Shown here piece by piece: positions 1 through 64,000 of a DNA stretch of 64,000 nt. A program made the translations under genes and the position numbers. The stretch is from Mobula birostris (taxonomy: Eukaryota), in NCBI RefSeq assembly GCF_030028105.1, contig NC_092382.1:101076699-101140698 (forward strand), read 5' to 3'. The notes beneath the pieces were generated by a model. That model ran no database searches and was not told the origin of the DNA. It saw only the letters and a program-made list of their open reading frames with translations. Within the stretch, counting starts at the first letter, position 1, and the number at the start of each line of letters is the position of its first letter.

Positions 1-285
1 CAGACCATCCGGCAGAGTCCAGTGGCTCACAGCGGCTCTCCAGGAGACAATGTGACACTAAACTGCACTCTGTCGGGCAGCGGTACCTTCTATATGTTCT
101 GGTATCGACAGCGCGCGGGAGAGCAGCTTCGGAACCTGTTTTATTCCGTGAGCCCGGGAGCGGTAACTGCACAGGAGGTGGTCGATGGATTCGTCGCCGA
201 GCGACCGGAGGAACTGCTGGTCCTCCTGAAGTCCTCCGAGCTGCAAGTCAGTCACTCGGCCTTGGTTTTCTGCGCCTGGAGTACT
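1..285 (+). CDS. TRBV: TCR beta V segment 1 (V exon; its 5' edge and leader lie outside the window), TRBV30-like, divergent subgroup
   Basis: Frame 1 reads QTIRQSPVAHSGSPGDNVTLNCTLSGSGTFYMFWYRQRAGEQLRNLFYS...SHSALVFCAWST, with the first Cys, WYRQ and second Cys of a V domain and a CAWS end. An RSS follows immediately. Confidence 0.9.
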
Positions 286-324
286 CACGGCGGCGCCGAT
301 AGGTACAGGAGCGCGACAAAAACC
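286..324 (+). other. 23-RSS of V1
   Basis: Heptamer CACGGCG (286-292, 5/7 consensus), 23-bp spacer (293-315), perfect nonamer ACAAAAACC (316-324). Confidence 0.92.
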
Positions 325-639
325 CCCAGAAGCGCGAGAGTCAGGGGAGCGGAAGCAAACTGGAGGGCTGCAAGATTATTCGCAGAACAAAGAAGTCGAA
401 GTCAAACTTAGTTTCGTAAAGAAAAATCGCGAGACTCTTTTCTGGACATCTGCACAAATTCCTGTTGCACAGGTGCAGTGTAAAACGAACTTCCAGCAAC
501 ATCAGAGACACAAAGCTCGCCAGAAAAAAAAACAATTAAACATTAATTATACACATTGATTGTAGTACGCAACACGTTAAAAATGGAACAGTGTCCATAC
601 TAGAGCAAAATGATGCTGTACAAAGGTAACGATTTGGTT

Positions 640-900
640 TGTGACATTCCCTTTGCCCTGAATGTTTCAAGGGAAGTAATTGTTCCCGAACCTGGCCGTG
701 TGAGAACTGACACCTTCTGTACCTACAGTCCAATAGGGTGTGCGAGAGGACGGCGTGGTGCAGATGGCTGGGGGGGGGGCGGGGTAGGGGTGGTGGATGC
801 TGTGCTGGAGGAAGCAGCCAACTTGAGGCTGCGACTGCTGTGTGTACGCCCGATGGTGGGGAGGGATGTGCTCGGGGTGAATAGGGCAGGGACAACTAAT
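640..900 (-). mobile_element. Rex1/Babar- or L2-like LINE 3' fragment, degenerate
   Basis: The minus strand encodes SSHTARFGNNYFP, resembling the C-terminal tail of Rex1-type ORF2. Confidence 0.5.
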
Positions 901-1129
901 CCTTGTGGTTTGTTGCTCTCCTGTGCGTGCGATTTGCAAAACCGGATGCAATTTCAAATTTGCCGGAGTGCGCGTTAGCATTCTGAGAAAGTAAAACGAC
1001 TGACGCCGATTTGTGGCCGTTGCCCCTCTCGCAATAGAATGCTTGGACCCAAGTGTTGGGGGATCCGAGGCTGGAATGACGATGCGAGACTGAAGCGAGA
1101 ACAGACAACTGCACTAGAGGCTAGACGAT

Positions 1130-2070
1130 AATCTAAGTTGAGTTGACGATTGGGTACAGGAGATAGGGTGTTATGTTGAATTTGAATAAGACGTTGCAGA
1201 GCCCTAATTTAAAGTATCGGGCGAAGATTTTTTTTTTTCATCTACCTGCAGGAAGCGTCTGAGTACGACCGAAAGTAAAATTTACAAGAACGTCTCCGGG
1301 ATTCGGGGACCATAGTTATAAGTTAAGACTTTATTGCTTGGAATGCGGGATTTGAGAGAGGTAGACCAAATTATGAGGATAAGTAGAAGCAGTAATGGTA
1401 GTAGTAGCCGTAGATGCCAGGGGATCGATCAGTATTTCGCGACTCTGGTGAACAGCATCCACTCAAGGACGCCTGGGCGGGAACATTTACAGAACCAGCT
1501 GTTGCCCAGACACCGGCTTCCTCACGTCACTGAGTCTAAGGGAAGGGCAATCGCGGCTACAGGTTGAAGTTGCCAGAGTAAGGTTGCAAACAACATCAAA
1601 CTTCCTTCGGGACCCTGGCTCCGGAATTCCTCCTCGGGGCCTACTCCCGAAGCCTATCCAATGGGTGCGTATGGCCGGAAGACAGTGGAGGTGTAAAAAC
1701 AGAGTTTTCCATCTCCCAGGCGGGCTGCTGTCGAAGGCTGACGAGCGTCACCTGCCCGAGAATGAGGGGTACAGCGAGCGTAAATGCAGGCAGGATTTTA
1801 TACAGAGGCTGGATGGGGCGACGCGAGGAAATGGCCTGAGGGTGAAAGTTGAAATGTTTAAGGGGAACATCAGAGGAAACGTCTGTAGTCAGAAGATGTA
1901 GAAGGAGCAGAGAGCGCAAATGGTGCATGAGATTTCGAAATCAACGTTTCAGAGATGGTACTTCAGGTACGTTTGACAGAAGTATGGAGGGCATTTGCTC
2001 CGGGTGTTGGTCAATGAGATTAGTCAGTTTAAATCGTTCGGCACAGCTGGATAGGCCGAAGCGCTTGTTT
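1130..2070 (+). mobile_element. Degenerate CR1 LINE 3' region interrupted by an unclassified ~350-bp repeat
   Basis: CR1-type 3' sequence at ~1130-1390 and ~1760-2070. Confidence 0.5.
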
Positions 2071-3189
2071 CTGAGCCCTACCTTTCTGTGACTCTAATCT
2101 CGGATCAGAGGGCCAGTTCACGTGCTGTGATGTTCTACTTTCTACCTTCTCTGATCCGCTGAGATCCCCACCAGCTTGCCAGATTCCAGTCTCCTCTCCT
2201 ACGCAGGTCAACAGAGTTTGCCCCGGAAACTTAGTACTAAAGACTTCGTTTAAGAAATTCGTTGTGATTGAATAAACTTGGGTTTGGTGAGTGTTTTCTC
2301 CACAGCGACTGTAGAGGGTGCTCTAGGTCCACGTACCAGCTTTGCATGGGTTCAAAAATTTTCAGAGAGAGAGACAGGACGCCAGTTAGCACCTCCAGCT
2401 GTAACACTTCCTGTTCAGCTACCAACGTCTGTTCCTTTACCGGCAAAATGAATGAATTTAACTGTAGGAATTCCTATTTCAGCTCGCGGTTCAAGGTCCA
2501 ATTTGGTGGTGGTTTTTGCTCAGGAAAGTGGTGGAGAGTTGCGCCCGCTTTGCACTGGGTCAACTGCTCCCGCATCATCATAGCTTCGTGCCACGTCGAA
2601 AAGCCCCACCTGAACGAGGCACCACCTGTATGGAAGACAACCAGTTATCTGTTTTCTATTGCTACTTGTGCCAAGATATAACGGAGAGTTTTAGTTCGTC
2701 TGCTATCCAGAAACATCCTCCGGCATATAACTATATCTGTGGGTGCACAACGGCCTGTAAAAACACGGTGCAGCACATCGCGGGTTACAGACTCTGACTA
2801 TACATCTCATTGCCTCATCAAAGCAGCCAGCGCATTCAAGTATCCATTCGGCCCGATAATTTCTACACCCCACCCCTCCGTGGTGAAGAAAACACTATTT
2901 GATCAAGGACAGCGTGCACCCGCTTCAGTAAAGCTAATGACGTACCTATGGTAATTTTAGCATACAGACTTGACCTTCCATTCAAACACCTTAGGATCCT
3001 GCACGTTATTCTCGACCTGTGCTCCAGTTCTTTTTTTTTTTCTCATGTGTCATGTTGCGTTTGTTTGCAATACCGCAATGCTTTGATCTGTATGAACGTT
3101 ATGCAAGTCAAGCCAATTGCAAATGCTCTCTGCTAAGCCAGACACGCTCCTGGCCATGCGCCTGTTATCCACAACTCCACATTCCAATT

Positions 3190-3890
3190 GCTAACGTCTC
3201 GATCGTCATCTCCCCCAGCCCCCACCTTCCACCATCTCCCCGACTCACCGTAACTGCTGAACAGGTGAGAAGGACTCTGGAGAACTCAGACGCGGCAAAG
3301 CATTGTGTTGCAAAGAACTGGTGAACCCAAACGCAGGACACCGGCACGGGGAGAGAGTTGGGATGCAGACCATGGCGTGAAAATCTTGAATGACTACCGT
3401 CCAGTGGCCGTGAACTCACACACCATGAAGACCTGGAGAGGTTGGCCCTGCCTCACCTCCGACCCTGGACTGATCAGGATCCCATGCAGTTTGCCAAACA
3501 GGAGCATATTCGAGTTGAATATAATGTCATCGATCTGCAGAACAGGGTCTAATCCCAGTTGGATAAGCAGGGCATCGTGTTCTTTTTTTTTTTTTTTAAT
3601 TCTCAAGAGTCTTCGATACCATACAGCCGTCATAGCTGGGGAAAACGTCCCTTTCAATGTAGGTTAGCGGTTCCACTGTATGCCGGACAATGGACTACCT
3701 GACCGGCAGACCACAGTTTGTGCAGCTTCATAGCTCTGTGTCAGACACGGTCATAAGAAACACTGGGGCCGCAAGGGGACGCTGTTGGGTCACTTACTGT
3801 TTACCCTGTGTACCTCGGACTTAAGATACAACACTGAGTCATGTCATCTGTATCCATAGATATAATTTTGCTATTTGTTTTTGCACCGAT
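3190..3890 (+). mobile_element. Rex1/Babar-like LINE RT fragment (copy A)
   Basis: Encodes LTVTAEQVRRTL and LNDYRPVAVNSHTMKT, matching the Rex1 RT motif LNDYRPVALTSHIMKTLERL. Confidence 0.75.
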
Positions 3891-3934
3891 TATAACTAAA
3901 TTTTATTTCATTCTTTAGCAATGCAGAGTGATGT

Positions 3935-4090
3935 CAGACACCTCCGGCCCAACCGCCCGTCAGTGGCCAATTACAAACGTGGTAGGAAACCGGAGCACCC
4001 GGAGGGAAGCCACATGGTCACGAGGAGAACATATAGACGCCTTTACAACCAGCGGCGGGATTTGAACGCGCGTCGTTGACGCTGAACGCT
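3935..4090 (+). mobile_element. V-SINE/HE1-like SINE fragment (copy A)
   Basis: Core ggaaaccggagcacccggagggaagccacatggtcacgaggagaac. Confidence 0.7.
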
Positions 4091-4258
4091 AGAAATATTT
4101 CAACATGAATTTCTATTAACTGACGCTAGTCAAGTTTTCAACGTACTGGAATGCTGCTGAATAAAAAATAAGTGGTTGACATGACATTTATACTGTGTTC
4201 TCCTGTCAATAAAGAGTCCAGCTGTAGGTGGAGGGGGGTCTTTCTGCAGAAATGGGCG

Positions 4259-4272
4259 TGACGTCTCTTCCT
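4259..4272 (+). promoter_or_regulatory. CRE-like TGACGTCT plus adjacent CTTCCT (ETS core) upstream of the orphan leader
   Basis: Lies ~85 bp upstream of the leader ATG. Mammalian TRBV promoters are known to carry a CRE-like decamer. Confidence 0.5.
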
Positions 4273-4348
4273 GGCTCTCACTGCCTTTTCAGAAGTTTAC
4301 AAACAGCAGCTGAGCGCTCATTGTCTGAAAGAACGTTTCCAAACAGAG

Positions 4349-4385
4349 ATGTTTGTGTTACTCTGACTTATGGTCTGGACCCACC
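4349..4385 (+). pseudogene. Orphan TRBV leader exon with a nonsense codon and no V exon of its own
   Basis: Reads ATG TTT GTG TTA CTC TGA CTT ATG GTC TGG ACC CAC C|gtaggc. It is the paralogue of the V2 leader, with GGA changed to TGA at 4364-4366. Confidence 0.88.
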
Positions 4386-5559
4386 GTAGGCAAGTTGACC
4401 TCACTACAAACTCGGAAAACTCTTTTGTTCTCAATTTCTCCCTGTTCCTCCTTTACATTTTGATCAGTTTCTCGCCCTTATGTTTTTATACTCTAATTTC
4501 TCTCTTAATTAATTATCCTCCTTTTGCAATCCGTTCATCTTACTCCTTCTCTGGACTCCCCTTTCTGTCCACTTTCCCGTCTCTTCACCGCCCTCTCCTT
4601 GCAGTCTTTGCACCCATGTTTCCGTTCACAGGCGATTTTCTCAGTACTAAGCAATTCGTTTAAGAAATTCATTGTGATTAAATAAACTTGTGTTTGGTGA
4701 GTGTTTTCTAAGCAGCTGCTGCAGAGAGTGCTCTCAGTCCACGGACCAGCTTTGAATGGGTTCCACAAATTTTCAGAGAGAGAGACAGAGGACGCCAATT
4801 GGCTCCTCCAGCTGTAGCACTTCCTGTTCAGCTACCAACGTCTGTTCCTTTACCGGCAAAATAAATGAATTTAACTGTAGGAATCCCTATTTCAGTTCGT
4901 CGTTCAAGGTCCGATTTGGTAGTGGGTTTTGCTCAGGTAGGTGGAGGAGAGTTGCGCCAGTGTTGCGCTGGGTCAGCTGCTCCCGCATCATCTTAGGTTC
5001 GTGCCCGGTTCGAAAAGTCCCACCTGAACGAAGCATCACCTGTATGGAAGACAACTAGCTATCAGTTTTGCGTGCCATCCAGAAACATCCTCCCAAATAT
5101 AAGTATATCTGTGGATTCATCTCGGATTGTAAAGACTCGGCTCAGCACATCACGGGATACAGCCTGCCCTCCACAAACTCTGACTGTACATCTCACTCCC
5201 TCAGTAAGGCGGCCAGCGCATCCAAGTATCCATTCAGCCCGATATTTTTTACACCCCCACTTCTATCGGGAAGCAAACAGCACTTGCTCAAGTCAGCGTA
5301 CTCCCCGCTTCAGTAAGACTAATAACGTATCCATGATAATTTTAGCATACAGACTGGACCTTCCACTCAGACACGTTTGGATCTCGCACGTTATTCTCGA
5401 AACTGCACTCCAGTTTTTTTTTTCATGTGTCATGTTGCTTTTGTTTGCAATACCGCAATGCTTTGATCTGTATGAACAAGCCAATTGCAAATGCTCTCTG
5501 CTAAACCAGACCACATCCTTGCTCTGCACCTGCCATCCAGACTCCACACCCCAACTGCT

Positions 5560-6290
5560 AACGTCCCGATCGTCAAATCCCCCAGTCGCCACCTTCCACC
5601 ATCTCCCCGACTCACCAAAACTGCTGAGCAGGTGAGAAGGTCTCTGGGGAGACTCAGGCGCCGCAAAACATCGCGATGTCATTGTGTGAACTCCAAGGTT
5701 GCGTGGAGTTCCGCAGCGCATTTTCATCTTCACTCTCAGCTTTGAAGGGTGGAAACTCATGTGTGGCCCCAGAACCCAAGAACGGCCAACTCAGTATCTT
5801 GACTGACTGCGGTCCAGTGCCCGTGAACTCACGCATCATGAAGACCCTGGAGAGGCTGGTCCTGTCTCACCTCCGACACATAGCCAGATCAGCCCTCGAT
5901 CTCCTGTAGTCTGCGAACCAGGAGCAGATTCGAGTCGGGAATACTGTCATGCATCTGCAGAACAGAGCCTAATCCCACTTGGAATAGCAGGGCATCATGT
6001 TTTGCTTGATTTCTCAAGTGCCTTTGATACGCTACAGCCGTCATCGCTGGGGAAAACATTCCGTGCAATGGTGGTTGGCGCTTCCATTGTAACGACCTGA
6101 CCGGCAGACCACAGTTTGTGCAGCTTCATAGCTGTGTGTCAGACATGGTCATAAGCAGCACTGGGGCCGCAAGGGGACGCTGTTGGGTCCCTTACTGTTT
6201 ACCCTGTATACCTCGGACTTCAGATACAACACTGAGTCATGTCATCTGTATCCATAGATATAATTTTGCTGTTTGTTCTGGCACCGATTC
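5560..6290 (+). mobile_element. Rex1/Babar-like LINE RT fragment (copy B)
   Basis: Encodes LTDCGPVPVNSRIMKTLERLVLSHLR; paralogue of 3190-3890. Confidence 0.75.
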
Positions 6291-6329
6291 AAACGTCATT
6301 TTATTTCATTATTTATCACTACAGCGCGA

Positions 6330-6480
6330 TATCAGACACTTCCGGCACAACAACCCGTCACTGGCCAATTACAGACATGGGAGGAAACCGGAGCACCCTG
6401 AGGGAAGCCACGTGGTCACGAGGAGAACACCTAAACGCCTTTACAACCAGCGGCGGGATTTGAACCCGAGTGATTGGTGC
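6330..6480 (+). mobile_element. V-SINE/HE1-like fragment (copy B)
   Basis: Core gggaggaaaccggagcaccctgagggaagccacgtggtcacgaggagaac. Confidence 0.7.
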
Positions 6481-6755
6481 TAAACTCCAGAAATATTTCA
6501 ATTTATGTTTCTATTAATTAACGCTGGTCAAGTTTTCAATGTACCGGACTGCTGCTAAACAAATTGAAGCGGTTGACATGACATTTATACTGTGTTCTTC
6601 CGCCAATCAAGAGTCTAATTGCAAGTGGAGGGCGGGTCTTTCTGCACAAATGGGCGTGGTATCTCTTCCTGCTTCTCACTGCCTTTTCAACAGGTTACAA
6701 ACGGCAGCTGAGCACAGAACTGGTTCACTGTCTGAAAGAACGTTTCAAAACGGAG

Positions 6756-6792
6756 ATGTTTGTATTACTCGGACTTATGATCTGGGCCCACC
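6756..6792 (+). CDS. TRBV: Leader exon of TRBV segment 2
   Basis: MFVLLGLMIWAH plus 1 nt, then a GTAAGC donor (phase 1). A CCAAT box (6603-6607) and GC box (6630-6636) lie upstream. Confidence 0.88.
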
Positions 6793-7242
6793 GTAAGCAA
6801 TTTCCTCCCACTACAAACTCGATAAGCTCTTTTGTTCTCCTTTTCCCACTATTTATATTTTGATCCTTTTCTCTCCCCTCTGTTCTCATCCTCTAGTTTC
6901 TCCTTTTATCATCCGTCCATCTTTCTCCTTCTCTAGACTGCGTGCCAGTGGTTACCTCTTACTGGCCACTTCTCGTTCTCTTCCTCACTTCCTCCTTGCA
7001 GTCTTTGTACCTATATTTCTGTTCACAGACGATTTTCTCTTTTTTATCAACATTTCGTTCAATTCCCCCCTTTTTTTATTTCCCATGCTGCTCCATTTCT
7101 TTGATAATTCCACTGTTTTTACTCATTTGTGAATTTTTCCCTTCCACTTACGTTTCCATATCTACACTGATTCCCCTCCTCGCCTACTCCCGGATCTCCA
7201 GTATCATCATTAACCGTCCTCCTTTTCCCGTATCTTTCCCAG

Positions 7243-7541
7243 AGGTCAGCTCGCAGACCATCACTCAGACCCCGGCCGTGCTCTCGCGATCCCCCGGAGA
7301 GAATGTGACGATGACGTGCACGGTGAAGGGCACTAGCGCTGACCCTCGCATGTTCTGGTACAGACAGCTCCCGGGGAAGGAGCTGGAGAACCTCTTTTAC
7401 TCCGCTGCTACCAAATCCGTCAATTCCGACGAGCCCGTGGACGGTTTTACCGCCCAGAGACCGGACGGAAAGACCTTCACTCTGAGCAGCTCCCACCTGG
7501 AACCGAAGAACTCGGCCGTATATTTCTGCGCGTGGAGTCTA
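7243..7541 (+). CDS. TRBV: TCR beta V segment 2 V exon, apparently functional, TRBV30-like
   Basis: Polypyrimidine tract and AG acceptor at 7241-7242, phase-compatible with the leader. The spliced protein is MFVLLGLMIWAHQVSS-QTITQTPAVLSRSPGENVTMTCTVKGTSADPRMFWYRQLPGKELENLFYS...PKNSAVYFCAWSL, with no stops. Confidence 0.95.
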
Positions 7542-7580
7542 CACATTGACTCAGAGAGAGAGGGACGTCTGACAAAAACC
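7542..7580 (+). other. 23-RSS of V2
   Basis: CACATTG (6/7), 23-bp spacer (7549-7571), perfect ACAAAAACC (7572-7580). Confidence 0.95.
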
Positions 7581-7759
7581 TGCTGAGTACGCAGGGGAGC
7601 GTCTGGCGGTGGAAGCTGGAATTGCAGCTCGGTTAACCGAAAAAAGACGTAGTCAAAGTGGAGTTTATTGTCAAATCCAGCAGTACTTAGACTCAATGGC
7701 CACAGTATTAGGTGCACCTTTTTCATGCGCTCGTTAAGATAAATATCTAATTAACAAAT

Positions 7760-8130
7760 CATGTGGCAGCAACTCAATGCCGTGGAAACATTCAGACATT
7801 GTCAAGCCGTTCAGTTGGTTCTTCAGACGAAACGTCGGATTGGGAAAGCAAGGTCATCAATCACTTTGACTGTGGAATGATTGCTGGTGCCAGGCCAAGT
7901 GGTCTGAGAACCTCCGAAACTGTTGAGCTCCTGGGATCTTCACGCACAACAATTGCCGGAGCGTACTGAAAATGGTGCGAAAAAGAACAACAACAAAAAA
8001 GATAATTACGTCCAGTGAGCTGTAGTTATGTGGGCGTAAACGCCCTGATAAAGAGAGTGTAGAGGAGAATGCCAGTCCGGTCCCAGCCGACAGGAAGGCC
8101 AAAGTAACTAAAAGAGGCCCAATTTACAAT
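7760..8130 (+). mobile_element. Tc1/mariner transposase N-terminal fragment; a shorter paralogous piece lies at ~13435-13550 behind V3
   Basis: Encodes FDCGMIAGARPSGLRTSETVELLGSSRTTI, a paired-like HTH typical of Tc1 transposases. Confidence 0.7.
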
Positions 8131-8949
8131 AGCAGCGTCTCGAAAGACTTTTGGACGGAAACGTGGAAAGCAAAGGTTTACAGGGTTACCGGGCCAAACT
8201 CAGGCAAACAGAGGAGGTTGATCTGGACATCTTGGCCATTTGAGCCAGTGATTCCGCTCCCGCTCTGTGTGAATCCATGTCTGAGAGGTACTAACAAAAG
8301 GCAGCCGGGGGAAGATGCGGTAACCCTGGGAGGAGAGACGGAGATTCTGCAGGACGGTCTCTTGGAAACCAATAACAGGATGGAGAACGAAGTGTTAAAG
8401 TTGCAGAGAAAGCGGGCACTGAGTGTAGGTACACTATAAACGGGAAACACGGCGCATAATAAATTGCTACAGTTCCCGAGAAGTGTAGGCAGACAATAAG
8501 GTGCAAGTGCCACGACGCGGTCGATTGCGAGGTCTGGAGTTCATCTCATCGGACTAGGGGGCCGCTCAATAGCCATAGCCTTCTCAGAGCGGGATAGAAT
8601 CTGCCCTCGAGCCAGGTGGCACTGGTATATGTTCCGATGTTCTTCCCCAGTCAGGCTATCAAAGACAACGGGGAGAAGGCAGAAAAGCGTTGAGACGGAG
8701 CAGTCTCGGTGGGGCCAATGGGCCTATTCTGTCCCCCTGCCTTATGGTCTAGGAGCAGTTAGAAATGCAGTGTAAATCCTGTCATGCATCCTATACATGC
8801 CGGTGAAATCATCACCGCAGTGCGTTGATGTGGTCGTGCAGAGAAAATTAAAGTGAGACAAACGCCTCACTTCAGCCAGCTGCATTCCAGGCAGGCGGGA
8901 AGGTTCAAAAACATATCAGGGGAGATTTTGAAGTCAAGTGGGCTGTTTA

Positions 8950-10070
8950 ATCATTTTACCACAGCGGGCTGGAATCTGTCTTTGAGCCTGGTGACACGTG
9001 AACAAAGAGGAACCTTCGTAGTGTGAAGTGTGGACCGAGTTCGTGCAGGGGAGAGCATCCCTTCCCCGGATACAGGTTGACACATTATAGAGCTAATGGC
9101 CGAGCGTAAGAATGATGTCACGTGGTCTTTCGAGCAGCGCAGTTGTCTGAGTCTATTACTGAACCTGCTTCTCAGTTCGGCCAAAGTGGAATACAGAGGG
9201 TGAAAAGCATCGTCCAGTATTGCCTGAATTTTCTTTGGGGTCCTTTGTACTACCACAGTCTCCAGTGTGTCCAGTTTGACTCCGAAATCAGAGCCAGTCT
9301 TTCTGACCAGTTTATTGAGCCTGTTAGCATCGCCGATGTAGATGACATTACCCCAGCCCGCCACCGCATAGAAAACTGTACTAGCGACAACAGACTGGTT
9401 GAACACGTGAAAGTGATGACTGGACACTCCAAAGGACCTGAATCTCTTCATGAATTAGACGTGAGTCTGGTCCTTCATGTACACAGCCTCTGTGTTGGTG
9501 CTCCACTCAAGTCTGTCATCCGGGTGCACCCCCAGGTACTTGTAGGTCCTCATCACATCCACGTCCTCGCCGTCAATAGTAAAAGGGAGCAGTGCAGGCT
9601 AAGTCTTCCTAAAGTCCATCACTATTTCCTTTGGCTTTCTGATCTTTAGCTGCAAATGATTCAGCTTGCATCAGTTGGCAAAGTCCTCCAGCAGAGCCCT
9701 GAATTCAACCCCCCGTCATCCATTTATACACCCAACTATTGCTGAGTCATTAGATAATTTCAGCAGATGACATGACGCAGTGTTTTATCAGAAGTCGGAG
9801 GTATACAGGGTAAACAGGAAGGGAGCCAATATAGTCCCCCGGACAAAGTGCTGCTTATAGTCATATCTGACACACAGCTCTGAAGCTGTACAAACTGTGG
9901 TCTGCCAGTCAGGGAGTCCATTATCCAGGATTCAATATATCTGGGTAAGGTGCTTTTTGTGATGCATCAGTAAATAGTTGCCCAGGATCTGAATAGACAT
10001 GTAGCACTCATTCCTGAGGAATTAGCAGTTTTGGTCAGCTATCTTACTCTGACGTCTCTGTGCCGGACCA
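8950..10070 (-). mobile_element. Rex1/Babar-like LINE, RT core to 3' end, frameshifted
   Basis: ORF 8951-9451 (RSFGV...FNQSVVASTVFYAVAGWG...ANRLNKLVRK...RLRQLRCSK) and the upstream YKYLGVH motif. Confidence 0.88.
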
Positions 10071-10229
10071 ACCCCGATCATTTCGGGATATTCCGGCCAA
10101 CATATTTCATTTCGATAATATTGATTTGGACAGGAGCCTGTTGACGCGGTCCTACATTCCTGAAGTCAATATCCAGCTCCTATGTTCTACCGAAGCTGAA
10201 GGAAATCTGAAATATTCATGGAAGATACA

Positions 10230-10760
10230 AATTACAACGGTAACTCCCGCAAAAGTACTGGATATGACCCAGTGCATTCCGGGTTTAGCCCTCATCACCA
10301 TTCAGCGCATTGACACAGAGCGCTGTCGCTCGAAAACAGCATCCAGCATCGAGGAGCCCCAGATCCCAGGACACGATCTCTTTTCGCTATTGCCACTATG
10401 TAGAGGGACCAGGGGCCTTCAGGTCCCGAACTACCAGTTTTGAGACCAGTTGTTACTCCCGCGATCATCAGGCTCTTGAACACGAGGTGGGAACATCACT
10501 CAATTTCACTCGGTGCATCACTAATCTGTTCCCACAACCTATGGATACATATTAAAAGACTTTACATCTCTTTCTCGATATTTAATGCTTATTGACTTGT
10601 TATTACTATTATTATTGATTTGCAGAGTTTATCTATTGCGTATAGTTTTTTTGTTGTCCGTCTTATTTGCTGCCGTCCTTTATTCAATCCACAGCGTTCC
10701 TTCGATTAAATAAGCATGCCCACAAGAAAATGAATCTCACTCCCACAATAATTTTACTTT
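10230..10760 (+). mobile_element. Rex1/L2-type LINE 3' end
   Basis: Encodes IPGHDLFSLLP followed by RSRTTSFETSCY, the tail motif of this ORF2 class. Confidence 0.6.
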
Positions 10761-11039
10761 GAACTTTGAAAACGGCCTGATGTAGAATCTTGCTAGTCGG
10801 CAGTAGATGGCGCTCTAGCGTAATAAGTGAAGCAAACAAATGACTTGCAAAAAGTCTTGTTTTTAAGAGCTGATCCAGCCCTTAAAGAATCATTCTGCAA
10901 TGTGCCTCTGCAGCTGGCGTCTTCAGGGCGACTGAGTGAGTTGGAACTGTCACAACAGAGGTGCTAAAGATTGCGGCAAACAGGTGTTGGCTGGGGAGTT
11001 GGGGAATGGGGGTGGTTGAGAAGAAATAAATGTTGGCTT

Positions 11040-11315
11040 CAGCGATTCCGGCATGATTTCACGGAAGCCAAACACCGCCGAGCATCAAAGACACCCCATC
11101 CCTACCGTGAAGCATGGTGAAGGCTGCATTTTGCTGTGAGGCTTGTGAAGGTAGAGGACAAAATGAAAGCAGCAAAACACAGGGGAATTCTGGGGGAAAG
11201 CAAGAAGCAGTTTGCAAGAGAAATACGACTTTGGAGAAGATCTGTTTTCCAGCAAGACAATTGCCACAAGCATAAAGCCAATACGAGAAAGGAATGGTTC
11301 AAAGGCAAGAGAGTT
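11040..11315 (+). mobile_element. Tc1 transposase catalytic-domain fragment
   Basis: Encodes PTVKHGEGCILL and FQQDNCHKHKA, matching the KHGGG...QDNDPKH motifs. Confidence 0.8.
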
Positions 11316-11741
11316 TGAAAGGTAGGGAGAGAAGGAAAAGGCGAGCTGGAACGTGATAAATGAAGTCAGGAGGGTCGGAACGGTCAAGGGCTGGAGAAGA
11401 AAGAATCTGATTAGAAAGGAGAGCCGACTATAGGAGAAAGGGAGGGAGGAGGTAACCCGGGGGAAGTAATCGGCAGGTGAGAAGAGGTAAAGGGTCAGTG
11501 GGGAATAAAGAAAGCGTGGTGGTTGTGGTTGGGTTCAGGATTAGAAAAAGTTCAAAGAGGGATTTGTTTTCAGATGTATTTGTCCAGTTTCAGATGCCTC
11601 CAGCTTTCTTCTTCTCCAGCCCTTCACCTTTCCCAGTCACCTGGCTTCACCTATCACCTCCCAGGTAGCCTCCTTTCCACCTTCACACACATTTATTCTG
11701 GAGTCCCCCCCCACCAACCAACCTTCTGTGCCCACCCCCCC

Positions 11742-11746
<5 letters not shown>

Positions 11747-11800
<54 letters not shown>
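11747..11800. repeat. (CT)n microsatellite
   Basis: Directly visible pure dinucleotide run. Confidence 0.97.
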
Positions 11801-11805
<5 letters not shown>

Positions 11806-12082
11806 TTTCCGTATCTTTATCGCCCCCATTCGCTTTCCGCCGCTCTCTCTCTCTATGCCTCACTTGTTCACCTTTGCCCAAAAATATCCCTCGACATCAG
11901 CGATTTTCCCACCGGGTTCCCCGGGCCGCTCGGCTAATGTTAAAGGTCCATGGTCAAAAAGAAAACAGCAAAAAAGAAAACCGCTGCTCTAATCCTTTCC
12001 TATCCTTCTGTCTTTTCGTGTGTTGTTAATGTACTGGCCCCGACCACCTCCTCTGGCGGATCTTTCCAAGTAGATATCTCAT

Positions 12083-12194
12083 TGACGTCTGCGTATGACA
12101 ACACACTTGACTTTAACTTTAGCATGTCGGCAATCCTATACACCTCCTTCCTCCGCGACTACCAATGGCAAACAGTGGTGAGAGAGCAGCCAAT
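12083..12194 (+). promoter_or_regulatory. Putative V3 promoter: CRE-like TGACGTCT (12083-12090) and two CCAAT boxes (12162-12166, 12190-12194)
   Basis: The motifs lie 100-210 bp upstream of the leader ATG, and the same CRE-like octamer occurs at 4259. Confidence 0.5.
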
Positions 12195-12294
12195 GAGAGG
12201 ACGGAGAATGACTGCCCATCAGAAGGCGAGGATCTCGCGTTTCCACGTAAACCCCGACTCTCTGCTCACTGTTTAGAGAGGATTCGGCTGAAGG

Positions 12295-12331
12295 ATGTTC
12301 CTGTTAATCAGTCTCCTGATGTGGCTGCAAC
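12295..12331 (+). CDS. TRBV: Leader exon of TRBV segment 3
   Basis: MFLLISLLMWLQ plus 1 nt, then a GTAAG donor. Same length (37 nt) and phase as the V2 leader. Confidence 0.85.
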
Positions 12332-12992
12332 GTAAGAATCAGTCCTCGCAATAATTTCCACCGCTAATCGATTGTTTGTCGTTTTTTTAAAATCTTTATT
12401 TCTTTCGCGTAAATAATTTCCTCTGTCTCCTTCCGCAGATAACGTTTCCCCGTGTCATTTGTTCCGGAATCCGTATTGTCTTCCATTTCACACTCCCTTT
12501 CCACCTTCGAAGAAACATCTCTTGATTTTAATTCTCCGTCCTCTGTACCATAACGATCAGCGTAACGTTGTTTCGGTGTCTGCGACCCGCGTTCAATTCA
12601 CGCCTCTAAGGAGTTTGTACCTAGGGTTTCATCAGTTGCTCTGTTTTCCTCTCACATTAGAATTACTGACTTGTAGACATGCTATTTTGGCGCCAGAATC
12701 CTGGCGACACAATTGCGACTGCTTCGTTTTATTTCGGTTGTGAAATATGGACGGATTAGAAGGTTAGTTAGTTGTATTTGTGTAATTGGGAGGTGCAGGA
12801 TCTCTAACTTCTTCCAAGAAAAAAAATAATTTAAGTCGTAACCTCTTCCGATCTTGCTAATTTATCTTCCATTTTCCTTCATTCTTCTCTCTTTTACTTC
12901 ACTGTCCCCAACACAACTCCATTCCTGCGGGGACCCCTCCAGAATTTCTCTGCTCATTACTATCAATCAACCTCTCCCCATCTCTTTCTCAG

Positions 12993-13281
12993 CGCAGACC
13001 ATCGATCAAGTCCCGGCGGTGCTCTCGCGATCCCCCGGAGGGAAAGTGACGTTGACGTGCACCGTGAAAAACAGTAGTGATAACCCGTACATGTACTGGT
13101 ACAGACAGTTTCCCGGGTGGGGCTGGAAAACTTGTTCTATTCCAGCGTTGCAAAGGCTGTGAGTTCCGAAGAACCTGTGGACGGTTTTACCGCCCAGAGA
13201 CCAGACGGAAAGACATTCATTCTGAGCAACTCGAACATAGAACCGAAGAACTCGGCCGTATATTTCTGCGCGTGGAGTCTG
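12993..13281 (+). pseudogene. TRBV: TCR beta V segment 3, same subgroup as V2, with a 1-bp frameshift (pseudogene or assembly error)
   Basis: Reads QTIDQVPAVLSRSPGGKVTLTCTVKNSSDNPYMYWYRQFPG, shifts frame in the G-run at ~13118-13122, then resumes LENLFYSSVAKAVSSEEPVDGFTAQRPDGKTFILSNSNIEPKNSAVYFCAWSL. Confidence 0.9.
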
Positions 13282-13319
13282 CACAGTGGCTGAAAGAGAG
13301 GGGGCGCCCAACAACAACC
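13282..13319 (+). other. RSS of V3 with a 22-bp spacer
   Basis: Perfect CACAGTG (13282-13288), 22 bp, then ACAACAACC (13311-13319, 8/9). Confidence 0.85.
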
Positions 13320-14784
13320 CGCTGACGACGACAGGGAGCACCTGTCGGTGGAACGTGGAATTGCAGTTCGGTCAACCGTCAAAATTCAAAGTCAAAGTCG
13401 AGTTTATTGTGTTGCGGAAGAAGTGTGTTCTAAGTGAATCTGGCCGTGGAATGATTGCTGGTGGCAGATGGAGTAAATTGCCATTCTCATAATCTGCTGA
13501 ACTCCTGGGATTTTCACGCAGAGCAATCACTGGAGTTTACAGAAAATGCTGCAGCTGAGGTTGTACAGAAAACGCGTCAGGAATTCTATTGGGGGCGCAT
13601 GTGAAAAAAGTACCGGAAATGTATACTGCAGGCAGGGATGCTGTCTGCTGCAGTATAGTTAACATAACCTTGGCTAATGTGATGACCACTATTGGTCATT
13701 GGGGAATCAGGTCTATAGATCACTGAAAGCGGCGTCAGAGATGGCTGGTTGGCGGAAAAAAACACGTTCAGGGCGATTGTCATCCCAGTCAGGGCATTGT
13801 ATAGTAGATTGGATATTATTCCACATAGGTCAATGTCTTTGATCGGGCCTCACTTGGGATACAGTATACCTTTTACTTTGCTCTGTCATAGCGAAGGTGA
13901 GGTTAAAATTGAAAGAGAACAGAAAATACTCACGATTAATTTGACAGCATGAGAGAGCTTTGAGCCATGCGGAAGAGTTGGCAGGGTCTTTACTTAAAAA
14001 ATAATCTCTTATTAAAAATAAGCTTTTTTAAAGTATTGTAACATGCTTTGATCATCTGGATGATGAAGTTCTTTTCGATCGTGGAACAGGGAGTCCAAAC
14101 AGTGTGGATACGTGCTAAGGTTGAGAATGGGAAGCTTTTCAAGCAGAGGGTAGTGGAAACGAGTTGAATGAGCTAGGTACAAAATTGTCATCTGTGAAAC
14201 AAATGGGCGGATTAGGGGGAACGGCCGGAGCGGAAAATAGCCAAAATTCGGGAGGGCACACTGGCCAGCATGAACATGTCGGGCCGAAGGGTCAGTATCC
14301 ATGTCTCAGGATTCTTTGACTCTAATAAGCAGAAGTTTTCCTCAATTATACAGAACGCGATTACATGTCAGCGATCGAAAAGTAGCGTACAGCACACATG
14401 GTCTTGCTCGGACAGGGATTTCAGAATAGAAGCTGGTAAATCATGTTGCAGTTCTATAAAACGTTGATGAAGCCGTACTTGGAATACTGAGTACAGTATT
14501 TGGTCACTCTGCCAACGTGCGGTTGGGTTGAAACAAGGGTAGGAAAGATTGAAGGGCAGGTATCCAGCACTAGAGGGCTTGAAGTATGGAGACGTTAGGC
14601 CAGGGCCCGGTCTTTCTTACTTGGAACAAAACAGAATGAAGAACGAACTTTTAAATTTTGACAGACATGGAAGAGGTGTATGATAAGAGACTTTCTATAT
14701 AAGAGAGCCTAAGTCTCGTGGCCATCCGTTCAAGTTAGTGGGAGTGAGGATTAACAGGAAACTATAGTGGTCAACTTTTGCACG

Positions 14785-14844
14785 CCCTTCAGTCTCATGG
14801 CAAAGTTCACTCGGCGTTGTCAGGAGAGCATTAATCCTCCGTGA
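14785..14844 (+). pseudogene. Inverted remnant of a fourth GPR139-like gene (last 19 codons and stop), with its 3' flank to ~15460
   Basis: Encodes PFSLMAKFTRRCQESINPP*, versus PFCLMAKFTRPCQDSINPQ* in GPCR1. The following ~600 bp is the reverse complement of ~20530-21175. The 5' side is fused to CR1 sequence. Confidence 0.88.
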
Positions 14845-15459
14845 AGCTTCTCCCATACCGCCGAAACATATCTCATTTGTCTCTGGCATGTGCAGTTCTA
14901 CTGGGACTGTGGATGTCTCTGATTAGCTCCCGCCCTCCACCCCTCCATGCACCAACCCGATCGGGGAGGAGGCTCCAAACGGCCTCCACTCTGCTTCTTC
15001 CAGTTTAGTATCTTCACGTGTTCTCTGGACTGTCTCCCTCAGTTCCACCAAGTGGGTGAGTCTACTGTTATTTGCATGCGAAGCTTAGACATCAGCATCG
15101 CAAAACGACCTATGTGCGCTGCCGCTACTTCGTCCGCCCAGTGTAACTGCATCTCCTTCCTCTGGCGACCCCTATTGGTTCCTTAGAACAATTCAGCAAT
15201 GCTGGTTATCGTGCACAAACTGTAAGTCTGCACTTGCATCGGAGTTCTTTGGCGATCTGACTGCCACCTCGAGAAAAATTCAGTAACTTACACTCGGCAA
15301 ACCACTCATTCAATCGCCGTCCGTCCGTGCCAAGCGGCCATTGCCATCGCAATGCCTTCTGGGAAATTAAAGCCATTCTTGGACACTTTGTGTAGCGGTG
15401 GTCCTATCTGTCGAATTGGTTTGAGTACATTGGGTATGTGGGAAGGAGACTGCTGAGCA

Positions 15460-16650
15460 AAGTTGTCTTATCCAACTTGATGCTTTCCAAAAGCTCCAGC
15501 ACATCCTCTTCCTTCATATCACCAGTCTCACGCTTTTCAGTCCACTGCAAGTTATCCCTGCAATCGCCAAGATCCTTTTCCGTAGCGAATACTGAAGCAA
15601 AGTATTCATTGGATAACTATGCTCTCTCCTCCCGTTGCATACGTATTTTTCCACTGTCACACTTGATTGGTCCTATTCTGTCACGCCTCAGCCTTTTGCT
15701 CTTCATATACTTGTATAATGCCTTTGGGGTTTTCCTTTATCCTGTCCGCCAAGGACGATTCATGGCCCCTTCTCTCTCCCTTCATTTCATTATTAAGCTC
15801 CTTCCTGTTTGCCATACAATCTTCTATATCTCTATCATTACATCGTTTTTTTGAACCTTTAGTAAGCTATTCTATTCTTCTTGATTAGATTTACAACAGC
15901 CTTTGCACACCTGCAATCCTTTCCCTGCAGAACTCCATGTAAATATCCCCTGAGACATTTGCCACATTTCCTCCGGATGTTTCCTTGAGAACATCTGTTT
16001 CCAATTTATGCCTGATGGCCTTATATTTCCCCTTACTCCAAGCAAACGCTTCCCTAACTTGTCTATCCTATCCATCTCCAATGTTGTGGTGAAGGAGATA
16101 GAATTGTGATCACTGTCCCAAAAATGTTCCCTCATTGAGAAACAAGGCACCTGACCAGGCTATTTTCCCAATAACAGATCAGGTACAGCTTCTGCACTTG
16201 TACGCTCATCTACATATTGTGTCAAGAAACCTTCCTGAAAACACTTAACCAACTCCGCCCCAACTAAATCCGTTACTCCAGGAAGATGCAAAAGAATAAT
16301 TGAATAATTAAAATCTCCCACCACAGCAACCCTGTTATAATTACACCTTTGCCGAATCTGTTTCGCTATCAGCTCCCAGATGTCCCTGTTGCTATCGGCT
16401 GCTCTGTAAAAGCACACAGTAGAGTCACTGACCCCTTCCTATTCCTAACTTTCTCTCACAGAGACTCCGTTGACGTCTTGCTGCTTTTCCTGCACCCACC
16501 TTTGCCCCCCTCCCCGTCTTTTCTGAATCAGCTAAAGCCTGGCACTTGAAGTAGCCATTCCTGCCCCTGAACCATCCAAATCTCTTCAATAGCCACACCA
16601 TCATTGCTCCATTCACCAAGACTGTGTCAGTTTAGGAAATACTGCATGAG
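15460..16650 (-). mobile_element. CR1 LINE ORF2 (endonuclease/RT) fragment
   Basis: Encodes VAVVGDFNY, VKCFQEGFLTQYV and DLLLG, CR1 endonuclease motifs. Confidence 0.8.
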
Positions 16651-19089
16651 GACTCTCAAGTCCCATAGCAGCTCTGACTTCTGCCTTTTTTTCCTGATCT
16701 ATAACATAGTCTACATACTTATTAGTTCTACCAAAATGTATGACCATTCAGTTCACGACGCTCAGTTGAACTGACTTTATTTCTCACATAGTTCACATAC
16801 TTGAGGACGAAAAACCTTTACGACTCCGTCTAAATGTGAAATGTGTAATCATAGTCATTTATAATAATTTTGTACCTTAGAATGCAGTCAAATGAGCGTG
16901 AACTTATCGGACTGAGGGCCTGGTGGAAGAACATGTCCCGGAGCCTATTGGTCTTGGATTTTCTGCGGTGGGACGGTGTGGAAAACCACTAACCACCAGC
17001 AGCCAACCAGGAAAGCCTCCTTTTATTTCTTCTCCTTGTGTCCTGACAATCATCCACTGTTTTATCCATTGTATCCATCGCAGAGCCTGATTGGATACTT
17101 GTCTCTTCTCTCGTTTGTCGACATTTATTTTACTTCCCTTCACATCCTAAAATTGGTTTCGCTTGCCAACAAATGCTGAGAAACTCCAATTAATGCAGTC
17201 GTAGTCACGGAGCACGTATACAGCCCGTCGGATCAACCAATGAATGCCGAGGTCATATTGCTCTGATTCCCACCCCTCCAAGTACCTCCACATTTGTTTC
17301 TTAACTGATACTATCGTCTCTTTCTCAACCACTCTCACTGGTATGTTTACACTTACTCTGAACTCCATCTACGTTACGTATTTGCCCTTCCGTTGGCAAC
17401 TGAAACTCTCTCTCTTATCTCTCGATCATATTTTACCTGCATTTGCCTCTTGGTGTTTCAGCTCGTTCCCGTAACACGATATTCTTGAGAAATTTTCTTT
17501 AATCTGCCCTCCTCCATCACCTGAATGCATGGCCACAAGATTTAGATTCCCCTGTCTTGGATCGCGAAAGACTCTTATCATCCACCTTGACTACGTCTGT
17601 GCAACTTTAAAAGAAAGTGCTCCAAGTCCGTCCCTCATTCTATTAAGTTCCAAGTAACAAAGTCCCGACATGGTCTACCAGTCTCCATACCTCAAGCCTT
17701 CTTGTGCAGGGTGCATGTCCGTCAATCTTTTCTCCACTTATTCCTGACCAACCGCACCTTTGCATGGTGACCAAATACAGTACTCAGTTTTACGAGTGCG
17801 CCCTCATCAACGGCTCAAAGAACTGCGACATGATCTCAAAGCGACTCTCCTGAAATCCGTGTCTGAGCAAGCCTGGCGGACTGAACGCTACTTTTCTATT
17901 GCTGACATGGAATAGCTTTCTGAATAATTATCGAGAACATCTGCTTGCAGTCCGAGTCCAAGGACACTCAAAGCTGCTGTGCAGGTTGACCCTGTGGTGA
18001 AGAAGGCTTAAATATGACCTACCAACTGTCAGTTTTCTATCTATCCCCTAACGAATCCTTTTTGCTTTTAGAATGAGAGTGTCCTTCCATTTTCTTCACA
18101 GACACATGTCTGTCTCAGCTTCTGCAGGCAGTTGTGCAGAACAAGCCGTCGGGTATAATCAGGGCAGAGGCTGATCGTTTCTTGATAGGCCAGGGTAAGA
18201 AGAGTTACGGGGCAAAGCTGGAGATTTGGGCTGAGAGGAAAATTGGATCAGCCGTGATAAACTACAGAGCAGACTCGATGTGCCAAATTGGCATAATTCT
18301 GCTCCAATATCTCATGGTCTGATGATCTGAATGTCAGGATAGTTTGGTGGGCCATCCAATTCCTTGCGCGATTTGATCAAGGGGTAGGTGGTTATGTAGA
18401 TGAAAGACGCGTTAGCCTTCATTTAAGGAGAGCTGGACACAGCTGGACTATTTTCTCCAGAACGGCGGTCCGCAGGAGCAAATATCGGCCGTTGTCCCAT
18501 TGCATCCATGAAAGAAAATCGCATATATGCTGCCTGTTCAGCTGAGTTTCTCCAGCATTTTGTGTGTGTTAACTTTCCAACATCAGTAGAGCTCCTGTGT
18601 TTATGATTTGCTGCTGCATTGCAAAGTTTTCACGGGGCACACCTACCTTGGAGAAATTTAAATCCTCATTTCAAAAGGAGTTCATTGAGAGTCTCTCTCA
18701 CTGATCCCCCTCTGGCCTATCAGATTCCTTCCTCACCCACCCTTTTCCTCCCCCAACCGACGGGCTTCACCTATCATATTCTTACTATATTTCTCCTCCT
18801 CCTCCACTACACACACTTCCAAGTCATGTGTCTTCCCCCACCCTTTCGAGTCCTGAAGAAAGGTCTTGGCGAAAACATTGACAGCTCATTCATTTCCATA
18901 GACGTTGAGATCCTCCAACATCATGAAAGAATATAGTACACTCTCTATTTTTAATCTCCAACCGAAAATCTTGTCTGCTCCACCGTTCCGTCATGGCTGA
19001 TTTACGATCCCCCCCAAACGCATTCCCCTACCTTCTCCCGTAACTTTTCACGGCTTCAATCATCAGAAGCCTTTCAAACTCCGTTTTAA

Positions 19090-19330
19090 AGGTGCCCAAC
19101 AACTCGGCCTCTCGTCTGTTCTGTTCATCTGACTTACCATTATTCTCCAGCTGGAGAAACACGATCTCCCCTTTCGTCCATTGTCAACTCTCCTCAGCTT
19201 CCCTCTTCTCGGTTCCCTTCCCTCTTCCACCTATCTCCTCACAGGATCTTACTTCTCCCCCATCGGCCCACTCTCGTCACCTTATTTTCCCTACCACCTG
19301 TCAGTTTGTAATCCATCCCCTGATCCCGAG
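19090..19330 (+). mobile_element. Penelope-like element 3' remnant
   Basis: Encodes QLEKHDLPFR (compare KLEEQHLIFR of the GIY-YIG tail), followed by a pyrimidine-rich tail. Confidence 0.45.
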
Positions 19331-21174
19331 AACACACACGGCCCCTTGCCGTTCCCAATCTAGCTCCAAATTGTCATTTGCTCATTCCTTAATTTAGAAT
19401 CGAGAACGTGGAATAGTACAGACACAGGAACAGACCCTGAGCCCTACAATGTCGTGTTGAACCAGTTACTGTAGTAACCAAGTGGCTAACTGATCGTTTC
19501 AGCTTACACAATGAGCATTTATTTCCATTAATTTTACTCATGTGCACATGCCTATCGGAGCCCGTCTTAAAAGTTACAAATCATTGTGCCTCCACCACCA
19601 GTCCAGGAACAGCATCCCAATCACCTGCTACTCTCTGTGTGAAGGTACCATTTGAAATGACCACGGCCTTAACTTTAATTTCTCCGGCACTTGCGTATGT
19701 CTTGAAATATATTTTCTTTGTGTGTTGTCTGCAAGATTATTAATCAGTCTCTCTGCATTCATTCGAGACAGTTATGTATGTACAGAAACCCCGTAACCAC
19801 TCCCTGTTAACTACTGCCTATTGTCTGTTCTTTGTGCGATATGTTTAAAATGCGATCCCTGGGTTACCATGTTGAAATGTCTGCATTGCTCTTTGCCGCC
19901 TTCTAGCGGCATACGAATCTCTGTTTTATTATGTTTGCATATGAATGTATCAAACAGTGGGGTTACTGAATTACCTGTTCACGAACGGGTGCTTCGGTCC
20001 AAGTCGACCACGCTGAACATTTTTCTTATACCTCAACATCAGCAATCTTGGTGTTCTCTACTTTTTCTCTATATTCGTAAAAAATATAACCTTTTCACAA
20101 ATCCTCTATCGTTTCGAAGCAATGTAGAGACCGAACTGTTGTATTAGTTTGACAAAGTTGTCAGTTCTCGGGCTAATTTGACAACCCATGCGCACTTTTA
20201 CCAAGCTTCCTCAACATCCACAACCCCATCACGTTTCGGGTCCTCTGCAAGCGTATTTATGTGTCACCTATATTTTCATCCAAGTCAAACGCCAGAGAAT
20301 CTCCAACGCATGTCAAATGCAGACTGCAGAATGGTTGCCCTCTACCACGACCCTCTGTGCACAATCTCCGCACCAAATTTGAATGGATGCTGTGCCCTGA
20401 AGCTTCGTTTTCTGGATCACCCTACCCGTTAAGGGTCCTTCTGCAAAGTCTGACATATAGTTCATTCTCAACGGTCGAGCCTCAGGTGCCGAATCTCAAT
20501 AAATAAATAGACACCCGGTGTCTTTTCCTCAACAATCACCTTCCCCACATAACCAATGTACTCAATCCAATTCGACAGATTGACCGCCACTGCACCAAGT
20601 GTTCAAGAATTTATTTGATTTCTCAGAAGGCATTGCGATGGCAATTGGTGCTTCAGACGTACGAACGACGATTGGACGAGTGGTTTTACGAGTGCGAGTT
20701 ACTGAAATATTCCCTGGGTGACAGAGAATGTCGAAAGAACTCCGGAACAAATGGAGATTTGCAGACTTTCCACGCCAACTAGTCTCCCCGATCCGTTCAA
20801 AGGCTGGGGTTCCTGGAACCAAAACTCTCGGCACAGGAAAGCTATTGAGCTGCATCGGGCGTACCTGGGCAGGCGTTCGGGACGCACGGAATAACGGCAG
20901 GGGGCAACGGTCGTATTACATTGGTGATGTCAAAGCTTCGCATGCAAATAACGGTGGAATCAACCACTTGGTGGAAATGAGGGGAGGCATTACAGGCAAC
21001 TCGTGAAGAAAGTAAACTGGAAGGAGCACAGTGGAGGCAGATTGGAAACAGGTCACCGATGGTGCTCGTGCATGGACAAGGGGAGGCGGGAGGTATCGGG
21101 GCTGTCAACAACCCCACTGGAACTGCACATGCCACTGAAGAGACGGGGTATTTTGCGGAAGTAAGGGAGAAGCG

Positions 21175-22091
21175 TCACTGAGGATTAATGCTGTCCTGAC
21201 AAGGCCGAGTGAACTTTGCCATGAGACAAAACGGCGATTTCACCGTCTCCTTCAGCTGCAGCCTGAACCTGGCCTGGATCACGACGTAAAGGGCCGTGTT
21301 GGTGCAGCAGCTCAGAATTTGCAGCATGCATCCCAGCTCCCGCAGAGAATTCGGGGGTATCACGTATGAGTAATAAATCAAGCTATCCCATACGGAATAC
21401 ACCGTTAGCAGCACCCACAGCAGGATGAAATTCCCCGACATCACCAGCAGTAACTGGAGGGATTGCCTGCGGTTCTTCATCTCCGGGTCGGCGGGAGTCT
21501 CGCCATCGCCCGAACCACGGAGTCTCCTCCGGACTCGGCTGGCCAGTAAGACATGTCTGATTGTTAAACTGCTGAGCAGGAGAATCAAGACAAAGGGGAA
21601 TATTGGTGTGAGGAAATAATGAATCAGTTCAAATGTTGCCTCCTGAGATAGGGAAAAGAAACCACGTCCACTCAGACAGAGCAAGGAAGTAAATGACATC
21701 GAATATGTCCCGTCGAGCATAAAGTACCAGAATATGTTCATTACGCAGGTCAGCACAGTCACTGTCCAGAGAACCAGAGCCGCCGCTCTCCCGGTGCCGT
21801 ATTTTCGTTTCAGCTTCTGAAGACAAATGGTGACAAACCGATCAAAGGTGAAAGTGACGGTGAACCAGACAGAACAGTCCGTGGCGGCGTAGAACACGAC
21901 GGTGTGGATATTACACACGGGAACGCGATGCGACCAAAAGAAAACCTTCATTGGCATCGTGATCTTGCTCAATACCAGATCGAAGAGAACGACGAGCTGA
22001 TCCGCTGCTACCATGGCAACCAGGTACCTTGTGATGCCTTCGGAGAGACCGCACTTTCCCCGAGACAGGATGACTATTGTCATTAGGTTAA
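21175..22091 (-). CDS. GPR139-like class A GPCR copy 1, exon 2 (TM1 end to stop); spliced protein 365 aa
   Basis: Acceptor ...ccgcacag|TT at 22092-22093. The open frame runs VNLMTIVILSRGKCGLS...FTFDRFV...DPEMKNRRQS...LSCCTNTALY...SINPQ*, with a 7TM hydrophobic pattern and the TM3/ECL2 cysteines. Confidence 0.93.
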
Positions 22092-22279
22092 CTGTGCGGA
22101 GGGCAATAAAGACCAGTAACACACATTTGGATGGAAACATCCTCTGAAAACAATATTTTAATCGACAGCACTTCCGAGAGCATAGATGGATTGGAATCAA
22201 ATGGATTGGATTGAATTGGGAGACATTAACAAATCGGTGGTGATTATAATATGGCTACTGTAGTTCAGGATAATGAGGA

Positions 22280-24150
22280 GAATTTCACTGAAACCTAGCG
22301 AACATTGAAAGGCCGAGATATCGTGGACATCGAGAGCGTAGTTTCTGTAGTGGGGGAGTCTGCACTTGAAGACGAGGTTTCACAATAGAAGGGCTCACCT
22401 TGGAACAGAGCCGGGGAAACATTCTTTACCCAGAGGCTGTTGAATGTGTGGAATTCATCGCCAGAGACAGATATGGTGGCCAATTCACTGGAATCATGTG
22501 CAGAGGACAGTGATGGGCTCTTGATTCAACGGGGCGCCGATGACTACGGGACTGGGCGCCAGAGTGTGGTTGAGAGGGATAATAAATCAGCTATGATAGA
22601 ATGGGGGAGAAGGCTCGGTGCTCGAATGACCGAATTTAGCTCCCAAGCCTCATGGACTAAGCAGTGATAACAACGCATGGCTGGAATGCACTCTGAACTT
22701 TGGAAACTGAAGAAGGAGGTACAGACGGGAGGTGTTAAGAGAATAACGAACTGATTAATGTACCAGTGATCACGGTGACAGAAATTCAACACCCCCCATC
22801 TGTAAACACGGGAGAAGATGAGAATATAAGAACATTAGTAATAGGAGCAGGAATAGACCATCTGTTCAGACTGGCATGCTCCGGCAATGAAAATGAACAT
22901 CACTGATCTAACCATGCATTCATCGCCTCGTACCTAACTATTCCTCACAGCCCTTAATTCATCTAATGCAAAAGCTATGGCAGCCAGTCTTAAATATCTT
23001 TATTGATGTAGCCTCCACTACTTCCTTGAGCAGAGAATTCCACACATTCACCAGTCTCTGAGAGGAGAAGTTCCTGCTCATCCCGGTACTAAATTTACTC
23101 CCCAGAATCCTCAGGCTATGTCCCGTAGCTCTAGACGCACCTACCAGTGGAAACAACTTTCCTGACGCTATATTATCTATCCCTTCCAGGACTTTATATG
23201 TTTCTAGAAGATTTCCTCTCATTCTTCTGAGCTCCAGCGTGCACGATCCCAGTCGACTCAATTTCCCCTCATTCTCGGACCACCTCATCTCTGGAATCAA
23301 CTGGTGAACCGCCTGCATAGCCAGTTTATCCGTCGTCAAGTCAGGAGTCGAGAGGCGCACAGTACTCCAAATGTCGCCTCACCAGTACCTTGCGCATTTG
23401 CAGCATAACCTCCCTGTTCTTAAACTCAATCCCTCTGGCAACAAAGACTAATTTGCCTTCTTCATAGCCTGCTGCACCGGCAAACTACCATTTTGTGATT
23501 CAAGCACAAGCGCTCCAAAGTCCCTTCGCACAGCAACATGCTGCTATCGTTTACCACTGAAATAACATGCTGTGCTGAAAATTGCCCGTCCCAAGTAGAT
23601 GACCTCGCATTTACCAACCTTGCACTCCATCTGCCAGACGCTGGTACATTCGATGAACATATTAATATCCCTCTGCATGATGTCAGCTTCCTCTGCACTC
23701 TTTGTGTCGGCGATAAATAAACGCAGTGATAATTCCCACGTGACCTTATGCTATTTAACAGGTGAGACGTTGGAGCGACTTAATTATTTGTTTAATTCCG
23801 TTAATACTATATTCTACCATTGTATTTGACCTACGGAAAAGAACGACCTCACACTTATATGTGTTGAACTCCATCTGCCTCTTTTTAACGCAGTTTTGCA
23901 TCCTATCAATGCCCCTCTGTAAGGTCGCACAGCCCTCAACATTATCCACAACACCCACGACTTTAGGTCATCAGCATATTTACTAACCCATCGTTCCACC
24001 TCCTTACCCAGGTCATTTGTAAAAATAAGGAAGAGTACCTGTGCCAGAACAGATCGCTGAGGCACAACACTGGTCAACGCAGAACACGACAGTCTGCAAC
24101 AACACTCTTCATTCTGTGGGTAAGTCAGTTCTGGACCCACATAGCAATGT
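22280..24150. mobile_element. Old CR1 fragments in both orientations inside the GPCR intron, shared by all three GPCR introns
   Basis: CR1 3' motifs (LELRRMRGNLLETYKVLEGID; VPQRSVL...LIFTNDL) recur at ~40300-42560 and ~60030-62540. Confidence 0.8.
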
Positions 24151-24351
24151 CCCATTGGATCACATGCTTCCTTACTTTCGCAATAAGATTGGCATGGTGT
24201 ACTTTATCAAATACCCTCAGCCGATGTTTGCTGAAGCGATCCAGGTTGGAAAGACCTGTCTTGCAATTAGCTAGCCGTTCGAGTACAGGTATGAAAGAGA
24301 AGCTGATTTATATCTTTCAACGTAGTCATGAGAAAGAGACGAGACACTTAC

Positions 24352-24532
24352 CAAGAAGTGCTACAATTGCAAGTACAGGGTAGTAAACCGCTTGGAATGT
24401 CAGAAGCGCAAGATAGATTCGAGAGTCCAATGCCAGCCATTCGTAATTTTCAACAAGATATGGATATGGCCAGAAAATCTTCTTCGCGATTCCCGTAGCA
24501 CTGGGCATAGCATTTCGCAGATTACAATCCAT
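24352..24532 (-). CDS. GPR139-like GPCR copy 1, exon 1 (N-terminus and most of TM1)
   Basis: MDCNLRNAMP...YYPVLAIVALL (60 codons plus G), then a GTAAGT donor at 24351. The phase-1 join gives GTT (Val) with exon 2. Intron 2260 bp. Confidence 0.9.
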
Positions 24533-24744
24533 TGTTGCGATCGTCTAGATTCCTGTTCGCGACCCAGCCTCTGTCTTCTCTCTGTCTGCAGCCGCTGGTC
24601 TCTGATAACGCGGACTGGCGGCTCTCACTGGCACTGACGTTGTCAGGGTGACATACTAATAGACCAGGCAACCAGAAACTACTCCTCCGCGCTGACGTCG
24701 ACAATCCCCACGGACACACCCTTCATTAAATTCTACGGAATGAG

Positions 24745-24784
24745 AGGTGCAATTAACCCTTTATTTGCAGACCGTCAGAGAAGC
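24745..24784 (-). promoter_or_regulatory. Conserved 40-bp upstream block of the GPCR genes (also 43201-43240 and 63197-63236)
   Basis: aggtgcaattaaccctttatttgcagaccgtcagagaagc. Copies 2 and 3 each differ from copy 1 by one base. The block lies ~200-260 bp upstream of each ATG. Confidence 0.6.
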
Positions 24785-24939
24785 AATACAAACGGAAGAG
24801 TATCTAATAATCCCAGAAGTCGGATGTCCACGGACGCGTGCCGGGTCTTAAATGGACACAACATTGAGAAACTCATTGAAACACAACTGGATACTGATAT
24901 ACAACCAGTCTGGAAAGGAAGTTGCACGCTGCAAATAAT

Positions 24940-24981
24940 AAAACAAACAAACAAAAAACAAACAAACAAACAAACAAACAA
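24940..24981. repeat. Imperfect (AAAC)n tract
   Basis: Directly visible. Confidence 0.9.
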
Positions 24982-25048
24982 CATTAATGACATGCACAGA
25001 TTAAAAATAAATATTGCATGGATAATTATTAAAAATTATAGTTGCATC

Positions 25049-26395
25049 CAGTGGCATCCAAAGGTTTGTTAAAAATTCCTGTTACTATGAATAGCTATGC
25101 GAGTAAAAGAGGACCTGATTTCTGAAAGGCATAAAGTTAATGATGACACATTTCTTTAATATTTTAAGCAAGATTACTTTACAATGTCCATCTTTTACAG
25201 TTTCAAAATAACAAAAAAGGAAAAGGGCCCGACACAAATGCTTGGCCACCCTGTAGAGTGAGTACTTAGTAACACCCCCTGGCAAGCATCACAGCTTGTA
25301 AATGCTTTCTTCAGCCAGCTAAGAATCTTTCAATACTTGTTTGGGGCATTTTCGTCCATTATTGCTTGCAAAAGTCTTCTAGTTCTGTGAGATTCTTGGG
25401 CCGTCTTGCATGCACTGTTCCTTTGAGGTCTAACCACAGTTTGATCGATGATGTTTAGGTCGGGGAACGGTGAAGGCCATGGCAGAACCTTCAGCGTGCG
25501 CCTTCGATGTAGTCCATTGTGGATTTTGAGGTGTGTTTAGGATCATTCTCCTTTTGTAGAAGCCATCCTCTTTTCATCTCCAGCTTTCTTACAGACGGTG
25601 TGATGTTTGCTTCCAGAATTTGCTGGCATTTAATTGAATTCATTGTTCGCTCTACTGGTGAAAGGTTCCCCGTGTCACTGGCTACAACACAAGCCCAAAG
25701 CATGATTGACCATCCACCGTGGAGAGGTGTTCTTTTCATGAAGTTCTGCACCTTCCTTTTCTTCAAACATGCCTTTGCTCATTGCGGCTAAACAGTTCTA
25801 TTTTAACTTCATCAGTCTACAGGACTTGTTTCCAAAATGCTTCAGGCTTGTATAGATGTTCCTTTGCAAACTTCTGACACTAAAATTTGTGGTGAGGACG
25901 CAGGAAAAGTTTTGTCCTTATGGCTCTTCCATGAAGGTCATATTTGTTCAGGTGTCACTGCACAGCAGAACACTGCACGGCCACTCCAGAGTCTGTTAAA
26001 TCTTCCCGAAGGTCAAACGGGGGTTTTAATTTGCCTTTTTAGCAATCCTATGATGAGTTCTCTCGGAAAGTTTTCTTGTTCTTCTGAACCTCAACTTGAG
26101 CTCCGCAGTTCCTTGTAACTACTATTTCTAATTTACATTACGAACTGAGGAAACGGCTGACTGAAAACGCTTTGCTATCTTGTTGTATCCTTTTCCTGCT
26201 TTGTGGGCATTATTTCTTTTAATTTTCAGAGTGCTAGACAGCTGCTTAGAAGAACCCATGGGTGTTGATTTTTAGGGCAAAGTTAGCGGAGTCATGGTAC
26301 ATATAATGCTTTTAAATTTCCATCACTTTGCCTTTCCTAACGATGACTGTGACAAGCCATAGCCCGAACAAGCTAATTAAGGTCTGAGAAATTTC
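25049..26395 (-). mobile_element. Tc1 DNA transposon (IR/DR type), decayed, upstream of GPCR1
   Basis: Terminus cagtggcatccaaaggtttg. The minus-strand transposase reads HGGWSIMLWAC...CQQILEANITPSVRKL...ENDPKHTSKST. The far end is overwritten by CR1. Confidence 0.88.
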
Positions 26396-26399
26396 TGAA

Positions 26400-27330
26400 A
26401 TATTTATGTCCCTTCGGCCAGATGATATCTGCGAAGGATACCGACAGAGACAACAGAGGAACGTGCTGACATTGTCCTCTCTTGTCCAGTGTTACCTCGT
26501 TTTCAAAAATTGAATCCAACGTCTTCCCAACCACTAAGGTCAGGCTCTCCGGTATATAATTCGGTTTCTGCTACCTTCCTCCTTTCCTAAATAATCTGGT
26601 GGAGTAGCAAACTTTCAGTCCGCTGACACTATGCCAGAGTCCAGTGGTTTTTAGAAAGATCATCAAAAATGCTTCTACAATCTCTATCTCTCATTCTTTT
26701 AGAAACTAAAGGTGCAGTTGATCTGGCTCGGATGACCCATGCAACCTTAGGTCTTTCGGGTTCTTGAGCACCTTCTGTCTTGTAACAGTGAGTGAACCTC
26801 TCTTCCTTCACACACTACAACATCAGACACAGTGCAAGAGTCTTCCAGAATGAACACTGATGCTACAAACTCCAATAGGTCATCTGCCGTCCCCTTGTCC
26901 CCAGTTGTTATTTCTCTTTCCCCATGTTCTAGCGCTCCTATACTCACTCTCATTTCTCCTTTATTTTTATATACTTAAAAAAGCTGTTACAATCCACTTT
27001 GAATTTTTTCATCTTGCTTTTATATTTCATCTTTACCTTCTCATGAATATTTTAGTTGTTCTCCATACGTTTAATCTGAATATTTTCTCTGTTGTATACT
27101 CTGTCTTTTGCTTTTACGTTAGGTTTGACTTTCCTTGTCAGCCATGATTGTACTATTTTACTATTTGAGTATTCCTTTGTTTTCACAATAGACCTGTTTT
27201 GCACGTTCGACCGTTTGGCCAGAACCTCACGCCATTTCTGACCTGCAAACAAGGTTGACAACATCTCCTTCAAAATTACTTCGGCCGAGACCTTTCTCAC
27301 ACCACTTTAAACTCGTTTACTGCACCGAAA
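26400..27330 (-). mobile_element. CR1 LINE ORF2 fragment
   Basis: Encodes degenerate CR1 linker/RT sequence (ITTGDKGTADDLLEFVASVF). Confidence 0.7.
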
Positions 27331-27439
27331 TATTGCTGCGTCAGAATTTAATTTCTCCCTGTCATATGTGAAGTTGAAGTCAATCATAGTGGTTTCACTG
27401 CCTCCGAAGGGTGATTTTACCATGAGCTCCTTAATCATT

Positions 27440-27720
27440 TCCGATTTATTTCATAACACCCAATCCAGTATAGTTGATCCCCACGTCGGCCGAAGGACAA
27501 ATTACAAAAACAAACCAACCCAATCGACCTGCATGTGGACAAATCCTATGGCTATCAGAACATTGCCCTTCAGGCACACATTTTTCCCGTTGCACTCTGC
27601 GGTCCATATCCCACCTACTGTCAGGAGGACTGCATATACCTTCCGTGAGTATAATGTGAACCTGGCGGTTTCTGAACTCAACAGACGAGTATTCCACAGC
27701 TTAAGATCACATGCCATATT
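27440..27720 (-). mobile_element. Degenerate V-SINE
   Basis: The reverse complement resembles the V-SINE core seen at ~3980 and ~6380. Confidence 0.45.
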
Positions 27721-28689
27721 TTCTACTGAGCAGGTGCGATTATTTTCTGCACAGCCAAGCCACCCACTCTGCCGACCTTCCTATCCCTCCGCTACAACCT
27801 GAAGACCTCGGGCATTTAGTTCCGAAATGCAACCATCATTCGTTCACGATTCAGTGATGGGCACAACCTCACTCAATCTCAGAAATTGTAACGATGCAAC
27901 AAGATCATCTGCTTTGTACCGTAACCTGGAGTTGCAGGTTAGTGACATTCGGCTCTTGACAGGAGAATGATGTGTTACCGCTCAGTTGCAGGTGCCAGGT
28001 ATCTGTGTGAACGACAGGAGAGGGAAGAGGTGTAAACAGGCAGTGCAGAACACTCTGAGGTTGCTCTCATTAATCACAGGTGTACTGACTTGGATATTGT
28101 TGGAGAGACTACCTATCATGGGACTGCCGCAGCGGCCAGATCTCCGTCACTGAGTCCAACGCGGTGGCTCAGAATGGAAGAGAGAGAGGAGGAGTTACAG
28201 GAGATTGAATAGTTAGAGGAGCAGACAGGAGGTTCAGGAGGGACAGACAGATGGTGAAGAAAATGGCCAGAATTAGGGCAGCGTGATACTGACGCAATGC
28301 ACAGTTGGGTTTACAAAAATTTCTCAACATTTTTGCACAATATCATCATACCCTGCAACAATATCCTTCGCCTCCTGATCTTGTCCTATTGTGTTTCTGT
28401 TTCCGTAGTGAATGCAGATGTGAGATAATCATGAAGGATTTTCTGAACGTCTTGTCTTCAGATACCCTGCTTTCTTCTTTAGAAGGCCCACCATTCTCCT
28501 GGCTCCCGATTTGCTCATCAGAAACTTTTTCAATATCGCTTGATTCAACTTTCTCTCTTTGTTTAATATCTCCGCATTTCAGGCTCGAAGTAAGATTTCT
28601 AAATAGTAATCATCATTTATTTTCTCCTGTCGATACTTACAATGCTTCCCGTCATTTAGCATTTCGAGCCTCGCCTTGCCCTGCTTCAT

Positions 28690-28990
28690 ACTTAGATTCA
28701 ACCTCAGAAAAAAATGCTGAAACTGAGATCCAAATTATAAAATATCCACCTCTAAGGTGTGGACTTAGCCCTGGCGGCGATTCTTAATAAAATTTCCCCA
28801 GATCCTGCCCAATGCAGTTGTATTCGGGATTTGGCAGTCTGAACTCTGCCCTGTGAAGACCAGTCTGATCATAACCTATAACGACCTCAACACATCTCCA
28901 ATTATGGACATCGTTCCCAAAATACTCTCCATCTAATTATTGACAATTTGGTCGAACTAACTCCATATATTTTTCTTATCCAGTTTTGGG
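28690..28990. repeat. Inter-unit spacer block duplicated at ~55945-56160 (part of the GPCR segmental duplication)
   Basis: ttcatacttag(a/c)ttca(a/c)cctcagaaaa...aaatatcca(c/a)ctct(a/g)aggtgtgga occurs at both positions. Confidence 0.8.
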
Positions 28991-29471
28991 TCCACAAGGA
29001 ATGGAACAATTAAAAAAAATATTGTTCCTTACTCACGACTAGAGGTAGCAATGGGGGCTAAGAAATGACGTATGAACCTAATAGGTCCTTTGCAAATGCG
29101 TTTGCTCTGGAAGGCACCATCAGAATGTCAGAGTCCCGAAAGGGTAAGCGACAGAGAGTGACTGACATTGTTATGACATATGAAAAAGTGCTCGGCAAAC
29201 ACAAAGGTCTTAAGGTTAAAATGTTACCTGGGCCAGATGGACTACACCAAGAGTTTTGAGAGAGGTTGCAGAAGAGATAATGGATATATTGGTCATCTTC
29301 TTTCTAGAATCACTTTGATTCTGGTGCCACCTACCCCGTGACGGGAATAAAGAAACCAGAATAAATAGAAACCACTTTGGAGTTTAGTATTGCTAATAAC
29401 TAGTAATATTTATTAATTACTGCGCAATACAGTAAACTAAATGAAGATAACTCAAGCTGGTTAACAAGTAT

Positions 29472-29494
<23 letters not shown>
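29472..29494. repeat. (TA)n microsatellite
   Basis: Directly visible. Confidence 0.9.
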
Positions 29495-29502
<8 letters not shown>

Positions 29503-29624
29503 AAGTAAACACATCAGTAAATGTGGAAAAATATGAATGGAAAACCAAGCTTCTTTAAGTCTAGGGTAAACAGATACGGTCTTACGATGTTGAGTAAAGT
29601 TCTGTTCAGTTCAGTTCGTGGTAT

Positions 29625-32600
29625 TGTGACAAAAGTACACATAGACTAAGATGTTAACTGTCCTGTGCTAGCACCAGTTGGATCAACAGTTGATCTGCCA
29701 CCTGTCTTCAGCGGAGAGAGAGATAAGTAAGACAATGGAGCAGCATTTGGAAATGTTAATGAATAGACGAGAGAGATTAACGGTAGGAGACACCGGTCTG
29801 AATATTGTCAAGACCGGCTGCTTTGAACCCTGAACTGTTTGAAGTCCGATGGACAGGCGATACCCCAACAGGGGGGATAAAAAGGGACAGGTTCGCTAAG
29901 GCAACAGACACCACACACGACACCACGAGGTAACGAGACCCTGGAAGCGGTGTGCCCCCACAAATCGGTGGGAGTTTTGGAGGGCTGGTTGCCGGACCAG
30001 CCATAGAGGCACAGGGTGGAAAGATACGGTCGGCGGGACCTGGTGTGTGTGTCCGCCCTTGCCTGGGTGCCGGGTTCACCGCAGAGGAACGATCGTATCT
30101 GGAACGGAGGGGTCACAGTCGGTGACCTCAGAAGACACTTCAAAGGGCTCGCCCGAAAGCTAACTGCGAGGAATATCGAAGGTCTGTTTGGAATCCGATT
30201 TGCATAGTCATTCGTTCTCTCTCTCTCTTCAACGCCACAACAGCGATTACTGCGAACTGAACTAAATTGAACTCTGTCATTTGAGATTGATCATTTTACC
30301 CCTGGACTGCGATAGAGCTTAATTGATCCTATTATCCTAGTTCTGTGTAGATGTGTGTTTATTCCTTGCTAACCTGTTGCATTTATATTCTTGCTATTAG
30401 AGTACTGTGTTGCTTATTTCTTTAATAAAACTTTCTTAGTTCCAGTAATCCAGATTCCAACTGAGTGATCCATTTCTGCTGGTTTGGCAACCCAGTTACT
30501 GGGTACGTAACATAAGTGGGGTTCCCATCGGCGATTTTGAACGCTAAATTTGGGACGGGGTAAATTGATTCGGTTATAATTCCCGAAAGAAAGAAAAGGC
30601 AAACAGCAGAAATGGAGATTGAGGAATTTCTAAAGGCGCCGACCTTGGACGCATTGGAGGATGCCAGGAAACCGGAATTGGCAGCTGTGGCCAAACGGTT
30701 GAATCTTGTTAAGGGGAAGTCAACAATGAGGAGAGAGGAGATGCACAGAGCTATCGTAGAGCATTATGTGTCTAAAGGTGTGTTTCCCCAAGGGGCGCTG
30801 GAGATGATGTCTATTGGAAAACCTGGTGAAGACGCAGTACAGGTGCAGATTGAAAAATTGAGACTAGAGTACGAGTTCCGGGTACGGCAGCTAGAGCACG
30901 AAGAGAAAGAGAAACAGTTAGAACAGCAAGAGAGAGAGAAACCCTTAGAACGGCAAGAGAGAGAGAAACAGTTAGAACGGCAGGAGAGAGAGAGAGAGGC
31001 AGTTGGAGCGAGAAGAGTGGCAGAGGGAAAGGGAATTCGAGCTGCAGAGGTTAAAGATGAGGGCAGAACAGGGGCCCATGCCGAACCAAGCTGGATGGCT
31101 CAGGGCGACCCAGGAGGTTAGGCTGGTTCCCCCATTTGACGATACCGATGTGGATCGGTACTTTCTCCATTTCGAAAAAGTTGCTGCACGTCAGGACTGG
31201 CCGAGGGATAAGTGGGCTGTTTTGCTTCAGAGTGTACTTAAAGGAAAAGCCCAACAAGCTTACTCAGCTTTGTCCGCAGAAGATGCTCAGAGGTATGAAG
31301 TGGTGAAAGAGGCCATCCTCAGGATTTATGAGTTGGTCCCGGAGGCATACCGGCAGAGGTTCCGGAATACGAGGAAGCAGTGGGACCGCACGTATTTAGA
31401 GTTTGCCCGTGAGATGCAGAAATATTGTGAGTGTTGGTGCGCCTCGAAGGGGGTAAATGGGGATTATGACAGACTGCTACAGCTGATCCTGATTGAGCAG
31501 TTTAAAGGTTGTGTCCCTGACGGTATGAGACCCTATATAGATGAGAAAGAGGCAGCCAGGTTAGCTGCAACTGCTAAGCTAGCGGATGAGTACGCGTTGA
31601 CACATAAAACTAAGTCTGTCCCGAATAAAGGCTACCAGAAGGGTAGTCAGGACGGCAGGGAGAATCCGCCAGAAAAGTCAGTAAGTAAGCCGGGGACTAG
31701 TGAGAAGGGTAAGGTAGACCGGGAGCAGTCAGGTAGGAAGTCTCCTGGGGTCGTCTGTTATAATTGTGGGAAAGCTGGACGCTTTGCGTCCAGGTGCTTT
31801 GCCCCAAAGAAGGAGACGGGAAAGGGAAAGGCGGCGCTTCCGACTGGCTGTATTGAGCTGGTAAACAAACCGCTAGGAGAGAAGTGGTCTGCCAAAGTTC
31901 AGGAATGGCGCGAGAGGTTTATCTCGGCCGGGTTGGTGCCGGTGAAGGAGAGGTTGAACCCAGTTCCAGTACGGATCTGCAGAGACACGGGAGCGTGTCA
32001 GTCATTGATATTAAAGGGTGTGTTAGACTTTAGTTCAGAGACCGAGACTGGGAAAGTCAGGGTCATAAAAGGCATTGGGAAAGGGACTGAGGCAGTACCC
32101 TTGCACCAGATACACCTAAAAAGCGATTTGGTCTCTGGACCAGTCACGATCGTTGAGGCTCGAACTACCGATGAAAGGCGTGGAGGTCTTACTGGGTAAT
32201 GACCTCGCCGGGGGAATTGTGTTCGCAGCAGTGAGATTGACCGGTCAGCCTGCCAGCATTGAGGCCCCGCCCATGGACTCACAGGTTTATCCCGTTTGCG
32301 CAGTGACTCGGCGTGTGTCCAGAAAGACGGCCGAAGTAAATTTAGCTGAGACGTTTCTACCAGCCTTGTACCAGGGGGAGATGGAAAGTGAAAAGAAGGA
32401 GCATAGTGAAACAGGAGGAAGTGAGGGAGCTGAGGCAGACTTAGCATTAGCCAGGTAGGAATTTGTACAAGCGCAGGACCGAGACGAGGAGGTGATGGTT
32501 TCGGCGGAGACAGATCTCTCTGAAGCAGCATTAAAAAGGCAGCCAGTAGGCTATTGTGTGGAGGAGGCAGTGCTAAGGAAGAAAGGGAGACCAAGTACCG

Positions 32601-34683
32601 TACCCGCAGATGAGGAATGGGGGATGGCGCCAAAAATTTATGGGGATTAGATTCTTAACCTGGTCCACAAGATACCCCTCGGTGGACATTTTGGGGGAGG
32701 AAAACAGTCGGCGGAATCATGAAAGAAGTTTACTGGCTGCACAGAAGGAAGAATGTTATTGACTATTGCAGACGTGAGTTAACACAGTTAGAAGCTATTA
32801 ACATGTTAAAAGTCCACCACGATCAGAAAACAGATCTAGCTGGAGATATCATGAAAATTAATGAGGCTAGGGTGCCACCTGATAAGGGGAGGACCCATTT
32901 TGCAAAGATAAGCGTGGTGCCGACCTGATGGGAGATGTCTATTGTTTTGACCTGTTTTGCTGATAAGTTCTCTCACCTAACCCCCGAACAAAGCGGGCCA
33001 TTGACAAAGCTAATTAAACTGCTAATTAAACAGGTCTAGACGTCCTGAGGCGATGCGAAGGCCTGGGACATGGGGCTGTTGTCACATCAGGTCAGCCTAG
33101 TGAGCAACACCTCTATAGAAAGATTAATTCAGTGACAAACGGGCTAAAGAACACAGAAGTGTATATTGGCAATGTAGTGGTCTGGAGTAACACATAGGAG
33201 GATCTGTTTAAAAAGCTGTTTGAAGCCAGCCTGACAGTAAACCTCGAAAAGAGTGAATTCGAGCACGAAAAAGTCACTTATCTGGGACTTGTGGTAGGAC
33301 AGGGGCAGCTGGTTCCGATGCAAGCTCAGTTGCGGGCTATCACTGAAGTCCCCACCCCGACAGACAAGAGAGCCCTGAGAAGGTTCTTCGAGATGGTGGG
33401 GTACTATCGGAAGTTTTGCAGGAAAAAAAAAACAACTTTGCGGATAGTACCCACCCTCATATTAAGCCCTTGCCAAAGAATGATAATTGGTATAGGACGA
33501 CCCTTGTTATCTGTGTCCGGGGCGAAAACCACTGAGAAGTTACACTGATCACAATTCATTAGTGTTTCTGGCCACTATGAAGTCTGCTAAGTTGGAGCCT
33601 GGTTTGAGAGGATTATTAAAATATCACACATAAAAGGAACAGAAAATGTGATTGCTGACTGTCTGTCAGGTGTTGACAACTTAAAATTCTCTGTATGAGA
33701 CAAATAGCTGATGAAGATGTATATTTGTGTGTATCCAATAATACATTCATGCTAGTAATTTTTACCCCGGTAAAAATTCTTAAAGGGGAGGGGTGTGACA
33801 AAGTACATATAGACTAAGATGTTAACTGTACTGTGCTATCACCAGTGGGATCATCAGTTGATCTGCCACCTGTCGTCAGGAGACAGTGATAAGTAAGCAG
33901 AAGTAATGGAGCAGCATTTGGAAATGTTAATGAAGAGACGAGATTGATTAACGGAAGGAGACACCGGTCTAAGTATTGTCAAGACCGGCTGCTTTGAACC
34001 CTGAATTGTTTGAAGTCTGATGGACAGGCGATACCCCAACAGGGGGGATAAAAAGGGACAGGTTCGCTAATGCAACAGACACCACACAGGACACCACGAA
34101 GTAACGAGACCCTGGAATCGGTATGCCCCCACAAGTCGGTGGGAGTTTTGGAAGGCTGCCGCGGGACCAGCCATAGACGCACAGGGTGGAAAGATGCGGT
34201 CGGCGGGAACCTGGTGTGTGTGTCCGCCCTTGCCTGGGTGCCGGGTTCACCGCAGAGGAACGATCGTATCTGGAACGGAGGGGTCACAGTCGGTGACCTC
34301 AGAAGACACTACAAAGGGCTCGCCTAAAGCTAACTGCGAGGAATATCGAAGGTCTGTTTGGAATCCGATTTGCATATTCATTCGTTCTCCCTCTCTCTTC
34401 AACGGCACAACAGCGATTACTGCGAACTGAAGTAAATTGAACTCTGACACTTGTGATTGATCATTTTACCCCTAGACTGCGACAGAGCTTGATTGATCCT
34501 ATTATCCTATGTTCTGTGTACATGTGTGTTTATTCATTGCTGACCTGTTGCATTTATATCCTTACGATTAGAGTACTGTGTTGCTTATTTCTTTAATAAA
34601 ACTTTCTTAGTTCCAGTAATCCAGACGCCAACTGAGTGATCCATTTCTGCTGGTTTGGCAACCCATTTACGGGGTGGGTAACA
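29625..34683 (+). mobile_element. Gmr1-like Gypsy LTR retrotransposon, internally deleted (non-autonomous)
   Basis: 5' LTR 29625-30512 and 3' LTR 33794-34683 (both TG...CA), target duplication GTAT (29621-29624, 34684-34687), polypurine tract aaaggggagggg (33782-33793), and a degenerate Pro-type PBS after 30512. Confidence 0.95.
30612..32458 (+). pseudogene. gag-protease region of the Gmr1-like element (coiled coil, SCAN-like capsid, zinc-knuckle remnant, aspartic protease), two frameshifts
   Basis: ORFs 30612-31121, 31003-32199 and 32153-32458 contain YFLHFEKVA...W...LLQSVLKGKAQQAY...YELVPEAYRQRFR...ILIEQF, CYNCGKAGRFASRC, RDTGACQSL and VLLGNDLAGG. Confidence 0.88.
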
Positions 34684-35670
34684 GTATTTAGTTGAATAGT
34701 GATGCAGAGAGAGAGACAGTGAGTTGAGTCTTCAGGTGAGCTATGTCGTCTATTTCCTCGTCGTCCTCCGAAATCCTTCACAAGTCACCGTCTCGGACTT
34801 TAACAACAAAGGGGACAGTACTTCGGTGTGGTTGAGCTGTCTACCCAGGCCAGAGTCGGACACATGGACAACTCCCCACTGGACTTGCCATTGAATTTTC
34901 ACTGGCAGAGCAATTAGATCAATCCGCCTGATCGATCCTCCAAAACCAACTTTCTCTGCAGGCACAACTAAGCTCATTCAGTGTCCCGGTCATGTGTCTG
35001 AGATATGTATAATGTGACCTCCTATTTCTTTCACTGTGCTGAGCATCTCCTGTCATTCGAAGAGTCCCTCCTTCCTTTGTCTGTAAAGGAATGCGAGCAG
35101 GCAGCAAGTCCTTGGAAGTAACATCAACAATGTGCTGTCGGTCACCATAGCAACCTCCGAGCTGCTAAGTTTTTATCTCCAAAGTAAAACTCTAAACTTA
35201 ACTCCAGTGACGGTCTAACCGTCAATCTTCGTCACTCTATCTTTTCCAAACAAACTATCAATGATAAATAACTCTCTCTGTCTCTCTTCAAAAAGTTAAT
35301 AGGGGCACTCCTGGATCCCCTCACACTGGCATGTCCCGCAGGACTGAAAGATTACAAACGTCACACTACTCTTTACGAAGTGAGGAAGGCAAAATCGTCC
35401 GGGATGAAGCAGTGTAACAGCCCATTAAGTTACTTGGAACTGGACCTGGAGACGTTTGCGACTGGTGTGCGTCCGAGAAAGTTCCGGTTAAACATGCGTG
35501 CGTGTTAAGTAGGGAACATTTTCACACTTCGGAAGAAGTGCTAATGCCAGATGTCCCTGGTTCAATCCCAGATGAGCCCCACGAATGTAACGCTCAGTGT
35601 TACCGGCTCGGGCATATCGAGGGGAAACCACGTCCGCCCTCCAAACCTTGTCTCACGTTTGCGTAGTTAT

Positions 35671-36107
35671 TGTGTTGTACACCCTGGTTTAAACTGACAC
35701 ATCAAATATCAGACATCACACAATGAACGATTCACAGATTACACTTTATAGATCTTACTGGAGCTATGCAATTAATAGAGATACAATATAAAATGAAATT
35801 AGAAGGCGCGAAACTTACCAGAGTCAACCACTTCATGCACAACCGTCGGAGCTCAATTAACGGGGTCTTCTTTCCACCATACGATCACTTCCGACCTCTT
35901 CGACCCGCCCCCGGGACCAAACACGGTGGTAGACCAGAGCGCGTACAGCATGTCCTTCCTCTTCGGTTCTCCTCCCGAAAAACCCGGGAAATCACCCACG
36001 TTCCCACACAAACAGATAGAATAACATTAGCACTGATTGGGACGTTTTCTGCCGTATCAATTGTGTAACCCAAACAAGCAGGGAGAGAGAAAACTCCTTA
36101 CAACGCA
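35671..36107. mobile_element. Probable solo LTR
   Basis: Inverted termini tgtgttgta...tacaacgca with near-matching flanks gttat and gttgt. Confidence 0.45.
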
Positions 36108-36399
36108 GTTGTTATTACAGGAAAGCCATTTTATATGACATACAGAGAAGCCAGTTTAGACACCATTGCAGCCAGTGTAACCAAGACCCAGTTACAATTG
36201 CAAGAGGGAACACGTAATATTGCTGGGACCTTGATCGGCTTCCTCATGTCAACTCCAGCCACAGGCGAAGTCCCGCAGGTCTGGGCAGTGAAAATGCTTT
36301 ATCTCTTTTTCAAACGAGAAACGGTAACAATCCCGGAAACTATGGATAAGTGAGACTTATTTCAGTTAAATGGACATAGGAGGTAAAAAATCCGTATGT

Positions 36400-37510
36400 C
36401 CAGGATTTACGACAGTTGGAAAACCCAAACAGGTTGGGGAGAGCTAGCATGGCTCTGTTCGGGGCAGATCTTCTCTTACAACTTGAAAGAGTATGTTAAC
36501 GAGGTGAGGAAAGGGATTGATGAGGGTAGGGCAGTGGATGCTGAGCACGTGGTATCAGTCAGGCGTTTGACATACTCGCTCAAGGGGAGAGCCAAAGGGA
36601 ACGGCGGACAATTGGTTGCTTGGACTCATAACATATTTGTGCACAGACGGCAGAGTGAGATGACTGAAGGGACTTATCCGAGATGGAGATCTGCAATTAG
36701 TGATGCTCGACAGTGATCTACGCAGGGATCCCTGCTGCTTGTGATGTATATAAATTACCTGGATGAAAATCTAGGTGGGCTGGCTAGTACATTTGCCGAT
36801 GATGCCAAGATTGATGGAATTGTGGCCACTGTAAAAGATTGGCAAAGCACAGATGAGTTGCAGATATTAACAGCGACATGACAGATGGAAATTAATCCAG
36901 ATAAATCTGTGATGCAGAACGCTGGTATCAAGCAAATATAAAGAAACAGTACAGTGTTTGGGCAAGCTCCTGAAGAGAGTTGCTGAGCAGAGCTACCCTG
37001 GGATGTAAGGTCATAGCCTCTTGAAAGTGGCTACGCAGGTCAACAAGGTGAATAAGAGACTTTTAGAATACGCAAGTCAGCAAGGATCTCAATTAAAGAC
37101 ATAATGTTGCAAATTGTGAAAACTCTGGTTAGGCCACATCGGAACGCTGCCTGGATTAGACAACATGTCTTATGACGAGAGCCTGGACAAACGGGTCGTT
37201 TTCCCTGAAGCGCCGGAGGCTCAAGGGAGATTTGGCAGAAGTTTATAAGCTTAGGAGAGGCATAGATAGAGAAATAGGGAGTATCTGTACCCAAGTATTC
37301 AAATATCGAAGAGAAGAGGCTATGCATCGAAACTGAGAAGAGTAGTTTCACGCGGGATGTGAGGAATAGTTGTTGTTTGTTTTTTTTTCACTCTGAGACC
37401 GTGGATGCCTGGAATGCGCTGACTGGTATAGACGTGGAGGCAAATACATTAGATGATTTTAGGAGACGTCTGGATAGTCATAAGGATGTAAGAAGATGGA
37501 GGATATTAAA
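36400..37510 (+). mobile_element. Degenerate CR1 RT to 3' end
   Basis: Encodes remnants of VDEGRAVD and KFADD and the CR1 3' UTR. Confidence 0.7.
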
Positions 37511-37597
37511 ATTGCTGATGTAGGACTGATGAGTGCTTGAGTATTCTTAAGCTCTATGTTCCGAGTAATTGACACATGACTCCCTCAGCTGAGATTT

Positions 37598-37599
<2 letters not shown>

Positions 37600-37651
<52 letters not shown>
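37600..37651. repeat. (AC)n microsatellite
   Basis: Directly visible pure run. Confidence 0.97.
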
Positions 37652-37653
<2 letters not shown>

Positions 37654-37899
37654 ATATGTATATGTATCAACAGCAATGACTGTCGAGGCTATCCGATGAG
37701 GAGCCCTTGAAAATCAGTCCATATGTCATGGAAACATGAGGAAATCTGTCATGGTGCAGGTCAATGTCGGGGTTTGAATTTTTGAGGGGTATTAACTGTT
37801 ATGATCGTGGTCGTGTGAGTGCTAACGCCCCTGTATCTCCGTCCAGGTGGCAGCAGCGTGAAGAGAGCATGGCCTGGGTCATGGAGATCACTGATGATG

Positions 37900-38340
37900 C
37901 ATTTTGCTTCCCTGAATCTGCGTTCCTTGTAGACGTATTCTGTCTGGGTAGTTTACTACCTGAGGGTATGAACAGCAGAAACTCCTTTGTCCACACTCAC
38001 TACTCTCTCCTGTTCCATCCACGTTCCTGGTTCCTCTCTCGTTTCTTGTTCTCAGCTCACTTACCCATCTTCTCCCCCGGTGAACCCCCTTCCTCGCTTT
38101 CGTGTACTAGCCAGTGTCCTCAGGTTCCCACATCTACGTTCTCGTACAGTTTCCGCCGATCACCGCTCAGCTTCCGAAATCACCCCGCCCGATTCTACAC
38201 TGTCCATCACTTATTTTCACAACCCCCCCCGTCAGTAGGTAATCTACCTCATCGTCCCCTCAGCCGGCCCCTTGACCTTTCCAATCCAGAAAAAGTCTCT
38301 CCAAAGTGTCAGCTGTTCATTTTCTTCATTGGAACATGAC
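37900..38340 (+). mobile_element. Penelope-like element 3' remnant
   Basis: Encodes VFCLGSLLPEGMNS (compare IFRLGSLQPDGMN), followed by a pyrimidine-rich tail. Confidence 0.55.
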
Positions 38341-39054
38341 AGCACCAGAGCAGTCCCGTCGCCCCACAAAGTCGCACTGTACCAGTTAGATAAGTAACCT
38401 AATGACTAACCAATCTCATCTGCTTGAATTATCAGCATGTCCTTCCATTTTCCTCAGAGGCACATGTCTGTATCAGCAGCTCCTCAATGTCTCCCCTCCT
38501 TGTGTCCCCACCACCACACCAGGAAGTGCATCCCATGCACCCACTACTCTCTGTGTAAAGGTCTTGCTCTTTCGAGTTCATTTGAAATTTCCGCCCGAAG
38601 ATCCTCCGGCGCCTTGCGTAAGTTAAATTGTTTGTGTCGTCCGCAAGATTATTAGTCAACTCATTCACATGCATCCAAGTTATTTATATGTGTCACAAAT
38701 CCCGGAACAACTCACTGTCGAACTTATTCTACAGACTGTTATTTCTCCTTTCTAATTAAAATGCGATTCCCGGGTGACAACATTGAAATCTCGGCATTGT
38801 CGACTGCCATCTTCTGCTGGCATACGAATCTACTTTTCTTTTATGTTTACATAGTGTTATCAAAAACCAGAGGGGTCATAGTCATAGACTTACCTGCCTG
38901 GGAGATATTGCCGTATTTCTCAACCGTTTCGAAGCAACAGACACTGAACTGCCGTATTACTTTGACACAGTTATGTTTTCTGTGACCACAGTTTCAACCC
39001 ATCTGCACTTTTACCAGCCTCCTTCAAAATCTCCAACTCCATCACGTCCCATTC

Positions 39055-39143
39055 GCCCTTCAATTTATAATAACCAGTGGTCCCAGTAGCCCTTCAATTT
39101 ATAATAACCAGTGGTCCCAATAGCCCTTCAATTTATAATAACC
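39055..39143. repeat. 34-bp tandem repeat, 2.6 copies, just 3' of the GPCR2 stop codon
   Basis: gcccttcaatttataataaccagtggtccca(g/a)ta at 39055 and 39089, and a partial copy at 39123. Confidence 0.95.
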
Positions 39144-39185
39144 TACCAGATAAAATGGGACATATTGGGCGGTATGGGAGAAGTG

Positions 39186-40099
39186 TCACCGAGGATTAAT
39201 GCAATCCTGACAACGCCGAATGGACTTTGCCATGAGGCGTAAGGGCGATTTCACCGTCTCCTTCAGCTGCACCCTAAACCTGGCCTGGACCACGGCGTAA
39301 AGGGCCGTGTTGGTGCAGCAGCTCAGGAGCTGCAGCATGTAGCCCAGCTCCCGCAGAGAACTCGGGGGAATCGAATCAAAGCTCTCCCATATGGAATCCA
39401 CCGTCAGCAGCGCCCACAGCAGGATGAAATTCCCCGACATAACCAGCAGTAAGAGGAGGGCTTGCCTGCGGTTCTTCAACTCCGGGTCGGCGGGCATTTC
39501 GCCATCCCGCGAACCACGGAGTCTCCTCCGGGCTCGGCTGGCGAGGAAGACGTGTCTGATGGTTAAACTATTGAGCAGGAGTATCAGGACAAAGGGGAAT
39601 ATTGGGGTGAGGAGGAAATGAATCAGTCGAAATGTTGCCAGCTGAGAAATGGAAAATGAACGGTTACTAATAAGGCAGAGCAAGGACATATCTAATGCGG
39701 AATATGACTCATCCAGCATAAAGTACCAGAATATGTTCTTTACGCAGCTCAGCACAGTCACTGTCCCCAGAACCAGAGCCGCCGCTCTCCCGGTGCAGTT
39801 TCTTCGTTTCAGCTCCTGAAAACAAATGGCGACAAACCGATCAAAGGTGAAAGTGACGGTGAACCAGACGGAACAGTCCGTGGCGGCGTAGAACACAACG
39901 GCGTGGATATTACACACGCGAGCACGATGTGACCAGTTGAAAAACTCCATTCGCACGTTAGTCACCGGAATTTTGCTCAATACCAGATCGAAGAGAACGA
40001 CGAGCTGATCCGCTGCTACCATGGCAACCAGGTACCTTCTGACGCCTTTGGAGAGACCGCACTTTCCCCGAGACAGGATGACGATTGTCACCACGTTCA
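39186..40099 (-). CDS. GPR139-like GPCR copy 2, exon 2; spliced protein 364 aa
   Basis: Acceptor ccgcacag|TG at 40100-40101. The open frame runs VNVVTIVILSRGKCGLSKG...FDRF...TNTALY...CINPR*. Confidence 0.93.
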
Positions 40100-41778
40100 C
40101 TGTGCGGACGGAAATATAGAAGATTAATACACTTTTGCATGGAAATAGTTCTCTGAAAGCAACTATTTTAATCGATAGCACTCCCAAGAGCAGAGATGAA
40201 CATGGAATTAATGTAACTATGAAGGAGATTATCAGGATCATTATTAAATTGGCAGTGAGTACAATGCACCTGCTGAAGTTCAGAAGGATGAGAGGAGTCT
40301 CATTGAAACTTATTGAACATTGAAAGGCCGAGATATCGTGGACGCGGAGAGGGTTGCTTCAGTCGTGGTGGAGTCTACAACCTGAAGACGAGGCTTCACA
40401 ATAAAAAGACATCCCTTTAGAACGGAGATGGGTCCTAATTTCTTCAGACCGAGACAGGTGAATGTGTGTAATTCAGCGGCACAGACGGTTCATTGGAACC
40501 ATTGGCAGAGGAGAGTGATGGGTGCTTTATTCATCAGGCTGCCGATGGCTGCGGGGCTGGGCGCCAGAATGTGGTTGAGTGCGATAATGAATCAGCTACA
40601 CGGAAAGGCGGCGAAGGCTCGGTGCTCGGCTGGTCGAATTCACCTTCTGAGCTTTATGGGCAAAGCAGCGATAGCAATCGAATCCTGAAACGTATTCTGA
40701 TCTTTAGCACCAGGAGAACGAGTTGCAAACGGGAAGTGTTAGGAGAGTAATGAACGAATTAATGTACCAAGTACCACGGTGACAGAAATTCAACTCCCCT
40801 CAGCTCTGAACACGAGAGAAAGTGAGAATCTAAGAACATTAATAATAGGAGCAGCGATAGTCCATCTGTTCGGACTGGCATGATCTGACAATGAAGAAGA
40901 TCATGGCTGATCTGACCATGGACTCATCGCCGCATACCTACCTTTTCCACATAGCCCTTAATTCGTCTACTATGCAAAATCAATGGCAGCCAGTCTTAAA
41001 TATATTTATTGAAGTTGCCTCCAGTGCTGCACTGAGCAGAGAATTCCACAATTCACCGGCCTCTGAGAGAAGAAATTCCTCCTCAACACGATCCTAAGTT
41101 CAGTCCGCAGAATCCTCAGACTATGCCCCGTAGGTCTAACCTCGCCTATCAGTTGAAACAACTTTCCGGCGACTATCTTATCTATCCATTCCATAATTTT
41201 ATATGTTTCTAGCAACTTCCTCTCATTCTTCTGAGTTCCAGCGAGTAAGATGCCAATCGAAACAATTTCCCCACATAGCCGAACCACCTCAGCTCTGCAA
41301 TCAATTGGTGATCCGCCTGCACAGCCAATTTATCCATCCTCAAGTCGGGAGACCAGAACTGCACAGTTCTCCAAATGCCTCCTCAATAGTACCTTGTCCA
41401 GCTGCAGCACATCCTCCCTACTCAATCACTCTGACAACCAAGGCTAACATCCTGTTTACTTTCTTGACAGTCTGCTGCACCTGCAAACCAAACTTTTGTG
41501 ATTTAAAGCACAAGTACTCCAAAGCGCCTCCGCACAGCAGCATACTGCAATCGTTTACCACGTAAATAATATTCTGTTCTTATAATTGTCCTTCCCATTC
41601 GATAACCTCGCATTTACCAACTTTGCACTCCATCTGCCGGACGCTGCTACATTCGCTGAACATATTAATATCCCACTGCATGTTGTCAGTTTCCTCTGCA
41701 CTCTTTGTGGCGTCGATAGATCATGGAAGTGATGATGCCCACGTACCCTTATGCTTTTTAACTGGTGAGACGTTGGAG

Positions 41779-42213
41779 TATTACATAACTGGTGGGTATC
41801 TTGTGACTGTCTTGTGACCATGATGTAGTTCAGTACCTTGTAAGATTAGGAAGGTTTGTGCAATGTTCATTCGCCAGGACAAGGTCAGTTCATTTAAACC
41901 ATTTGATTTCCTTCGCTGTGAATCTATTGGACAGAATCAGAAGTAACGTCACGTCTCGAAGACAGCCGTTTCCAGAGACAGCTCTCCTGATTGACCGTGT
42001 AAATCACTTGGGCTTTCGAAGTTACCATTTTAATACTGTGTTCGAACTTACCACTTTAAGAACTGTTCCGGGGTTTTCGCATAGCAGTTAACTTCTGGTT
42101 AAGTTAGTCATTTGAATAGTTTTCGCTATTGCTGACCAGAATGTATTACATGTTTGTTTGTTTGTTTATAAAAACTGACACAATTATATATTTGTGTTGC
42201 GGGTGACGTGACA
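41779..42213 (+). mobile_element. Solo LTR in the GPCR2 intron only, related to the 55252-55850 LTR
   Basis: Ends tattaca...gtgaca. It shares gttaacttc(t/c)ggttaag and cttgg(g/a)cttt(c/t)gaa blocks with the 55-kb LTR, and is absent at the orthologous site in introns 1 and 3. Confidence 0.65.
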
Positions 42214-42816
42214 TAAGCTATTTGTTTGTTGATTTATTTATTTTTAAATTAATTCCGCTAATACTATATTCTGCCAACATATTTAACCTACCTAAAAGAA
42301 CGACTCTCATTTACCTATGTTGAACTCCAACTGCCTCTTCTTAACGCAGTTTTGCATCCTCTCAAAGTCCAGGTGTAACCTCTGACAGCCCTCCACACTG
42401 TCCACAGCGCCCCCAATCTTCTTTCATTACCAAATGTACTAACCCATCGCTCCACTCCCTCATCCAGGTCATTTATGAAAATCAGGAAGAGTAGGAGTTC
42501 CAGAACAGATCCCTGAACCACACCACTGGTCAACGACCTCAATGCAGAATATGACAGTCTACAACAACACTTTGCCTTCTGTGGATAAGCCATTTCTGTA
42601 TCGGCATAGCAATGTCCCCTTGGATGACATGCCTCCTAAATTTCACAATAAGACTTGCATGGGGTACCTTATCAAATACACTCAGCCGATGTTTGCTGAA
42701 GCGATACCGGTTGGAAAGACCTGTCTTGCAATTAGCGAGTCGTTAGAATACAGGGATGAATGAGAAGCTAAATTCTATTTTTCAACATAATCATGAGGAA
42801 GAGACGAGACACTTAC

Positions 42817-42997
42817 CAAGAGGAGCTACAGTTGCGAGTGCAGGGTAGTAAAACTCTTGGACTCTCCGAAGGAGGAGACTGATTCGATTGTCCAAAATCA
42901 GCCATTGGTAATCATCAACAAGATGTGGATACAGCAAGAAAAGGTACTTCGCAATTTCCGTAGCATTGGGCGATGCAGTTCCAGGATTATAATCCAT
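42817..42997 (-). CDS. GPR139-like GPCR copy 2, exon 1
   Basis: MDYNPGTASPNAT...YYPALATVAPL plus G, 181 nt, GTAAGT donor. Intron 2717 bp. Confidence 0.9.
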
Positions 42998-43476
42998 TGC
43001 TGGGATTCGTGTTCCCGATCCAGCCTCTGTCTTCTCTCTGCCTGCAGCCTCTAGTCTCTGATAGCGTAGACTGGTGGCTCTCTCTGAAACTGTGGTTGTG
43101 AGGGAGACATATTAATAGAAAAGGTAACCAGCAGCCACACCTCCGCGGTGACGACGACAATCCCCACGGAAACTCCCTTCATTAAACTCTCCGGAATGAC
43201 AGGTGCAATTAACCCTTTATTTGCAGGCCGTCAGAGAAGCGATATCAAAGCAGATTGCAAGTGTATACAATAATCCCACCAGTCGGCTGTCCACAGATGC
43301 GTGCCCTGTCTGTAAATGGACACAAAACTAAGAAACTTTTTGACACACAGCTGGACACTGATATACAACCAGACTGAAAAGGAAGGTACACGCAGCAAAT
43401 AAAAAGAAAACTATAGTGATATACACAGTTTAAAATAATTATTGCACAGATAGTTCTTAAAAATTATAGTTGTATA

Positions 43477-44925
43477 CAGTGGCATGCAATGGTTTGGGCA
43501 CCCTGGTCAAAATTTGTGTACCTGTAATAGCTCAGCGAGTAAAAGGTGTCCTGATTTCCAAAAAAGCATAAAGTTAAAGATGACAGATTTCTTTAATAAC
43601 TGAAGCAGGACTACTTTATACTTTTTTCCATCCTTTACTGTTACAAAATAACAAACATGGAAAATGTTCTGAAGCAAAAGTTTGCGCACCCTGCATGGTC
43701 AGTACTTGGTACTCCCCCTTTGGCAAGTATCAAAACTTGTGAACGCTTTTCGTAGCCGAACAAGTCTCTTTCAATGATGTTTGGGGATTTTCGCCTACTC
43801 TTCCTTGTAAAAGGCTTCTAGTTCTGTGCGATTCTTGCGCCATCTTATATGCACTGTTTTTTTGAGGTTTATCGAAAGATTTTCGATGATATTGTGGTCG
43901 GCGGACTGCAAGGGGCATGGTAAAACCTTCAGCTTGTGCCTCTTGAGGTAGTCTATTGTGGATGATGAGGTGTGTTTCGGATCATTATCGTGTTGCAGAA
44001 GTCACCCTTTTTTGATCAGTAGCTTTTGAATAGACGGTGTGATGTTAGTTTCCAGAATTTGCTGGTATTTAATTGAATTAATTCCTCCCTCTACCAGTGA
44101 AATGTTGCCTGTGCTATTGCTGCATCAAAATCCCAAATCATGTTTGACTCACCCCCGTGCTTAACGGTTGCAGTGGTGTTATTTTCATGAAATTCCTCAC
44201 TCTCTTTTTCTCCAAACATACCTTTGCTCATTGCGACCGGTAAGTTAAATTTTAACATCATCAGTCCGAAGGACTTGTTTCCAAAATGCATCAGGCTTGT
44301 TTAGATGTGCCTTTGCAAACTTCTCACGCTGAGTTTCGTGGTGAGGACGCAGGAAAAGTTTTTTTTGTTTTTTTTCTGCTGACTCTTCCATGAAGGTCAC
44401 ATGTGTGCATGTGTTGCTGCACAGAAGAACAGTGCACCCCCACTCCAGAGTCCGCGAAATCTTCCTGAAGGTCTTTTGCAGTCAACTGGGGAATTTAATT
44501 TGCTTTTTTTTCGCAATCCTGCGAGCAGTCTCTGACATAGTTATCTTGTTCTTCCACACCTCAACTTGACCACCACCGTTTCTGTTAACTGCCATTTCTT
44601 AATTGCATTACGAACTGAGGAAACAGCTACATGAACATGCTTTGCTATCTTCTTTTAGCCTTCTCCTGCTTTGAGGGCATCATTTATTTTAATTTTCGGA
44701 AGGCTTGGAAGCTGCTTAGAGGTGACAATGTCTGCTGATTGTTTGGACAATGTTTGAGGAGTCGGGTTATTTCAAAAACTTTGACATTTGCATTCCCTGG
44801 CCTTTCCTAACGATGACCGTGAACAAACCAGAGCCCTAACAAGATAATTACGGTGTGAGACCTTGGTAAAAGTGTTCAAAGAGCTCAAATCTCTAGGTGT
44901 ACCCAAACTTCTGCATGGTGCTCTT
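43477..44925 (-). mobile_element. Tc1 DNA transposon upstream of GPCR2, at the same site as in unit 1
   Basis: Starts TA|cagtggcatgcaatggtttgggcacc, with the inverted end ggtgtacccaaacttctgcatgg at ~44896-44918 and an inner direct repeat at ~43675. The transposase remnant reads TVKHGGESNMIW. Confidence 0.88.
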
Positions 44926-45119
44926 TTCCTTCATCTTCACTCGAAAATTGATCAAAGCAAAAAATACACGAACCTTGCTTCAAATGTTGAAAAGAATGAT
45001 TCATCTGTAACTTTATGAATTCTGCAGATCAGTTCATCTTCGACTCACTGAACGTTTCACTGTAGCAGACATTTTGACCGGGGTCCTCAAATATTTGCAA
45101 ACCAGTGTAGGTAGATTGA

Positions 45120-47130
45120 AAATGATATCGAGTTTGATAATTTCAAAACAATGATTTTTTAGAAAAAAGAGTTTTTACCAGCGGCCAATCGCGTCTCCCT
45201 GTGATTTAGGAGGAGAGGACAGCACAGGTATAAAAGGCAACAGCGGGTCCTTAGATTGAGAAGCAGGTTTGACTAGCGACCAGGAGGCGTTTGTGGTTGA
45301 GCTGCAAGAGGAAGGCAGGGTCAGATGCAGTGGCCATCGTCTGAATGTGCCGCGAAGCAGGTGATCTTCAGGCTTCTGCTCGCCGAGGCGTCAGCTCAGG
45401 ATACAAAGCAGGCAAAGAAAAGGAAAGCACTAGGCTAAGTCTTGTGTTCCTTCCCTTCTATATATCTGATCAGATAGGTTAACAGAGAAGCCAGACAGGA
45501 TAGTTAAATGCTCCTCTTGCGGCATCTGGGGAGGCATAGAGAACTCCAGTAACCCTGACGACGACAGCTGCGAGAGCTGCATTCAGCTGCAGCTTCTGAC
45601 AATCCGCGTTAACATAGAACATAGAATATAGAACGTAGTATAGTACAGTACAGTACAGGCCCTTCGGCACACAATGTTGTGCCGACCCTCAAATCCTGCC
45701 TCCCATATAACCCCCCACCTTAAATTCCTCCATATACCTGTCTAGTAGTCTCTTAAACTTCACCAGTGTATCTGCCTCCACCACTGACTCAGGCAGTGCA
45801 TTCTACGCACCAAAAACTCTCTGAGCTAAAAACCTTCCTATAATATCGCTCTTGAACTTCCCACCCCTTACCTAAAAGCCATGTCCTCATGTATTGAGCA
45901 GTGGTGCCCTGGGGAAGAAGCGCTGTCTATCCACTCTATCTATTCCTCGTATTACCTTGTACAGCTCTATCATGTCTCCTCTCACCCTCCTTCTCTCCAA
46001 AGAGTAAAGCCCTAGCTCCCTTAATCTCTGATCATAATGCATACTTTCTAAACCAGCCAGCATCCTGACAAATCTCCTCGGTACCCTTTCCAATGCTTCC
46101 ACATCCTTCCTATAGTGAGGCGACCAGAACTGGACACAGTACTCCAAGTGTGGACTAACCAGAGATTTGCAGAGCTGCATCGTTACATCACGACTCTTAA
46201 ACTCCATCCCCCGACTTATGAAAGATAACACCCCATAAGCTTTCTTAACTACCCTTTCTATCTGTGAGGCAGTTTTCATGGATCTGGGTACGTGTACCCC
46301 CAGATCGCTCTGTCCCTCTACACTACCATGTATCCTGCTATTTACTTTGTACTGTGCCTTGGAGTTTCTCCTTCCACAGTGAACCACCTCACACTTGCCA
46401 GGTTGAACTCCATCTGCCATTCAGGAGGTGGAGCTAGAACTGGACGAGCTGCAGATCATTCCTGAGGCTGAAGTGGTGATGGATAAGGCATATAGAGAGG
46501 CAGTTACACCCAGGGTGCAGGGCACAGGAGACTGTCTGACAGTCATGAAGGAAAAATGGCTGAAGGGGACAGGGCAGAGTTCTCTTCTCGACAACTCGCT
46601 CAACATTTTGGATACCGTCGCGGAGTTTGTGGGGCAGGAGAATCAACTAACAGTGTTCAATCACAGTAGTCGGTCGCAGGCGCTTAGTTTGCCTCTGTGA
46701 CTCACAACGGAAGTGTGCGTTGAGCGGTGACTGTCTGTGTGTGTGGGGTTGCGGAGGGCGGAAGCGTAGAAGTCACGATGTGGTGATAGGATATTCGATA
46801 GTGGTGCGGACAGGTGGTTCTGTCGCGACAACATCACGGATATCTCGGATCGAGTCCTCACCACTCTTAAGCGGGAGTGTGAACTGCTCGAAATCGTAGC
46901 CTATTTAGTTACCAATGACATGTGTGTGATGAACGATGCTGTTCTGCACTGCCAGTACGGGAGTTCAGAGCGAATTTAAAAGGGAGAACCACCAGGATCT
47001 GCTGCCCGTTCCACGTGCTTGTGAGGCCGAAAGCAGGAAAGTTTTCCAGATTAATATGTTTCTAAAGAGTTGCTTTTACATCCTAGTCCTCTGGAAATGG
47101 ATGCTAAACTTGCATTTGGCTTCCTCACCT
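45120..47130 (+). mobile_element. CR1 5' region and ORF1 (zinc finger plus esterase-like domain), interrupted by a younger CR1
   Basis: Encodes KCSSCGIW...CESCIQLQLL up to 45610, resumes ELELDELQII at ~46428, and shows GDRIFDSG / GVRTND-type esterase remnants. Confidence 0.75.
45611..46421 (-). mobile_element. Young 5'-truncated CR1 insertion
   Basis: ORF 45887-46420 (PHLEYCVQFWSPHYRKDVEALERV...LGLYSLERRR) with a tail of short tandem repeats at 45611-45655. Confidence 0.9.
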
Positions 47131-50124
47131 TTCTGCAAATTTTCCTGTAGGGAATCCTTGCAAAAGACTCTGCACCTCTGCTTGTTTCTCCATTGTTAAA
47201 ATAGAACAGGCATACACAGAGAATATACAGTTTATGGTATGGGGAAGGAGCTGTTTACAGACACCAGTCCTCTGAAAGTGGATTGGAACATGAATTTGGC
47301 TCCCTTACCACTGACTCAAACTGCAGATTTTCCTCTGGCTCTGCACTCTTATTTTCAATTCAAATATTCTTCCCAATTACGAAATAGTCCACGACTTTAT
47401 TCCCTCTGTCAAAGAGTAAGACTGGGCCCTTTCCTGCATCATATTCCTGCTGCCAATTCTTTGCCTGTGGTCCTGTTTGTTAATTCCTTTTGCAAGCACC
47501 ATGCTTCCTAATCTCTACCTGCCCTTCCATCTACCTTTGCATGTGTCTCCAACCCTGCCACAAACCAATCAAATGCTTCATCCAAATCATTGACGTACAA
47601 CGCCAATTATACGACGACTGATCGATGACTATACATGGGAAAATCCATAATAACCTTCCGGATATAGTAACACAGGATAGACAAAGTATAACAACATATT
47701 CCATGGATAAAGCCGTTGCGAACACAGATAACATACAGAAATCATAGTTGAAAAACACCACAATATGCTGAATCAAGAGAGGAAAGTGAAAGAGGATAGA
47801 ACATGAGTAGGGAATATATTATCCCAGTAATAATATTTACAACTAGTATCATCGCTTTCGTTGCAAAACAGCATTACAATTAGCGCTGAGATCAAATATT
47901 TATATAAATTTCAAGAAGGCTGTAAGACCAAGCACCTCTAAATATTCCGAAAGCTCTGAGCATTTGTGAAATGGGCGTGTTTGTTTCAGGATTTACCAGT
48001 GGGGCGGTGAGTGTTGTTATCCACTTTCGCTCAGGAACCTGATTTTTGCGAAGTCACGACTGCTCGTAAACCTGAATTAGGAATCCTGAAGCCTGACTCA
48101 GGTCCCTGGTTCAAGGGGGTAAAAAAAAAAAACAGCCAAGTCTCGCTTCGCCGTTGTCAAGAAAACACCCTTACTTCTTCAGTTCCTGAAAGGAAAAGGA
48201 AATTCGCTAGGTTCCCTTTGACTCTCCCCAATATTTAAACCATCCTGTCCTTTCATAACCAGCAGGGGGTCTGGCCACCCAGCCAGAGTAATAATGATAA
48301 TGAGGTCGCAGAAAATAAATCTAGGTGGCATACTATGCTGTTACATAGAATATAAGCACCTGATGAAATCGATTGAAATCAGTCTGCATGTCCTCTTGTT
48401 TAAAGCGGAGGTTACGAGGCTGTTGATCACAAAGGGTTTCAAAAGATACGGGGATAATCAGGCAGAATATTGGGAAATGCCATCTGCACCCTCTCTGAAG
48501 CTTCCATGTGTTGTGTATAATGGACCGACAGGAACTGAACACAGTGCTCCAAGTATGGTCTACTAAGAGTGTTATAGCGTTGTAACATTACCCTCTACTC
48601 CGAGCTGGAATAGTGTCACACTAACCGCTACACAACATACTGTTCCAACTTGTAACTCAACAATCCACCTATACACTGTCTCTTTCAGATCATTTACAAA
48701 CATCAGAAAGAGCAGGATCCCGAGAAGATCTCTTGGATCTGCTGTGTAATTTGCAGCCCTGTTGCAAATTAGTGCCATGAAATAACAGACAGAATTCGAC
48801 TCAAGGGATTATATTTATGAATCTTAACGAACTAAGGGGTTAGTAAGGAGGAACAAACCGAAGAAAGCCCATTCCAATGAAACAGTCAAATACGCACAAG
48901 TTGGAGTTAATCTTGAACTTCTTTGGTAGTCGTTTGCTGGTCACTCGGTCAAGGTGAAGCGCACACCACCTTCAGAACGTCGCTCGCCGTCCATCTCGAA
49001 CAAACAGTTCCCCACCCGATTAAATCCTCCGATCAGTTCTCACGGCGTCTTCTTTCCTAATCTCCCGCCGAACCAAAAATAAAGCAAGACCAACCTTAGT
49101 GTCTCTCGCCAGAAAATCTCCCCCTAAGTCTAACATTCCAATTCGATAGCACGCATTCGTTATCTTCAACAGTATCCCAAACAGGTTGCCAGCAGAACAG
49201 ACTGGTCTTACCGAACTGCTAAATGAAATACATAAAACATGCCCGTAAATGTATGAGGCAGGGAGTTATAGCACTTTGATCATCATTGTTCTTTGAAGTT
49301 TGAACTTAGAGCAGATTCCTACAGAAAGTACCGCCGAAACTCATCAGGTCAGACAGCATCTCTTGTCATGAATAAGCACTCTACGTCGCGGTCCGAGAGC
49401 ATTCATTCGGACTTGACAGCAGCAATGCACGTTTACTGTCTACATAGTTTTGATCAGTTCCCTGCACGTCACCGATATTTGCAAATGATCATCGTGACAC
49501 CGAGCCGAAGCAAAAACTGATAAAAAAAATAGTTCTGTAGCTGTCATCAACTTTACACCACAGAAACATAAGACTATGAAATATAGGAACAGAATTAGGC
49601 CATTTGGCCCAACGTGTCTGCTCAATCATGGCTGATATTTTGCTTCCCATACTCATCCCCAATCCCCGGCCTTCTTCCCGAAACGTTCATTGCTGCGTCC
49701 AATCAACAACCAATAAATCTCTGGCTTAAATAAACCCAAGGATACGGCCTCCACGGCTGAATCTGGGAACAAATTCACCATTCTCTGGCGAAAGATAGTT
49801 CTCTGCTTCTCTGTTTTAAATTGACGCCTCTGTGTTCTGAGACTGCACCCTCTTGTCTCAGACACCCCAGCCTTGGGAAGCATCTTTGCACATCCATCTG
49901 CCTTGGCTGTTCAATATCCGAAAGGTTGAAATGAGATCCCACCTCATCCTTCTGACGTTGTTGAGAGTACAGAGTTTTCAATAGGTCCCCTGGTAGCAGC
50001 AGAGATACCGAGGAGCAGATTGGGAGCAACACACAGAAAATTTGCTGGTGAACGCAGCAGGCCAGGCAGCATCTCTAGGAAGAGGTACAAACGTCGTTTC
50101 GGGTCGAGACCCTTCGTCAGAACC

Positions 50125-52615
50125 TCTTCATCAGCAGATTGGGAGGCATTTTTTTGGAAAGGTGGGAAAATAACAGGGTTGTTATCATGGGTGATTTAAC
50201 CTTCTTAATATTGATTGGCACCTGATTAGCTCCAATGATTTAGACGGGACAGAGTTTGTTAAGTGTGTCCAGGACGGATTCCTGTCACAAAATATGTACA
50301 GGACGAACAGGCGGAATGCGATACTAAATCTCGTAATAGGTAACGAACTGCGTCTGGTCACAGGTCTCTCAGTGGGTGAGTTGCTGGTGGTCTGTGAGCA
50401 CCGCTCCCTGGCCTGTAATATTATCATGAATAAGGATAGAATCAGAGAGGACAGGAATAAATAATTGGGGGAGGGGAAATGATGAGGATTTAAGGCCAGA
50501 ACCTGCGGTGTGAATTGGAGTGATGTTTTTGCAGGGAAATATACTGTAGACATGTGGCCGATGTTTAGGGATCTCTTGCTGGATGTTCGGGATTAACTTT
50601 TCCCGAGGAGGAAGATAAAGAAAGGTAGAGTGAAGGAACCATGGGTGACAAGTGAGGTGGAAAATCTAGTCAGGTGGAAGAAGGCAGCTTCCCTGAGGTT
50701 TAGGAAGAAAGGATCAGATGGGTCTTTTGTGGAATGTAGGGCAGTAAGAAAGGAGCTCAGGAAGGGGCTGAGGACAGCAGGATGGGGGCATGAGAAGACC
50801 TTGGCGAGTAGGGTAAAGGAAAACACCAAGGCATTCTTCAATTAGGTGAATAACAAAATGATGGCAGGAGTGAAGATTGGATCATTTAGAGATACAGGTG
50901 TGAAGATTTGCCTGGAGGCTGTGGAAGTAAGCGAAGTCCTCAATGAATTCTTCTCTCCGGTATTCACCAATGAGAGGGAACCTGATGAAGCTGGGGACAA
51001 TATGAGTGAGGATTATGTTCTGGAGCACGTAGGTATTAAGGGAGAAGAAGTGTTGGAGCTGTTAAAATACATTAGGACGGATAAATTCCGGGGCCATGAC
51101 GGAATATTACCCAGGCTTCTCCAGGAGGCGAGGGAAGAGATTGCTGAGCCTTTGGCTAGGATATTCATGTCCTTGTTGTCCAAGAGAATGGTACCGGAGG
51201 ATTGGAGGGAGGCGAATGTTAACCCCTTGCTCAAAAAAGATCTTAGGGATAGTCCGAGTAATCATAGACCAGTGAGCCTTACGTCTGTGGTTGGAAATCT
51301 GTTGGAAAAGATTCTTAGTGATAGGATCTATGGTCATTTAGCGAATCATGATCTGATCAGTGACGGTCAGCATTTCTTCGTGAAAGGAAGACCGTCTCTA
51401 ACAAGCTTGATAGACTTTTTGAGGAGGTGATCAGGCATATAGATGAGGGTAGTGCAGTGGTTGTGACCTGCATGGAAGTAAGTAAGGCATTGGACAAGGT
51501 TCCACAGGGCAGGTTTATTCAGAAAGTCAGAAGGCATGGGATCCAGTGTAGGTTGGCAAGGCGGTTTCCGAACTGGCTCGCCTGAAGATAGCAGAGGCTC
51601 GTGGTGGAGGGAGTACATTCGGTTTGGAAGGTTGTGTCTAGTGGTGTCCCACAAGGATCTGTTCTGGGACCTCTGCTTTTCGTGATTTTTATTAATGACC
51701 TGGATGTGGGGGTTGAAGGGTGGGTTGGCAAGTTTGCAGAAGACACAAAGGTTGGTGATGTAGAGGACAGTGCGGAGAACCGTCGGAAAGACATTGATAG
51801 GATGTAGAAGCGGGCTGAGAAGTGACAGATCGAGCTCAATCCGGGGAAGTATGAGGTTGTATACTTTGGAAAGATAAACTCCATGGCAGAGTACAAAGTA
51901 AATGTTTGATACCTGGTAGTGTGGACGAGCAGGGGGATCTGGGGGTACATGTCCATATATCCCTGAAAGTTGCCTGATAGGTAGGTAGGGTAGTTTTGAA
52001 AGCTTAAGGGGTGTCAGCTTTCATTAGTCGAGGGACAGAGTTTAACAGTCGCGGGTAAATGATGCCGCTCCGCAAAACTCTGGTTAGGCCACACTTGGAG
52101 TACTGTGTCCAGTTCTGGTCACCTCACTATGGGATGGATGTGGAAGCATTGGAAAGGGTACAGGCGAGATTTACCAGCATGCTGCCTCGTTTAGAGAGTA
52201 TGCCTTATGATCAGAGATTAAGGGAGCTAGGGATTTAGTCTTTGGAGAGAAGGAGGATGAGAGGAGACCTGATAGAGTTATACAAAATATTAAGAGGAAT
52301 AGATAGAGTGGACAGCCAGCGCCTCTTCCCCACGTCAGCACTGCTCAGTCCAAGAGGACATGGCCTGAATGAAAGTGGTGGGAATTCCAAGGGGGATATT
52401 AGCGGAAGGTATTTTACTCATAAAGTGGTTGGTACGTGGAATTCACTTTTGAGTCACTGGTGGAGGTAGATACACTAGTGAAAATTAAGTGACTACTAGA
52501 TTGGTATATGGAGGAATTTAATGTGGATGGTTATCTGGGAGGTAATGCTCCCCACAACATTGAGGGCCGATGCGCCTGTACTGCGCTATACTACTCGATG
52601 TTACATGTTCTATGC
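50125..52615 (+). mobile_element. CR1 LINE ORF2 (endonuclease end, RT, 3' end), multiple stops
   Basis: Encodes PEDWREANVNPLLKK...HRPVSLTSVVGNLLE, SGVPQGSVLGPLLFVIFINDLD and KFAEDTKVG. Confidence 0.92.
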
Positions 52616-52619
52616 TTAA

Positions 52620-55600
52620 GAAAAGATGAGGCGACATTTTATCTCACTCGCCAGGCTTGTCAGGTTGTGGGGAAACCTAATCAAGTTACTCCAGTAGCTC
52701 CACTGCAACCGATTCCCTCATTTGGTGAACTGTTCTCCAAACTGATCGTAGATTGCGTCGGTCCATTGTAAAACACTAAAGCTTGCCTCCAGTATTTGCA
52801 GACTATCATGTGGAACGCATTTAGGTTTCCAGAGGCAATAGCTCTTAGGAATATAACGGCGAAAATTGTAACAATTACTGGAATAAAGTTCTTTACTTAT
52901 CTTCGATTGCCTAAGGAGATCCAATATGATCAAGGTAGTAACTCTATGCCTGGATTGTTCCAACAGATAGATTATAATCTGGGAGCCAAACAGATTACGT
53001 CGTCTGCGTTATCATCCCGATTCACAGGCGGCTTGGAGACGTTCCACTGTACCCTCAAACCCATGACTCCGATGGTCTGTGTTAAAAATGAGAAGGATTT
53101 GGATAAGTGCATTCATTTACTTTTGTTTGCAGTAGGGGAGTCAGTGCAATAATTTCTAGCACTCAGTCCTTTTGAACCGGTGTTTGGGCACGGAGGTCAA
53201 GGACCTTTGGCATTCTGAAAGGAACAATGGGTTAACAAAGAATTACATACTAATTTGCCGGATTATGTTTCAAAATTTAAGGAAATATTATAAAAAGCTT
53301 GTGACTTAGCAAGAGAAAAACTAAAATCTGCTCAGGAAAAAATGAAAACTTGGTCGGACAACGAAGCCAGAATGAGGTCACTTAAGCCTTGAAGTGAGGT
53401 GTTGGTTCTTTTCAAGGTGCAAACGTGCCCTTGAAAAGCTAAATTTCCTGGTCCTTATGAGATGATATCTAAGGTCAATGATGTAGATTATGTGGTGAAA
53501 ACACCAGATCGAATAGGCTGACGCAGCTTTGTCATCTAAATATGACAAAACCATATTAAAAGAAACAGTCCGCTAATATGCCTGTTGTGGTCAATAATAA
53601 TGAGTCTTATCCCTCTGGGAACTTATTGGATCCATCTGAGTCTCTATAAACCCAACATTATTTCTGCCACCTTACCAAACTGGAAAATTCTGGAAAATAT
53701 TGAAAAGCAATTGGCTCATTTACGGCCAGAGCAGCTGCGGTAGCTATGGCAGTTAAGTTTTCAATATAGGGATTTATTTCCAGACGTTCCGCAAAGAACC
53801 ACAGAGCTTCACATGATTCAGATGTTCGAGATGCCAAACTCATACAGCAACATCCATATCGGATGAACATGGAAAAATGCGTACTGTGTGAACGAGACAT
53901 TAAGTATATATTAGAACATGATATTATTAGACCTTCCACATCGAATTGGAGTTCGTCTTGTGTTATGGTGCGTAACCAGATGGTAGTATTCGGTTTTCTA
54001 CTCAATACAGGAAGATGAATGCTCCAACAAGAACAGATGCGTATCTAATCCCTGGGGTAGATAATTGTGTGGAGAAAGTTGGAAAAACAAAACCCCTTAC
54101 AAAGATTGATTTGTTAAAAGGGTATGGTGTGTTCCACTGACGGATAGAGGTAGAGAAATTTCTGTATTTGTAACACTATGTGGGTTATAAGAATATAATG
54201 TCCTGGCGTTTGAAATGAAGAATGCACCAGGAACTTTTCAGAGAATGACTAATTCTATGATTTATGGGTTAAAAGATACAGATGCCTATATTGATGATTT
54301 CGTTACAGGAAATGGTACTTGCGAAGCACAGTGGAGCACCTATTTGAAAGGCTTTCAATTGCTAACCTAACTATTAACTTAGCTAAAAGTGAATTTGGTC
54401 AAGCCACTGTGACCTACCTTGGTTATGCTGTGTGTCATGGTAGATTAGATCCTATTCAGGCAGTTTTAGAGGTACCCCCTCCAACTGGTAAAAAGGCTGT
54501 CAGAAGAATCTTGGGAATGGTGGGATATTACGGAAATTTTTCTGAGAGTTTTGCTGACATTGCCCTTCCATGAACTTAGCTCTTGAAGAAAGTTGAAAAG
54601 TTTGTGTAGATAGTGCTTTTTCAGGAGGCATTTAATAAATTCAAAATTATGCTATGTCATGAACCTGTGCTCAGGTCAACTGACTTTGAAAACACATTTT
54701 CATTAGCTGTGAGTGCCAGTGATGAGGCTGCAGGAGCCGTGTTACTCCAAAGGGATGAGGGTGATGAGGTTGATCGTCCGGTAGCTTACTTTTCTAAGAA
54801 ATTTTATTAGCATCAAAAAAGTATTCATCCATTGAAAAGGAATTACTATCTCTTGTTTTGTCTTTACAACACTTTCAAATGTATGTTGGTGCAACTCAGA
54901 AACTACTCAGAGCTCACATTCATAATCCATGAGTATTTTTGAGTAAGATGAGAAACAAAACATAGAAGGTTATTGAATTGGTGTTTGATGTTGCAGGAGT
55001 ATAATATTTTGATAACTCATATTAAGGCAAAGATAATATGATTGCCGATTGTCTGTCCCGATGTTGAATTTACAATGGCATTTTTGAGTGGAATTTAAGA
55101 TTTGTAACTGTATATTAGTTTGTAAGGTGTTGTATGATTATTGTATGCATCTTATCTATGTTGTAGATTGTATGCATTTGTATTTTTTTTTGTAAATAGT
55201 TGTTACAATTTTGCTCATGATATGCCAAATTTTTCCCTTTTTGGGGAGAGGTGTTACATGCCCACTGTTTGCTGCACATTTGTTCTACTTTTGCAGTCCA
55301 GTATTGGAGAGTGAAGACTTTACCAAAGAACCAGAACACAAAGATTAGCTAAAGTTAATGACGTTCGCTGTTTTGGAAGTGATCGACTGTTTGGAATCGG
55401 AACCCTCTGGGACACTGTGGCATGAACGTTTCAGTTACACCCCTGCAAGTTCAGGACTGTTTGTGCGGTGTCCACCCTCCCGAGAGAAAAGGTCAATTAC
55501 TTTATGACTTTATATTCGGTGTGAGACCTTTGGACAAGGCATCGCTCGACTGTGATCGACAGATTTGTCATTTTCTTCGGAAGAACGGTTGCTGCATTAA

Positions 55601-55850
55601 GGTCTGTCCTTAAGGACTGTAAAAGTCACTTGGACTTTTGAATTTACCACTTTAAACGGTGTCTCAATTTACCCCTTTTAGAAGTATTTTTTATGTCGAC
55701 TGTTTTTTCGAGACATCCACGTAACGGTTAACTTCCGGTTAAGCTAGTGTTTACTTTTCTATCTTTTTGAGTAGAGGCTAATAAATGCCGTTGTTTGTTT
55801 GCAAAAACCTGACTTCATTCTCTATTTATTTTGTCACCGCTGACATAACA
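52620..55850 (+). mobile_element. Second Gmr1-like Gypsy element, 5'-truncated: integrase, RT, RNase H, polypurine tract and 3' LTR
   Basis: Order on the + strand: integrase (CQVVGKPNQ...IVDCVGPL...FPEAIALR...QYDQGSN), RT (IDLLKG, NAPGTFQR, AYIDD), RNase H (SDEAAGAVLLQ, VAYFSKK, IADCLSRC). Polypurine tract at 55243-55251. LTR 55252-55850 (TG...CA) with AATAAA at 55780. Confidence 0.9.
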
Positions 55851-56199
55851 ATATTTGCAATGCTTCGCGTTATTTATCTTTACAAGCCTCAAGGCAAGTC
55901 TCGAAAAGATAAATAACGCGAAGCATTGCAAATATTGTCCTGCTTCATACTTAGCTTCACCCTCAGAAAAGACATGCTGATACTGAGATACAAATGACCA
56001 AATATCCAACTCTGAGGTGTGGAGTAACCCCAGCGGCCATTCTTATTAAAAGTAACACATCTGCGATTATAGGCAATATTCCCAAAATGCTCCCCATCGA
56101 ATTATTGACAATTTGGTCGGTCTACCTCCTTATATTTTTCCTATCCTACGTTTGGTCGGTCTTGGAGACGAATGATAAAATAAGTCAGTCAGCATGGTT

Positions 56200-57350
56200 G
56201 TCCATTGGAAATATGAAATATTTCGTTCCGAAAGTTGCTTACAGGGCGGAAAGAGGCGACGCATTGGAATTTACTTGGATTTTCAGAAGCCATTTGAAGC
56301 CACACATGAGGCAGATTAACAAAATTAAATCCTATGTTGTTACAGGAAGGATACTCGCATGGATGGAAGAATAGCTGAGAGGCAGGAGGCACCGAGTGGG
56401 AATAAAAGGGGTCTTTTCCGGTTGACGGCTAGTGACCAGTGGTGTTCTTCAAGGGTTAAAATTTGACAGGTAGCTTTTCATATTGTTTATCAATGATTTC
56501 GATTATGGAATTAATGTTTTGTCGCACATCTTGCGGATGATGCGAAAATAGACGGAAGGGTAGGTAGGGCTGAGGAAGCAATGCGATTGCAACACGACAT
56601 GGACAAATTGGAGGAATGTTCCAGAATGGCAGACGGAAAACAATGTTGGGATATTATGATACTGCATTTTCGTAAAAGAAACAATTACATGGACTGTTAT
56701 CTGAACAGGAAGGAGATTCAAAGATCAATGGTACAGAGAGACTTTGCAGTCCTCGTGAAGAATCACATTAATTTACGGTTAAGTCTGTGGTGAAGAAGAC
56801 AAACGGAATGTTGGCATTTGTTTCAAGGGAGTAAAATACAAAAGCGAGCACATAATGAAGAGCCTTCATAAGACGCTAGTCAGGCCGCAGTTTGAGTAGT
56901 TAAAAAAAGTGGTTCATATCTCAGAAAGAGTGCGATGTCATTGGAGAGTATCGAGAGGAGGACTCGGGAATGAAAGATTTAACGTGTGAGGGTCGTTTGG
57001 CGATTTTAGGCCTGATCTCACTGAAATTCAGACAAATTCAGGAGGATCTCATGGAAACCTACAGGGTGTTCAAAGGACTAGATACGGTGGATGTAAAGAG
57101 AATGTTTCCTATGGGTAGGGTATACAGCACTCGAGGATACAACATCACAAAAGAGGCGCGACCCTTCAGAAAAGACTGCTGCGCACTCCAAATCCGTGCT
57201 GATAGTTAAGGCGGAAATCGATCGCTCTCTGATCGTTCAGGCCATCAAAAATATGGCGTGATGGTAGGATTATGTAGTTGAGTGGGTTCTATCACAGCCA
57301 TGATAGGAAGCCGGAGCAAACTCGCAGCCCCATGGCGCATTACTGCTCCT
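56200..57350 (+). mobile_element. Degenerate CR1 RT to 3' end
   Basis: Encodes remnants of FINDFD, ADDAKI and LGLISLKFRQ. Confidence 0.7.
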
Positions 57351-58907
57351 ATCTCTGATGTTGTTATGGACTATCTAAATATTTTATTAGCCTGTCCCAT
57401 TTTTAGTGTTGTTATGATTCTCGCAAACTTCTGATCATTCAATTATGGGCTGATCCAGCACAATGGGAGACTAATCTTTCCCACTTTGTATAATGAGTGT
57501 AAACTTCCATTTTCCTCAGAGGCACATGTCTGTCTCAGCTTCCCTTCAAGGTCACTAATCTTTTACCTCTACCACCATACTAGAAGTGAATCGCATGGAC
57601 TCTCTGCTTAAAGGTCTAGCCCTTTAATGTTTATTTGAAATTGCCACCTGAAAGTTCCCCGTCACGTTATGCATGCTTCTAAATCAATGATTCTGGAGTA
57701 ATCTGCAAGATTGTTAGTCAGCACATTTTCATACATCCGATTTTTGGTTGTGTATATCTGAAACCCCGGAACAACTCACTGTCGATCAGTGTCTATGAAC
57801 TGTTCTTTATGCGTTGTGATTAACATGCAAATACTGGGTTACAACTTTGTAATTTCTGCATTAATGTCTGTCACCTGCTGGCGGCATTAAGAACAAACCT
57901 ATCATTTCACTGGCTACCTTTCCAACCCATCTGCACTTTCACCAAGCTCCGTCAACAACCACAACTCCATCACGTTTTGTGCCGTCTGCAAGCACGTTTA
58001 TGCATAATCCCTATTTTATTCCAGAACATCTCCAAATTGTCACGTGCAGAATCGCTGCGCTCCACCACTGCCTTCTGTCCTCCATGTTCAGAACATATTT
58101 GAATCCACGCTATCCTCTGCAGCTCCGTCTTACGGATCCCCCTCCTGGAAAGGGTCCTTCTGAAATGTCTTACTTCCAGTCTGTTCCCATGGCTAACAGA
58201 ATGTCTGACGTTTCCAGTGGCTTAATCAGCATATAAGTATTAACATTAGGATTGTATGAGGCAACAAGAGCCCCCCGAGTAAACCAACGCCGTAACAGAC
58301 AACGGCGGGAAAGGAGCAGATCACCGGATGGTCAAACAGGGAAGGAGAAAAGGACAGACTCCGAGGGATCGAAAAAGATGACGGTCGACGTTTCAGAGAG
58401 GTTACGTTCCAATCAGTATCTCACGTGGAATACTCCAGTGTCAGACATTATTCCTGAAATGTCAGCGGGGAAAAAAAAAACTCTGATGTATCCAAACCAA
58501 TCGAAGGTGTTTGTGCGAGAGCAATACTTCTGACAGCATTTCACATTTCGTGCCGAATCTCAATATATAAATAGACACCCGGTGCGCTTTCCTCAACAAT
58601 CACGTTCCCCACATGCCAAATGTACTCAATCCGATCCGACTGATACGATCACCACGGCACAAAGTGATTGTGATGTCCAAGTATGGCAGAATCACCCACT
58701 TGGTGGAACTCAGAGAGACATTACAGGGAACTGGTGAAGAAGGTAAACTGGAAAGAGCTCTGTGGAAAGCAGATTGTTGACACTCCTCAATCATATTAGT
58801 GCCTCAATGTGTGAAGGGCAAAAGATTACCACAGCCGTTCAGAGTCCCTATGGAACAGGACATGCCAGTGAATAAATAGTATATTTTGGGGAGGTATTCG
58901 AGAAAAG

Positions 58908-59833
58908 TCACTGAGGATTAATGCGGTCCTGACAACGCCGAATGCACTTTGCCATGAGACAGAATGGCGATTTCACCGTCTCCTTCAGCTGCACCCTGAA
59001 CCTGGCCTGGACCACGGCGTAAAGGGCCGTGTTGGAGCAGCAGCTGAGGAGCTGCAGCATGTAGCCCAGTTCCCGCAGAGAATCCGGGGGAATCGAGTAA
59101 AAATAAAGGTAATAGCTCTCCCATACGGAATACACCGTCAACAGCGCCCATAGCAGGATGAAATTCCCCGACATCACCAGCAGTAACTGGAGGGATTGCC
59201 GGCGGTTCTTCATCTCCGGGTCGACGGGCGTCTCGCCATCGCGCGAACCACGGAGTCTCCTCCGGGCTCGGCTGGCCACTAGGACGTGCCTGATGGTTAA
59301 ACTGTTCAACAGGAGAATCAGAACAAAGGGTAATATTGGGGTGAGGAGGAAATGAATCAGTAGAAATATTGCCAGCTGACGTGGGGAAAATAAACGGTTA
59401 AAAGTCAAACACAACACGGTCGTAATTTTTATCGAATAGAACCGATTGAGCATAAAGTACCAGAATATGTTCTTTACGCAGCTCAGCACAATAACTGTCC
59501 CCAGAACCAGAGCCGCCGATCTCTCGGTACAGTATTTCCGTTTCAGCTTCTGAAAACAAATGGCGACAAATCGATCAAAGGTGAAAGTGACGGTGAACCA
59601 GACAGAACAGTCCGTGACGCCGTACAACACGACGGCGTGGATATTACACACGGGAACACGAGCTGACCAGTAGAAAACCTTCATTGGCATGTAAGTCATC
59701 GGAATCTTGTTCAATATCACATCCGAGAGAACGACGAGCTGATCCGCTGCTACCATGGCAACCAGGTACCTTGTGACGCCTTTGGAGAGACCGCACTTTC
59801 CCCGAGACAGGATGACGATTGTCACCACGTTCA
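58908..59833 (-). CDS. GPR139-like GPCR copy 3, exon 2; spliced protein 368 aa
   Basis: Acceptor ccgcacag|TG at 59834-59835. The open frame runs VNVVTIVILSRGKCGLSKG...FDRF...SNTALY...RINPQ*. Confidence 0.93.
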
Positions 59834-60508
59834 CTGTGCGGAGGGAAATAAAGACCATTGACACACATTTGGATGGAAGCATTCTCTGAAAACAATTATT
59901 TTAATCTACAGCACTTCCGAGAGCAGAAATCAACATGGAATTAATGTATCTGCTGAGGAGATTATCGGGAGCAGTTATTAAATCGGTAGTGATTATAATG
60001 TACCTGCTGAAGTTCAGGAGAATGAGGGGAATCTCATTGAGACCGATCGAACATTGAATGGCTTAGATATCGTGGACGTGGATAGGGTTGCTTCTGTAGT
60101 GGGGGAGTCGACAACCTGAAGACGAGGCTTCACAATAGAAAGACATCCCTTTAAAACGGAGATGGGCAGTAACTTCTTCAGACCGAGACAGGTGAGTGTG
60201 TGGAATCCATCGCCGCAGACGGCTGTGGGAGGCAGGTCATTGGAACCATTGGTAGAGGAGAGAGATGGGCTTTTGATTCATCGGGTCGTCGATGGCTACG
60301 CGATGAGCGCCAGAATGTGGTTGAGAGCGATAATGAATCAGTTACGATGGAATGGCGGAGAAGGCTCGGTGCTCGAATGACCTAATTTAGCTCCCGAGCC
60401 TTGTGGGCAAAGCAGTCATCGCAACCGATGGCTGGAATGTATTCTGAGCTTTGGCACCATAAGAACGAGTTGCAAAGGGAAGTGTTGAGAGAATAATGAA
60501 CTAATTTA

Positions 60509-61336
60509 GGTAACCATAGAAACTACAACTCAGAAACAGGCCCTTTGACCCTTCTTGGCTGTGCCGAACCATTTTCTGCCTAGTCCCACCGACCTGCACA
60601 AGGACCATATCCCTCCATACACCTCCCATCAAAGTATCTGTCCAACTTATTCTTAAATGTTAAAAAAAAGAACCCGCATTTACCATTTCATCTGGCAGCT
60701 CATTCCATGCTCCCACTACTCTCTGTATGAAGAAGCCCCCACTAATGTTCCCTTTAAGCTTTACCCCCCTCACCCTTAACCCATGTCCTCTGTTTTTTTT
60801 CTCCCCTTGCCTCAGTGGAAAAAGCCTGCTTGCATTCACTCTATCTATACCCTTCATAATTTTATATACCTCTATCAAATCTCCCCTCATTCTTCTACGC
60901 TCCAGGGAATAAAGTCCTAACCTATTCAACCTTTCTCTGTAACTGAGTTTCTCAAGTCCCGGCAACATGCTTGTAAACCGTCTCTGCACTCTTTCAACCT
61001 TATTTATATCCTTCCTGTAATTTAGTGACCAAAACTGAACACAATACTCCAGATTCGGCCCTACCAATGCCTTTTACAACCTCATCATTCCATTCCAGCT
61101 CTTTTACTAAATACTTTGATTAATAAAGGCCAATGTACCAAAAGCTCGCTTTACGACCTTATCTACCTGTGACGCCACTTTTAGGGAATTTTGTATCTGT
61201 ATTCCCAGATCCCTCTGTTCTACTGCACTCCTCAGTGCCTTCCCATTAACCCTGTATGTTCTACCTTGGTTTGTCCTTCCAACGTGCAATACCTCACACT
61301 TGTTTGTATTAAACTCCATCTGCAATTTTTCAGCCC
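60509..61336 (-). mobile_element. Young 5'-truncated CR1 insertion specific to the GPCR3 intron
   Basis: Near-intact ORFs 60660-61067 and 61107-61361 (LEYCVQFWSLNYRKDINKVERV). The empty site is visible in intron 2 (...aattaatgtaccaagtaccacgg...). Confidence 0.9.
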
Positions 61337-62799
61337 AAGTATCACGGTGACAGAAATTCAACTCCCCTCAACTGTCCGCAGGAGAGAAAACGAGAACATT
61401 AGAAACTAGTATTAGGAGCAGAAACAGTTCATCTGTTCGATCTGGCATGATCTGACAATGAAGATGATCACGGTTGATCTAACCATGGCCTCATCGCCGC
61501 ATTCCTACTTTTTCCTCATAGCCATTAATTCCTCCACTATGAAAAAACTATGGCAGCCAGTCTTAAATATATTTATTGAGGTTGGCTGCACTGCTTCATT
61601 GAGCGGAGAATTCCACAGATTCACCCCCCTCTGAGAGAAGAAGTTCCTTCCTAATCACAGTCCTAAATTTACTCCGCAGAATCCTCAAGCTACGTCCCGT
61701 AGTTCCAGTCTCACTTACCACTGGAAACAACTTTCCTGCCACTATCTTATCTATCCATTCCATAATTTTATATGTATCTGGAATATTTGCTCTCATTCTT
61801 CTGAGTTCCAGCCAGTAGGATCCCAGTCGACTCGGTTTCCATTCATAGTCGAAACACCTCATCTCTGGAATCAACTGGTGAACCGTCAGCACAGCCAGTT
61901 TATCCATCATCAAGTCGGATGACCAGAACTGCACAGCACTCCAAATGCTCCCTCACCAGAACCTTGTGCAGTTGCAGCATAACCTCCCGGCTCGTAAACT
62001 CAATCCCTCTGGCAACAAAGTCGCACATCGTATTTGTATTCTTGATAGTCTGCTGCACCTGCAAACTAACCTTCTGTGATTCAAGCACAAACACGCCAAA
62101 GTCCCTCCGCACAGCAGCACACTGCAATCGTTTACCACCTAAATGATATTCCGTTCTTACATTTGCCTTTCCCAAGTGGATAACCTCGCAGATACCAACT
62201 TTTGGCGTTGGAGCTACTAATTTATTCATTTAATTCCGTTCATACTATTTTCTCCCATCATATTTAACCTTCCAAAATGAATGACCTCACACTTATCTGT
62301 GTTGAACTCCATCTGCCTCCTCTTAACGCTGTTTCGCATCCCATCAAAGTCCCACTTTTACCTCTGTCAGCCATGAACATTGTCCACAACATCCCTAATT
62401 TTGGTTCATGAGCAAATTCACTGACACATCGCTGCACTTCCTTCCCCAGGTCACTTATAAAAATGACGAAGAGTACGGGTTCCAGAACAAATCCCTGAGG
62501 CACACCCCTGGTCAACGCCCTCCATGCAGAATATGACCGTCTGCAACAACGCATTGCCTTCTGTGGGCAAGGCATTTCTGGATACACATAGCAATGTTGC
62601 TTTGGATCACACTCCTGATTACTTTCACCATAAGCGTTGCATGGGTTACCTTATCAAATACACTCAGCCAATGTTCGCTGAAACGCTACCGGTTGGAGCA
62701 ACCTGCCTTTCAATTGGCGAGTCGTAAGAAGACAGGTATGAAAGAGAAGCTGACTTATATTTTTCAACGTTAATCATGAGGAAGAGACGAGACACTTAC

Positions 62800-62980
62800 C
62801 AGGAAGAGATACAATGGTGAGTACAGGGTAGTAAACCAGTCTGAATGTTATAAGCGCCCAAAAGATACGTGAGTCCAACGTTAACCTTTCATAATTTTCA
62901 ACAAGATATTGATACGCCCAGAAAATATTCTGCTCAACTCCAGGAGCATTCCGCGATATATTTCGCAGATTATGATCCAT
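62800..62980 (-). CDS. GPR139-like GPCR copy 3, exon 1
   Basis: MDHNLRNISRNAPG...YYPVLTIVSLP plus G, 181 nt, GTAAGT donor. Intron 2966 bp. Confidence 0.9.
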
Positions 62981-63499
62981 TGCTGGGATAGTCAGATTCC
63001 TGTTCCCGATCCAGCCTCTGTCTTCTCTCGGTCTGCAGCCGCTGGTCTCTGACAGCGTAGACTGGCGGCTCTCACTGAAACTGTCGTTGTGAGGGATACC
63101 GCAGATATTAATAGACCAGGTAACCAGCAGCCACACCTCCGCGGTGACGTCTAAAATCCCCACGGACACACCCTGAATTAGGTTCTACGGAATGACAGGT
63201 GCAGTTAACCCTTTATTTGCAGACCGTCAGAGAAGCGATACAATAGCAGATTGGAAGTGTATCTAATAATCCCAGCAGTCGGCTATCCATGGATGCGTGC
63301 CGTGTCTGTAGAAGGACACACAATTGAGAAACTTATTGACACACAGCCAGACACTGATATACAACCAGTCTGGACAGGAAGGTGCGCGCAAGAAATAGAA
63401 TAAGCAATAATGATGATATAAAGAGATTTAAATAATTATTGCATAGATTGTTCTCAAATATTTTGGATCTTGTCGCAGAGTTTTGGCGGGGTGGGGGAG

Positions 63500-64000
63500 G
63501 GGCGCACTGAAGAATCACATGACAGTGTTCAGTCACAGTGTTCCGGTCTCAAGCACTTGGTTTGACTCTGTGACTCAGAAGGGAAGTGGTCGTTGAGCGG
63601 TGTCTCTGTGTGTGTGAAGTGGAGGGGGCAGTGGGGAGTGGTGACAGGCCGGGTGAAAGTCACGGTGTTGTGATAGGATATTCGTCAGTGGTGCTGACAG
63701 GTGGTTCTGTCGGCGACAACGTCAGGGATACCTCGGATCGAGTCCTCAGTATTCTTAACTGGGAGTGTGAAAAGCTGGAAATGGTGGCCCATTGAGTTAC
63801 CAATAACATGGGTACGATGGGTGACGAAGTTCTGCACTGGCTGTTCCAGGAGTTAAGAGCTAAATTAAGAGTCAGGACCTCCAGGATTTGCTGCCCGTCT
63901 AACGTGCTTTTGAGGCGGAAACTAGGAAGGTTATACAGATTAATATGTTGTGAAAGATTCGCTTTTATATCCCAGTCCTCTGGAAATGGATGCTAACATT
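63500..64000 (+). mobile_element. CR1 ORF1 esterase-like fragment, paralogous to ~46640-47130
   Basis: Encodes VVIGYS...GDNVRDTSDRVLSILNWECEKLEMVAH. Confidence 0.65.

What the first reader, a model, noticed from the sequence alone, without database searches (positions are those of the whole stretch)
21175..62980. The three GPCRs are conserved inside the cell and hypervariable outside
Seen: cytoplasmic and core segments are near-invariant (TIVILSRGKCGLS, RYLVAMVAADQLVV, TDCSVWFTVTFTFDRFV, QARFRxQLKETVKSP). ECL2 differs radically around its Cys: DGTYSMSFTSLLCLSGRGFFSLSQE, DESYSALDMSLLCLISNRSFSISQL and NRFYSIKITTVLCLTFNRLFSPRQL. The only length differences are frame-preserving and extracellular: copy 1 is 3 aa shorter in ECL1 and copy 2 is 4 aa shorter in ECL3. 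N-termini diverge in sequence, but exon 1 is exactly 181 nt in all three. All frames are intact amid heavily decayed transposons. Inference: this is the signature of a ligand-diversifying receptor family (chemosensory or immune surveillance) rather than a single-ligand neuronal receptor.
Basis: partly seen in the sequence, partly recalled or inferred. Interest (0 to 1): 0.72.

Follow-up and report, generated by a model that had tools for sequence, protein, structure and literature searches.

The report
Ray GPR139-like receptor gene array
The three genes are intact members of a family of more than a thousand GPR139-like receptors in a ray genome (probably the giant manta); their signalling core is conserved and their outward-facing loops evolve about as fast as neutral DNA or faster, as in smell or taste receptor families, but no expression data show where they act.

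Summary
The window holds three intact two-exon class A GPCR genes on the minus strand (365, 364 and 368 aa). Each has a 181-nt exon 1, a GTAAGT donor and a CCGCACAG acceptor. The quoted invariant core motifs, the divergent ECL2 sequences and the -3 aa (ECL1) and -4 aa (ECL3) differences are all present.

The genes are not a private trio. They are three subtypes within an 84-copy array spanning 3 Mb of one chromosome. A family-specific TM3 motif occurs 1,119 times genome-wide, against 0 in the control. RefSeq names the relatives 'probable GPR139', but similarity to human GPR139 is weak and two of five GPR139 ligand residues are replaced.

Codon models give omega of 1.20 in loops, 0.65 in outer TM halves, 0.53 in cytoplasmic parts and 0.27 in inner TM halves. 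Loop dN between the three genes is 1.5-2.1 times intron divergence. Seventeen independent sister pairs give a loop omega of about 0.9-1.0. Site models favour a class with omega 2.4-4.8, concentrated in the loops, but recombination between paralogues is demonstrated and weakens those tests.

Diversifying selection is therefore probable, not proven. Expression could not be tested. No paper describing this family was found.

The parts
24352..24532 (-). Copy 1, exon 1 (181 nt). Encodes the extracellular N-terminus and the first half of TM1.
   Evidence: ATG at 24532, GTAAGT donor after 24352. Similar to exon 1 of copy 3 by blastn and tblastn.
22092..24351 (-). Copy 1, intron (2260 nt), containing LINE-like debris.
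   Evidence: GT..AG ends. K80 distance to the other two introns is 0.216-0.219.
21175..22091 (-). Copy 1, exon 2. Encodes the end of TM1 through the C-terminus and the stop. The full protein is 365 aa.
   Evidence: Acceptor CCGCACAG, open frame. Pfam 7tm_1, E 9.5e-17.
42817..42997 (-). Copy 2, exon 1 (181 nt).
40100..42816 (-). Copy 2, intron (2717 nt).
39186..40099 (-). Copy 2, exon 2. The full protein is 364 aa.
62800..62980 (-). Copy 3, exon 1 (181 nt).
59834..62799 (-). Copy 3, intron (2966 nt), containing high-copy LINE-like fragments.
   Evidence: Read depth reaches thousands to tens of thousands at 60.5-61.3 kb and 62.2-62.6 kb.
58908..59833 (-). Copy 3, exon 2. The full protein is 368 aa.
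59376..59450 (-). Copy 3, ECL2 (LNRFYSIKITTVLCLTFNRLFSPRQ). This is the most variable segment and surrounds the conserved Cys.
   Evidence: Translation checked. Entropy 1.10 bits. A beta-hairpin in the AF2 model of a 69%-identical homologue.
39642..39716 (-). Copy 2, ECL2 (LDESYSALDMSLLCLISNRSFSISQ).
21643..21717 (-). Copy 1, ECL2 (LDGTYSMSFTSLLCLSGRGFFSLSQ).
59658..59702 (-). Copy 3, ECL1. The equivalents are 39924-39968 in copy 2 and 21925-21960 in copy 1, where it is 3 aa shorter.
59079..59114 (-). Copy 3, ECL3. The equivalents are 39357-39380 in copy 2, where it is 4 aa shorter, and 21346-21381 in copy 1.

Best explanation
The three genes are functional members of a very large class A GPCR family of sharks and rays. 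The family is only distantly related to GPR139.

Shown:
- Each gene has two exons and an intact 7TM frame.
- The window's genes represent three subtypes, with 4, 28 and 27 copies, within an 84-gene tandem array on one chromosome.
- The genome holds more than 1,100 copies of the family's TM3 motif, in arrays on many chromosomes.
- The G-protein-facing half is under purifying selection. This half comprises ICL1, the DRF motif, the inner TM halves, NTxxY and helix 8.
- The outward-facing parts change at about the neutral rate or faster. These are the N-terminus, ECL1-3 and the tops of TM3 and TM5.
- New combinations arise by tandem duplication and by recombination or gene conversion between paralogues.

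Inferred: every copy feeds the same intracellular signalling machinery. The variable outer vestibule, especially the ECL2 hairpin around its conserved Cys, gives each subtype a different ligand specificity. The family would then work as a ligand-diversified sensor repertoire, in the way smell, taste or pheromone receptor families do.

The tissue and the ligands are unknown.
For: - Gene models and intactness. 59 of 64 array copies have an open exon 2. All 31 fully fetched genes have a 181-nt exon 1 and GT..AG introns.
- Family size: 4994 and 5308 first-look candidates, with 129 and 121 scored at E<1e-99. The DCSVWFTVxF pattern has 1,119 matches against 0 for the control.
- Array structure.
- Purifying selection: omega 0.27 in inner TM halves (2dlnL 95 against omega=1). 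Exon 2 shows no indels against 2.26 per kb in introns of the same genes.
- Omega gradient: 1.20 in loops, 0.65 in outer TM, 0.53 in cytoplasmic parts, 0.27 in inner TM. Seventeen independent sister pairs reproduce it at 0.96, 0.53, 0.41 and 0.34.
- Loop dN is 1.5-2.1 times intron divergence, bootstrap P<=0.027.
- Loop omega in the copy-2 clade is 1.79 (p about 0.04).
- M2a-like against M1a-like gives 2dlnL 81. 7 of the 10 top sites lie in loops and 2 at the tops of TM3 and TM5. In the copy-2 clade, 10 of 12 lie in loops.
- Loops are not simply unconstrained. 6 of 52 loop columns are invariant, and loop omega in the copy-3 clade is 0.47, significantly below 1.
- Mosaic genes L043 and L055 show recombination between subtypes.
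- Fold: AF2 pLDDT 84.6, 7TM with an ECL2 beta-hairpin. The nearest solved folds are peptide-type class A receptors and GPR139.
Against: - There is no expression evidence. No RNA run held the sequence, and the laid runs look like low-coverage DNA with no exon1-exon2 junction.
- Pooled loop omega does not differ from 1.
- Independent sister pairs give 0.89-0.96, with an interval of 0.45-1.29.
- No single site survives multiple-test correction in the FEL-like test.
- Recombination is present, and in the copy-3 clade the site model flags sites scattered over the whole protein, which suggests an artefact.
- Pairwise synonymous divergence is also high in loops (0.28-0.76). Part of the loop divergence could therefore be older ancestry that escaped gene conversion, and not faster change.
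- The site-model code is my own. It uses fixed branch lengths and a parameter grid.
Confidence: 0.7

Rival explanations
1. Relaxed constraint only. The genes are functional receptors, but their loops are structurally tolerant and simply drift. The inside/outside contrast would then carry no information about ligand diversification.
For: - Pooled loop omega is 1.20, not different from 1.
- Sister-pair loop omega is 0.89-0.96.
- No site survives multiple testing in the FEL-like test.
- Site-model LRTs are known to be inflated by recombination, which occurs here.
Against: - Loop dN exceeds intron divergence 1.5-2.1-fold in all three pairs. Pure drift predicts a ratio of at most 1.
- Loop omega differs between clades: 0.47, significantly below 1, in one, and 1.79 in another.
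- Several loop columns are invariant, so the others must exceed 1 for the average to reach about 1.
- The high-omega sites cluster around the ECL2 Cys and at the tops of TM3 and TM5, and do not spread evenly.
Confidence: 0.2
2. Concerted evolution artefact. Gene conversion homogenises most of each gene, introns included. The loop-coding segments escape conversion and simply keep older divergence, so the contrast reflects conversion tracts and not protein-level selection.
For: - Pairwise synonymous divergence is also raised in loop codons: 0.28-0.76 against 0.11-0.23 elsewhere and 0.19-0.22 in introns.
- ECL2 piS in the copy-2 clade is 0.14 against 0.05 overall.
- Mosaic genes exist.
Against: - Tree-based estimates show little loop-specific rise in synonymous rate: tree dS is 2.28 against 1.68-1.78, and mean posterior alpha is 1.35 against 1.1-1.4.
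- ECL1 and ECL3 in the copy-2 clade have piS of 0 but piN of 0.055-0.076.
- Escape from conversion confined to exactly the ligand-facing segments would itself imply selection to keep loop diversity.
- Loop synonymous counts rest on only about 36 sites.
Confidence: 0.15
3. Immune or other non-chemosensory surveillance receptors. The same diversified family would be expressed on leukocytes or epithelia, like formyl-peptide, chemokine or MRGPR receptors, and not in sensory neurons.
For: - The evolutionary signature (tandem arrays, fast loops) is shared by immune GPCR expansions.
- The nearest folds include chemerin and chemokine receptors.
- Catshark 'olfactory' receptor families are often expressed outside the nose (PMC11979771).
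Against: Nothing here argues specifically against it. A family of more than 1,000 genes is a size known (from general knowledge) mainly for chemosensory repertoires. No expression data exist either way.
Confidence: 0.15
4. They are orthologues of the brain receptor GPR139, as the database name suggests, duplicated a few times.
For: - RefSeq names the homologues 'probable GPR139'.
- GPR139 is the best solved match for a family profile, E 1.3e-15.
- The deep-pocket residues 3x33 (aromatic), 5x43 (His) and 6x48 (Trp) are kept.
Against: - A single sequence scores only 29.7 bits against human GPR139, the same as against the muscarinic M4 receptor.
- There are more than 1,100 copies.
- The polar ligand anchors R244 (6x51) and N271 (7x38) are replaced by Leu and by Tyr, Cys or Phe.
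- The nearest bony-vertebrate relatives (coelacanth, salamanders, bichirs) are about 30% identical and are themselves far from human GPR139, at 70 bits.
Confidence: 0.02
5. Young, functionless amplified DNA. The frames would be open only because the segmental duplications are recent.
For: - Some copies are identical, and one block recurs at an exact offset of 3,028,725 bp.
- About 8% of copies carry stops or truncations.
Against: - Subtypes differ by about 20% at neutral sites yet keep open frames.
- Exon 2 has 0 indels where about 83 are expected at the intron rate.
- Inner-TM omega is 0.21-0.27, with 2dlnL of 24-95.
- The family is kept across sharks and rays.
Confidence: 0.03

Closest known systems
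GPR139 (and its sister GPR142), class A orphan receptors activated by aromatic amino acids
   Same: GPR139 is the best solved-structure match for a family profile (7VUG, E 1.3e-15 against 2.9e-10 for the next). Shared features are an NTxxY-like TM7 motif without Pro, Trp at 3.41, the aromatic 3x33, His 5x43 and Trp 6x48 of the deep hydrophobic pocket, and the N-terminal half of TM1 ('YYP.L....P.N..T..ILS').
   Different: Identity is about 21-25%. The polar ligand anchors R6x51 and N7x38 are replaced. There are more than 1,100 copies, whereas GPR139 is described as a conserved single receptor (PMC12208981 and PMC7946892 abstracts). DRY is DRF. The loops evolve rapidly.
'Probable GPR139' genes of coelacanth, salamanders, bichirs and some teleosts (unstudied, automatically named)
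   Same: These are the nearest relatives outside the elasmobranchs: 29-33% identity over the full length, E 1e-10 to 8e-29. They too are far from true GPR139, at 70 bits.
   Different: In the 50%-identity library they appear as a few small clusters (1-5 members), against 96 clusters at E<1e-30 for this family. Their copy numbers were not measured here.
Vertebrate chemosensory class A families (odorant receptors, TAARs, V1R/ORA, T2R)
   Same: Hundreds to thousands of genes lie in tandem arrays. The main coding exon is largely intronless. There is birth-and-death turnover with pseudogenes. The signalling core is conserved and the ligand-facing residues vary. Whole-gene omega is elevated, about 0.56 here.
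   Different: There is no sequence kinship beyond class A. Variability sits mostly in the loops and N-terminus and less in TM3-TM6 pocket residues. A short 5' coding exon supplies the N-terminus and half of TM1. Expression in sensory cells has not been shown.
Lineage-specific class A expansions with fast loops outside chemosensation (formyl-peptide receptors, MRGPRs, chemokine receptors)
   Same: Tandem duplication, fast-evolving extracellular faces, and an ECL2 hairpin of the peptide-receptor type.
   Different: This family is one to two orders of magnitude larger. No immune expression is known.

Membership tests
Class A (rhodopsin-like) GPCR | Significant match to the 7tm_1 profile over seven helices | tested here: met
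   PF00001 at 60-73 bits against a cut-off of 30.5, covering profile positions 2-260. The AF2 model of a 69%-identical full-length homologue has seven TM helices plus helix 8, pLDDT 84.6.
Class A (rhodopsin-like) GPCR | Landmark residues: N1.50, D2.50, the C3.25-ECL2 Cys pair, (D/E)R(Y/F) at 3.49-3.51, P5.50, W6.48 and N7.49..Y7.53 | tested here: met
   All are present and invariant in the three genes: VN, AAD, C..C, DRF, LP, LLW and NTALY. P6.50 and P7.50 are absent; GPR139 shares the P7.50 absence.
GPR139 orthologue | High sequence identity to GPR139, which reviews describe as highly conserved across vertebrates | tested here: not met
   29.7 bits and E 4e-6 for a single sequence, equal to the M4 muscarinic receptor. 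About 21% identity in the structural alignment.
GPR139 orthologue | Ligand-site residues F3x33, H5x43, W6x48, R6x51 and N7x38 (PMC5430874) | tested here: not met
   3x33 is Tyr, 5x43 is His and 6x48 is Trp, so these are kept. 6x51 is Leu and 7x38 is Tyr, Cys or Phe (alignment; residue list).
GPR139 orthologue | Single or low copy number | tested here: not met
   84 copies in the local array and 1,119 motif matches in the genome.
Chemosensory receptor repertoire (functional class) | A large multigene family in tandem arrays with birth-and-death turnover | tested here: met
   5 of 64 copies are broken. Segmental duplicates and mosaics are present.
Chemosensory receptor repertoire (functional class) | Diversifying selection on ligand-contact positions | tested here: inconclusive
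   Loop omega ranges from 0.9 to 1.8 depending on the test. Loop dN is 1.5-2.1 times intron divergence. An M2a-like class with omega 2.4-4.8 sits mostly in the loops. Recombination confounds these tests.
Chemosensory receptor repertoire (functional class) | Expression in chemosensory cells, typically one or few receptors per cell | not testable with these tools
   No RNA run held the sequence. The laid runs gave no spliced contig.
Chemosensory receptor repertoire (functional class) | Activation by external chemical cues | not testable with these tools
   This needs heterologous expression and ligand screening.

The most novel reading that the evidence does not exclude
This GPR139-related family of more than 1,100 genes is the large chemosensory repertoire that sharks and rays appear to lack. 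The literature read here reports only 2 canonical odorant receptor genes and 32 canonical V2R genes annotated in a catshark. The family would detect peptides, amino-acid derivatives or other waterborne cues through a hypervariable N-terminus and ECL2 vestibule. New specificities would arise by exon-level shuffling between tandem paralogues.
Probability: 0.3. Interest if true: 0.88.

Novelty: new member of a known kind. Interest (0 to 1): 0.6.

Why it matters
Cartilaginous fishes are noted for a keen sense of smell, yet they have very small repertoires of the classical olfactory receptor families (PMC11979771). A class A family of over a thousand mostly intact genes, with a conserved signalling core and fast-evolving outer face, is an obvious candidate for an overlooked sensory or surveillance repertoire.

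The proteins are in RefSeq under a misleading automatic name. Nine full-text searches found no paper on them.

The array also offers a clean system for studying how duplication, recombination between paralogues and selection build receptor diversity.

A practical point: the RefSeq models of the two Mobula species that were read (P0001 from M. hypostoma, P0003 from M. birostris) start at an internal Met and lack exon 1. As annotated they are therefore six-helix truncations.

Tried and rejected
- **Ancestral-state counting.** I used partition codon models, likelihoods that sum over internal states, pairwise counts and independent sister pairs instead.
- **First AF2 model.** The model of the window's exon-2 protein with 30 sequences was poor (pLDDT 57.8). 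I used it only for helix positions. The 69-sequence model of full-length homologue P0006 replaced it.
- **Unregularised FUBAR-like mixture.** It over-fitted, with many sites at alpha=0. I discarded its posteriors.
- **Multiprocessing grid run.** It timed out and was rerun serially.
- **Expression.** The second found no RNA holder. The single read-laying run, on four runs guessed to be RNA, showed low-depth exon contigs, huge depth on intronic repeats and no exon1-exon2 joint, so it gives no verdict.
- **Supplementary tables.** Those of the catshark sensory paper are not held.
- **Protein Atlas look-up.** It added nothing beyond 'probable GPR139'.
- **Rejected readings.** A GPR139 orthologue, functionless young duplicates, and a private three-gene cluster.

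Full report
**1. What is in the window**

Three long minus-strand ORFs match the class A GPCR profile 7tm_1. Each is the second exon of a two-exon gene.

Upstream of each lies a 181-nt exon that starts with ATG and ends at a GTAAGT donor. It encodes about 38 extracellular residues, in two of the three copies with an N-x-S/T sequon, and the first half of TM1. Exon 2 starts after a conserved ...CCGCACAG acceptor, in phase 1. This reading restores the TM1 motif 'YYPxLxxVxLxVNxxTIVILS'.

The spliced proteins are 365, 364 and 368 aa. Full-length RefSeq homologues from a stingray (P0006, 368 aa) and a horn shark (P0024, 366 aa) have the same N-terminal layout. The Mobula models P0001 and P0003 start at an internal Met inside what is really the intron's 3' end, so they lack TM1.

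**2. The trio is a sample of something much larger**

The window is C17:101,076,699-101,140,698 of a 4.0-Gb assembly. The contig length, 112,019,601, equals that of the record holding Mobula birostris proteins. The genome is therefore most likely the giant manta ray.

A six-frame search with copy 3 found 84 copies between 98.147 and 101.208 Mb.
- Median spacing is 17.4 kb.
- The subtype order recurs (D-A-B and similar).
- Orientation flips near 99.10 Mb.
- The window's genes are types C (4 copies), B (28 copies) and A (27 copies).

The first look flagged 4994-5308 candidates genome-wide. The family-specific TM3 pattern encoding DCSVWFTVxF has 1,119 exact matches, against 0 for the reversed control. 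Full-length open copies form arrays on C7, C11, C34 and other contigs.

Of 64 distinct array copies examined, 59 have an open exon 2 and all keep the acceptor. All 31 genes fetched in full have a 181-nt exon 1 and GT..AG introns.

**3. Kinship**

All 120 listed database relatives are elasmobranch proteins automatically named 'probable' or 'putative GPR139'. In total, 1972 clusters reach E<=1e-5.

The name is loose.
- A single sequence scores 29.7 bits against human GPR139, no better than against the M4 muscarinic receptor.
- A family profile does put GPR139 first, at E 1.3e-15 against 2.9e-10 for the next.
- Of the five residues that define the GPR139 agonist and amino-acid site (PMC5430874), the deep hydrophobic three are kept: 3x33 aromatic, 5x43 His and 6x48 Trp.
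- The polar anchors are replaced: R6x51 by Leu and N7x38 by Tyr, Cys or Phe.

An exhaustive search of 50%-identity representatives found 96 clusters at E<1e-30. The nearest non-elasmobranch relatives are unstudied 'probable GPR139' genes of coelacanth (33%), salamanders (29%), bichirs and some teleosts. The coelacanth gene is itself only 70 bits from human GPR139.

An AF2 model of P0006 (pLDDT 84.6) shows a standard 7TM bundle, helix 8, an ECL2 beta-hairpin and two short N-terminal helices. Foldseek neighbours are peptide-type class A receptors (opioid, neurotensin, somatostatin, CCK, orexin, chemerin). GPR139 ranks tenth but has the highest identity, 21%.

**4. Is the outside really hypervariable, and why?**

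I assigned topology from class A landmarks and the two AF2 models.

*Variability.* Loop columns carry 1.00 bit of entropy, against 0.37 in outer TM halves, 0.35 in cytoplasmic parts and 0.16 in inner TM halves (permutation p<1e-4). 27 of the 35 most variable columns are in loops. The gradient holds across other elasmobranchs.

*Codon models on a fixed tree (IQ-TREE GY+F3X4, 59 sequences).* Omega is 1.20 in loops (not different from 1), 0.65 in outer TM halves, 0.53 in cytoplasmic parts and 0.27 in inner TM halves. Loop omega by clade is 1.79 in the copy-2 clade (2dlnL 4.3) and 0.47 in the copy-3 clade (2dlnL 5.7, below 1).

*Seventeen phylogenetically independent sister pairs.* This test is insensitive to recombination. 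It gives a loop pN/pS of 0.89-0.96 (interval 0.45-1.29), against 0.34-0.53 elsewhere.

*Introns as a neutral yardstick.* For the window's three genes, intron K80 distance is 0.19-0.22 over about 2.1 kb per pair. Loop dN is 0.35-0.41, or 1.6-2.2 times that value. Adding the N-terminus gives 1.5-2.1 times, with bootstrap P<=0.02.

*My own pruning-likelihood code.* It reproduces the IQ-TREE likelihood within 5 units.
- The FEL-like scan gives 25 sites with beta>alpha at p<0.1, 10 of them among the 52 loop codons. None survives multiple testing.
- The M2a-like model beats the M1a-like model by 2dlnL 81. It puts 11% of sites at omega 2.4. 7 of the 10 top sites lie in loops, and 2 lie at the tops of TM3 and TM5.
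- In the copy-2 clade, omega is 4.8 and 10 of 12 top sites lie in loops.

*Caveats.*
- Recombination is real. L043 joins a type-A exon 1 and intron to a type-B exon 2, and L055 is also mosaic.
- In the copy-3 clade the site model flags sites all over the protein, which looks like a homoplasy artefact.
- Pairwise synonymous divergence is also high in loops, although tree-based estimates show little excess.

*My reading.* The loops as a whole evolve at about the neutral rate. They combine a constrained scaffold with a minority of positions under diversifying selection. The scaffold includes the invariant Cys, WS, YS and PP. The fast positions lie around the ECL2 Cys, in ECL1 and ECL3, and at the tops of TM3 and TM5. 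This reading is probable, not proven.

**5. The genes are functional**

Subtypes differ by about 20% at neutral sites yet keep their frames. Within the copy-2 clade, introns carry 2.26 small indels per kb. Exon 2 carries none, where about 83 would be expected. Inner-TM omega is 0.21-0.27, with strong likelihood support.

**6. Mechanism**

*Shown:* a common, conserved intracellular and core half; a variable outer half; and diversity generated by tandem duplication, segmental duplication and recombination between paralogues. That recombination can re-pair N-termini encoded by exon 1 with loop sets encoded by exon 2.

*Inferred:* all copies couple to the same transducer, and the subtypes differ in ligand specificity. 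The ligand probably carries a hydrophobic or aromatic group, because the deep pocket is kept. It is not anchored as a free amino acid is in GPR139, because the polar anchors are lost. The ECL2 hairpin resembles that of peptide receptors.

*Unknown:* the tissue and the ligands.

**7. Expression**

No public RNA run held the sequence.

**8. Literature and earlier notes**

Nine full-text searches found no paper on a GPR139-like expansion in cartilaginous fishes. The catshark sensory-genomics paper stresses small classical olfactory repertoires and does not mention this family.

Two other first-stage notes on this genome describe the same kind of array elsewhere. They are unchecked and do not count as independent evidence.

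**9. Verdict**

This is an undescribed but RefSeq-annotated mega-family that behaves like a chemosensory repertoire. It is best filed as a new member of a known kind of system.

Noticed in passing
window 29625-34683: Two direct repeats of about 890 nt, 92.6% identical (29625-30512 and 33794-34683), flank a 398-aa ORF at 31003-32199. The ORF has a SCAN (retroviral capsid-like) domain and a CCHC zinc knuckle. This looks like a gag-only LTR retroelement inserted between copies 1 and 2.
   Followed up: partly
G000:C17, 33.7-68.1 Mb and 5.7-30.1 Mb: A dozen or more family copies with identical scores and the same single in-frame TGA lie megabases apart on the same chromosome (391-aa frame at 356.4 bits; 311-aa frame at 352-355 bits). 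This suggests that one pseudogene is carried inside a dispersed large repeat or mobile element. It is unexplained.
   Followed up: no
G000:C17:98,147,231-98,180,624 versus 101,175,956-101,209,349: Three consecutive genes recur with identical scores at an exact offset of 3,028,725 bp. Identical exon-2 pairs are L004/L005, L011/L012, L034/L035 and L058/L059. These are either very recent segmental duplications or assembly duplication.
   Followed up: partly
G000:C17, about 99.09-99.11 Mb: The array switches from minus-strand to plus-strand genes here. Two blocks of about 0.9 Mb are therefore arranged head to head, like a giant inverted duplication.
   Followed up: no
P0001, P0003 (RefSeq models of Mobula hypostoma and M. 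birostris): The annotated proteins start at an internal Met (MVFI..LRTVN) encoded in the intron's 3' end. They omit the 181-nt exon 1, so they lack the N-terminus and half of TM1. Homologues P0006 and P0024 have the full form.
   Followed up: yes
L043 (G000:C17:99,949,990-99,954,898) and L055: These are mosaic genes. L043 has a type-A exon 1 and intron (86-96% identical to copy 3) joined to a type-B exon 2 (94-98% identical to copy 2), with the switch at the intron/exon-2 border. L055 switches subtype in mid-intron.
   Followed up: yes
ECL1 and ECL2 of the array copies (for example window 39924-39968 and 39642-39716): N-glycosylation sequons come and go between paralogues. 8 of 63 copies have a sequon in ECL1 (NWS); 23 of 63 have one or two in ECL2 (NRS, NSS). 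Loop variation may therefore also change the glycan shield.
   Followed up: partly
window 2230-7039: A tandem duplication of about 2.4 kb (2230-4642 against 4640-7039, about 80% identical) lies upstream of the genes. Its content was not examined.
   Followed up: no
P0201 and its cluster (Hypanus sabinus): A subfamily 36% identical to copy 3 is automatically named 'vasopressin V2 receptor-like'. Name-based counts will therefore underestimate the family.
   Followed up: no
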